From NCBI GenBank assembly GCA_026770705.1, contig JANJGN010000089.1:868001-932000 (forward strand): a stretch of 64,000 nucleotides of DNA, written 5' to 3'. The position numbers and the translations under genes were made by a program. The notes beneath the pieces were generated by a model. The model saw only the letters and a program-made list of their open reading frames with translations, did no database searches and had not been told where the DNA came from. This stretch comes from Isurus oxyrinchus (Eukaryota). The stretch's first letter is position 1. Every line of letters starts with the position of its first letter. This document shows, piece by piece, positions 1 to 64,000 of this stretch.

Positions 1-279
1 GTTGAAACCATTCTGCCGAAATCAAATCTAAAGCTACAAAATTTCGCGCCATCGATAAGCTGATATCTTATGCATTCTGCTGCATTCAAACTAGTAACGA
101 CCCCCTACGTGAAACAATAACTCGCTTCCCAGCAACCAAATGCTGCTAATTTCAGCAAAGTATATTCATGCACAAATTTCTGAACAGGCAGGCTGGCTCG
201 GCCCAAGAATCATATCCTGCTCCTAGATGTCCTCCAAAAATGCTGCATTACCGTCTCTCAAATACTGATACACGTTCGC

Positions 280-1135
280 AGCACACAAGAAGGTCAATAG
301 GCCCATAGTGTCAACGAAGATCTGACTACACTAATCCCATTTCAAGTGCTTGGCCCATAGACCTGAAGGCTAAGGCAACACAAGATAATGTCTAAATGCT
401 TCTTAAATGCTACGAGAGCTTCTGACACTCGCCCTTCAAGGCAGTGTGTTCCATACTTCCATCAGCCTCTGGATGAAAACAATTTTCCTCAACCCCCCTC
501 TTAGCCTTCAGCCTCTTACCTTAATTCTATCCCCCTGATTATTGACCCCTCTACTAATGGGAAAATTGATTTCCGATCCAGCTTAATTTTGTCCCTCATA
601 ATCTTACATATATATATACATATATATCTTAGATACCCTCTCAATCTTCGAGATGCTCCAAGCAAAACAACCCGTCTGCCTATCCAACCTTTCCACAGAG
701 ATCAGACCCTACAGCGTAAGAAGCATCCTGGTAGGTCTCTTTGAACCGACTTTAGTGAAATTTCTTCCCTCCTACAATGTTGATTTTCAGGAATGCACGC
801 AGTTGTGGTCTAACCAGTGTTTTAAACAGTTCCAGTATAACCTCCCTGCTCTTGTATGCTACACTTCGGCTAATAAAGGCACGTATCCCATAGGCTATTT
901 GCACCACCTTATCTACCTGTCCTGCAACATTCAGGAATCTGTGGATTTGCACATCAAGTTACCTCTGATCTTCAGTACTTTGCAGGGTCCGACCGTTCAT
1001 AGTATAATACCGTGACTTGCTCTCCAAATAAATTAAATCACGCTTTTCAGGCTTGAATTCCATTTGCTATTGCTCTGCCCACCTGCCCAGCTCATTAATA
1101 TCCTCCTGAGGTTTGTGGCTATTCTCCTCACTAAT
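280..1135 (-). mobile_element. CR1-type LINE 3' fragment (degenerate RT C-terminus and tail)
   Basis: Minus-strand ORF 752-952 reads VAGQVDKVVQIAYGIRAFISRSVAYKSREVILELFKTLVRPQL, the typical CR1 ORF2 C-terminal region. Boundaries approximate. Confidence 0.85.
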
Positions 1136-1779
1136 TACGACCCTAACACCCTAACATCCTAATGTGTTACAAATTAGGCTGAAACAAAATTAAATAAACG
1201 TATTGTTTGTATCTCATTGCTTAGCGACACATGCTCTGCATGGTTTCCAAGCCAGTTATCTCACATAAAACATATTCTCCTTTCAACCCAGCAGAGGTTA
1301 ATTGCAAATTTAAAATTTAACTGAAACTTCGTAATTTCGCACCTGTTTCATTGCAACAGATGTCGTCTGCACTGTCCAGTATTTCCAGCATTTCATCTTT
1401 AATTTTAATTTAGTTCACGTTGCTTCTTTCCCGTTAGTATTGTATGTATGTTTTTCTTTGGAGTAGCACATGTTACCTTGGGTTTACAAGTGCCTCAGTG
1501 TCAAAAACTTTTTTCAGCATCTACGTTTGATTCAACATGATCTGTTTTTTTTTATTGAACTACTTGAGCAGAAAGAGGCTACACCGAGTTAGTGACATTT
1601 GACAGCATCGCTACAGTATTCCAGTCTTCTTTGTGTTTTCTCCCTGTCACTTTCATTTGTCTCCAGATGAACTGCATTGCTACATTAATTGATTCGTGAA
1701 TCTGTTACCCTGAACCACTGAACCACTGAACCTCGACCCGATTGGGACATGTAACTTCCAACGAGTATTTGGGACCCTT

Positions 1780-2480
1780 TTGGACATTTCTATCAAAATG
1801 CAGCACCTGACCCTCAGCTATATTGAACTGAATTTTCCATTGAAATGACCACTGCGCAGGTTAATTAATTATCATTAATGTGCTCAGGTAGTATGTGGTA
1901 TTCACCCTCTATATTCAATGTTCTCTCAATTTGGCTTTGTATGTAATTTTGGAATCATGTTTCTGCTCCCGATCCCATACCATTTATGTAAATGGTGAAA
2001 GGTAATGATCCCAGCGCTGTTCCTTGTGCAACACCATTTCCCAACTTCCACCAGTCTCAGTAAACCCCTTTAACCCGTGTTCCCTGTTTTCTGTTTTTGT
2101 ACCCAGCTTGCTATCCATTCAGTTACATGTCCCCTAACCCCACTTGCTCTAACAGTTCTCTTGATTCCGTGGTGTTGTGACTTAACAAAGGCCTTGAGAA
2201 AATCCAAGTAGATGCTCCCCATCTATGGTACGAATCTGATCGTCAATTTCTGATGACAAATCAAGTAAGCAAATGAAGTTTGTCAAATATTTCCTTGCTT
2301 TGGGAATATGCAATGACTACTCTTTCTTATGTTGTGTAATTCTAAATGCTCTTCTAATATCTTTTTGATTCCCTTATTTTGCCTGCCACTGACGTTGTGC
2401 TAACTGATGTTTATTTCTTTCATCTTGGTCTACGTTCTGTTTTAAATACATGAATTATATTAGCTGCACTCACGTCCTCT
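1780..2480 (-). mobile_element. Old CR1-type LINE RT fragment
   Basis: The reverse complement contains GGTGTTGCACAAGGAACAGCGCTGGGATCA (GVxQGxxLG, RT motif B) and a YLDFxKAF-like segment, with many stops. Confidence 0.7.
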
Positions 2481-2769
2481 AATCATGCTCTATTGCATGT
2501 AAAATAATGTTCTTGCTGTCTCCCCCTCTTTTCTTTTCAGTACGTATCCATGCATTCTATCCAACCCAAAGGTTTTAAATTCTCTTTCATCACGTTATGG
2601 AAATTCAGCCTTAAACATGTTCAAGTTTCAGGGTTGGATTTATTCAATGCCGTTTGGCTGATTACTTCCTCCAATCAGAAAGCTCCCTCCCTTCTTCAGG
2701 TTGTGAATCCTCATTCACTTCCTCATTGTGTCCCAGCTGTCCCACAACCGGAGTTATTTCCTCTGTCCT

Positions 2770-3760
2770 GAGTTTTAAGCTATGCTCTAGAAGTCGAGTT
2801 CGTTCTGCAGCAAATCACAGTGAATTGTACAACACCAATTCCTAACTCAACTAGTCTCAGTAAACCCCTGGTTCTCACTAAAATCAAAGTGGGCGATATT
2901 TTTCCTAAGAGGCATAATGATGCAATTTTCGTGGCAGTTTCCCTCCACCATCTTCTTCTGGAAAATTCCAATGATCCCATTTATAATTGAATTGTTCAGT
3001 TTCATACACTCTCCATTCCAGTTGAACTGGTCTGTCCCTCAATGCTTATGTTCTAGGAACGAAAGCAGTCGCACAATCATGAACACGATTTCTGGGTAGA
3101 GGAGCGATTGCAATGTGTAGGTGTGTCGTCGTCGGATGCGAACATATGGATATTAAACTCAAATTGTAGCACTGAGGGATCCCTATGTGTTCTGGCTATG
3201 CTGCCGTTGTGCAGGGTGCATGCACCATTTTTTGTCACGACACTTCTGAGGTTCCTGGTTATTTTGATGACTTTTGTTGCCATTTCCTTCCTTAGATTTC
3301 AACCCAAGAAATCATTAACTTTTCTCCTAATTTCCCCAACTGTTCTCTTGGCACAGTACATCTCTGGCATTTCCCTTCCCTTTCTTTCCTCGCATTTGCT
3401 AAATCCATTTCATAAAATGGGTTGTTCACAAATATGAACTATAATGTTACCGATGATGGAACATGCTAACTTCTGAGATTGAGCTGCCACGTTCCAAAGG
3501 CTCGACAATAAGGATCACATTGTTCAAATAATAAAGTTAGAAGCTGTATTCTCCATCCAATGGCGCTGTCATCTCAAACACCGTGTCATTTTCCTCTAAT
3601 TTTTTTCAGTGATGTCCTTCACTTGGTGCTGACTATTAAGTAATTACATTCCAAATATTCTGGTGTCTCTCCAGTGCTGCTTCATTGCACCCTGAAATGT
3701 AGTTGCCCTCTTTCAACGTGGGAATTCTGTTAAGTGCTGAAATTGCGTTATTTTTGACTA
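2770..3760 (-). mobile_element. Possible highly decayed I/Nimb-group LINE (ORF1 zinc-knuckle region to APE start)
   Basis: Only fragmentary Cys/His-rich and GGG-type APE-like pieces in shifting minus frames; weak by-eye resemblance. Confidence 0.3.
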
Positions 3761-4354
3761 TTCGTTTTAGAATTCAATGAAGTTTCTGAAAAAAAAATCT
3801 ACACAAGAAAATGCTTCCGAATCACAATCTGATAAAACAGCTGAAACTGGTAAATGACTTTAATCAAATAGAGCACATCAAACAGTACAGTCCCTCCAAC
3901 AGATTACAAACACGTCAATTGACACAGCAGAAGCAATGGTAAAGGTCCAACAACGGTGGCAGACCCTCCAACGATGACAGTTTTAACTGTCTTTTCTGAT
4001 ATTTTCTTCTGACTCTTTTCTTGTGGCTCTTCTTTTCTGGCTCTTTTTCTTCTGCAGAAAGCAGTCTCAAGGTGGATACAAAATTCCTCGTCATCAATTC
4101 AAAAATAAATAAATGATAGTTAAATAAATGTGTCTATAATTGGGGAGAAATAAATTATCTGGCTCGTTTTTCTGATTCCTAATTTTGCCTTTTTTCTCAC
4201 TTATTTATTTTGTGTCTTTTCTTCCGACTGGATTGACTTTCTTGCGTTTATTTTCCGGCATCGTTTCCCGATTTTTTTCTGTCTGACTTTATCTGTCTTT
4301 TTATGACTCGTTTTTTTCTGAATTTTCTCCAGACTTTTCTTTTTGTCAGAATTG

Positions 4355-5335
4355 ATTCCTCCCCCAATTTATGAATGGCCCCTGTCATTTTTTTTTTAGT
4401 TTGCACGCTAATTTTGGACAATTCCCTCAATATTCCCGCTCCCTCAATATTTGGTGTGCCACATCAATTTTTGAGATCCCCTCCTAAACATCCACCAACC
4501 ACACCCTCCACCAGCAATGTAGCGCACCTCACTAAATTCTGTAGCCTTCCCTCTCTGCCCACCAACTTGAATCCGCCATTTTATGTGGCCATCCACATTT
4601 TTATTACTCCCTCAATATAATTGCACCCCCCACCTTCACCTATTTACTGACCTAAATTTCCTGTTTAAAATTCCCTCGCCTCAATTTTTCCATACTCCCA
4701 GACTCAGTGAAGGGAATCGTCCTCAATTTTTAAGAGCTGTTCCTATGTCCTGCTGTTACTCCATTTTTGGTGACCGCCAATGATCATGGGTACACCACAA
4801 TTTTCGACATCCTTTTTGTTTTTGACCAGTCATCCAATTTGGCCCAGCCCTCAATTTTGCGCACCCCACCCCCAAACTAGTGATGCCAGTACTGCACCCA
4901 CACTTGGGCACGCTCAATACATGCAGCCTTATTGCACGCTTTCTGAATTTAATTCCAACATATTTTCCAGACAATGTATGATGCCCCTACAGTATTGTCA
5001 TGCCCCCATTCTTTTTCAGAGTGCCTCCTTTATTTATTTTTAGATGCATTGCAATTATTAGCAATTCTCTCAATTTTGTTCTGCACAAAATATTTGGGCT
5101 GTGCACCTGATTTTTTGGGATACAACTCCTCAAGAACCCACTCAATTTGCTACCTACCCTCAGCACCCTACAATCCCACCCTTCATCCCCACAATGTTTG
5201 AATTTATCTGCATTTTTCAGGCTCCCTCAATTTAAGCCAGCCCCCTTAATTTTCTCCTGTCCGCTTTCTTCCAGAATCTTTGCTTTTGATCGTACTCTGT
5301 CTCAATATGATGGTGCTGACACCCTCAATTGTGCG
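4355..5335. repeat. Degenerate minisatellite-like tract with recurring CCCTCAATTT core
   Basis: About 20 variants of (C)CCTCAAT(T/A)T at irregular spacing, e.g. near 4423, 4441, 4610, 4679, 4721, 4848, 5068, 5141, 5224 and 5321. Confidence 0.65.
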
Positions 5336-5340
5336 TCTGA

Positions 5341-8300
5341 AGGTGATGGTTAGTTGTATACTCGCTGGATTAATAACCCAGGATAATGCCCTGGGGTTCT
5401 AATGCCTCCACGGAACTTGGTGGAACTTGAGTTCACTAAAGATCTGCCACTAAAGCCTAATGATGAAACCATTGTCTATCATTGTAATGTCCTCATCTGT
5501 CATCCTTACCTGATCTTGCCTATGCATGCAGCCAGACCGACAGTAATGTGGTTGTCGCTTACATTTTCTTTTGAGATGTTTTACCTGGCCACATGGAAAT
5601 AAGCTACGACAATTCATTAAAAAGCGCTGAAACCAGATGGACCAACTGGAATCGTTCAATTGACCAAGAGTACGGAAACGACAATGGAAATCTCTGAGCT
5701 GTCCACCCTGCAAAGCATTCCTTACTAGCATCTGGGTGCTAGAGCCAACATTGGGAGAGCTATAGACATACAACATCCTGCGATAGCCATCCTCACGTTA
5801 TCATAACTTATCGATAATGTCCCACACACCACCATCAACATCCTTTCATATATCCTGCCCACCGATAGGTCAGGCCTAGCAAAGGTGGCTGCACAGTGCT
5901 TTACAGTCGCAAAGCATTTCCCCGGCGTGTGCTCAACATCGAATCTGGATTCAATGAATTCTCAAGGCATCAAGGAAAACACGAGGAAGGAAACCTCCTG
6001 CTGATTAATACTTGCCACCACCCCCCAACCCTCAGAAACTCAGCTGATCAATCATTGCTCTTCCATGTTGAACACCACTTGAAGGAAGCACTGAAAGTGG
6101 CAACAGCGCAGAAAGTACACTGGGTTGGGTAGTTCAATATCTATCAGCAACACTGTTACGGTAGCATTACAACCGACTGAGCTGCCAGAGTGCAAAATGC
6201 AATAAATGCTGCACTGGCTCTGTGGCTAGTGATCTGGAAACCAACAAGAGGGGAAAAATAATTGCCACATCATCACCAACCCAGCTGCCGCTCAATGCTT
6301 TTGAACATGATAGCATCTGTAGGAGTGGCCACTACACAGTCATTGTGCAGATGAAGCTTCACATTTATGATACACTTCATCGCATTTTGCAGTGCTACAT
6401 CCATGCTAAATGGAAGAGCTTTAGAGCAGATCTAGCAGCTCAAGGCTCAGCATCCATGAAGCTCCGTGCAGCAACGGAACTGTACCCTAATTAATGTGTA
6501 ATCTCATGGCCCAAAATATACTCCGCTCTATCATTACCATCGGCTCAGGGCATCAACCATGGTTCGATTAACATGCAGGAAGGCAAGCCACGAGCAGCGC
6601 CAGGCATCCCTACAAAAGAGGTGTCAACCCGGTGAAGCAATAACATTGTATAAGTTCTGTGAGCAAATAGCATAAGCAGCAAGTGATACACAGAGTTAAG
6701 CGATCCCACAACTAACGGAAAAGATCTAAACTATGGTTCCCTGTCACAGCCATAAATGATTATTGGGGAACAATTAAACAAGTCACTGAAAGGGATGTCT
6801 CCACAAATATCCCAATCACCAATGCTGGAGGAGCTCAGCCTATCAGTATGAAAGACAAGGCTCAAACATTTCCCACAATCTTTAGCCAGAAAATGCTAGT
6901 GGATGATCAGTCTCCACCTCATTCAGAGGTCTCCAACATCAGTGATGCCATCAGCAGACAATTCGAATCATTCCATGCGATATCAAGAAACGGCTGAAGC
7001 CAGTGATTACTCCAAAAGCCAAGTGCCCAAACAATAACCCGGCAACAATATTGAAACCTGTGCTCCAGATCTTGCCGTGCCCCATGCCAAATTGTTCCAG
7101 TATAGCAACAACGCTGCCATTTGCCTGGATATGTGAAATATTTCCCAGAAATGACCTGTACATTACATGCAGGACCAATCCAACCCATCCAATAAATGCC
7201 CCATCAGTATACTCTCGATCACCATTTAAGTAGTTGAATTGTTATCAATAGTGCTTTCAAGCGACACTTGCTTAGCAATGACCCGCTCACCGACGCCCCG
7301 TTTGGGTACCCCAAGGACCCCACAGCTCCTGAACATATTACAGCCTTGGTTCAAACATGGGCAAAATATATGAGCTTCCAAGGTGGGGTGAGAGTGACTG
7401 CCCCTGACATCAATGCCACGTTTTAAACAAAGTGTGGCATCATGTAACCTCGCAAAATTGGAGTTAATGGCAATGAGATGTAGAGCTTTAGGCTAGTTGT
7501 TGTCACACCTTGCACAAAATAAGATGCTTGAGGTTGTTGGATGTCAGCCATCTCAACTCCAGGATATCACTGTAGGGGTTCCTCAGGATGGTGCTCTTGG
7601 CCTAACCATCTTCAGCTGCTTCATCAATGACCTTCCATCCATCCTTAAGTTAGAAGTGGGGATGTTCGCTGATGATTGCATAATGATCAGCACATTTCGG
7701 GAATTTTCAGATACTGAAGCAGACCGAGTCCAAAAGCACCAATACCTAGACAATTTCCAGGCTTGGGCCGGCAAGTGGCAAGTGCCATTCGCATCACATA
7801 AGTGCCAGGCAAAGACGATCTTCCAACAGGAGAGAATTCAAACATCGCCTTTTGATGTTAAATGGCATTACCCTCACTGAATTAGTCACTATCTATATCC
7901 TGCGGGCTACCACTAACCAGAAACTGAACTGGATGAGCCATATAACTACTGCGTTAACAAGAACATGTCCAAGGCTAGGAATTAGGTGATTATTAACTCA
8001 CCTCCTGAATCTGCAAAGACTGTTCCCCATCTGTAATGCACAAGGCAGATGTCTGATGGCATAATCCCACTTGCTTGTATGGGTGTATCTCCCACAACAC
8101 TCAAGAGGCGTAACACCATCCAGGACAAAGTAGCCCACTTGATTGGCATCACAATCAAAGCATTCACTGACTCCACATCCAACAGGCAGCAACAGAATCC
8201 TGTACCATATACAAGTTGCAATGGAGGAATTCCGCAGCTACCCTTCGGCATCACCTTGCAAACCAATGGCATCTATCATACAGAACGACAAGTACAGCAG

Positions 8301-8560
8301 ATCAGTGGGAACAGCACTTCCTGCAAGTTCCCTTCCACATCACTCACCATTCTGAGTTGGAAATATTTTGCCGTCCATTCACTGTCACTGGGTCAAAAAC
8401 CAGGAATTCCCTTCCCACCATTGCTGTGGGTGTGCCTACACGACATGGACTGCAATGGTTCCAGGAGGCAGCTCACTACCACCTTCTCACGTGCAACAAG
8501 CGATCAGCAATAAATGCAGGGCCAGCTAGGAAAGCCGACATCCTGTGAATGAAGATAACA
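5341..8560 (+). mobile_element. Near-full-length decayed CR1/L2-group LINE (APE + RT) with tRNA-like 5' head
   Basis: RT motifs VGVPQDGALGLTIFSCFINDLPS...GMFADDC (ORF 7497-7880). APE-like segments at 5750-6400. Tail ends AATAAATGCAGGGCC...ACATCCTGTGAATGAA near 8550. The 5' end has A-box-like TGGTTAGTTG and B-box-like GGTTCTAATGCC. Confidence 0.85.
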
Positions 8561-8564
8561 AGTG

Positions 8565-9250
8565 GAAGAATCACGAAAGTCTAGTGTGCATGCGCAGCAT
8601 TTAATTACGAATGCTAATAGAGCGTTATTGTTTGTTGGAGGGGAATTGAATACAATGGTAAGTATGCTTCAGTTATACATTGCTCCAGTGAAACCAAATT
8701 TGGAGTTCTGTAGACAGTAATTGTCACCTTATTTAAGGAAGGATGCAAATGCGTTGGAAGCAGATCAGAGACAATTTAAAAGTCTGAGGCCTGGCATAGG
8801 TAAATTGACTTATGAGGAAAGCTTGGGCAGACTAGCCTTTTGTCCGCTGAAGTTTAGAAGGGCACGAGGCGACTGCATTGAAACATATAAGATTCCGAGG
8901 GCTCTTGACAGGGTATAGGTAGGGATGATATATCCGCTTGTGGGAAAATCGAGAACTAGGTGTCACATTTTGTAAGTAAGGGTTCACCCATTTATAACAG
9001 AGGTGAGGCCATTTTTTCACACTGACAGCCTTGAGGCTTTGGAACTGTTTTGCTTAAAAAGAGCTTGACGTAGAACATTTGAATATTTTTAAGGCAGAGG
9101 TGGCGAGATCCTCGATAAGCAGATGGGTCATAAGTTATCGTCGGAAGTTCGAATGCAGATTTCCAGTTACTATCAGATCGGCAGTGATTTTATTATACGG
9201 CGAAGCAGGTTCGAGGTGTTGAATGGCCATATTTTGCTACTTGTTCGTAT
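8565..9250 (+). mobile_element. CR1-type LINE 3' fragment
   Basis: ORF 8721-8918 SPYLRKDANALEADQRQF...LTYEESLGRL...RARGDCIETYKI is the CR1 ORF2 C-terminus, followed by a CR1 tail. Confidence 0.85.
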
Positions 9251-9529
9251 GCTCTTGTGTAAGGTTCGTAGTTAACCTCCTCCCCTCTCCCCCTTTCTTA
9301 ACTAATGGAGCAACAATTGCGATCTTCCAATCTTCAGGTCCCAGAATCTATAGAATTTTGGTAGATGACAATTACGACAGCTCTGCAGCCACCTATTGCA
9401 ACTCTCTGATGTGTGGGTTATCAGATCAAGAGCAATTATCAGCATTCAGCACTATTAGGTTATCAGATCCACATATTCATTTATTTTCCTTCATCATTAT
9501 CGCCAGTCTCTTGGTTCTCCAGTATTCCT

Positions 9530-12080
9530 GGGAGAATTTCCCCATCTCTCACACGTGGGTTTCGTGGCGGTGTGAAGCGGAGAACCTAGCAGCAGGCAAA
9601 AAGTCACAATTCAGCTGTCACAAATTAGCTTACAATTCTCCTAACGGGGTACTAACGGGGCGTTTATTACTCCTCTAACTAATGGCATGATTTCATTTTG
9701 CATTCATTAGCATGTCACGAATGTTCATTAAAGTAGATTCTCATTGGAATCTGGCCACGGCTTCAGTCTTCCATAATGCCTGCGGGAATGTACATCGGCG
9801 GCAAATCCATTTGTGAAACGGTGGCATGCACAAGTCGCTCTTCAGTTCGCTGGCAAACTCCAGGCGAGTGGGCCAAAGCTGCTCGAGAGATATTGCGATG
9901 GATGCCACTTTCCTCAGGCTGTCGGGTACTCCTGCTCTTTGCCTACCTTGTCCCGAGAAGCACCACTGCACTGCGATACACATGCATGCTTCCAAATTTA
10001 GTGACTTAAACTTCAACTTGGGGTGGGCTGTGAGGCGAGGGCTGGCTTCATGAACACGAGGGGTTATCGGGGAGTGAAGCTCGTGTGATGGCATACATTT
10101 GCACGGGCTAACATGAGGGAGACAGTTGGGAGGGAAGGTTGTGCAATGGCCGCCAGGGTAAAGTGTGAACACCAGTGCAACAGGCGGAGGGGAAGGCTGT
10201 GAAATGGCAGTTAGGGGGAAGGGTGAACACGAGTGTGCCCTTTCTCGGAATGAACTCTAAACCTTTGTTCCCGCAGGAGTGAGCAATAATCCGCTTAAAA
10301 GGAAAGGAGGGAGAATTCCTTGGATGGAAAGGCCCTGAAAGCCAATGGTTTCTTTAACAGTGTTAAAGAGTTACTCTGAACTTTGTGGCTTAAAACCACA
10401 GTCACTGCACCTCAATAGAAGCACTTAGGAAGAGGATTTACGAATGCAAGCTATAGTGAAGAAGGAATACCGGCATCATTTAGGAAACGTCATCAATCTG
10501 CCACGTGTTCACCAGGGTTGACGCACCTTATGGGGCAAAGGTCATCCAATCACTGATTGATCATTGATTGTGATATCAGAGATTGAAGCACAGAGCTAGG
10601 TTGGACCAATCGTCTCTTTTAATCTGTAGCATCCCACCCAGATCTCAAGATTTTACACATCCTCGATGCCACCTTGGTCACCCCAGTTTGTGTGTTTCTG
10701 TCTCAGGGACAAGCTGGCTTCAGCCACTATGCAGGTATGGAAGAAAAATCTGCGGACCCTTACATTCTCCAAACGTGTCATCCTCACAGGTTAACTTTGT
10801 TGCCTCTTGAACTGTTAATACCTTCAAATTTCCCTTTCAGAGGGAAGGTAAAAGGTGACAGCGATATTGTGCTCAATGCTGCCCTTGTCAAGGTCCTAAC
10901 GTAAGCAAGGAGGCAGGGGAGGGAGAGGAGGCGCTGCGTGCATCCAGAAGGAGGTAAATGGTCAGGCAGAGCCAGAGCATCATTTGCAGTGCCAGTAGCT
11001 GTTCCCAGACAATGGGGTGGCTCACCAGACCTAGGGCATAGCGTTGAAGAGTCTCCTACTTACAGATCAAATGAGTGGCATTGCCATGCACATCTGCCCT
11101 TGTCCCCAGCTCAGGTATGTCATATTTGCCACATTCTTGGTGAATATATGACCCACGTTCATTTGGAGACTATGCCTGGCCAGTGGCTTTGAAGGTGACC
11201 ACTGCACTCAATTTGTTAGCTTCTGGATCTTTGAAATGTTCAACAAGCAGGCAGCGTGGCGTTAGTCAGTCCGCATCACATTGTTGCACAAATAAGGTTA
11301 CGGTTGCACTTTGTTGGAAGGCCTGTCATTTAGTCTGGCTCATTCTGGGCGAAGATCATCAGGCTGTGAAATATACGGGCTTCGCCAGCATCTCAAGCTT
11401 CGCAAAAGTGCAGCGTGAACTAGATTGCACCATTATGGATGTATGGGCTCCATGGTAGCAGCCTACAATATTTATAAACCGCAAGGACAATCGTTCCATC
11501 AAGGTATAACTGGTGTGTGATCACCCAAAGCCCATCCTGCACGTTTATGAAGGTTTACCCTAGGAGTTGCCAGAAATCCTACACACTAAGTCAAACTCGG
11601 GTGCCTGATATTTTCGAGGGGCCATTATGTCTGCAGGGATGGTTGCTTGGAGGTAAGGGGTGGGCACTGAAAAGCTGGCTGATGACACCAGTGCTTCACC
11701 CTAAGACTCGTTCCGAGGAGAGGTGAAATGGTGCTCAGTACTCCACATATTTCCGATGGAGCAGACCACACAGCTTCTGAAGATGCTTTCAGATGTCTGG
11801 ACCGTTCAGGGAGCTCATCCAATGCCCTCCCAAGAGGGTTTCCAACAAGATCGCAGTATTTTGAGCTCTTATCAATCAAGCTATGCAAAGAGGCGAATCC
11901 CTGCCAGAGTACAACCTGGAGAAGGATGAGACCTCATCGGAGGATGTAGATCCGAAGACCCAGCTGCCTTTTGGGGCTGCTGGGGGGGGGGGCGATATGA
12001 GCTCGATTACGCAATGTGGGAAGGAAGATGTGGGAAACGTGCCTGTCATACGTTAACTGCTGCAAGTGTCCAGGAAGAGT
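9530..12080 (+). mobile_element. PIF/Harbinger DNA transposon relic; HARBI1-like DDE transposase remnant at ~11030-11950
   Basis: Frameshifted pieces: VCHICHIL; ALKVTTALNLLASGS...GVSQSASHCC; FASISSFAKVQRELDCT (cf. GFPxVQGAIDCTH); LQGWLLGGKG..LKSWLMTP (cf. GWLLGDKGY); FRCLDRSG. The extent upstream of 11000 is tentative and no TIRs were identified. Confidence 0.8.
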
Positions 12081-12119
12081 AAAGTCAAGAGAGGGAATAA
12101 AGCTACATCTGTCCTCCCA

Positions 12120-12720
12120 GAGTTAGAAATCTGAACAGGGCTGCAATCCAAAAGCAGGGAAGATATACTGAACCTTTCTGAATGATTGGTCAGAACCCAG
12201 CTGGCGCATTATCACCCATTCCTCGCCGCATGCTTTAGGAAAGATGTCAAGGTGCTAAAGATTTTGCAAATGAGATATGCTAGTAGAGTACAGAGGCGCG
12301 GGACTGCAGTTACATGGAAAGAGAAGGAAGATGGATTCTTCTCCTTCCAGCAGGTGTTAAGACGAGGTTTAATGGAGTTAAGCAAACTGCTAAACTAAAT
12401 CATAACAACCTGTTTCCATTGAGGGAAGAGGCGCTAACCAGAGGGTAGATAATTGACAAAATGATAAGAGGGGGATATGAGAAGACTTCTTTGATGCAGC
12501 AGATTGTCTTAATCTGGAATTCACAGCCTGAATGGGTGGTAGAAGCAGGTACAGTAATAGCTTAAATAATGGATTTTAACAAATCCGTGATGTTGGGAGG
12601 TCACAGGGTTATGGAGGAAGGAAAGAGTAGTGGAACTAATTGATTAGCTCCTTTAGAGTGCCCGCACAGGCATGATGTCTGAATGGCATCGCTTCTGTGC
12701 TGCATCATTCTAATCCTGTA
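12120..12720 (+). mobile_element. CR1-type LINE 3' fragment with tail
   Basis: ORF 12186-12398 VRTQLAHYHPF...FRKDVKVL; tail ends CTGTGCTGCATCATTCTA. Confidence 0.75.
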
Positions 12721-13115
12721 TGATTTATTGAGTTTAATAAATCCCCTGATTGACGCAAAGAGCCGCATTAATCCCTTTGTTTGAGATACGGAAGTTACTG
12801 CTCTGTACCCAATGTTTAGTCATTATTGCATCCTTCCAATTGCACGCAAAATCCAGCGGTGTCCTCACCAGGAGCCAGATACTGGAAATTGGATCAGCAG
12901 CGTTCTATTCATCTAGTGTTAATCGGGCGGAATTCGGAACACATTTCCTGCGAGACAATTTCCTCAATAGCAGACAGAGAGCTGGAGAGTCGGGAACAGA
13001 ACAACTGTGACAGTTCGTCCACTGACTCTTCATCTCTCTCAATGAAACCTGTCCCAGGAATCGTTGATATTAATGTTCTTATGTGCAGCAATTGTCCGGC
13101 AGGATTTGATCCCAA
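12721..13115 (-). repeat. Unclassified ~400-bp element, copy 1 (paralogous to 59140-59549)
   Basis: The reverse complement shares ordered words TTGGGATCA, TGAAGAGTCAGTG, TTGTTCTGT, CAGGAAATGTG, GCTGCTGATCCAA, TGCGGCT and CTCAATAAATCA with 59140-59549. Confidence 0.8.
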
Positions 13116-13891
13116 CTTGAACAATATCAGTGGAAACACTGAAGCGTATCAGTCTATTGTTCAAATTCAGTTTCAGGTTACACTGAAATGTGAAAGGCCC
13201 TTGGAGAGATTTACAATCTTAATCTCCACTCAATGTGTCCTCCGTAACAACAGACATCAATTTCTAATGCCTGATTCCAATTATGTGTTTTCTATTTAAT
13301 TATAATCAGCTTCCAGAAATACAGTTGTAACGAAAATAGTAATGTTTGGCAATTGGGACTGTAAGTGTTTGAATTTCACTACTTCCTAAGTGTGGCAATG
13401 AAAACTGGGCACAATACTGTAGCTAAGGTCAAAGCAGTGTTTCACACAGGTTGCTCATAATTTCCTAGTTTTTTGCACCCTTTGCCCAAGATTGTGTGCA
13501 CTTTGAAAATCTGCCGCACAATGGAACATAGGTCATTATTTAATGAATGGGGAGATTGGGGAGGGGGCGGACAGAATAAGAGTTCCATAATGGAGCATGT
13601 GTCATTATCTGGTGTCTGGAAATGTATGGCTGCTAGGTCTGAATCTTTTGAACAACAATTGAACTTAACATTTATCTTGAGTGAATGACTGATGTGAGCT
13701 TCAGAAAAAGACATCTGTGAATCTCATCAAATGTTGCAGGTATTAGCTACACCTTTACGCTAAGAAAAGTTACATCATTATCAGCGTATCCTTAATATTT
13801 CATGGGAGTGGAAAAAAATACTGATTACCAAAAAGGAACAGATCAGTAATAAAATCTGGAAAAAAAAATCGCCAAAGCTCCTCACCAGTCA

Positions 13892-13963
13892 AAGATGGTG
13901 ATATAGTGACTAGCATGGTTATTTCCAAAGCATTGAATCCGATTTCGATTCCCGTCCATGCTA
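13892..13963 (+). pseudogene. Degenerate tRNA-Gly(TCC)-like pseudogene
   Basis: TGGTGATATAGTGACTAGCATGG..TTCCAAAGCATTGAATCCGATTTCGATTCCCGTCCATGC resembles the recalled vertebrate tRNA-Gly-TCC (TGGTGGTATAGTGGTTAGCATAGCTGCCTTCCAAGCAGTTGACCCGGGTTCGATTCCCGGCCAACGC). Stems are broken. Confidence 0.6.
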
Positions 13964-14284
13964 GTATGCAAACTCTAAATTCGTGAAGCCGTTAACTATA
14001 AGAGTGCAAGTACACTTCAAGCGGTTCGGAGGCATTTTAATTGGACAATACATGCGGGTCCAATTGGAATACAAACCTATTTAAATTTTCACTCAGGCTT
14101 TTTTCCTTTTTTCGCATTTTTAATAATTATGATTTTCCGTGAGCTGCACCGTGGAACGAAAATGAAATTACTCGGATTAAGTGAAATTCAGTCATTCTCG
14201 GATAAGTTTCACTCTGATGTTCCCTATTTCTTATTTAAATATCGATTGCCGCACAAGGGTTGTTTAGTCTTCAAAAAGCGAGAT

Positions 14285-14490
14285 GTATTACTGCACACGC
14301 TGGGACTCGTAAATAATAACATAAGTTGCTGGAAAGACTCAGCAGTAATATCACTGGAGAGAGAAAGGGAGGAATAACAATTCAGGTCTATACAAGGATC
14401 CTAGAGCTGATCCCCGATATACTCTACTACACAGAATCTGCCGGCTAAAACTGACTCTTTCAATTGTCCGCCTTTCTTTCAGATTTATTC
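14285..14490. mobile_element. Old Penelope terminal-repeat fragments in inverted arrangement
   Basis: TGCTGGAAAGACTCAGCAG...GGAGAGAGAAA on one arm and CACAGAATCTGCC...CTGACT...TTTCAGATTT on the other resemble the terminus at 17385-17450. Confidence 0.45.
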
Positions 14491-14804
14491 TTCTCGGATA
14501 TCATTCCCCTCCGATTTGATTGTTTCCTGTGAAACTCTCAGCATTGCGCTTCGTTCTTTGGTTAATTGTGTTTTGGTTTTGTTTAAGAAAATGTAGATGG
14601 TATTATGGGAAATCCACAGAATTACTGTTTAACCCATAGTAAAAAGGCAATGGAGCAAGTTTGCAAATATTGAAACAAAAAAGGGGAACTTTTTTGTTAA
14701 GAATTGGTTCATTTCATATTTACATTTTAACTGTGAAAGAATACGAGCGTGCAGAATCTATTCCCTGACAGACTTTGAAGTTTTCCGCTTATGTTGCAGT
14801 TATT

Positions 14805-14874
14805 GCTTCCGTACAGTAGTGGTCACTAATCTGTGACATAGTGAAGTTCACAGGTCAGAGAGTAGGACAGAACA
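14805..14874 (+). pseudogene. Possible tRNA-Val-like remnant
   Basis: Starts GCTTCCGTACAGTAGTGGTCA (cf. GTTTCCGTAGTGTAGTGGTTA) and ends CAGAACA about 70 nt later. The B box is badly decayed. Confidence 0.35.
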
Positions 14875-15809
14875 GCGTTTCAACTTCTATGGGATTTAGA
14901 CATGGACCCTCATCTTCCAAGTAGCAGTGAAGCGGAGGCAAGTACCGATGGCCACGTATAACATTGAGCCGATACCCGTTTCAATTTACTGCAGCCGGAA
15001 TTGCCTCTACCGGCTGCAGCGCTGAGTAATTTTTGAAGGAAATCGTGAGGCAAAGTTACGACCGCATCAGTGAGCATTTTATTGGTGTGCAAGCGATGCT
15101 TGATAGCACTTCAACAGCACCTCCCGTCAATTTACTGATAATCGAGAGTTGTCTGATAGGCGGGCAAGATAACCCAATGAAGCACACGAACTGTGCTCCA
15201 ACTCGGACTGGAATTTTTGGTTAGATTTTTCAAATTTTCACCCAATGGCAAAATAAGTATTCAAGGAGGATTCACAAAATAATTATCTCTCCTCTGATAT
15301 TCTTTCGTTTTGAGTAACACACGAGCTGTCTAAATTGAAATGGAATGAATGGACGTATCAGGGGAAAGCGATATGTATTTATTTTGAAGTAGTGGACGCA
15401 AGTTAAAATAATGGCTTAATTATTGACGCAAGGGATAGCAATGTCGGGGATACTCCGTGACTGTTAATTAGAAAAAAAAAAGAGCTACCTAAGGGAAAAC
15501 AAGAAGTCTACACGTACAAACAGGGTTATGAAAATACATACATATGTAAATGCATTTGACACCGTAGTGTAAAGGGTTAAATTTTCCATTACTTATTTTA
15601 TGTGTTGTTGACTGGACATTGATGCTCATAGTAGATAGTTTTTGATTAATCGCTGTTCGACATAATTAAACCATCTATCTGCTGCCCGACGCCTGCCTTA
15701 AATGGTACTTCACGTCTGAATACAGATAAAGGAAAATGCAATTTATGCGCAGAAACAACAGCAGCTGTTCACCAGTTTCAGAAAGCAGTTCCAGAGAGCA
15801 ATTAAATGA

Positions 15810-17450
15810 CGTGGATATGGGTAATGCATTGACCCCATTAATGCCTGTCTTCATGCGATATGTGGGACATTACCTGTTCCAGTACTACTCAGTTTCCACA
15901 AATGTTTCTCAAACTACATCAATAACTGTTTCAGTGCCGCTTCATGATCTCGCCTGGATCTGGAAAAAAATATTATTTTTTTTTCTGATTTACACCCCTC
16001 CATCATTTTCACGTGTTCCAACACTAACACTTCCCTTCCCATTTTTGACCTCTCAGTCTCAATTTCTGGTCACAGGTTGTCCACCAATATTCATTACAAG
16101 CCCACCGACTCCCACAGCTACCTCGAATACAGCTCCTCACACCCCTCTTTCTTTAAGGACTGTATCCCAATCTCTCTGTTCCTTCCCCTCTGTGCCATCT
16201 GCTCTGATGACGCCACTTGCCAAAACAGTTCCTCTGACATGTCTGCCTTCTTCCTTAACTGATGTTTTCCACACACGGTTGTTGACAGAGCCCTCAACCG
16301 TGTCCGGTCCATCTCCCGTGCATTCGCCCTCACACCTTTACCTCCCTCCCAGAAGAATTATTGTGTCCCCCTTGTCCTCACTTATCACCCTACAGCCTCC
16401 ACGTTGAAAGGAGCATCGTCCCCTATTTTTGCCAACTCCAGCATGCTGCTAGCACCAAAAAGATTTTGCCTTCACCCACCCCTCCTGCCTCCCGGCGGCT
16501 TTTCACATGGAACTTTCCTCCGGGACACCCTGGTCCACTCTGCCATCACACCCTACACCTCAACCCCCTCCCGCTGAACCTTCCCATGCATCTACAGATC
16601 GTGCAACACTGGCCCCTTTATTCCCCCCTCCTCACCATCCAAGGGCCAAAACACCCCTTTCCAGTGAAGTAGAGCTTCACTTGCACGTCTCTCAATTTAG
16701 TCAACTGCATTCGATGCTCCCAATGCGGGTTCCTCTACATTGGAGAGACCAAATGCAGACTGTGTGACAGCTTTGCGGAACACCATCGGTCTGAGCGCAA
16801 TCATGACCCAGACGTCCCTGATGCTTGCCATTTCAACACATCAACCTGCTCTCATGCCCACATGTGCATCCTTAGCTTGCTACAATTGCACCTCATCTTC
16901 TGACTAGGCACATTACAGGCTTCCGGACTTAATATTGAGTTTAACAATTTCCTATCATGAACTCTCCACCAGCCCCTCCACTCCCGCTTTTTCCAATAAT
17001 GTATACTTTAAAAATATATATATTTTTCTTTGCCAACCTATTTTTAAAATTTATTTCGATCTATTGTTTTATCTGTACCTTTCGATCCCTTCCCCCACCC
17101 CCACCCCCACCCCCACCAGGGCCGTCCACGTCTAGCTTGTTCTGCTTGCTTCCCTTAATGTCCACATTATCATATTCCTTAGATAACATCACCACCATCA
17201 ACACCACTTTTTTTTTTCCTTTTCTCTATGACATCTTTGGCAATCGCTTCTGTGCCTACACCTATCACTGGGCCCCTATCCAGCATTACCTGACCCACTC
17301 ACCTCTACCAGCTTATATTTCACCTCATTTTTCTATTTCCTTAGTTCTGATGAAGAATCATATGGACTCGAAACGTCGACTGTGTACTTCTCCGCAGATG
17401 CTGTAAGACCAGCTGAGTTTTTTCAGGTATTTTTGTTTTTGTTTCAGAAA
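15810..17450 (+). mobile_element. Penelope-like retroelement, 5'-truncated (RT C-terminus, GIY-YIG endonuclease, terminal repeat)
   Basis: STNIHYKPTDSHSYLEYSSSHP (ORF 16077-16262). GIY-YIG region at ~16676-16840 reads FTCTSLNLVNCIRCSQCGFLYIGETKCRLCDSFAEH...ACHFN. Terminus CCGCAGATGCTG...CTGAGTTTTTTCAGGTATTTTTGTTTTTG. Frameshifted. Confidence 0.9.
17343..17381 (+). ncRNA. Minimal type I hammerhead ribozyme motif in the Penelope terminal repeat
   Basis: AGUU-CUGAUGA-A-GAAUC-auaug-GACUC-GAAA-CGUC-GACU. Both catalytic core boxes are intact, helix II has one A.C mismatch, palindromic ACGU replaces helix III, the cleavage triplet is GUC, and helix I is AGUU/GACU. Confidence 0.7.
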
Positions 17451-18936
17451 GCTGACTGCCAGCAGGATTGGCAGAGCCTGGATGCCACTGAACACTACAA
17501 TTAGGAGGTTGACTTTCCGTGAGCCTAACGATGTTTTGGAACATTGAAGTGTGACGGGAAACGAATTAAATCACAATTCTGAATGAATGAATCTGTTCCA
17601 GAATTGAAGTTCGAAGTTCATTGGACATGTAAGGTTTGCAGCCATATTCTTGAACACTGCAGTGATTCGCCATAGATTTATTAAATATGGAATAATAAGA
17701 ACAAGCGGGAAATTGAAATGACAATCAGCCTGGCTACTGTTCGTGGATGAAAAAAAAACATAGCAGAATGCCGAGTTCAGTATCAGAGGCCTAATGGATA
17801 GAAAAGCGTTGAGTCAGCATATGCGTGTTCATGTGCAACAGACTATGAGCCCCAGTACGCATTGCATGATTGCATTAAGTTTAATATATTCATTTTATGG
17901 ATACTTACACTCTAGATAAATATCCCATCAATGTAACATTGAAACGGCATGTCTGTTCTTGTTTTTCTGTATCTTTCATACTAAGTAAAATGGTGCACGT
18001 TCAGAGGTTTCCTTGGCAGAAGGACACCACACGGTTATCAAGTGAGTTTTTATTTTTAATTCGTTGAGTCGTACCCAACTGGTTAACCTTCAAGAGGACT
18101 GGACAAATGGATGCTGATACCTTCTGTTAGATCAGGGGTCAAGAACTAAACGTCAGATATAAAATATTCAATGCCAGAATCATTTAGAATTGATGGTGAA
18201 CAAAAATCTTTACCGGCAACTGGGAGACAGTGGATTTCGCAGAGACAGAAATTATTCCAAAATAAAGATGAAAATAAATATGTTGGTGAACAAAAATAGC
18301 CAGATGATGTTCATAAGTGCCGGCATAAACTGTTGCGACTATTTTCTTGATTGGAGGCTAAAGGTCCACAAGTTTTGGCTGTTTGGAATGGCCATTCGCC
18401 TCTTTGAAAATACCAACATTTTCACGACCAATTGAGAGTTATAGTTAATACGTTGAACCAAGTTCTTGTTGCCTTATAATTTGATACAGATCACGGACAT
18501 GACACTTTTCTTTTACCTCCGGAAGGAATGGAAGCTGGAATCTGATGGAGGCACCAGGGTTTGTAACATCCACACCAATATTACAGGTTAACGATAAACA
18601 ATCTAGTTTTCAACACCTTCTATCCTAAAGGATGCGATAAATTAATTTACCAGAGAACATTATTCCAGTAGCTGGAGTGTATGGCAGTAAATGCAGACTC
18701 CCCCATGTTCGATTCCCTATTTGAACCTCAATCGTGACTATTCCCTTTGAATCTGGGGTATAAAGTGGAAGGTTTAATCAGGGAATTGAGCTGTACAGTG
18801 TTGGAGAACAATAGACATGAAACACACGGCACTAAATTCAGGAAATGCTTTCTGATTCCTCTTGATTTTCAATGACAACCAACTCCTTTGATCTAAATGG
18901 AAAGTTGGCTATTCTATATGGAAACACGGGCTGTAA

Positions 18937-19877
18937 TTATGCTCCAACAAGGGCAGGACGTTTGGCTTTGTTTTTATTCATACTTGTACCCAACGACAAA
19001 ACAAATTTCCAAGGAGATTTCACCACACTAATGAGCTCATCTCTGAACTTTGTTTGTGTCGCTGCATAAATGCATGTGTTTGTACAAGACTTCAACTGGG
19101 TGAGCATGTATCCAGTCTCATTGACAATATATGCAGGGTTTGTATATTCTCGTCGGAATATTAGAACCAGGGCATCAGTCCACTGACTCACTACTGATAT
19201 CAGACTTAACAATATAAAATTTGCCGACAGGGCGAACAGTAAAATAATGGATTTCCTTCGGTTCTCCATCTCTGCATCGCGCTGATTCCCAGTCCTGGGA
19301 GCCCGGAGTCTCCTGCAGGCAATATTGGTTATGATAATGCGTCTCACTGTTAAACAATTAAATAGTAATATCAAAGCAAAAGGAATCAATGAAAATAGAA
19401 AACTTTGTAATCTGAAGTAGGCTCCGCCTGCAGGCGATCTGAGAAAGGACATACTGGGGATGAAACCCCACTCAATATTGTTAATTATTATTTTATGTTC
19501 AAATGCAAACCAAAAAGGGATGCTCTCTAAACAAATTAGCACAGAAACAATTATTATGATGATGGACGCAGTTCTCACTGTGCAATATCTGGTTTTCAGT
19601 TTCTCACAACATATAGCAACAAACCGGTCACATGTGAAGGAGACTGTAAACCAGACGGACAAACCAACATTGGTAGAAGTCATGTACAACATAAGTTTAC
19701 AAATAAAGGTATAGGAGAGGATTGAATTTGGAAAACGTTCCCGCATAATTTGATGCCCAATTCTATGGATGAGCGTGGCCAGTAGATCCACTGCTGCCAT
19801 GGCCACCATGTATATAGAGATACTTTTGGAAAGGTGGCAATTTCCTTTGCAGAGAGTCACTATTGTCAGTAGGTTCA
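18937..19877 (-). CDS. Exon 2 of an intact class A (rhodopsin-family) GPCR, GPR139/GPR142-like
   Basis: Open frame of 313 codons with hydrophobic TM segments and motifs NLLTIVTL, YMVAMAAVDLL, SVWFTVSFTCDRFVAICC, EMENRRKSIILLF, SCTNTCIYAATQTKFR. A polypyrimidine tract plus CAG acceptor lies directly upstream (CTCTTCTCCCTCTTTCTTGCAG, AG at 19879-19878). The GTG start in the ORF track is the splice junction, not the true start. Confidence 0.92.
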
Positions 19878-20389
19878 CTGCAAGAAAGAGGGAGAAGAGT
19901 TAAATAATGGGGGACACTCAGGAACACCTGGCCATAAATTGCGGGGAAATTTACAGATGTGCTTCTATTTGCAATTGACAGCACGGTTTCCTTCCAGAAT
20001 TTTAGGCAAGCATTGATGGCACTTTTTTCCCCAATCAAATAAGCAATTTAAGACTGAATGCCCTTCATACATATTTCATTTAAAAGGTAACAGAGTCTTT
20101 CGGAATCAGGTAGGGGAATGCTGAAAGTGAGCGACCTACATCAAAGAGACCCAGACTCTAATAACCCAAGACAGGAGTCACTAACAGGGATGGTGGGGTG
20201 TAGCAGTTGTAGGGGAATGCTTGGTAGCAGGAGGCTGATTGTGGCAGGCTTGCGACTTCAGATGATATTTTAATATGAGTCGTTTTATTTGTAGTCATTT
20301 ATCTGTAATTCTTCTACAGCCATTTGTTTTCCATGATTGAAATGCAACCAACTCCAATGTTAAGGAAGGATGGGATGTAAGTGGCAACA

Positions 20390-20760
20390 ACTAGAGCTTA
20401 TATGTATATAGTGCCATTAACGTTATAAAATCTCTCGAGGCTCTTCAAATAAGTGCCATAAAATCAAAATAGATAGGGAGCAATTGAGGAACACTTAGGA
20501 CGGTGGCAAAAAGCTTGGTCAAAGAGTGAAACTTTATGGAGCATCGTGAAAGGAAGAAGAGACGTAGAGAGGCAGAAATGTTTATGGTTGGAAATTCAGG
20601 GAGCAAGTCCAAAACAGGGTCCGAATTCTGGAACAATTAAAACTGGAAATGTCTACGATGCCCGATTCAGAAGGTTGGAAATGTCATCACGGTCCGTGGA
20701 GTTGGAGGAGATTTCAGATATAAAATGGGTGAGAACTTGTGGTAATGGGTTTTGGGGTTT
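20390..20760 (-). mobile_element. L2-type LINE 3' fragment (intronic)
   Basis: The reverse complement ends CGTTAATGGCACTATATACATATAAG, an L2-type tail, and contains TTTGACCAAGCTTTT. Confidence 0.6.
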
Positions 20761-21294
20761 GGACGGAGGAGGGAGGCTGAATGTGGGAATCTGCGGATTG
20801 TCACAGTCTTAACATAATATTCATGGGTTAATATAGTATAAACTGTCTAATACATGCTAACAACAGCTGGCAGTGACTAACACGAGAAAGAACGTAGCAA
20901 ACAAGATAAGTCCTTTGTTTATACCATTCTATAAAGGCGGGAACCATCTAGTCGAATTCCGAATTCACCTATGCACTGCGTTCACCACCGGTGGCAAGGA
21001 ACCTGAAGATATCTCTGGACAAGCCGCCACCACGTTGTCTACAATTTGTAGAAGGATATGAGATTATTGCTACAATAATTGGGCCTTCACCAGTGAAACT
21101 GGTTCACGACGAGTGCCAAGGAACATGAGGATATCTCTCGAACAGCCGTCACCACGGTGTCCCCGACGAGCAAAAGGACGTGATGTTATTGCTTGTCGGT
21201 ATGTAAATGTAATAAAGTGACATTTATAATCAGTTGTCTCCTTTAATTCCACGAATATTGATCATATCCGAACAAAGAATTATACTTTATATCG

Positions 21295-21885
21295 TAACAG
21301 TGGGGAAGGTGAGGCTTGCAAGCAAAGATGAGGATTTTAAAATGAAGGATTTGATTGATCGGGAGATGTATTAGGCCAGCAAGCATAGGCATGATCAGTG
21401 AACGTGATTTGTTGTTGATAAGGACTCGGGTAACAGAGATTTGGATGACCACAAGTTTAAAAGCGGCAGAATGTAGGAGGAGGGGCAGGTGTGCATTGGA
21501 ACAGCAAAGACTTCAGGTAACAAAGACTATAGAATGAAGGTTTCCACAGCAGATCAGCTGGGACTTGGCAAAGTTGGAAAATGTTGCGAAGATGGATAAA
21601 TACCGGCTACGAGATAGAAGGGATATGTCATCAAAAGCTAATCTCAAGGTCAGCTCCCACACTCAGTTTGCAAGCAGCCTTGTTTAGCCCCAGACAACTT
21701 TTCAGCAGAGGAACATAGTCAAATTTAACAGAGACAATGGCTTCCAGCTTTCCGATATTTAATGAGAGAAAATGTCTGATCATTCACTATGGATATGGGT
21801 GGGGAAAGCAGCCTGATAATTTAGTCGAGGTGGAGTAATCGAGAAGTTGGATGGTGAGACAGAGCTGGATGTCATCAGTGCACTT
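21295..21885 (-). mobile_element. L2-type LINE RT C-terminal fragment (intronic)
   Basis: ORF 21243-21452 LIMPMLAGLIHLPINQILHFKILIFACK matches L2 ITPVLxxLHWLPVxxRIxFKIL; a TDDIQL (ADDxQL) remnant lies near 21870. Confidence 0.7.
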
Positions 21886-22225
21886 TTTAAATTGATTCAT
21901 AGTATGTGGGATTCGCTGGCTAGGCCAGCATTTGTTGTGCATCGCTAAATGCCCATGATGCTGAGCCACCTTCTTCTACTGCTGCATCCAGTGTGGTGTG
22001 GGTACAGCCACAAAGCTGTAAGGGAGGGAGTTCCAGGATTTTGAACGAGTGACAATGATGGAATGGCAATATATTTCCATGTCAAGATGATCAGTGGCTT
22101 CGAGGGGAAATTCTAGGTCGTAGTGTTCGCACATGGCAGTTGTCATTGTCCTTCTAGATGGCCGTGGACTTGGAAGATGCTGCTGAAGGAGCCTCGGAGA
22201 GCTCCTGATGGAGTCCCTGTTCATT
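21886..22225 (-). mobile_element. 3' fragment of the LINE family seen at 5341-8560
   Basis: ORF 21976-22224 (TRSKSWNSLP..VAVPTPHWMQ) parallels 8216-8548 (TGSKTRNSLPTIAVGVPTRHGLQ); same tail. Confidence 0.8.
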
Positions 22226-22389
22226 TGAAAACTATTGTTACGTTTTAGGGTTTTTTTCCACTAGGGGAAGCATGTTTATGTGAAATAGGAAGCCAGCAGG
22301 TAGAAATCCTTGGAGTGCTTTGAATATCAGAGCTAAGGACGCAGATGTGGAAAGAGAAACCATTGCAACCTTCTCTGGCTATGATTAAA

Positions 22390-23050
22390 TGAAACAGAAT
22401 CACATGGAATCAAGGGATTGTTCGGGCCCAACATGGTTGCACCAGCTCTCCAAATGAGTAACTCACCTAGTATTATTCTCCCCACCTCCATTCTTCCCGT
22501 AACCCTGCACGTTCTTCCTGTTCAATTCACTTTGATACCTTCAGTGGAATCATCCTTCACCAAAGCCTCGGGCAGTGCACTCCAAACCCAAACACGGGCT
22601 ACATAAAAACGTTTCTCTTTATATCACTTTTGCTTCCTTTAATAGTTACATCAAAACTGTTCCCTCTCGTTCTCGATCCTTTCACAAGTGGAACAAATTA
22701 TCACTTTCAATTCTGTCCAGGCTTCTCATGATTTGGAATGCCTCCGTCAAACTTGCTCTCAATCTACTTTTCTCCATGGAAAACAGTACCAAAGTCTGCA
22801 ATCTCTCTTCAGAACTAATTTTCGTCATCACTGGAACCATTCTCGTGAATCTATTCAGCACTCTTTGTAATGCCTTCTCATCCTTCCTGAAGCGCCCAGA
22901 CTGGACGCAATCCCGGCTTTGACGCCGAACTTAGGCCTTTTACAAGTGCAAGATTAATGCCTCGCTCTTGTACACTTTCGATAAATCCAAGGATACTGTC
23001 CGCATTTTTCACTGCATTGTCAACATGTCGTGCCAACTACAATAATTCAT
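22390..23050 (-). mobile_element. CR1-type LINE 3' fragment
   Basis: The reverse complement has GTCCAGTCTGGGCGCTTCAGGAAGGATGAGAAGGCATTACAAAGAGTGCTG (RKDxxALxRV) and a CR1 tail near 22400. Confidence 0.75.
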
Positions 23051-23849
23051 GAACAAATATTCGTTTGATAGTACAGAACTTGAGTACTTTTGAAAAAAGA
23101 CATTTTGTGAAGCTTTTCCGCTTGCACTCTTGAGGGCATTCGCATGAATAGGAACGTCAGGGTAAATTTTCGGCAACGCTGTCCAATTGCAGAATAACAT
23201 CTCATGTTGGAACAATGTGTTAGGAGTTCTTCAAACACTCGCTCGTTGGGTGCAGTCTGCAACTTGTCCGAGCACACAACAGAAGCAACATGCTGTTTGA
23301 TACAATCCGGCAGGTCTCGTATCAAACAGTACATTCCTTTGCTGTTCGTAAGGCGAAAATACTGACGTTACGAAACAGCCCGTTTTTCAAAACTCAAAGG
23401 ATAGTGTTAGAATAAGATGTGATTCTGCGATTGGACAGCATTTGCTAAATATTCCTCACCATGTTAAGTATAACGCTGGCAACCAATTTAAGAATGTCAG
23501 TCGGGATCGCAGTGTATCTGTACACAGTTCTCCGTTCTTTTCTGACAGAAAGAACATGTGCACGCATAGCGCCTGTTTCAGTTAAACAAAATAGTCATTG
23601 CCATTCCCTCGTCCTTTCCGTGGGGTAATGTCTTGAAGAATGAGAGCCAAGCTGCATGTTTTATAATTTGAAATAATTCTTCGCAGGTAACCGTCAGTCA
23701 CCATTAGCTGGAGAATTTTCCAAGCATAGCCTCTACCATTCAGACTCTACTTGTCAAACATTCAGGACTCTCTTTTCATACAGTATCAACTGTTGCTCCC
23801 CTGACTGATATTCTTGCGATTGTCCTGATGATTGCAAGGCAAACATCTT

Positions 23850-24765
23850 TGACAACATGTATTTTTTCAGCAATACTAATTTATTCTGAACTCTAGTCTC
23901 TCTGCCACTCCACACCCTTTAGAGCTGTACATTTTTTTGTATATCTCCCTTCTCCCTGCCAAAATGAGTCACTTCACAATTTTCTGCATTGAACATAATC
24001 TGCCAACTGTCCGGCCATTCCACCAACTATTCTACTCCCTTTGATGTTCTAACCATCCTCCTCACATTTCAAAATACCGCAAGGTTTTATATATCTGCAA
24101 CGTTTGGAATTTTGTCATGTAAACAAAAGTTGTTAACAAATATCAGGGAAACCAATTGTCCCCAATACTGATAGAAAAGCAAAAAAACTGTGGATACTGA
24201 AAATCCAAAACAAAAATAAAAATAAAAATAACCGGAAAAACAAAGCAGGTCTGGCAGCATCTGCGGAGAGGAACACAGCTAACATTTCGAGTTGTGTTCA
24301 AGAGTCTTAAGGAGTCAAAACGTAAAATGTGTTCCTCTCCGCAGATGCTGCCAGAACTGCTGAGTTTTTCCTGTTTTTTTTAAAAATTTTTTGTCCCCAT
24401 TCTTATCACTAGGGATCTCCACTATAAACCTTCCTCCAGACCGAAAATAAACCTGCAGCAAGTCATCCTGTTTCGTTTTCCTCAGCTAATTCTGTATCCA
24501 CAATGCTGCTGTCCCTTTTATTGCATGAGCTGCTACCTTGCCAAAAAGTCTGTTTGATGAGATAGCATCAAATGCCTTTTAGAAGTCCATGCACACCATA
24601 TCAACAGCATTGTCGTCATCAACCGTCTCTGTTATCTCTTTGCAAAAAGGTCTCCAAATTATTTGAACAAAGTTTTCCATGATCAATCCACCCATTCCCA
24701 TGGAACCAAGAGAGTGCAGTCTCAAATTCACTACAAGACAATGAAGAACGTTTGAGCAGGATGGA
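23850..24765 (-). mobile_element. CR1-type RT fragment, interrupted by a Penelope inverted repeat at 24172-24395
   Basis: ORF 24579-24779 ends EITETVDDDNAVDMVCMDF, followed by a KAFD-like segment; a KxADI (FADD-like) remnant lies near 24095. Confidence 0.7.
24172..24395. repeat. Palindromic Penelope terminal-repeat pair (perfect 28-bp arms)
   Basis: TCTGGCAGCATCTGCGGAGAGGAACACA at 24250-24277 has its exact reverse complement at 24328-24355. Arms extend imperfectly outward and match the terminus at 17385-17450. Confidence 0.85.
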
Positions 24766-24839
24766 TTGGTCAACTGCATCTGCAGGTAGGCCCAGGAAGC
24801 TCAGCACAGACTTTTGCAGTTATATAGAATTAACGTGTT

Positions 24840-25220
24840 ACTTTGATAGAAATAAACTTTGGTATGTTGTTGAGCTGAAATCTTTCTCGAGGAACTCAAG
24901 CATGGCATTCTGAAAAATACGTGCTCAAAATTAAAAAGGCAACAATGCATTTCAGGATTTTAGACAGGATATGGGTTTTGGAGTTGGGGCAGGACTCTGG
25001 GTAAAATGACCTTTTTGAGGAGAGAGGTGACCGTGAAAAGTAAGACCTCAACGGAAGAAAGAGAACAATATCACATGGCACGGGCTACAACAGTTTTGGG
25101 TATCAGGTGTGTAGTCGGAATAGAATTCAGGAAGCCAGGGGGTGGGTCTCATTGACAAGGCAAATTTGAAAAGGAAACAATGCGATGCGAGTGCCACGCA
25201 GCAGCATTGCAGTTCTGGAG
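24840..25220 (-). mobile_element. L2-type RT fragment
   Basis: ORF 24896-25081 contains HILSKILKCIVAFLI (cf. PFLSKILEKVVAxQL). Confidence 0.5.
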
Positions 25221-26107
25221 AAAGAACGTTCTTAATATTAAACATTGGATGGTTCTATAATTTAGTTTTAAATTTAACCTATAGTAAAATAACTATCTTA
25301 CATATATATGAATGGATAATTGTTTGCTAAATTGTGAGTGCTAAAACATCGTTTTCTGGAGCTTGCACAGTAAGGTCTACCTCCCCAATTTTCTGAGTTC
25401 CCACTCCAGGCCCACGGTGCAAATCACTGAATTTTACATTTCTTTCCGGCCACTTACTTGGAGACAAGCATCGTGCGAGCGGCAATCGATGCTATTAATG
25501 TTCAATATAATTTCCAAACAATAAACGGGAAAAAAACAGTTCAAATGAAATATTGAGAAGAGAATGAATATCTTTCAACATATTTGAAAACGCTGCTCTG
25601 TTCGTGTTTACAAGCCGAGAGAGGGAGCTGCTCTGAAACTGAGCGGGTGCTGATCGAAAAGTAGAAAAGTTCCAACCCAAAGTTTGGGAGCAACAAACAT
25701 ATTGATAATAAAAAAAAAATCAAGGCCTGTGTTGACCGTACGGAGTTGCAGTCAGAAGAAAAATCGAGTTAAAGTACTCAGCGATCAGCATGTCAACCAG
25801 CACTGATCGTCAAAAAATGCCGAGCTTGCCAGAATTCCAGGGATGAATAAAAACGTACAATTCATTAAATGATCTACCAAATTTTGGATTGAGGCAAATC
25901 AGCTTTGACCTGTCTTATTAAAGTGAGGAGACCTGTTCCACTAATCTGCCGAACAAGCAGAGCCTCTCAGCTAGAGGTGGGCTCCTACATTTTTCCGTGC
26001 ATATTTAACATGTTATGGCCCTGGATAAATGAGCTAAGGAGGGGAATCTCATTCTGAATATAATCATATATTCAACAGCTATCAGACAGCAGGATACACT
26101 GACTTAC

Positions 26108-26177
26108 CAGGAGTACCAATGGCTACGAGCACGGGATAGTAAATATCCTTGATCTGTAGAATTATTGGCCGCTCCAT
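26108..26177 (-). CDS. Coding exon 1 of the intact GPR139/GPR142-like GPCR
   Basis: The reverse complement is AAAATGGAG...CCT G|GTAAGTC, encoding MERPIILQIKDIYYPVLVAIGTP plus 1 nt (70 nt). It has a canonical donor, and the phase-1 junction G+TG joins exon 2 in frame, completing TM1 (AIGTPVNLL). Intron 19878-26107; 336 aa in total. Not in the ORF track. Confidence 0.9.
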
Positions 26178-26249
26178 TTTTCAGAAGAACCTTCGTGTGC
26201 AGTCCTGAATTGCTATTCCGATTGGAATTTAACTGAGATCCTTATGAGA

Positions 26250-26310
26250 TCGCATTTATAATACAATTGGTGCCCAGATGAGTAAAGCAGCTTGCACAAC
26301 ATTTCGCGTT
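26250..26310 (-). promoter_or_regulatory. Candidate core promoter of the intact GPCR
   Basis: TATAAA at 26260-26255 on the minus strand, about 78 nt upstream of the ATG. The adjoining block resembles sequence at the equivalent position upstream of paralog 3 (56445-56507). Confidence 0.4.
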
Positions 26311-27069
26311 AGTTATAGGCACTTAACAAACAAAGAGCTGTTGCCACTTCAGTGCATTCAGAAAAACAATGTCAAAATTGAACAAGTCAGTCAACGAAAC
26401 ACCTGCCATTGAAATTCATCAACCGAAAAGAATCCCAGAGGAAATATGTCTCAACGTATACATGATTATTTTGCGTATCAGTATGTCGACGGCCCAACAA
26501 GGGTACTTGACCTAGTTTAGATCCATTTTAGAACTACGAGTGTGCAATAACGAAGGTTAATTAATAAGCTTACAAAAAAATATTTCTAAGGAAGAGCGAA
26601 AATAATATGGTCGAACTTAAGATTTTGTTTTCGGAAATGATGTGATTTACCCTGAATCTGGGATGATGACTCTCGAAATAGCAAACAGATTGAACTGGAA
26701 TGCGAGCTGTCAAACGTAGTTATGGATTTTAAACATATGATTCAGGATAAACAACAGTTAAAATTAAAATTACGACTACACAATTTTAAACACGTATAAA
26801 TTCATTTAGGGTACACCAGCCCCACAACAAAAGATAAGTGGCGTAACGATAACGAAAATGAGATTTAAATATAGCATAATGTCGCCAGGCTGACTACTAA
26901 ATCATTGGAATGAAACGATTTTAGTATTCAGTAAGAGGGGACCTAACGTTTAAAAGGGTAGACTAAAGAAAATGCGATATTGCACCAACTGCTATTTTTA
27001 TTTTAAAAAGGTTCTAAAAATTTCTATAAAGTATGCAGCTGAGAAAAGCAATCAATTGTGAGAGTAAAC

Positions 27070-27861
27070 ATTGACCCATTGGACAGAGATTAAAGGTGAA
27101 ATATAATGCAGGATGGGGAGATGCCTCAGAAACGATGCAGAATCAATGCGAAGTCAAATATCAAGTGAATATAAGGAACTTGCGGGCATCTGCATCAACA
27201 AAAACGCTCGACACATTCATGGCACTAAGTGGCCAGCAATAACCCAGACTTTACTGGCTGGAGAGTAGAGTTTTACAGACGAGGTAGTTGCAAACATAGC
27301 GGATGCATTGGATATGATCTTTCAGAATTACTTAGAATCCAGAACAGTTCCCAAGTATTGAAAGGTAAGAAACCCGAATATATAGGAAGGGTGCAAGAAA
27401 GAAAACGAGGCACTATTAGCTTAACATCATTGCTAGGGAACGCAATTTCTTTTTCTATTCGGATTGTGCAAATAGAACTATTGGAAAAGCATAATATAAT
27501 CCAATAAACTCGACATGGATTTGTGAAGGGGAAATTGAATGTGGCAATCTCATCAGCATTTTCGAGGGTTTAATTATGTGGAGGATAAGGGGAACACAAG
27601 TGAATGTTAAAATTCGATGTTCAGAGAGCATCCGTTTTGTAATCTTAAAGGTGCTGGCATTATTTAGAATTCATGGGATTTAGCGTAATATATTAGCAGG
27701 GAAAAAGAAATGATTTTTGGGCCGACAACCGAGATTAGGAAGGAAAGAGAAATTTTCAACTTGGCAGGCTGCAATTACTGCGGTTACAGATGGATGAATA
27801 TTTGGGTCTCAGCTATGTACAGTCCATATTAATGGCTGACATGATGGAACTAATTTCAAAG
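27070..27861 (+). mobile_element. CR1-type RT fragment, 5' part; resumes at ~32733-33090 after the Gypsy insertion
   Basis: ISLTS, HGFVKG and a YINDL-like CATATTAATG end at ~27850. The next motif (AAGTTTACTGACGATTCA, KFxDD) appears at ~32743. Confidence 0.65.
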
Positions 27862-30800
27862 TGTAGAATATGCATACATTCCATAGCAAAATACTAATGC
27901 AGCCCCATTCTGACCTGCCTGAATCCAACAGAACTGAAGGGAACATCTGGAGAACGCCTAAGGAGAAACTCTATAGCATACCTGGAGGCTCATGGGCAAA
28001 TTAAGGACTCCAACAGAGCACGTCTTGGGCCACTGTGTAATCCCATCCATTGCAGAGTCAATGAACCTAGCCAGTTCGCGAAGGCGAGCAAACAAAATAA
28101 TATTTAAGACATGGGTCAAAGGCTGAGCTGGTCTTTAAAAGTATTCAGGGCATCAATTGTGCAGAACAATCAATTTCATTGATCACCGCAGCCAGCTTGG
28201 ACCGCGAGTCGGCGGCCTAAATCGTTTGAAAAAAAAACACGTCTAATGCCTCAGTGAAACACGCAAATCACTTTTGCTCGGGGAAATACTCTCGGAAAAC
28301 GTCGAGAAAGACCAAATGGTGGATTCAAAGGCTTGCTTCAAAGATAATAAATCGCTCTGTGATTGGGTCCGTGATTGCGTATGAACCGGCCAAAACAAGA
28401 CAAGCGCGTAAGATGTGAAAAAAAACGGTAACTGAACGCCACCTTCTAAAAGAGCAACATCAATTAAATCTATACTGCCTTCTGCTGAAAATAAACGAAT
28501 AACCATGGATAATAAATCAACACTACCAGGCCAATTTTACTTATCCAAGGGGAAGATCAGGCGCAGAATTGGTTTCTTTGGCTGACATTTTTTGAGGCAT
28601 AGACAGCTTCAGGTAAGGAGACAGAGGCCGAAGAAGTGAACGTAAAAGTTTAATCAGGAGGAATGATAAACGATTACATCATTTTGAGGCAAAAATTTAA
28701 TTAATCTTCACATAAATTTCATGAGGCTTTGAAATCCTTCGATACCTATTGTAATTTAAGAAGCAATAAAATTGTAGCGCGAGGAAACTTCAACAAGCAG
28801 GTGCATAAAGCTGAAGAGTCCGATAACCTTTTAATAAATGAGTTATACATATGGGAGGAAGTCTGTGACGACAGTTGTCGTAAGCCAGAGGCCATCACAG
28901 ACGGTATAGTAGCCAGGGTGGTTGATGATGTCCCTTCCCATACAGGGAAAATAGGATTAGACGTAGAAAAAACCATCCAAATAGTGAGGAATGCTGAAAC
29001 CTGCCAAAAACATTGCTTCATTTTACATGACAAAGTTAAGTTATGAAATAGAGTAAATCCAACTGTCCAGCTTACATAGCAGCAGATGGCAGGGAGACTC
29101 CAGTCCAAGGAAGGCAACACCTAAACACACACAGGCTGTTGGGGGAAATGTCACCATTATGGAGCCAAAAGTCCTCACAGGTGAAAACGATGTCCAGAAA
29201 TCTCTTGGCAGTACTTCAACAGCAACTGGCAGTCCTGGAGCACTTTAGCAAGCTGTGTAAAGCTAAGATTTTCTGTCATGTGGAGAATCTCAAACAATTG
29301 GTTTGTCAGACCAGGAAGAGTCAGAAGCTTCCTCTTGAGTGCGATTAAGTATCCAATGGATCCGAGATCTAATTTTAGCAATGCTGACTTCTTTCAAAAC
29401 TTTCACCTCAACAACTTCAAATTGTCCATCGGAGCCATTGCGATAGTCCTCTAAGATAAGGATCCATAGCTGGTGTAGCAACATCTGAGGCCACATACAC
29501 TATCACTGTTCAGATGAGACGCAAATGAGCACACAAATTAAAGCTACAATGCACGCAACACTCCAATATCAAACGAAGCAAATACAATAGAAAATAATTG
29601 AACACCTCAGTCAAAAAAATAAATAAACCCCTTAACAGGAAGGCCTTTGTCGACCTCAACCTCCTTAACAAAAGAGATCACTCAACATGTGTTTGTTTCT
29701 AATTTTAAGAAAGAGATTTGGAAAGTTTTCACTTAATTAGGATGACTTAAGATTTTACGTAACATTACATTATGAAATGATACCAATTCCCTGTGTCTGC
29801 TCACACCACGGAATATTCTGAACATGCTTATAAAACAGTTGAAACAACAACTGAAAGAGATGACTAAAATGGGGGCCATCTGGCCCGTCATTCAGCCGAA
29901 AGAGTTCCAAAGCCAAAAGGGTTCATTCAAATCTGTGTCAACCTTCCACAACTCAACAAGTTGGTGGTGAGACAAGTCAACCCGATGTCTTTGCTGGGCG
30001 GCAGCCTGACAAACTATCCAAAAACTATGTTATCCGTAGAGTTTGGCAACTTTCAAGAGATGAGGATTCCAACTTACTGACTAGCCCTAACTCTCAATTT
30101 GCTGAATCCTGCACCAAATGCTTGCCTTCAGTATTACCCCAGCATCAAGGTTTATCAGTGCACAATGTTAGTGATCTTTCATGTTCTGTAGGATGATATC
30201 TGTCAAATGTATGATGTTATTGTCCACAGTATTACAATTGAGAAACACTACTAGAGGCTCACGTTTGTTTTAGAAAGCTTCAGGAAGCAGGCCTGACACT
30301 ACATGAGAAGTATAAGTTTTCGATGACCTCTACTCAGTTCTTAGGCCTTATTGTGAGCAGCTAAGGCATCGTGCTGAACTCAGACAAAACAAAGGAAATC
30401 ACGGCTTTCCCGATACCTCTATCCATTCCAGACCTGGAAAGGTTCCTTCACATGGTGAACAATTTAGCGAAATTTCTGCACACCCTGACCCAGATTAGAG
30501 TGCTCCGCTGACCTGCACTTCAAAAAGGCCCAGGCCTGGTGCTGTGCTGCCCACAAGAGCAAGAATTCAGTCACATCAAAGAGATGCTGCTTTCACCATC
30601 AACGCTGGCTGGCTATGATCTATCTCTGTCCACTAAAACAGCATTGGAAGCCATGGCGAGAGGCCTAGCAGCAGTTTATTCCAGGTGCAGCTTGATGGAT
30701 GCCGCCAATAATGACATTATTGTCCGACACAGAAACACACCATGCCATTCTACAAAATGTGGCAGCCAAGTGAACTTGTTTGATGTTCCTTGACTCCATT

Positions 30801-32732
30801 GTTAACCTGAAGCTCGTGAGAAAGAACCTCAGAAGATGTCCCTAGATTTCAGAAATTCTGCTTGTGCCTCATTCATTTTACATACAGTACAGCATCAGTT
30901 CAACAGAAACACCAACGACTGCAGCCACACTATCAAGAGAGACAGGCGACCTACCTTCGGCCTCAATGTCAACCAGGTCGACGAGCTGGAATCTGGTTCA
31001 TAATTGTTCAAAAAACTAATATCAACTACCTCTGGAAAGCTTCAGCAAACATGGAAGGAGAAGTTGTGGAAAGGTGGGTGTGTCGACATCCACAATTATG
31101 GTCTACGAGGATGGCTACAGCTGAAGCCAACTGGCAACATCATGAATGTACATTCTGAACAGGAGCTACAATTCTCTGTGATAGATGATCTGCTGGTTCA
31201 GAACTAGCCATTTCAGTTTCCCTTCAGCCAGAGGTTCTTCAATGAATCCACCAAGGCCACCGGGGCATTACAGAGCGGACAGCACGGGTACTGTCTGCAG
31301 TGTTTTGACTGAAATTAAGGAATCACCCAAAAGGCTTCGCACAAACCAGTCCTGAGAGGGATAGAGAGACCCCATTAACCGCCAGCAGTTACCTACCAGA
31401 CATGCAAATGTTAAGGAATGCATTTATTCGTATGTAAATAAAAGTCCACCTCTTCGTGGTGGACGACATCTCCCAGTGCATCAAACCAAAGGAGTTACAC
31501 AGGACGAACACAGAGGTGAGCGTTAAGTCCCTGAAGGAAGAATTGAGAGACGTTGCATTGTCCACCAGGTGGTGTCCCATAATGGCCGACAATTTTCTAA
31601 AGAGGTCTTCACTCAATTCTCCTCCCATTCCGGGTTTCAACAACATACCAGCTCTCCAAGGATTCATGTTCCAATGGTGAGGAGGAATGAGGCACCCGCA
31701 CCATTGAAAACACTTTTCTACTAAAGCAACTACTTCCCAACGACATTTTTAACAGAGAGATCCAACCTGCCAGCGTCGTTTGGCATGTGAGCCAAGAATT
31801 TTGCACTCAATAACCTGTGCTGCCAAAGAGGTTCAAGAGAACAGTCCTAACGACAGGGAGAGTCTTCTGCCTACAGCTGGAGATACTGCAGCAAGAACAT
31901 TACTGAGTTAGACAAATATGGCAAGCTTTCAACCAGGGACCTTGGAGGAGTGTGCATCATTGTCTGTAGAGGTGATGATCATGCAAGATTTTACCTGTTA
32001 CCCACTCCACAAGGTGCAATCGGGCAGAACAGGATTCATCTCTTTATCTTCTGAGGCGAACCTCCTACCATATTTTAAAGCTGATTAGATGGAGACAATA
32101 AAGTGGGTTTACCTACATCGCATCCATTGCAGTGATTCAAGAAGGCACCTCACCAGCACATTCTCATTGGCAATTGGTGACGGACAATAAATACTGGCCT
32201 AGCCAGCCACATGCCACATCACACAAATGAATAAACGAGTGTGTCACAAACAAAAAATACTATGATTTCAAATCTGAACTAACAAAGCTGACACAGAAAA
32301 ATGGGCCTACACCCGTCCAAATATGACCAGAACGACGTCTGGCAGAATTTTCAGGCCTTCAGACTGTCTGGATTCATGAGCGCTGAGGCTTGAAAGAGAT
32401 AGGGTAGCTGTAAATAAATATTGTGCTGTAATTTTGTTGGGTTAAGAATGTAGCGAAATGTAATACAAGGGTGTTCGGCATAGCAAGGGTCAAAGTTAGG
32501 CTGGAGAACAGTGCTGCCCACAGTGTAATTGAAAGAGAAACATGGGACAGACATGTCAGGAGACCTGAGTAGATTTCAGCATAGTGATGACTTTTGATTT
32601 GGCTTTAAATTTTACACACGCACAGGAACAGAAATACTCTATTGCTTCTGTGTCGTCAACCAACAATTTTTGTTCAAAATTACAAGCTTCTGAGCAACTT
32701 TGTGGGAACTACTGAACAGAACTCTTGCTACA
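27862..32732 (+). mobile_element. Decayed Ty3/Gypsy LTR retrotransposon (gag, RT, RNase H, integrase remnants)
   Basis: Gag-like ORF 28729-29046 (KSFDTYCNLRSNKIVARGNFNKQ...DGIV). RT remnants include ATTCAAATCTGTGTC..CAACTCAACAAG (IxICV..QLNK, ~29925) and a YMDD-like DVIVH (~30210). Integrase remnants include HQGHRGI (~31248) and SNGEEE (~31670). Termini TGTAG...CTACA are flanked by CAAAG/GAAAG. Candidate 3' LTR 32449-32732 (TGTAGC...GCTACA). Confidence 0.8.
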
Positions 32733-33837
32733 GAAAGTATTCAAGTTTACTGACGATTCAAATGGGAGCAACGTGTGTGATGGAGATAACGTTTAGAAGT
32801 TGCAGAAGGAGATGGATGGGCTGAGTGCTCCGGAATGTACAGGCAGTTCGAATACAATGTGCCAAAATCTAGAAATATTTCGTTTGATAGGAGAAATTAC
32901 GAGAATTAAGCATTAATCATAATATACATGGCACTGTTGAGCTCATTCCTGTAGCACTTTGTCTTGTTTTAGTCTCGGTACCTAAGTGAGGACATTCTTC
33001 CCTGACAAGAAGGGCAATGATTCTTCATTGGACTGCATCTTTGGGAGGCGATGATTGTGTGTGAAGACAGACTGATTAGTCTAGACCTATACTCAGGTGA
33101 CTGGCCTGCTTTGGAAACTTTATTTTCTGTAAAATATGACCCGCAGAAGACCCCAGCTTAGTGCATCATGTGAGACCCAAGAGGCAGGGGCTGCATGAAG
33201 AGATCAATCATCTGGGTGCCGACCAGCATCTCCATCCAAAATCCAGCTGCCATATTTTTAACTACAGCGGCTTAAATTAAGAATATTCTAGCTTCTACTA
33301 CCTTGGCTGCTGCTAGGAGTCTTAACATAAAATTTCTCCTGATTAAGAATTTACTGTCAGATCAGAGAGGCACAATAGTATAAGATGTAGACTGGGATGT
33401 AGCGGAGCTGCATGAGAGCTGGATCGACGTGATACTGTCCTGTGATAAAATTGCAAATATAAATTTTTCAGCACCAGGTAGTGCGCAAAACAACCTCACA
33501 CAGAATCCTTACAACAGCTTTGGTGAGGAGGATGCGGTCAAGATTTTTGTTTCCAAATCTTCATATGCGGCATAAATCTTATTCTTGCTCCACCAAAAAC
33601 ATATTTTATTTAGCTCTATGTTTATTCATCTGTCAATGTGACTTTCTCTGACGTGATGCCGGAATTTTATCCATGGTCTTTTTATACAGGAACAGATTCG
33701 GATGTTGAACTGAATGGGCCACAGACATCAATCAATAATATCTGCGTTATCCACTTCCCTCTCCACAGAACCCAATATTTTGTAGTGTCAAACGAATGGG
33801 TAAAATGAAAATTTAAAAAAATCATCCCTGTATAAAG

Positions 33838-34060
33838 GTCTCTCTCTCTCTCTTAATCGAGTTCACTTCTCCCTCGATATCTCTTTCTTTATCTCTCTTT
33901 TTTCCAATTTTCTCACTCTGACTCTCTCTGTCTCTCTCTCTCTCTCTACCACACAATGAACCCCCTCCCTCTATCCCTTGCACTTATCTCTCTTTCTCTC
34001 TCTGTCTCTGTCTCTGTCTCCCTCTCACACACACAGACACACAAGCACCTACACACGAGC
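33838..34060. repeat. Compound (CT)n/(CA)n microsatellite region
   Basis: Direct reading: TCTCTC runs followed by CACACA runs. Confidence 0.85.
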
Positions 34061-34294
34061 GCAAACAGATGCTAACCTACTTTTTTATTTCCCATTCTGG
34101 GCCAAGTGAATTGAAACAAATATTCCCAGGAAGAAAAAAAACTGCAGTGGCACAAAGATTTGAAAAGATGACTTGGATAAAGCCGTGGAACATTCCCACA
34201 ATTGAGAAAGGATGTTCAGGCAAAGCCACAGTTTGTCGATAAAGAAATAATTACAGAGCAAGTTGAAGGCAGGAAACGATCATTGTCAAATTAC

Positions 34295-35590
34295 TATTTA
34301 TTAAATTCATTTATGGGATCTCGACTTCGCTGGCTGGGGAAGCATGTGTTGCCCATCATTAATTGCCCTTGATAATGTGATGGTTTGATGCCTCCTTCAG
34401 CTGTCCATGTTGTGTAGGTGCGCCCAATGTGCCATTATGGAGGGACTGTCAGGATTTTAACCCAGCGACACAGCACGGGAGCGATGTATTCCCAAAGCAG
34501 GATAGTGATTGGCTTGGAGGGTAACTTCCAGGTTGTGACGTTCCCATTTGTCTGTTATCCTTGCCCTTCTAGATGGTAAAGTCGTCCTTTGTTTGTAAAG
34601 TGCTGCCAAAGGAACGTTGGTGGGTTTCTGCAGTGTATTTTGCAAATGGTACACACTGCTGGCTCTGCTCCTCGTGGTGGAGGTGTTGAATCCATTTGGA
34701 AGGGGTGCTAATCAAGCAGGCTGCCTTTTCCTGAATGTTGTCCCGTTTACTGAGTCTTGTCACAGCTGTACTCATTCAGCCTGGTGGGGATAATTCCACC
34801 GCACTTCTGAATTATGCCTTGTAGATGGTGGATAGGCATTGGGGAGTCACAAGATTAGTTATTCGCCACAGGATTTCTCGCCTCTGACCTACTCTTGTAG
34901 TCACAGTATTTAAATGGCTAGCCCAATCCAGAATCTGGTCAATGGCAATCCTCAGTGTGTTGAAATTCGAGCGGTGATAGTTGGATTGTCTCTTGTTGGT
35001 GATGGGCTTTGACTGGCACTTGTATGGCGTGAATGTTACTTGCCATGTGTCAGCCCATTCTAGATATTATCCATGTCATGCTGCAGTTGACTAAATGGAC
35101 TACCTCAATGTCTAAGGAGTTGCAAATATTGCTGAACTTTGAGCACAGCCATCAACGAGCATCCCCTCATCTGATTTTTGGATGGAAGGAATGCCATTGA
35201 TGAAGCAGTGAGGGCGATAGGCCCAGTCACTCTCGTCGCACTCCTGATGTTCAACTCTTTTACCATATTTGAAAAAGGCTGCAATGTGTTCTGATGCTGT
35301 GTAAACTTGGTGGTATCAGTGAGCAGGTTACTTCTAAGCAAGCACCGCTCGTGACACTATTGGTGACCCCTTCCATTACTTTATTGATGATGGTGCTTGG
35401 ACTCATGGGGCAGCAACTGGACTGGTTGAATTTCCCGTGATTTTTCTGAGCAAGACATGTCTGGGAAATTGTCATCATTGCAGGCTAGAAGCCAGTTTTG
35501 TGGCGGTGCTGGAACAGTTTGACTAGGAGCTCAGCAAAACCTGAAGCAAAAGCTGTCAATATAATTGCTACAGTCTTGGCAGGGCCCATA
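34295..35590 (-). mobile_element. 5'-truncated copy of the LINE family at 5341-8560
   Basis: ORF 34569-34775 LSKRDNIQEKAACLISTP parallels TLKRRNTIQDKVAHLIG at 8049-8513; same tail at ~34300-34380. Confidence 0.8.
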
Positions 35591-36234
35591 TAACAGATTG
35601 ACCTAATCTTAAATGGTTCTCAAATGCCAGCAATGTTAGCAGCATATAAAACTTAAAAGTTATGACATGTTTGTTCAAAGAACTTTGCTAAGTTATTTCT
35701 ACCAAACCCAACCCAGCTAGTACAACTTTACTGACAGGTATGTCAGACTCTGACTAACTAATCTAATTGCTTTAATTTGTTAAGGCAACAGAGAAGATTA
35801 CTGAGGGGAATGTGCTGTATTTTGGCTGCATGCGTTTTTATTTATTTGACAGGGTACCTTATAAAAATAGAATTGGTGGTCATGACAAAGAAGGATAATT
35901 GCCAACGTGGATATCATACGTGGAGGTATGGCAATCAGGAAGCATAGTAACAATGAAAATCAACGGGATCATAAGATACTAATAAGATCAAAAGGAAAAG
36001 ACTCAGAAGCAGGCCATACGGGCCCTCCACGATGCTCCAAACCATTCACTGACCAGATGGCTATATGTAACTTTGGCCTTAACTCCACTTGCGTTTTTTC
36101 CACCGGAATCTTTGACACCCTCTAGATCAAAAATCCGTCTGGCATGGTATGCTAACAGAAAGGGAGTTAAAATGTTCGATGTAATTGAATGCACAGGAGG
36201 GTGAGATGATGGATTTTCGGAGATTGGCTATGGA

Positions 36235-38450
36235 GACAGCATGCAGAGTGAAATATCAGCAGAATTATACACAACCACAATCTGTCACCCCATAGCCCAG
36301 GATATTCACCAATCTACCAGTACTATCAAGCCAAGGGATCATCTTGTTTCAATGAAGAGTGGAGGAGAGCATGCCAGGAGCTGCAGCTGGCGTAACAAAA
36401 AACGAGGTGTCAAACTGATGAAGGAACAAAATATAAGACTTACGTGCCAAGCAGTAGAATCAGCAAGTGATATTTGGAGCGAAGTGATTCCCCAAATGAT
36501 GGACGATATTTGTGTTTTGTAGTCCTACCACATGAATTTATGAATGGTGGTGGACAATTCAGCAACTCACTGGAGAGCAAACCTCCAAAAATAACCCCAT
36601 AAGAATGATGGGGGGAACCCAACAGATCAGTACAAAATATAAGGCTGAACCACTTGCAAACAACTTCAGCAGATGTGCAAAAAGGCTAATTCATCTCGGC
36701 CTCCTCAGGAGGTCCCCAGCATCACAGATATCATTCTTCAAACAAATCGATTCACTCCATGTGATATCAAGGAAAGTCTGAAGGCATGCTATATTAAAAT
36801 GTGATGGGAACTGAAAATATTTTGACAACAGTATCGAAGACCAGTGCACCACCTGCATCTGTACCCAAGCTTTTCCAGTAGAGCTAAAGCACCTGCCCGG
36901 AAATTTGCAAAATTGCTCAGGTATGTCATGTACACAAAAAACAGGCCAAATCCAACACAACCAATTTCCGCCCTATCTACCTCCGCTATCAGTATATGGA
37001 TGGAACTAGTCACAAATTTTGCTACCAAGTGGCACTTATTTAGCAATAACCTGTTTACTAAAGATCAGTTTGGGTTCCGCCAAGGTCACTCAGCTCATTA
37101 CCTCCTTACAGCCTTGGTTGAAAGATGGAAAAAAGAGTTGAACATGAAAGGTGAGGCAAGAGTAAATGCCCTTGACATCAACGCAACATTTGACAGAGTG
37201 TGCCATCAAGAAGCCCGAGGAAAATTGGATTCAATACTATTCAGAGTTAAAAATCTCCACTGTTGGTGTCATAGCTAGCTCAAAGGAATTTGCCTGTGGT
37301 CGTTAGAGGGCAATCAGCTCATTTCCAGGACATCACTATAGGAGGACCTCAGAGTAGATTCCTAGGACAGGCCCTCTTCAGTTCATTCATGAACAACCTT
37401 CCTTCCATCATAAGTTAAAATGTGGGAATGATCATTGATGATACAGCTTTATTTGCTACTCCTCAAATACTGAAACAGTCTATACAGCAAGACATCCATT
37501 CAACCTAGGCTTGTGCTGACTTGTGGAAAGTAACAGTCACACCACAAACGTGCGAGACAATGTTAAGATCCAACAAGAGAGAATCTAACCCTCGCCCCAT
37601 TGTCCTTTAATGGCATTACCATCGGTAAACCCCACCATCAGTATCATCGTGCTTGTCATTGACCAGAAACTGAACTGGACTAGACATAAACCCACTTTAG
37701 CAAAAGCAGCTAGCCAATGGCTAGGAATTCATCAGCCAGGAAATCGCCTCCTCCCTCGCCATTGCCTACCCAACATCGACAAGGCACAAGTCAGGGGTAT
37801 GTTAGGTTTCTTCCCACTTACCTGAGTACGCACAGACCCAACAACTTTCAAGGAGCTTGGCACAACTGCATTTCTTTTCCACCCTTTCCAATAACATTTC
37901 ATAAATCTACACATTTATCCTTATGTTATTGCAAACAACCCTGCTATTTCTGAAGCAGGCGATCGCATTAATATGGCTCACTATCCTCTTGTCATGTCCT
38001 GCAGCAATCAAATACATTTTCAGATGGAACGACAGTTCCCTCTGACCCTGAACACGGTCCTGAACACTCCTTCCACCAGCCACGCACAACAACAGTTTTA
38101 CCATCTACAAGAAGCAGTGCAGGAACTCAACAAATCTCATTAGACAGCACGTTATAAACCCACGGCAGCTAACACCTAGAATACGGGCAAGGACAGCAGA
38201 CACATGGGGAAACTACAACTGGAGATCCCCTCTAAGACATTCACCATCCTGCCTTGGAAAAATAATACTGTTCCTTCACTGGCCCAGTATCAAAGTCTGC
38301 GACCCACCTCTCTAACAGGAATAAGGGTTTACCTTCACCTCTTGGGGTCAGCAGCTCAAGAAAGCAGCTCACCACAAGCTGCTCAACAGTAATTAGGAAT
38401 GGAAATGAATGTTGACCATGCGAGCGACGCTCACATCAAACAAATTAATA
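36235..38450 (+). mobile_element. Decayed copy of the LINE family at 5341-8560 (RT region and tail)
   Basis: ORF 36844-37278 NNLFTKDQFGFRQGHSA...ARVNALDINATFDRVCH; IDQKLNWTRH; tail near 38400-38450. Contains a foreign inverted insert at 37901-38055. Confidence 0.85.
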
Positions 38451-38479
38451 CAAAACTACAAAATATATATAATGGCACA

Positions 38480-40060
38480 TTTATGAATTGTGTTCATGGT
38501 CAAGGGGAACTTTCGTTCAATCTGAAAATATATTTGAAAGCTGCAGGACATACCAAGAGGATCGTGAGCCTTATTAATTCGATCGTGTGCTTCAGAAATA
38601 GTGGGGTTGTTTGCAATAACATAAGGACAAAGCAGTAGATTTATCAAGCCTTGCCAAAGCCACCAACTAAAGCATAGTTTCCATTTCTGGTCTTTAGGAA
38701 GAGTGTCAGGGTCTTTGAGGCAATGCAACGAAGATTTACTGGACTCTTCCATCAATGGTGTCTTAAAGCTATTTGGTTACTTTGGAGAAACTCCGGTTGT
38801 TCTCAAAGAAATTGAAGGGAAATTTGATAAAGGTTTGCAAGAAAATGACAGGTGTGAAAGTTTACATAAAAACAAGAATTACATTGAGTTGATGGTACTG
38901 AAGGATAAGAAAGTACAAATTTGACGGTTTTTTTCTGCAGGAGATAAATTGCGCATTTTAGGAAGAGATTTTTGTTTTTAATTCAGCTGGTGCTAATTGT
39001 TATGACAGCCGATGGGAAATGGTGCACTGTTCACTTCAAGGAAACAGCTATCACAACTAATTTTCAAATTCCATAAATTTCTAGATGTGTGCCTTGAACT
39101 CAGTAGTGACACAATCACCAGGTCTTAGAGGTGTTTCCAAACTAGGTAAGATATTAATTAATAAGAGAAGTGATTTTAAATACATGCATATGTCTACCAA
39201 TTATAGCTATGATAACTTCAAAACCACCAAAACAATCTAACTCTCAGTACAATTTTCGTTAAGGCAACAGTAAGGCCCAAACATTATTAAACACCTAGGC
39301 GTTGAAACTTGAGACCTTGAACAATTCGAATTTCAAGTGAGTTATCTTACCTTCATCTTTTGAAGACAGCGATTTGAGGCATAGATGCTGAAGACTTTTT
39401 GACACATTTGTAAAATGTCTTCTCCTGCACACAGACTTGCTCGTTCTTGATACCTATCTTCTTAGTATACAAAGACCCATTGTTGCGCTATGTTTTTGTA
39501 CATTACATTCCCTCATAATAGAACCATCTCAGAGTACAAAGTGCTAACAGTAATCTTTGGGAAAAATAAACACACCCTTTCCAAACTCCACCTGGATAGG
39601 TGACACATCTCACTCCTGCTTTGAAAGCAATCGAGCCTGGTTTGTTTCGCCATGCAAATGGTCCCTTGAAACCTATTTTTCTAAACTTCAACATGTTTAT
39701 GTAATTAACATTGCAAGCCTAATCTCTCCTCTTAGATCAAATCACCGAGATTAATTCAATTAACTCACTCACACACACAAGCATACACATATAAATATAT
39801 CCGACTATGACTCGAAATCACAATAAATTTAGAAAAAAAGTATGAGTATTATTGTAACTTCCTAACATAATAAACTAGAACTCGATGCCTATGAGCAAAG
39901 TGTGAACAATGGTTTATAAATAAATTCGGGTATACACTTGAGCTAGATAAGCATGTCCTGTAACGGGACAGAAAGGAAAAATTACACAGATTGGAATCTT
40001 TCATTGAGAACCAAATGGATACTATCAGGTACAGTTGCTCCTTTTGTGCTGTTATAAGTC
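38480..40060 (+). mobile_element. Old CR1-type 3' fragment split by a solo LTR
   Basis: CR1 C-terminal-like sequence at 38480-38997 continues at 39868-40060 with a CR1-type tail (CCTTTTGTGCTGTTATAA). Confidence 0.55.
38998..39867. mobile_element. Solo LTR or non-autonomous LTR element with 4-bp target-site duplication
   Basis: Begins TGTTATGA and ends TCCTAACA (7/8 inverted match, TG...CA). Flanked by TAAT at 38994-38997 and 39868-39871. Confidence 0.7.
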
Positions 40061-40444
40061 CTTGGCTCGATTAAATGTACACAGGTCAATGGGGGAAAAA
40101 AAAATAGGCAATGGCTGCTTTGGTGACTTCTGAATCTGCTTCACAATCAAAAGATTCAGGCTCAATAATCCGAGCTCGGATCTTAACCATCAATTCTACA
40201 ATTGCATTCATCTATACCTCTGTAAATTACTGAACCTCATTTTAACCTATGCCAAATATTACTTGCAAATAGTGATTGATTTCTTTCTATGGTAGCCCAT
40301 GTCTCCAACGGATGACCCTGCCAAAGGTGCCATCATTTTCACTACATCATTGCATGCTGTAGCACATTTGTAAATCTCTTTACATATTCAATTTGATTTT
40401 GGTCCCAGCGTGGTGTATGATATTTCTTTTTTCTTTCTTTCTAC

Positions 40445-41317
40445 TGTTATGTTAGTCCCGACTGTAATCTGATCTCGTGGAAAGTGTGTCTCCAAATGTT
40501 TAAGCCGTTACATGGTGGCCATGACAGTGACCGATCTACAGATCATTATCATTGATCTGATTTTGCGTAAGATCCCAATTGCTTACCGGCGACAGCTTCT
40601 ATTGATACGGTCTATCCCTGTGTGTAATATTCATGCTGCTTTGCTTTCTGCAACAGACTGTTCAGTTTGGTTCAACGTGACTTTCACATTTGATCGATTT
40701 GGGACGTGTTGTTGTCAGAAGTTGAAAACTAATTCCTGCACGAAGAAAATGGTTGATTTGGCATTTGCTTCTTAAATGACAGCACCTGGTATCTTATGTT
40801 AAGAGGTCAAGATTGGCATACGAACAGATCCTGGTTTTGTGAAGCACATGACATTGTCCATCAAGCATTGGTTTGGGTAATCATTGGGCTCCTTCTATTT
40901 ATTTTCACACCCTGATACTCATTTGTTCTGATACTGTTGTTGCACGCAGTGAATGCCCGACAAATAACAGTATCGAACAGATTTCGAAGGAGACGCTGTC
41001 AACCCAGCAGTGCCGGAAAATCCAGAGACCTGGAACTGGGAAGTTGGAGAAAACCCAACATTTTGCTGTTTGCTATCTCGGGGATTTTCATTCTGCTCTG
41101 GGCAATATTTCTCTGTACTCTCTATGGCACCGAATGTGGTGTTAGGGGTATCATTCTGCGTTTCCACATGCATATCCGAGAACTGGGATACGTGCTCCAG
41201 CTCTTTGGATGCTGCACGAACATTTATTTTTCTGCAATGACTCAGGCTAAGTTCAGGAAACACTTGAAAAATATTTTACATTACCATAGTAGATCAGTTG
41301 TAAATTTAATCAAATGA
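40445..41317 (+). pseudogene. GPR139/GPR142-like GPCR pseudogene (paralog 2, exon 2)
   Basis: SRGKCVSKCLSRYMVAMTVTDL...PVCNIH..ATDCSVWFNVTFTFDRF..CCCQKLKT, then a stop at 40773-40775, an apparent TM4 deletion and frameshifts. The 3' part reads ILLFAISGIFILLW...CCTNIYFSAMTQAKFRKHLK. A possible decayed exon 1 lies at ~40290-40368. Confidence 0.85.
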
Positions 41318-41660
41318 TTATAGGAAGTACCAACATTCCAGCAATGTAAATCGTATCGTGTTCAACCCGTTCTCCCACGTACGGCAAATTATATTGGGTA
41401 ACATTTTCACACTTACTCAGACCATGTGTGGGCAACAAAATGCTGCCAGTGACTGATTATGTATTATAAGACATTCACACTGATCGCAGGAAAATCAATA
41501 CAACAGAAAAGACCACAGGTTAATATTGACGTTTTCAATGAGTAAATCAAGCCATACTGTAGAATATTTACACTATGGTGAACAAGGTAGATCATGTTAA
41601 AAAATCCTCCACCTTTTTTGAGCAAACTCTCCTAGCATACTTTCAGTGCTGATTTGTGAC

Positions 41661-41875
41661 GGAGTAAAGTTCAATCTACACTGCCTCGTCAAAACTTCAC
41701 GTGGTCAGGTACAACACGACGTTAGATGTAGAATAAAGTTCTAAATGCACTGCCCCATTAAACAATTGCACAACTGTAAGGGTACCGGATTGGACACCGA
41801 TTAATAGCCCTCTACAATGCTCGTTGAAGTTTACAATTGCATGTGCATCACAGAACTAAGCACAGAATAAAGTTG
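41661..41875. repeat. About three decayed units of a ~69-bp satellite
   Basis: GAGTAAAGTTCAATCTACACTG / GAATAAAGTTCTAAATGCACTG / GATTAATAGCCCTCTACAATG / GAATAAAGTT recur at roughly 67-70 bp spacing, followed by a poly-G run at ~41888-41910. Confidence 0.6.
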
Positions 41876-43439
41876 TATGTATTGGGTGGGGGGGGGGGGG
41901 GGGGGGGGGGTTGCAGAATAATGCCTGGGGAAACTATTTGGACCATAAATTGATTCTCCCCGGCCGCAGCTGGGTCTAGCAAATTTAAATAAAATAAGCA
42001 CAAATGCTATCTAGGGATCATTAGCGCACGTGGGAATAAAAAAGATTTATCTCTGGAGTGCACTGTTTGTGAGCGATTTGTACCTCAGTGGGGTTCGTTA
42101 ATTTCTACGTGACGCTCACACTTTGTTGCCATGTTCGAAAACAAAAGTGTTCCAAATCTAAGTCAAAGGTAGCAATGAGTGCCTTAATGAAAGGAAAAAC
42201 AGGAATTGAGTGCCGAATTGATCAACAAGAGTGGACTCCACCATGCATTACCTGAATATCCGTAAAACAGCTGCCTGTGTCAATTGTAAAGTAGGTGTGG
42301 TAGTCTTCAAAGGTTGCAAAATGAAAGGGAATTACGTGTATAAGTATGCATTAAAATATTTTTTTAAATGTCTACCGAAGGGGTAACTAAGAAATCGGAT
42401 GATACGTTTGTTCTATGCAAAATCGTAAAATTAAGGCAGATTATTATTTTTTCACTAAACTATTAGCAGAGCAGGATGGAATTGCGAGAACGATCTATCT
42501 CATGGACATAATCTTGCCAAAGACAACAAACAGTAGAATCTATAAAGGAATTGATGGTTGAATCTGCTGCAACTCTGTCCAGATGAAAAGGGGCAGATCG
42601 CAAACATCTGCTTGTCGAAGTGAAGTACTGTGGGAATTGTCGACGCTATCAATGAAATCCTGGACCTGCAGCTGGAAATTAAGTCAAAGAGCTGTTCTTA
42701 TCGATGTCCCATATCTTGCATTGGCTCTCGTTGGGAATTTCTAATGCCCAAGAGAGTTGTTGATTTCCACTTGGAGCTTAACAGAAAAATATTAAACTCA
42801 CTGAAGAATTAGTCTCAATGCAGTCCTAAAACAAGGAGTGATTTAATAGAATATGTAAATCACTAGATGTCCAATACAGACCTGAGTGGAAAACATTGGC
42901 AGTGTGATCAATGAGAAAAAGACAAATCTGACAGGCAAGCACAATGGATTAATGAAAATTAAGTCATGACCAATTCAGATAAATAAATCTAGAACAGAAT
43001 TTTTTTTTTATATATTTTAATATTCAGCAAGGTGACGTTTATAAATATATACCAAGATCAAGCCATGCCATGGAAACAGTTATGCACGTATTCAATAGCC
43101 CAAGGGTCTTTGTTCATTTTTTTTCGATCTACATGCTGCCCATCAGCGACATCACCCAAAACACAGGAATTATTTTCACATGTATACTAATCACACCCAG
43201 CTGAACCTCACAATACGTTCTCTCGAGTGCTCCAGTGTGGTTAAATAATCAGACTGCTTATCTGGCATCCAAAACTGGGTGGTCAGACATTTCCTTCTGT
43301 TAGATATCCGAAGGTGGAGTTCTGATCCTTGTTCCAAACACCGTTCCCTTATGGAGAGGAATTTTCAGGGACAGAACAAGACTGCCAATTTAGCGTTTAA
43401 GGAATGGCTGGGGCCCAAGCACAGATCCAAACCTGGTTA

Positions 43440-44555
43440 AAGCCTGTCAACGTGAGAATGATCCATCTATCCCTATGTTCTATTTTAAATCCTTTAACTA
43501 AACCTCAATCCATGCTAGTATATTTCCGCAAATCCTATGAACTCTAATTATCCTTACTAACATCCGATATGGGAGCTCATTAAAACCTTCTAGAAATCTA
43601 AATCCATCACATCCATTCGCTCTCCCTTATAGCTACTGCTAGTAAAATTCTCAAAGAAAATCTATCGGGCTTGTCAAACATGAATACCCTGTCATAAATC
43701 CATTTTGGCTTCGCAATCTCAGCAGGTATCACAGGTTTTATTATTGATTCTAGCATTTTCCGTCCACTTGATATCAGGCTAAGAGGTCTACAGTTCCCTA
43801 TTTTTTCCTCTTATAGACTTTTTAAATAGTGGGGTCATATGTGCAATGTTCTAATCTTTAGGCTCCATTTCTGACTATATCTAATTTTGGAAGATGTTCA
43901 TCAAAGCATCCATTTTCTCTACAGCCATCTCTTTGAAGAGTTTGGAAAGTAAATCATAGAGTCCAGACCAAATAATTCCTCCAGCACAACTTCATTACAG
44001 ATACATATTTCTTTCACATATTCGATCTCACTACTTCCTTTTCCACCTGAATGTTTCGGGGGGTTGGGGGCGACGAAGGAGCTTCAGTGTTTCTTTTATC
44101 CTCCTTCTTGAAGACAGGTCAAAAGTTTTTATATAGTGTTCTGCAATTTCCTTAGTCCCCATTATTAATTATGCAAACTCGGCCTGTAATGCACACACAT
44201 AAATTATTAATAAACATTATCAACTTTTACTAACCTTTACGAAACGTTTTCTTTTTTACATAACTATAAACGCTTTTGCAGTCAATTTTTGTGTTCATCA
44301 CTAGTTTAATCTCAAATATCTTCTCTTTCATTACCAATTTCATGCCTCTCTTTATTCTGATTTTCAAAATTATTCAAATCCTAAGCCATACCATTTCATT
44401 TGGCAAATTTACATGCCTCTTCTTATTGCCTGTTAGAATCCTTAATTGCCTTTGTTAGCCATGGTTTTGTCTGCTTTCCTACTTGCTTTTTGTACCTTAA
44501 ATGAATTAATTAGTATTATATTTAAATTAATTTATTGAATAGTTCTAGAAATGGC
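43440..44555 (-). mobile_element. Old CR1-type ORF2 fragment
   Basis: The reverse complement has GGGAACTGTAGACCTCTTAGCCTGATATCA (GNxRPLSLxS) and GATTTAGATTTCTAGAAGG (LDFxK). Confidence 0.65.
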
Positions 44556-44559
44556 AGTT

Positions 44560-47500
44560 GCTGAGGTGAAGTGAGATGTGGGATATATGTGAGGCTTCCG
44601 GTGTCCTGGACAACGGCATCTGCAGCAAGTGAACCCAATTGCAGCTCCTCACAGACTGCATGGATCGTTTGGAGCAGCAGTTGCATGCACTTAGGAGCAA
44701 TCAGGTGCCGGAAAGTGTTATTGACAGGAGTTTTGGAGACGTGGTCACAACGAAGGTATGGACAGATAGATGAGTGACAGCTAGAAGGGGCAGTGCAGAA
44801 ATCCCCTGTGGCTTCCCCCCCTCTATAACAGGTGTGCCATTTTGGAAACTGTTGGGTGGCTGGCCTATCAAGGGAAAACAACAGCAGTAGCCAGAGCAGT
44901 GGTACCACGGATGGTTAAATTGTCAAGCAGGTGGTGGTGGTGGTGGGGGGTGGGGGGATATCAAAGCACAGGACAGCAATTATCATACGGAACTCTATAG
45001 TCAGGGGCTTAGATAGGCGCTTCTGTGGTCGTGAAAGAGACACAAGGATGGAATGTTTACTCCCTGGTGGCAGGGTCCATGATTTCTCTGATCGGGAATG
45101 TCCCATTCTGAAGGGGTAGAGAGAACAGCCAGGTCAAGGTATACATACCAACGACATAGTTAGGAAGAGTGACGAGGTCCTGCAGCTGGACTTTAGGGAG
45201 TTAAGCAGTAAGTTAAAAAACAGGACCTCTCGACTTGTAATCTCAGGATTACTCCCTGTGCCACGTGCCATTCAGAATAGAAATTGGAAGATAGTGCAGC
45301 TGAACACGTGGCTGAACAGATGGTGTAGGAGGAAGGATTTCTGATATCTGGAACAGTGGGAGCTCTTCAAGGGCAGTCTTGAACTGTACAACAAGAACGT
45401 GATGCATCTAAACTAGAGAGGCACCAATATCCAGCAGGTGAGGATCGCTAGTGTCCCTCGGGAGGATTTAAACTAGTAATAGAGGCGAGTGTGAAGCAGA
45501 GAAATAGGTAAACAGGTGAAATAAATGACTGTGAAACATTGATTATGGCCAATAGGACTAAGAGGAAGGGCGGGCAGGGAGAAATTACTGAACACAGTGT
45601 GACTGGGGGAGTGAAATGCATTATTTTCAATGTGAGAAGTATAACAGACAAGGCAGATGAGCTTAGAGCTTGGTTAGCACTTGGGACTATGACATTATTG
45701 CTACTAAAGGGATTTGGTTGAAGGATGGACAGGATTGGCAGATAAAAGTTCCAGGATTTGGATGTTTCAGGCAGGATAGAGAGGGTGGTAGAAGAGGTGC
45801 GGGAGTTGCTCTGCTGGTTAAGGGGAATATCACAGCTGTACGACAGGATGACGCCTCGGTGGGCTGATGCAGTGAGGCAATATGGGTAGAGCTGCGGAAT
45901 AGGAAGGGTCCAGCCACAATTTTGGACGTTTACTAAAGTCCTTCCAATTGCCGGCGGGAGATTGGAGAACAGTTTTGTAGGCAGATATTGGAAAGATGTA
46001 ACAGCAATAGGGTTGTAGTCTTGGGGTAATTTTAACCTTCCCTATATTGACTGGGAATCACATAGTGCTAGGGGTTTGGATGGTGCAGAATTTGTAAGGT
46101 GCATCCAGGAGGGCTTCCTGAGACAATATGTAGATAGTCCAACTAGGAAAGGGGCAATACTGGAGCTGGAAATAAGGAATTAACCCGGACAGGTAATCGA
46201 TGTTTCAGCAGAGGAGCATTTCGGGAAAAGTGAACATAATTCACTAAATTTCAAGGCACTGATGGATAAGGATAACAAGTATCCTCAGGTTAAGGTGCTT
46301 AATTGGGACAAGGCTAATTATCACAATGTTAGGCAGGAACTGAGGAATCTAGACTGGAGGCGGATGTCTGAGGGCAAATGAACAACTGACCTGTGGGCGG
46401 GATTTCAAACGTCAGTCAATAAGACTTCAGGACCAGCATATTCCTGCTAGGATGAAGGATACACATGGCAAGTTTCAGGAACCTTGTATAATGTGCAATG
46501 CGTCATTATTCAAAAGTAAAAGGGAAGCATTTGTGAGGGCTAGAAGGCTTGAACCTGATGAAGCACGTGGAGAATATAAAGAAAGTAGGAAGAAACTTAA
46601 GCAAGGAATCAGGAGGGATAAAAGTGGTCATGAAAAGTCACTGGCAACCAGGATTAAGGAAAATCTCACGGCCATTTATTACACAGGTAAAAACAGAAAG
46701 GGTAGCCAGTTAAAGGGCAGGGCAGAGGTGTGGGGAGACGGAAGGAATGGGAGAAATACTAAATGATTACTTCTCAGTAGTATACACCAAAGCTAAGGAC
46801 TTAGCAGTCAATTTTGTAGGGAAGAGGGTGTAGATAGCCTGGATCATGCTGAGATAAAAAAAGAGGAGGTGTTAGGCATTTTGAAGAATATTAAGGTGGA
46901 TAAGTCCCCAGGGCCAGATGGGATCCACCCCAGAGTATTGAGGGAGGCAATGGAGGAGATCGCTGGGACATTGGCAGAAAACTTTGTATCCTCAGTGGCT
47001 ACGGGTGAGGTCCCAGATGACTGGAGAATGGCTAATGTTGTTTCATTGTTTAACAGGTGTAGCAGGGATAATCCAGGAAATTACAGGCCGGTGAGCCTTA
47101 CATCAGTGGGAGTGAAATTATTGGAGAGGATTCTTCTTGACAGGATTTAATACCATTTGGAAGCAAATTTGAGTGTTAGTGAGACGCAGTATGCTTTTGT
47201 GAGGTGTAGGTCATGTCTCATTAACTTGTTCAAGTTTTTCGAAGAAATGACAAAGGTGATCTACGATGGAAGGGCAATGGATGTTATATACATGGATTTC
47301 AGTCAGGCCATTGACAAGGTCGCTCATGGCAGACTGGTACAGAAGGTAACGTGATCAGAGGTGAGCAGGATGAATACAGAATTAGCTTAGTCATAGAAGA
47401 CAGAGGGTAGCAGTGGAAATGTGCTTTTCTGAATTTCGAGCTTCGACTTGTGAAGATCAGCAAGGATCTGTTCTGGGACCTTTGTTGTTTGTAGAATACA

Positions 47501-48445
47501 TAAATGATTTGGAGGAAATGTTACTGTGCTAATTAGTAAGTTTGCAGACGACTCTAAGGCTGGAGGAGTTGCAGATAGTGAAGAGGGTTCTCAAAGGATA
47601 CAACGGGATATAGATAGGTTGCAGAAATATACGGAGAAATGGCACATGTTGTTTAATCTGAACAAATGTGAGTTAATGCATTTTGGAAGGTCTAATAGAG
47701 GCAGGAATTATACAGTAAATGGCAGAAAACTTAAGTGCATTGACGGGCAGAGGGATTTGGGTGCACAGGTCCACTGGTCACTTAAGGTGGCAACGCCGGT
47801 GGATAAAGTAGTCAGGAAGGCATATGGCATAATTGCCGTCATTGGCAGGGGTATTGAGCATAAAAGCTGGGAAGTCAAGCTGCAGCTGTATAGAAACTTG
47901 GTTCGGCCACACTTGGATTATTGTGTGCAATTTTGGTCGCCACATAACCAGAAGAACATGGAGGCTTGGAGAGGGTGCAGAGGTGGTTTACCAGGATGCT
48001 GTCTGGTCTGTAGGTTATTAGCTATGCGGAGCGGTTGGATAAACTCGCATTGTTCTCATGAGAGCGACGGAGATTGAGGGGCGACTTGATAGAGGTTAAC
48101 AAAATTATGAGTGGCATGGAGAGAGTAGATAGAATATTTTTCATAGGGTGGAACAGTCAATTAAAAGAAGACATAGATTTAGGGTGAGAGGGGAAAACTA
48201 TAGAGGAGATATGAGGGGCAACTGTTTTTTTTTTATGCTGAGGGTTGTGAGTGTCTGGGCTTCGCTGCCAGTGGAGTTCGTGGAAGCAGGTACGATAGTA
48301 CTGTTTAAGAGGCGGCTTGACAATACATGAATAGGATGGGAATAGAGGGATACGGACCCCGGAAGTGCAAAATGCTTTAGTTGACGGGCAATATGATCAG
48401 CGCAGGCTTGAATGGCCGAAGGGCCTGTTCCTGTGCTGTACCTTT
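44560..48445 (+). mobile_element. Near-full-length CR1 (HER1-like) LINE: ORF1 zinc finger and SGNH esterase, ORF2 APE-RT; inactivated
   Basis: ORF1 AIIIRNSIVRGLDRRFCGRERDTRMECLLPGGRV (decayed GDS esterase motif). APE KCIIFNVRSITDKADEL and RQDREGGRRGAGVALLVK. RT KSPGPDGIHPRVLRE, GNYRPVSLTSV, YMDFSQAIDKV, ISKFADDSK. Tail TGGCCGAAGGGCCTGTTCCTGTGCTGTA at ~48412-48440. Confidence 0.93.
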
Positions 48446-50329
48446 CACTCAGCGCCCCTAGCAGAGCCAGCCACAGTGACCCGAAAGTTGTGTCCGGTTT
48501 CCTGGATCGTGGAGCTCTTCACCAGTATTGAACCGCTGTCTGCCATGAACGACTAGAAGGTTCGACAGGAAGGGTGGGGGTCGAGGGGGGAGGTGGGGAG
48601 TGGTGTTGGGGTGCGGGTGGGTTAAATGAATGGTACAAGGAAAGATCTCAGGGGACATTTTGTAAATTGGCCGTAAGGTGTCTTCATTTTCCTCTGTTGC
48701 TGCACACAGGAGGCCGCAGTGAATTTGAGCCCACTTGCTGGGGAAATTGTAGCTAATTGAATCCTTCTGGGGACCTGCCAAACAATGCCGATTGTAAAAC
48801 GGCCAAAAACCGGGTTAGGAACTGAATCTAAGTAATTGTTTCCCAAAATCTTCTGCTTGGGCTTCCGAGTATAGGTCAAAGTCATCCATTTCATAATGAA
48901 TTCAGGCCCATGATTTAGATTCTTGTCCAAACAGTGCAGTACATGCAATGATCATTGCGCTGATACTGAGGCAGATGCTAAAAGCTGCAGAAAATATAAT
49001 AGAAACTACCCCGTTAAATCAATCCTATTCATTAAAAATTGACTGAATTCTCAGACATTCCAATGTTATTTTTGCCGAGTTTAGAATGGAGATCAAGATC
49101 TCCCAGCACACTTTTAATCTGCAGCTGGTCACCATGCTGCAGGAGTGAGGGCACAGAAGGTGAAAAAAGTAAAGACCAAGTGTAGTGTGCCATCTCCTCA
49201 GCTGGACTCCATGGCAATGGGAGTGGCACACCAAAGAAAAAAAGTGAAAACAGCTTCTTTCACTTGAATCTAGTTTTTGAAGCCCAGCTGACCGCTGTTT
49301 CCAGGGATAATTGCGAAGTTTGAGGATGAGGAGGAGGAGGAACCAACTACTGCCAGGACAGTGTCAACCTCCACCAGTGGCAGCTAGCAGTGCTCAGCAT
49401 TGGTGGAAACAGACACTCCGTACAAACACAACGTAAAGGAGCCAATTGATCCAGCCAGTGGGAAGGAGGAAAGGCAGCAGGAGGCTGAGCCTTAACATTT
49501 TGCCCCCAGTCAGAATGAAAACAGCCACGTCAGGCCAATGAGACGCAGAGCCCCTCACCAGCTGCATTCACAGCCACATTCTGCTGAGCTTCATTTGGCA
49601 ACAACCGAACCTATGTGGTAGGGTATTTGGCAAGCACAGTCGAGCATCGCAGGTCTAACACCATTTTATCCATCTCCATGCATGCCAGAGTTCAGCTACC
49701 GAGTGTGACAGGCTGAAATGGATTCCCCGAGGCAGTAGAATGGTGTCCTGATTGCAAAGAACGAGAGGCCACAGGCTCAGTTGAACAGCTGGGCCAAGTC
49801 ACGAGCATGTTATTTGTGTGACAATCTGGGTAAGAATTCTCTGTTCCCTGCTGTACCCCACTAATCAGCAACTTCCTCTACAGTGTGTGATTACCGTGTC
49901 CCGACACATTATGATGAATTGTTTGAGGCACCTGAAAACAGAGTTGTGTGAATAGAGATTCTGGAATTGAATGTAGTGAAATTCACCTGGATAATCCCTC
50001 GACGGCATTGCATTTATAACCCTTGGATTCTTCTGGGGAGCAAGATAAAGATCTGTGCCTTTCCTTTTTCCATTGATGCTTTGAACCCTGGTAAGTTGCT
50101 GCTCAAGTGGGACATTTTTGGTCTCTTGGAGGGCAAAGGTTGCAATTGAGAGCAGGTTTGAAGATCAAAATTGGGTGAGTGCTTGTGGAATCCTCCCTCC
50201 ATTACATGAAATTAGGTCACATTGAGTGGTCGCATCCTGCTGTCGACCTAGACTTTCCCGAGACATTCCTTGCAAAATGTGTGTCAAAGATACTGGGGCC
50301 TACATCAATTAACTGGCCTTTTTCCCTGG

Positions 50330-50640
50330 CCATGTCACTGGATTAGTAATCCAGAGAGGCTTATGCTAACTGGACACAGGTTCAAATCCAACTACGTCAG
50401 CTGATCAAATTTAAAATCGGTTTAGAAATTCTGGGATATAAAATTAACTTGAATAATGCTACCACAGATTAGAATCTCATCGATTGTAGTAAAAAAAAAC
50501 TTTCACAAATGTCCTTTAGCGATGCAAATCTGGTGCCCTTACCCATTCTGGCTTGCAGAAACGTGGTTGACGTTTAACCATTGCCAAGGGATAGGGATGC
50601 CGGCCTTGTCAGGGCTGTAACTTTTGAGAGAATGAAGAAA
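50330..50640 (+). mobile_element. tRNA-derived SINE-like element sharing head and tail with the LINE at 5341-8560
   Basis: B box GGTTCAAATCC at ~50379. Shares CTGGATTA.TAA.CCA, CCTTACC and GTGGTTG in order with 5365-5555, then jumps to a CAAGGG..AGGGATG...GAATGAAG tail like that at 56110-56170 and 8495-8555. Confidence 0.6.
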
Positions 50641-52379
50641 GACCATACTCTGCCGCTCACTAAGGCATATAGTGGCCTGCCTATTTCATTCCCGAAGCTT
50701 TGAGGTTGGTCAACACCAATGATTGATTCTTGTCACCAATGTGGGAATTTAAAGGTGAAATCACAGCGATCTCACTGAGACTCGTTGTTTATGATGGTTG
50801 AATGTCCATCATTGAAACATTTTTTTTTAATCTTTTGTAAACAGACCAGCTGTTATTCCCAGCATTATGGCAAAACTCAGAGGACAACAACCAATCAACC
50901 ACTCATGCATGCTGAAATTGCCTAGCTCCAGGGCCCACAAGAAACCATTTTTACACAAAGGATGACTCTTGGAGGCAGGATTCAAGAATGTGAGTAGGAA
51001 GGGAGATTTGACGTAAGTACAATTCGCTCAGGAAATTAAAATAGCATGTCTAGTTTTCACACCCCATGGTGTTTTAGCAGCAACGCACATTTGCAGTCAT
51101 TGTACAATCAGGAAAGCAATTTAAATCCCTAAATTTCAACACCAAGGCCAAGAGAAGATGGAACTGCAACATCGTCAGTATTTTTTTTAGCACTGAAACA
51201 ACTGGAGATACTGAAAAAATTAGAAAAGAGAAATCTGGTTGGAAGCCACCTGGTGAATGCACCCTTTACTAGTGATGTCCTACCGAACTCAAGCTGCAAG
51301 GGCAAAACTTCTACAGCAGACAGGAAGAAGTCTTTACCCTTGAAGGCCATTGACGCTGACAAGGGCGAGTGCATATAACAACCAGTAACCAGGCATTTAT
51401 AAAGCAAGTTAATATATTGCATGTAATTTTAAGGGACGTCTGGGTGGTGAAATCAACACTCGGCCTGGGACCAAATGTTTCAGGAAAAAAGTCTCTCCCT
51501 TGTGATTTTATCAAGCGAATGCGTTGCCTTCTCGGAGTTCATAAGATAGAACGGAGAGCCAATGACGTGATAGACAGAGCTGAACTGGATAATAAATAGC
51601 TGCTGCACAAATGCAAGATGGCGACCCAGCAGGAGGCTGGACAGAACAATGACAGGGCGTGGTTGGGGGTTGGGGTGTGTGGTCGGGGAGGTTTCCCAGT
51701 CACTGCAGGGTGAACATAAATATATTCACGTTTCATTTTAAACTTCATTTTACCTTACCGGGGTTCCCGGTCAGGAAATGCTTCAAGAGGAAAAAAAATA
51801 AATCACTATCAGTTTTAGAAACCCCAAATTGGGGTCAGAGGAAGTATTTTTTGCCAGCATTTGCCACAAAACAGATAACCTGAATTGATGACACTTTCAT
51901 TGTCTCCGAACTCTCCTAGGCTTTAACTGCAGGTGCAGGATTTACATTATTTCATCAGTCCGTGCATATTATTGTGCACAGGCGTCTGCCGAGTATTCAG
52001 TGACAAGTCGTGATATTGGCAATTTCCCTGAAGTCTGGTGTGAGTATTACATCCGCAGATCTAACTGTCGGCCGCAATATCTCATTAACAAATCGAGACA
52101 CTCTCCTAACGAGGAATGCTTCATCATATGCATGTGCTGATCAGAGGATAATTCAACAACTCTGTCAATCTGTAGATTATCAAGCATCATAAATTCCTGA
52201 TTGGGATTGAGGAACAGCGAGTTCCCTCAGAAAAGGCATCCTGTCATCCTTCTAATCGATGAAACAACAGAAGGAAGCTCGCAACACCTCCAGTCACACA
52301 TTTTACCACTTCAGCACTTTCAGTTGTTACTGAGTGAAGATAACCCCAGGTTTCTCCACTCTGCGCCAAGCTTCGAAAC

Positions 52380-52451
52380 TCCTCGTTAGTTTAATGATTA
52401 GTATGCCAACTGATCATGAGGGAGACTAGGGTTCCATTCCGCAATCAGGCG
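52380..52451 (+). pseudogene. Degenerate tRNA-Asp(GTC)-like pseudogene
   Basis: TCCTCGTTAGTTTAATGATTAGTAT...GGGAGACTAGGGTTCCATTCC aligns without gaps over 72 nt to the recalled vertebrate tRNA-Asp (about 51/72 by eye). The anticodon has decayed to ATC. A T-run follows at ~52456-52464. Confidence 0.75.
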
Positions 52452-52879
52452 TAGGTTTCTTTTTATCTTTAAGAAAGAAAACACACGAAATTGGAAATGG
52501 ACTTTAACACTGGACAGTTTGATATGTAAAAGACAGTGCGGATAAATATTTCTTATCAGCGACAGGCAGATTCAGGATCAGCAGTAGTTTTTTAGAGATA
52601 CCGGAATTTTAGTGTTCCTTGAGAGGAACGGCCCTTCATTCCAACAGTCAGCCCACAATTCGATATGTGTCCTAACACCAATGTTGGCTCTTTCACTTAA
52701 ACTAGGCTGAATCGGCATTTCTGTGAAATCATTGAATTTAGTTGTTTGAAAGCAGGACAGTTTGCTGAAATAAGTTATTTTAAAACCGAGAGGAACAGGC
52801 CATACACGACTTTGTAATCTAACTAGGCAGAATTCATTCATAATCTCACCGTAAAGTTGCATCTTGTAAACATTGACTG

Positions 52880-53880
52880 TAAAATGAGAGGGTTATATAC
52901 ATTATAATCTCTGCCACCATTTTGTCCATTATTAAAATGCAATTTGCCCTTTATTTCCTTTGCTTTCGGACAACAGCTATTCAGAATCCTGCCTTTCATC
53001 ACCGCACCCCTCCTAACTTTTCTTTCCTTATAGCATTGCCTCTCCCTCAGCGAACACGATGGTTCTCCAAATTCCAGTTCTATTTTCTGGTCATTTCACG
53101 ATCAGCAGATCCCTGGCACAGCGATTATTTTCTCTTTGGGCCTTTCATTGAATAAAATTTGAAAGATGATGAACGCCATTTTTATTCTTCTCTCTTCCGC
53201 CTCGCCAATCATTCAGTTGTCTTCCTTTGCAACTCTGATTGTCTCTTGAACTCCCTCCTGATACTCTTCAATTCCCGACACCAAACCACAATTCAGTCTC
53301 TACATATAACCCACTGACTGTCCCTGTGCCGTAGTAATTCGTCATGATTGCAGTAAGGATTCTATACAATTTTTTGCAAGTTTGAACAGGTATGGAAAAT
53401 CGGAAGCAATTCCCCTTGACTGTGAACAGACGACTCAGTGCCACCATCGAAGATTTAAAGCCAGAGATTTTACTGCGGGAAATTGAAAAATAATTCACTG
53501 TTCTCTTTCCCACCTGACTCCTGCTGTTAATTTACTCCCAGAATCCAAATGCCACCTCTCGCCATTGTTCCGCTGACCTTTGATGCATGTTAAACCTTCT
53601 AAGGTGTCACTACTGCCTATCTGAAAGATTCACGTGCATTTGTCCAGCTGCTATCTATTATGTCTGATTACCTCTGCTCATTTATTCCTGGTTCTCCGAA
53701 TGTTTGCCCTTTGCCCAGGCTCAGTGCAGTTCAGTGTACCCAAAACCAGCTGCGAACTTTGTCTTCATTCTCATTCTCTCTAGCCCCCTTGTCCCATCAT
53801 TAATAGCATTTAAACGTCCTTTCATCTTTGTTAATCCTCCAGGCTTTTTTCCTTTCGGACCACCGGCGGGTGCCTTTTGC
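52880..53880 (-). mobile_element. Possible highly decayed I/Nimb-group LINE 5' region
   Basis: The reverse complement has APE-like pieces (GGAGGGGTGCGG, ATTATAATGTATATAACCC = YNP-type) downstream of an ORF1-like stretch; weak. Confidence 0.3.
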
Positions 53881-53908
53881 CCCATAACTCTGTATCTTAA
53901 AGCTTCTT

Positions 53909-54793
53909 TCAAGGCTTTCTCTTAGTAATTAATTTCATAACTGATATAACCAGGTATTACACAGCACTCTTCAACTGCGCTCTGAAATTGGACTGAGTCG
54001 GCACTTGAATTAATGTGTTGGTGCAACAAATAAAATTCCGTAGCATATAGGCAATGTTTTCAAAGATATAAAAAGAATCGTTATCTAAGCCATCCGTAGC
54101 ATCAAAGAAATTTAAAATATACACCAACCACAGGAGTATGAAGCTGCCCGATATGGTGAAGTGTAAAATCACAGACTTTTTTCTGCTCTCCATCTCCGGG
54201 TCACTTTGATTCCCTCCCTTACTCTGACCCCTCAGTCCCTTACAGACCCAACTGGCCACTAAAATGTGTCTGACTGTCAGAGCGTTGAGCAAGAGAATTA
54301 CACCAAATGGTATCAATGGGGTTAAAATATTTTCAAAGTGTCTAAATCCAATCCATCGAGGGTCAGTAAAATAGCTTGGCTTATTTGAGCAGTGTCATGG
54401 TACATTCTCGACGATCCTCCTCAGTTGAATCTAAAGGAGATGGGAATGTTTTTTAAACAGATTAAAATGCCAGTTGCTGCTAGGACAATAGCCACACTTT
54501 TCTTGCTGCAATATTTAGATTTCAACTATGCACAACAATTGGCGACAGATCGATCAAAATTAAAAGCGATGGTGAACCAGACAGAACAATCTGTAGATGC
54601 ACAGAGAAGGACATAACGAACATACACACAGGAGTCATTTTCAGGACATTTAATGAGAAATAATAATCATTAATTCGGTTGAGTATGAACTGAGTAATAA
54701 TAACCAGGTGAACCGCTGTTGCCATTGCCACCAGATAGTGAGTGGTGCAGGTGGAGAGACCACAATTTCCATGGGACAGGATCACGATTGCTT
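53909..54793 (-). pseudogene. GPR139/GPR142-like GPCR pseudogene (paralog 3, exon 2)
   Basis: AIVILSHGNCGLSTCTTHYLVAMA...TPVC, frameshift, STDCSVWFTIAFNFDRSVANCC followed by a stop, further frameshifts, then LIPFGVILLLNALTVRHILVAS...DPEMESRKKSVIL..ISGSFILLW...CCTNTLI. Premature TAA at 53957-53959; probable original stop at 53909-53911. CAG acceptor at 54796-54794. Confidence 0.88.
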
Positions 54794-56039
54794 CTGAGTA
54801 AGAAAAAGGAGGGAAGATTGTCGGGACAATGCTGACATATGTTCTCTTTATTTGAGGATAGGCAAAATTGAATTTAACATCAAAAAGTTGTAGCTTGCAA
54901 ACGCTTCACAGATTAGCTAACCTCAGTCATGACCTTACAAGTCTCCAAACAGCCCATTTCCAAGTTCTTTCCCAGGCTGTTAGCAATCCCTCAGAGAGAA
55001 GAACCGCATTCACCTCGGGCCATTCACTGTGATTGTTGTAACGAGAATGATTTAAATTCCGAAGAAATTTAGTGAGTTGATGCAAGTGCCTGCAAAGCAC
55101 AGGTGATCATCTCTATTGGAAGATCACTAAAATAAGAGAGATCGGGCTAATTTGTATAATACCGTGGTGAAACACACTTAGCACAGTGTGTATGGGGCTC
55201 GAATTCAAATGACAAAACAAATATCGAGCCTTAGGGGCATTTGCACACTAACACCAACAATGAGTGGTATCAACGTCCATATAGATCCACCAAAATATTA
55301 CAGAGAGATTTTTTTTCCTCCAGAAGTAGTTGGAAAGCGAAAATAGTTCAGGCAAAATCATTTCAGAAGCAGCCAGTGTTTTAATTTTCTGAGACAGGAA
55401 TGGAGGTTACAGAAGCTGGAATGGCAAGAGCCTCTTGCAGAGCATGAAAACCAACGTAACCCACTTGGCACGAATTTCTGTGTTTCTAAATGTGTATCTT
55501 GAGTTTTAACTATTCATAGGTATCAGATTATTTTCTTTAATATTGAAACAGTCCATACATTAAATCACCACATTCATAATCCACTGGTTATCAGAAGCAT
55601 GCTTTGGAAGAAGATTAATCAGTAACAGAATTTCTGTCATTACCTTTACATAGAGTAATGTATGATAGTGGCCCACAATGAAGACGACTTTTCAAAGGCA
55701 GATGTTCCAGGAAATATATGCTCATTTCTGTCTTGTGATGCACTTCAGTAAATAACCCACACAGTTCAATTTTAAAGAAGCAAATAATCCCAATGATACA
55801 TGCGTTCTGGGGTCTGGTATTCTTCTCCAGTTAGTTGCTACATTCAGTTTAATGATAAATTGACAAATAGCTCCGGTTACACATTCTTCTCAGGAGTTTC
55901 TCGCATTGACGTTTGATTCAACAGGGCACATCATTGTGTTGAAATTTATCATATAGTGTGTCTGTGAGCTGGAAACGGTTTATATGCAACAAAATATATC
56001 TACACATGTAATTCAGGAGAGTTAATTACTTCAGTTATA

Positions 56040-56180
56040 GTACTAGGGAATCCCTTCTAAAAGCAAATTGGACCACATGGACAGCAAAGGCTCAAGAAGG
56101 CATTTCTGCTCAAGGGCAGCTAGGGATGGGCAATAAGTGGGCAGCGAAGCCCACATCCCATGAATGAATAAAAATAAAAA
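56040..56180 (+). mobile_element. Short 3' tail of the LINE family at 5341-8560
   Basis: CTCAAGGGCAGCTAGGGATGGGCAATAAG...CCCACATCCCATGAATGAATAAAAA. Confidence 0.7.
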
Positions 56181-56299
56181 AATGGATTTCTGTGTAACTA
56201 TGACAATTCAACCCAATGTAACTTGATCACTCGCAGAATAATAGCAAAAAAACAGCTCACGTACAGATTCGCTCAACGCCTTTGGACTTAGATACCTAC

Positions 56300-56364
56300 C
56301 AGGAACATCAACAATGGAAGGTTCAATTAGAATATTTTCCAACCCATTGCAGGCGTCGATGCAT
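56300..56364 (-). pseudogene. Frameshifted exon 1 of GPCR paralog 3
   Basis: GAAAATGCATCGACGC...ATTGTTGATGTTCCTG|GTAGGT starts MHRRLQWV and ends IVDVP+G, like AIGTP+G of the intact gene. Its 65 nt length is not 3n+1, so it is out of frame. Confidence 0.65.
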
Positions 56365-56939
56365 TTTCTGTGTGAAGTGAATCTGCTTCTTCGCGCAGCA
56401 AGCAATGTTTCTGAATTAAAGTCTGAAGTGATGCATCCCCTGTGCATTAAATCTATACCCTCCAGTTTCCCCACGGAGATAAAGACGTTGCAAAACTGTT
56501 CAGCGTTTTTTTTCTCTCACACTTTGAATACATAGATTACGACAACTGTGTTAATTTCTTCTCGACGGATTATTAGCAGCCCTGCGATTTAGTTGGGCCA
56601 TGCTCTACTTCATATGCGAGACCAATCTGAACGCATTAAATAACAAATCATAATTGGAAGCTCTGTTAAACAGCATCAGAAACGTCCCTTAAAATATCAT
56701 GACTCCCATCTCTTGATCTCATATTGCTTCAGAGCTGCATTCAATCTGACTAACCCTCAGTAACTGAATTCTTAACTTCAGAATGTTCTTTCCGGGCTAC
56801 TCCACTGATTCCTGTAATATGGCTGTTCTGTTTAAATGTGGTGATTTGGTTGAATATTTCATATAATCAGCACAACTCGCAGAATGTCTGCAAACCTGCT
56901 GTTGGCTATTTGGCCTGCCTTGTCTTATTAACAGGTTAA

Positions 56940-57960
56940 ATCCCATGCTCAAAGGTAGTACCAGAGACTGACACTTACATAATCAATCACACACTCACAG
57001 CTAATGCCAGAGAGCTTTATTTACAGAATCAATCCAAAACTCATTCACAGTAACAGAGGTTGATATTTACAGAATCAATCCCCCACTCACAGATATTATC
57101 AGAGTCTGGTATTTACAGATTCAATCGCACAACCACAGATAGTAAGAGGTAGTTATATTAACAGTATCAATCTCACAGGGAGAACCAGAGACTGATATTC
57201 ACAGACTCAATTCCACGCTCACACATAGTACTAGAGGCTGATATTCAACGAATAAATTCCACGCTCACAAGCAGCGCCAGTGGCTGATAATTTTAAAAAA
57301 TCAGTCCCACACTCACAGACAGTAACAGAGAATGATATTTACAGAATCAATCCCACACTCACAAATAGTAGTAAAGAATAATATTTACAAAATAAATTTC
57401 ACACTCACAGTTGGTATCAGAGGCTGATATTTATGGAATCGATCCAATATTCACAGATAATATAAGAGACTGATATTTGCAGGCTGAAACCCACAGGCAG
57501 AACTGTACAAATGACTGATGTTTGGAAAATTAATCCCACAATCACAGGCCGTACCAGCTACTGACATTTACATTGGCAATCTCATACTCACAGATACTAC
57601 CAGAGATCAAGCTTTACCGATTCAATCCCACACTCACAGATATTACAAGAGACTGATATTTGCAGTTTCAATGATTCAATCCCATACTGCCAAATACTAC
57701 CAGTGAATGATATTTACAGAATTAATCCAACATTCACAGTGAACACCAGCCACTAATATTTGCAGACACATTCCTACACTCAGGGATAGTGCCAGGGACT
57801 TATATTTACAGAATAAATCCTACACTCACATGCAGTACCAGTGAAATATATTCACCAAAATCAATTACACACGCACAGAGAGTACCAGAGAGTAACATTT
57901 CCAGAATGAATCCCAGGCTCACAAAAAAAGTTCCAGAGCCAGATATTTACAGAATCAAAC
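56940..57960. repeat. 46-bp minisatellite, about 22 diverged copies
   Basis: Consensus ACTCACAGATAGTACCAGAGACTGATATTTACAGAATCAATCCCAC repeated head-to-tail without spacers. Confidence 0.92.
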
Positions 57961-58200
57961 TTTATCTTTTGCATTTAGTTATTATTTCAGATTACCAGAG
58001 TGAGCAGCATCTTGCTTTTTGTAGAACAAATCAATCACTACGCGCAAATCAGTATTCAATTTAAAAATTGTAAGCAGCAAAGGGAACAATTCAGAACAAT
58101 TTATTTAATTTCGACCTGCATCATTCTCAGGGCAAAATCGCACCGAAAAGGCTGCAACTCAGCACCGAGCTGCTGATGTGAGAGTGTACATTCAGCAAAC

Positions 58201-58270
58201 TACGAAAGCTGGAATCAGATGCATATTAACTGTTTAGGAAGCGGCTATGCTGACCAGTGCACCAAAATGA
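58201..58270 (-). pseudogene. Degenerate tRNA-Gly(TCC)-like pseudogene, second copy
   Basis: The reverse complement TGGTGCACTGGTCAGCATAGCCGCTTCCTAAACAGTTAA...TGATTCCAGC resembles TGGTATAGTGGTTAGCATAGCTGCCTTCCAAGCAGTTGA...CGATTCCCGGC. Confidence 0.55.
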
Positions 58271-58339
58271 CAGGCTGCATAAACCGCATCTAACAAAAAT
58301 TCTGAAGGTAGCTAAAAAGTGCATTTTCATTAAAATTAG

Positions 58340-58890
58340 CATTACGTTGATGTTGCTCCACAGGAGGATTTATTAGGTCTGGTGACAAACGTTTGATCAA
58401 AGCATAGACTTTAAGGATTATATGAAAGATGAGCAGGAGCCAGGGAGCTGGAGAATTACAGGGAGGGGCTCCAGAATTTTAGACCACGTCAGCAGGAAGC
58501 ACGACTATCAATGCTGCATGAATTCAAATTGAGGAACGTTCAAGTTGGTAATAGGGCATGAATTTAGAAGATTTGTTAAACTGGAGGACGTTACAGAGAA
58601 ATGGAGGGGCGAAATCAAAGAGGGTAATCAAGGTAAGGATGCAGGTTCCAAAATTCAGCCATTGTCGTGCCAGGAGCTATTGTAGGTCAACAAATATTGC
58701 AATGATTGGTGAAACAAACCTGGTTCAGATGAAGAATTTTAGATGAGCACAGGTTCGAAGATGGGATGCTGACCAGGGGAACACTGGAATAATCAAGTCT
58801 AGAGTGAACAAAAGCATGAATGGGGGTTTCAGCAGCAGGTGAACAGAAGCCAGGTAGGATATGGGCGATGTTTGGGACGTGGATTTACAT
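58340..58890 (-). mobile_element. L2-type LINE 3' fragment
   Basis: Similar to 20390-20760 and 21295-21885 (TTTGATCAAAG, AGGGAGGGGCTCCAGAATTTTAG, CACTGGAATAATCAAGTCTAGAG). Confidence 0.6.
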
Positions 58891-59139
58891 TGTATTCTTT
58901 CGATAACATTCTTTCTGTCTGTCTAATTCCATTTAGTCAGAGATATTGGGGGGTAAAGGATAGAGTGTCAGGCATTGTTGTTTAATATTAGGATTGTTAC
59001 TGTATCTGTATCCCTGGAACTTTACATTAGTGAGGGAATTTTCACAGTTCACTGGAATCATAATCAGAAAAAAATGCCGCAGAAGGAGGCGAAAGTTGAA
59101 ACCCTTTAAAGCTAACGTATGCTCCCTTAAGAATCTCCA

Positions 59140-59549
59140 TTGGGATCATTCCTCGAGGATATTAGCTGCTCATGGCCATATTAATTTCAGTCATTCCTTG
59201 TTCTGGATTCACTGAGAGGAGTGAAGAGTCAGTGAACAGAACGGGGTGTCACACTTGTTCTGTCCCAAATTCTCCAGCCCCCGTCTGTTACTGAGGCCGC
59301 GGCCTCTCAGGAAATGTGCTGCCCCTAATTCTGCCGGAACACTGGATTTCAACACTGTCTAAACTGACAGCTGCTGATCCAAACCGGAATATTGCGTTCC
59401 TGGAGACATCACAGCTCGACTGTTCCCCAAGTGGGGAAGATTTAATAACGAAGAAACATTGAGTTCAGTTCAGTCACAGTTTCATACCCCAAACAGGGGG
59501 CTAGTGCGGCTTTTGCGGTTATCAGAGATTTCTAATCCTCAATAAATCA
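59140..59549 (+). repeat. Unclassified ~400-bp element, copy 2 (paralogous to 12721-13115)
   Basis: See copy 1; ends CTCAATAAATCA. Confidence 0.8.
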
Positions 59550-59779
59550 TGCAAACATAGAATGATGCAGCATCAAAGAAGGCCTGTCAGCACTTGTTTT
59601 TTGTTTCAGATTTCCAGCAACTGTGGTATTTTGCTTTTAGCCCATCCCCTGTTCCTGGGCTCTTTGAAAGATCTGTACAGCCCTAAAGAAAGTCTCGAAA
59701 AATTATATTAGTTTTTCTCTCTCCACAGATGCAGCCAGACATACTCAGCTTCTTTCCTAGCATTCTCTGTTTTGGTTTG

Positions 59780-60480
59780 GGCTATCCAATTAGCTCCACT
59801 CCTCCTTCCATTCTCCCTGAAACAATAACTTCCTATCAGCACTGACTTTTTAAAAACCATGATTCCACCACTTTCCCAGCTTCATTCCCTAAAATTAGGT
59901 CCAGCACCGCCCCCTCTCGAGTAGGCTTTTCTCGGTGCTGGACCTAAAAAGCTCTCAGGGATCAATTTTAAGTATTCTTCCCACTCTGAGCATTTTCCAT
60001 TTTGCGTTTCCCAGTAATTTCTGGGGAAGTTGAACTCCCACACCATTATCACCTTATTATTTATACACTTGCCTGAAATTTGCCTCCATAAGTTTCCTTC
60101 AATCTCTCCCCGACTGTTTGGGAGTCTACAGTACACTCCCCGAAATGTGACTGCCAATGTTTTGTTTTGAAGCCCGACCCATATCGCCTCATTTGAGGAA
60201 CATTCTAATATATCATCCCTCCTTAATGCATTAATTCACTCCTTTATCAATATTGCAACCTCCATATTCTCATGTTATGCCCCTCACACCCTCCTCTCTC
60301 GTCTTGCCTGAAGATTCGATACCCCACAATATTTAGCTAACAATTCTGCCACTCCCTCAACCATGTCTCCGTTATAGCATTTAAATCCTATCCCACTGTT
60401 TTAATCAATAATCTCAACTCAACTGCCTTACTCACAAAACCTCTGCATTAAAACCAATGCCATCCAGCTTTGCCATGCTT
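59780..60480 (-). mobile_element. CR1-type APE endonuclease fragment with tail piece
   Basis: ORF 59882-60157 AVTFRGVYCRLPNSRGEIEGNLWRQISGKCINNKVIMVWEFNFP matches CR1 APE (GVYYRPP...VGDFNFP). Confidence 0.8.
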
Positions 60481-63429
60481 CTTCGTACCTCAACTTGACT
60501 ATAGGCACTGCCCCTATAGGAACGTAGGGGAGATAAGTTATCCTTATGAATGCGAACAATTTAATACTTTTAGAAGAAACATTCAAAACATTTTGAAACT
60601 TCCAGAAACGCAACTTCTGACAGCCGGTCATTGACCCAAATATTTATCCTTGTGTCATCCCCATGGAGATGTTTCTGGACCTGCAGCCTTTTTTGCACAA
60701 TTTTCCAAACTGACTGTTTATCTTTTGATTATTGCCCATGCATTTTTCTTCTGGAGTGCAAAATGTAAAAGAAAATGTAGATTGGGATTTTGTACACGCA
60801 CTTCAAACTATTGTTCAGTGTTGCAGAATACTGCCATATGTAACCACCTCATGGGAGAGTCGGATTGCTGCTCCATTTTACGCAGACTCTTCTCATAGGA
60901 CAGCTCCCTCATCCTGGGACAAGTGAATGAATATTCACTGTGACGCCTCCAAAGAAATTGCATTGTATCGTAAATATGGAAATCAAAACTGTGAACAGTC
61001 TTAAAGGTATGGTGTCACCAAAGCCCTGTACTATTTTATCAAGACTTGTTTATTCTTGCACTCAAATTCAATTGCAATACAGGCTAAAATGCCACTTTCC
61101 TTCGAAAAAACAAAATAAGTTGTGTAAGTGAGTTTATGAGTTGCTGCATAGCAGCCGTCCAAAGGTAACATGAAAGAATAATGAAATAAACACGGTAAAA
61201 CAAGCCTGCAAAAGAATAAAAAGGAAACAAGATGGAGGCCTATATTATTCTCTAAAGTTGATGAACTCAGTGCTGAGTTCAGGCAGCTGTCGAGTGCTGA
61301 GCCAAAAGATGATCCGCTCTTCCACAAGCTTTGCTTTTGGTAAGGCCATTTATTCCCTAGATCCTCTTCTGTTACTCAGAGATATCGAGGTCAATTGGGG
61401 CAAAATCACGTTAGCCACGTGCCCCAAGAGATTGGTGTAATAAAACGCTATTGATCACAGATTTAAAATGAAACCACCAATTACCTTGAACCGAAGGGGC
61501 CTCCGATCTTCCAGCATCCTTTGTGTGTCGGAATGTTTCCTAATTGTAATCTTGAAACCTGTCTTTTTTTAACAAAAACTGTGGTCCGTAGTTTCAGATT
61601 CCAAGCTAGAGGAAATAGCTTCTTCAAATGACCTTATCTTTACAGTGGAATCTGGGTGTTCCAGTACATGAATCACTAAAGAAGTTTGTATGCACGTCAG
61701 CAAGTGATTAGGAAGGGAAATTGAATGTTGGCGTTTGTTGGGGGTGAATGGAATATAAAAGCAGTAAAGTTTTAATGCAGCTGTACAGCACTTTTGGCAA
61801 GGCAGATCTGGATATTGTGAACAGTTCCTGCTTCCATATTTAAAAAAAAAACTTTAATTCGTCATGAAACGATTTTTTCATGTTATTTTTAAGCATATAT
61901 GTGTGGGTGTGGATGGTTCTGTGTGTAACTGAACTAAATATAGCAGCTGGGAAGAACAAAACAGAATGTGAGGTTAGTGGGCAGGAAACACATAATTTCA
62001 TGGTAGGAAAGCCAACTAGAATTGTAATGATTACAGTAAAGAAACAAAAGATGCGTCTCTGCTCACATGGTCGAAAGTCTTGGTGAGATGATTGAAGACA
62101 ATACATAGTGGTCTCCTTTGCAGGCAGATGCTGCACTGAGAATGGCATGCCAATTGTAGAACCTTTGGCTCTGAATGAACACTTGGATTCAACCAAGATC
62201 TTCCGTCTGACGCATGCAACTTGAACAACAAAATTCCCCATTATGTTCAGCAGGCAGATGTCTCAATAGTTTTTTTGCAATCAGTGTGTTCGCCATTACT
62301 CTTCCACAGAGCCACAATATTTGCATTGTGCATTTCCTTTGTCACTGCCTCCTCCCACGAGCAGAGACCAGAACTTCATGCAGCTGCTGCAGGAATGTCA
62401 AATTATATATGCTTGTTAAGTTCAGGTGGGATAGTATCAACACCTGGAGTTTTGAAAATATCAGGTGAGTGAGTACCATTGAAAAGATCCTCCACTTGGA
62501 TAATGTATCCAGCTCTGTTAAGTCATGGCGTCTAGATCTTCCTCGGTGGCAATGCTTCCCCTAAAACTGCACTCAAGTTAATGCCCCACCATCACTCCAA
62601 CCGCTAATTGCAGTTAGTGATGAATTCTCCTGCCTTTGTTTTTAGTTGAATCAGGATTTCTGTTTTGTTGATGGCGCTGTTGCTTTTTTGATTCATTCAT
62701 ACCCGCACCCACAAAACCAGCCACCCCCAGGGCATCCCGCTGCTGAAGGGCATCTCAATATCTATAAGAGGTGTAACCACCCAGCAGTGTGGTGGACTTT
62801 ACATCAAACAGTTATTAGGGAATTCCGAGTTTGGTGGACTTGCACGTTGCATGTCTATGGCTCCAACCTGCTCTGCGTTCTCCTGAAACTGCAGTCTGAT
62901 GCTGTGAGGGACCAGTTTCCTTTTTTGCTGCGAGGAGGCACAGCTGTAAACTTGCTGAAGGAGAAGCTGTGCACCTCCAGGAGGAGATTTATGTATTTGG
63001 CTCTACTTTTCGCATTCCTGTAAGTGAGCAGCGTGGACTGAAAATGCAAAGCAATGTAGCACATAAATGCAGAAAGCATGGTAAACCTCTTAACACACAA
63101 TTAGACACGTCACATCAACCTGTTGGACATACCCATTTCAATTAAAACGAGAAATAATCATGCACCTACATGAAGATATTATAACTACATTAACTATTAC
63201 GTTCAAAATAATTAATGACCATTATCTGTGTCTGCACATAGAGGACTGTAATATACCTTCACGCTGTGTGAAGCTATATTTGTTGTGGATATTGTAAAGC
63301 TGGTATCAGTGAAGGTAAAGCATTTCTGAAGATGTTAGAAAATTGCAACATGGTTTACCTGCATCTTGTTGACCGAAAAACAATGATTCAAAATTGCTAG
63401 GTAACCCTCTTGGAACTCTGAGTATTTCT

Positions 63430-63595
63430 GCCAGCTGTGCTAATGTTTGTGTATCCCTGCTCAGTTGTGCTAACCCTGTGTACCTCTGTCCAACTGCGGT
63501 CATTCAGTTGTGCTGATCTAGTGTCTGCCTGTCCAGCTGTCCTCTCCCTGTGCATGCCTGCCCAGAGATCCTAGTTCCTGGGTATACCTGTCAGT
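63430..63595. repeat. Short ~29-bp tandem repeat, 5-6 diverged copies
   Basis: CCAGCTGTGCTAATGTTTGTGTATCCCTG / TCAGTTGTGCTAACCCTGTGTACCTCTG / TCAGTTGTGCTGATCTAGTGTCTGCCTG / CCAGCTGTCCTCTCCCTGTGCATGCCTG. Confidence 0.65.
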
Positions 63596-64000
63596 GCTGC
63601 CACCTGATAAATTTTTCAGTGAATATCTCCTTCTGGGAACGTCATTATAACGCATGTGTTGCTATGGAACACGAAACACGCAATCCAAATTATTCCCTAC
63701 TCACAGAAATGGAAGGGTGCTTCCCAGAGATGGACAGCGGCTGCTTTCTATCCAAATGCATCCGGAAGAGAGTGATCTCATTGCGGAAATACAGGGAAGG
63801 AAATTCGGAAGTTCATTCAAAAGTATAAAAAATGGTTATATTTTCGCCCTGTAACTCATGTGCCTTTGAACAATGGAATGTTTATTTGAGTGAGTGCAGA
63901 GGATTCAGCATTTCACTGTCTCCCTGAACACTTTATTTGACACGAGGCCAAACAAATAGGTGTTTACATCTGGATGTTATCAACGTCCATGACAAAGGAA

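Follow-up and report, generated by a model that had tools for sequence, protein, structure and literature searches.

Orphan class A receptors under birth-and-death evolution in Isurus oxyrinchus: an expanded family and predicted chemosensory repertoire of cartilaginous fishes

Three receptor loci in the window

The window, a 64,000-nucleotide stretch of Isurus oxyrinchus DNA, carries three receptor loci, designated P1, P2 and P3.

18937..19877, minus strand: P1 exon 2, intact, from the second half of TM1 to helix 8 and the stop codon
19878..26107, minus strand: P1 intron, phase-1 GT-AG, 6,230 nt, inside TM1, predicted from homologues
26108..26177, minus strand: coding part of P1 exon 1, 23 codons plus 1 base, with a GT donor
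40446..41317 (about), plus strand: P2 pseudogene, exon 2 remnant with stops and a frameshift near 40772
53957..54791, minus strand: P3 pseudogene, exon 2 remnant with frameshifts near 54622 and 54422 and internal stops
56300..56364, minus strand: P3 exon 1 remnant of 65 nt with a broken frame, an in-frame TGA and a GT donor

The open frame of P1 encodes a class A GPCR of 336 aa, which shares 30-42% identity with the P2 (E 2e-20) and P3 (E 1e-37) pieces. The initial annotation had described three diverged paralogues in mixed orientation between 18937 and 56364, one intact (P1) and two dead (P2 and P3), and this description was borne out. The exon 1 of about 23 codons that it assigned to both P1 and P3 was found as described in P1, but the P3 copy is the broken 65-nt remnant. 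The signature motifs said to be common to the three loci are shared in general, except that P2 has a degraded EME.R.KS and P3 has degraded forms of SVW..V.F..DR and Q.KFR. Exon 1 of P1 is 96% identical to that of the homologue P0002, and because homologues such as P0002 show a matching exon 1, the P1 splice structure could be predicted from them. The P3 intron is about 1.5 kb long, and no exon 1 of P2 was detected in the 26.5-40.4 kb part of the window. P3 has 64-70% identity to P0137 and P2 has 44-55% to L142; since both are nearer to other subfamilies than to P1, the three loci are not mutual local copies, and a local triplication was ruled out. When four sequencing runs of unstated tissue, which we guessed to be RNA, were compared with P1 at 80% likeness, contig pieces of 34-72 nt were obtained from three of the four; these pieces continue into other family-like sequence, none spans P1, they contain no joints, and they weigh neither for nor against P1 expression. 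No RNA sequencing run was listed as containing P1.

Size and turnover of the family

Exact copies of the TM3 motif numbered 2,661 in the Isurus oxyrinchus genome and 8 in the control, which is not the handful of copies that had been named beforehand as a possible refutation. In-frame TM3 plus TM6 double motifs numbered 1,614 versus 0 in the control, and we estimate 800-1,500 copies of intact exon 2, a number that becomes lower after near-identical duplicates are merged. In a systematic sample of 36 motif copies, 11 were intact and 25 dead, an intact fraction that leaves out four intact loci known beforehand. The 464 kb around the window contain 17 family loci, 5 of them intact, and 100-kb blocks chosen arbitrarily, three in all (on C38, C42 and C35), were free of family copies, so the clusters are patchy. 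The family is thus large, clustered and of birth-and-death character in this genome.

The counts are inflated by near-identical duplicates, given that 30 family loci fell into 14 groups at >=98% identity. About 20 kb around P1 recurs at 99.1% identity on the same contig in inverted orientation and at 98.6% on another contig, and many family copies sit on contigs of 1-5 Mb. Such recurrence and grouping would agree with mostly passive amplification, in which repeated segmental duplications and uncollapsed haplotypes have passively multiplied a small functional family, and the count would have little functional meaning. We consider this explanation improbable, however: 16 family representatives have a mean identity of 45%, which reflects deep subfamilies; relatives are present in sharks, rays and a chimaera, with deep subfamilies common to all three; public data hold 757 distinct family clusters at 90%; and the coding sequence is constrained and promoter motifs are kept across subfamilies, as described below.

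Most family members carry the database label 'probable GPR139', and we found no publication on this expansion in the open-access literature. A catshark organ-expression supplement and, separately, Fig. 5A/S3/Table S4 of bioRxiv 10.1101/2025.06.08.657570 may touch on expression and may also show whether the clusters had a label before.

Fold, ancestry and binding pocket

The P1 model (pLDDT 90) has seven TM helices and helix 8, and it matches peptide receptors with a TM-score of about 0.7, the best structural matches being MCHR1 and the opioid, orexin and galanin receptors. Pfam returned only 7tm_1 (E 1.5e-14) and a weak Srx match (E up to 0.1) for P1, and 7tm_1 (E 3.4e-5) for the 3' frame of P3; no OR, TAAR, V1R, V2R or TAS2R profile from Pfam matched the family. 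Among 53 representatives with <70% identity, R3.50 is present in all 53 and D2.50 in 50, and the family belongs to the class A (rhodopsin-like) GPCRs, judged by a 7TM fold with N1.50, D2.50, a DRY-like motif and helix 8. Of the 53, 43 retain the TM3-ECL2 cysteine pair; the fold is that of a peptide receptor and includes an ECL2 hairpin.

Among solved structures the best match of P1 was GPR139 (E 7e-6), which a coelacanth sister gene matches at E 2e-18. This shark genome has a separate GPR139, with one match to the motif. A clade of the family with GPR139 was rejected (AU p=0.0012, in a set that has long branches), and GPR139 orthology was discarded; in this tree, whose members include no GPR142 sequence, no known receptor came out as a one-to-one orthologue of the family. 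The GPR139 pocket for Trp/Phe consists of F3.33, H5.43, W6.48, R6.51 and N7.38 (excerpts of PMC5430874 and PMC8807744), and the shark's own GPR139 keeps all five. P1 has S/Q/S/S/Y at these positions and so none of the five; in the 53 representatives, F3.33 occurs in 4, H5.43 in 12, W6.48 in 45 and N7.38 in 6, and R6.51 falls outside the six commonest residues at its position. On these pocket sequences an inherited Trp/Phe ligand was ruled out, and GPR139-type Trp/Phe binding is unlikely in most family members. The amino-acid-like ligands that the initial annotation had extrapolated from GPR139 are unsupported because the lineage is separate and P1 has a different pocket.

The family groups with orphans. 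Two conserved orphan lineages (the coelacanth XP_005988539 type and the H3BBB8/anchovy type), an amphibian gene and the family form a clade (support 100/98), and the amphibian orphan (e.g. Pleurodeles XP_069092602) groups with the family (97/91). Each of the two lineages has one clear orthologue in this shark genome; the amphibian orphan occurs at about one copy per amphibian species and is also kept in sturgeon. The B-type gene carries an exon 1 like that of the family but no TATA by the rule used; for the A-type gene, a single-copy lineage, and for shark GPR139, exon 1 was not found. GPR139 and GPR142 share an origin with the MIP, FMRFamide, proctolin and myosuppressin receptors (an excerpt of PMC8514136). 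The family would have arisen from one ancestral orphan through tandem and large segmental duplication.

We compared variation among sites in the 53 representatives. Entropy was 2.36 bits in the pocket versus 0.57 bits at intracellular sites; chemical-class switching was commoner in the pocket than at lipid-facing sites (p=0.005), although pocket and lipid-facing entropy did not differ significantly (p=0.07). The single-copy sister lineage (A type) gave 0.84 versus 0.39 and no excess of class switching. For 11 representatives of the P1 subfamily, dN/dS was 0.29 overall, 0.48 in the pocket, 0.30 at lipid-facing and 0.12 at intracellular sites; the pocket value, being below 1, gave no indication of positive selection there. 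Purifying selection acts on the family coding sequence; the pocket is hypervariable, and the G-protein face is fixed. The motif count and this sensory-like pocket variation support the proposal that these orphan class A receptors expanded within a lineage and evolve by birth and death.

The ancestry, the fold with its ECL2 hairpin and cysteine pair, and the structural matches are also what one would expect of internal sensing or a cell-identity code, that is, of gut, gonad or central-neuron receptors for endogenous peptides or metabolites. Endogenous ligands normally fix pockets, however, as in the single-copy sister lineage, whereas the family pockets vary and most sampled copies are dead, and we regard such a role as rather unlikely.

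Promoter, predicted function and known systems

Upstream of P1 exon 1 lie the following elements, which we name Fox, homeodomain and EBF after what we take to be their consensus sequences.

26254..26332, minus strand: P1 promoter elements overall, supported in addition by family-wide motif enrichment
26332-26325, minus strand: Fox-like site, TGTTTGTT
26315-26309, minus strand: homeodomain-like site, TAACTAA
26281-26273, minus strand: degenerate EBF-like site, which fails the EBF criterion used
26260-26254, minus strand: TATA

In a first promoter set, assembled post hoc and leaving out L160 and L129 for doubtful exon-1 calls, Fox sites were present in 9/16, homeodomain sites in 9/16 and EBF-like sites in 11/16, versus about 0.9 expected; the EBF-like match tolerates 2 mismatches, and its strict form occurs in only 2/16. 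A held-out set gave 6/9, 6/9 and 7/9, respectively, versus about 0.5 expected. The composite pattern had 217 matches in the genome and 10 in the control, and it was followed by a family exon 1 in 17 of 30 cases by profile and in 4 more by tblastn. A compact Fox-homeodomain-EBF-like-TATA promoter is conserved across the family's subfamilies. For V2R-like genes of the same genome, exon 1 was found in 9 of 12 loci and 8 were scored (L271, off-cluster with an ambiguous start, was left out): at the same positions TATA was present in 8/8, Fox in 2/8, homeodomain in 1/8 and EBF-like in 0/8 (Fisher p against the family 0.15 for Fox, 0.05 for homeodomain and 0.002 for EBF-like). Since these eight V2R-like promoters do not show the family's promoter pattern, the promoter does not establish a role in smell.

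Many neurons employ EBF and homeodomain factors, which would suit internal sensing as well. EBF and FOXO are core B-cell factors, and EBF plus Fox sites of the B-cell type fit the chief rival of a chemosensory role, namely immune or leukocyte sensing of the FPR/MRGPR kind, with microbial or parasite peptides and metabolites detected on B cells or granulocytes. Birth-and-death evolution, a variable pocket and quick copy turnover suit immune families equally, and the promoter's difference from those of V2R-like genes points the same way. On the other hand, the conserved homeodomain-like site is atypical of lymphocyte elements, and about 1,000 genes is far above known immune GPCR families. Catshark OR genes are expressed mostly outside the nose, spleen included (excerpt of PMC11979771), but the nearest relatives of the family are neuronal or endocrine, namely GPR139/142 and MIP/FMRFamide-type receptors (excerpt of PMC8514136). 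We judge an immune function to be a minority prospect.

On balance, we favour the interpretation that the family, with its thousands of genomic copies, is a chemosensory repertoire of cartilaginous fishes. Its numerous receptors, which differ in the lining of their pockets and have a single conserved intracellular face, would detect many external molecules and signal into one G-protein pathway. Because the promoter is common to family genes, expression in one cell type is predicted, probably a sensory neuron or an epithelial chemosensory cell. The analogy with GPR139, whose primary coupling is Gq/11 (excerpt of PMC8807744), and with TRPC2/Go-positive shark olfactory neurons (PMC10116579) points to possible coupling through Gq or Go. 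The narrower proposal is a tentative one: a new olfactory receptor family that derives from the GPR139/peptide-receptor branch and counts several hundred to >1,000 intact genes in this shark. A catshark olfactory library had no GPCR among its 50 top specific genes, a list uninformative for sparsely expressed genes (excerpt of PMC11979771).

Reviews describe cartilaginous fishes as poor in GPCRs, with about 65 chemosensory genes (excerpts of PMC8455134 and PMC6368271), the latter giving only 65 for the catshark; this inventory fits poorly with their large olfactory organs (PMC10116579). Thousands of copies hidden as 'probable GPR139' change the shark GPCR inventory, whichever tissue expresses them. 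If olfactory, they would constitute a new vertebrate odorant-receptor family that rivals mammalian OR repertoires and overturns the view of shark smell as served by a few dozen V2Rs; if immune, their number would be without precedent for a receptor repertoire.

Among known systems, GPR139 is likewise class A and the best solved-structure match of P1, but it is a separate shark gene with its Trp/Phe pocket intact, outside the family clade. Rinne et al. (2019; PMC6504862), who describe the GPR210 group, name three GPR139/142-related sets in coelacanth and fishes; the words 'shark' and 'milii' do not occur in their paper. The GPR210 group, compared as a group and not as GPR210A or B by accession, and the amphibian/sturgeon orphan share the family's clade; unlike the family, they are low-copy, with a fixed pocket in the one measured (A type). 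The OR, TAAR, V1R/ORA, V2R/OlfC and TAS2R families resemble this one in being very large, clustered and pseudogene-rich, with a short N-terminus and a variable pocket, and the family promoter may resemble that of mouse ORs, which is marked by O/E, homeodomain and TATA sites (excerpt of PMC3247239). The family differs from them in its origin in the GPR139/peptide-receptor branch and the absence of a profile match, from vertebrate chemoreceptors in its two-exon coding structure and extra Fox-like site, and from shark V2R-like genes in its promoter. In invertebrates, chemoreceptor expansions such as nematode srw arose from FMRFamide/MIP-type receptors; they are of independent lineage and offer a precedent for a peptide-receptor lineage giving rise to a sensory repertoire.

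Receptor genes in the window

A six-frame motif search and a reading of the sequence bore out the initial annotation of three paralogues, one intact (P1, open over 336 aa) and two dead (P2 and P3, with stops and frameshifts). The exon 1 of about 23 codons that P1 and P3 were said to have in common stands for P1, but that of P3 is 65 nt long and out of frame. P2 exon 1 was not found in a search of 26.5-40.4 kb.

Receptor genes (window coordinates)
26177-26108, minus strand: P1 exon 1, intact gene
between exons 1 and 2, minus strand: P1 intron, phase 1, 6,230 nt
19877-18937, minus strand: P1 exon 2, whole protein 336 aa
about 40446-41317, plus strand: P2 pseudogene, stops and frameshifts
56364-53957, minus strand: P3 pseudogene, stops and frameshifts, exon 1 65 nt, out of frame

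Exon 1 has 23 codons in 29/36 family models, none of the 36 carrying an N-glycosylation sequon there. LINE reverse-transcriptase fragments lie between the receptor genes at 7497-7877 and 36826-37275 (Pfam RVT_1, E 1.3e-6 and 1.7e-4) and at 47508-48074, the last called by eye with no Pfam match.

P1 matches Pfam 7tm_1, and its closest relative of solved structure is GPR139 (E 7e-6). The structure model (pLDDT 90) shows the 7TM receptor fold and a hairpin in ECL2, and the nearest structures are peptide receptors; that the family senses peptides or metabolites internally nevertheless seems to us unlikely. The ECL2 cysteine, present in 44/53 representatives (family members below 70% identity), is absent from P1 (residue 162, exon 2). 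Because C3.25 is retained but the ECL2 cysteine is missing, the canonical disulfide has been lost in P1 and a few relatives (5/53 representatives); GPR139 has neither cysteine.

Size and origin of the family

The family is real and large. Public sequence data hold 757 homologous clusters, and among the best 120, 119 are named shark or ray proteins and one has no name, the top match to P1 being from Carcharodon carcharias (84%); a chimaera also has a member. Most are automatically labelled 'probable GPR139', others arbitrarily (vasopressin V2-like, allatostatin-A receptor-like). In the I. oxyrinchus assembly (4.98 Gb, 5,558 contigs), a first-pass search with P1 yielded 7,218 candidates. Each of the 127 that were scored proved to be a match, and a hand count, in which top scores are over-represented, put those free of internal stops at about 92. 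An exact TM3 pattern, found in about 108/120 homologues, matched 2,661 times genome-wide versus 8 in a reversed control, and a TM3+TM6 double pattern with fixed in-frame spacing 1,614 times versus 0. The 464 kb surrounding the window hold 17 family loci, 5 of them intact.

After hand checks, exon 2 was intact in 11 of 36 systematically chosen TM3-motif copies, giving about 810 genome-wide (95% interval 430-1,280); these were drawn from the first 100 listed matches, where 44/100 carry the double motif versus 61% genome-wide. An estimate scaled to the double-motif count (7/12 carriers intact, 7/11 intact genes carrying it) comes to about 1,480. Because both raw estimates include recurring near-identical copies (30 P1-like loci collapse to 14 groups at 98% identity), distinct receptors probably number several hundred to a thousand.

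A stretch of at least 20 kb that includes P1 (window 8884-28909) recurs inverted on the same contig at 99.1% (G000:C89:1328501-1348500, G000 being the I. oxyrinchus genome) and on another at 98.6% (C116:603001-623000). One series of promoter variants recurs along five contigs (C53, C55, C64, C65, C79), which suggests that family copies sit in repeated blocks hundreds of kb long, perhaps partly haplotigs. That the family is mostly a product of passive amplification is nonetheless improbable in our judgement.

A GPR139 motif has one match genome-wide, a true GPR139. Two conserved orphans, the A type (sharks, teleosts, amphibians, reptiles) and the B type, are each represented in the genome by a single clear orthologue. 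Trees were a careful one of 30 rows and a quick one of 76, with long branches present and GPR142 left out. The 30-row tree places both orphan types, a salamander orphan and the shark family in one clade (100/98) with GPR139 outside, and joins the salamander gene to the shark family (97/91). A constrained tree grouping the family with GPR139 was rejected (AU p=0.0012, on this long-branched set lacking GPR142). Among 25 matches to the salamander gene, each amphibian species has about one counterpart, and sturgeon has one. The names GPR210A/B were given by Rinne et al. to GPR139-related sets of fishes and coelacanth, sharks not being covered in the available text (PMC6504862). The single-copy A-type orphan of I. 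oxyrinchus (L071, G000:C9:126713131-126714114) has an in-frame TGA, either a recent loss or a sequence error, unlike its intact catshark orthologue P0284.

We found no description of this expansion in the open-access literature, to which the search was confined. It is unmentioned in the available text, figures and supplements aside, of shark genome and chemoreceptor papers (PMC11979771, PMC10116579, PMC8455134, PMC10620051, PMC6368271) and of bioRxiv 10.1101/2025.06.08.657570, and in the available part of a GPR139 review (PMC12208981). The expansion is apparently undescribed so far.

Promoters upstream of exon 1

An ordered set of elements recurs 5' of exon 1: TGTTTGTT, TAA(T/C)TA, an EBF-like site and a TATA box about 55-100 nt upstream of the ATG. 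Under scoring rules set beforehand, nine held-out promoters scored Fox 6, homeodomain 6 and EBF-like 7 versus about 0.5 expected, and the corresponding scores were 4, 4 and 4 for the six most distant from the training set. The composite pattern occurs 217 times genome-wide versus 10 in the control, with a family exon 1 downstream in 17/30 by profile and 4 more by tblastn. These elements indicate shared, cell-type-specific regulation without telling which cell.

Mouse OR promoters are enriched in O/E, homeodomain and TATA sites, according to the available text of PMC3247239. Eight I. oxyrinchus promoters of V2R-like genes, inferred to be such from their clustered arrangement and, for one gene, from CaSR as its best match, scored Fox 2/8, homeodomain 1/8 and EBF-like 0/8, which counts against an olfactory reading. 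Immune sensing is in our view a lesser possibility.

TTTGGG(A/G) lies about 25-70 nt 5' of the TATA box in 6/8 V2R-like promoters (L260, L261, L263, L264, L266, L268; G000:C2:230.7-232.0 Mb) and is possibly a V2R-specific element. In one subfamily (L160, L206), a tandem repeat of roughly 33 nt at or in exon 1 may add 11-residue repeats and lengthen the N-terminus.

Pocket variation and relation to GPR139

Pocket, lipid-facing and intracellular positions (29, 28 and 30) were taken from generic-number sets. Their entropies were 2.36, 2.07 and 0.57 in the 53 representatives, and 0.84, 0.96 and 0.39 in 25 A-type orthologues. Plain entropy did not separate pocket from lipid-facing sites significantly in the family (p=0.07); switching of chemical class was greater in the pocket (p=0.005), in the family only and not in the A type. 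Pairwise dN/dS among 11 P1-subfamily representatives, whose pairs are not independent, was 0.29 overall, 0.48 in the pocket and 0.12 at intracellular positions. We lean towards the family being a candidate chemosensory repertoire, in which many differently lined pockets would be coupled to one common signalling face.

GPR139 requires F3.33, H5.43, W6.48, N7.38 and R6.51, according to the available text of PMC5430874 and PMC8807744. The family varies at four of these five positions; shark GPR139 retains all five residues, whereas P1 retains none.
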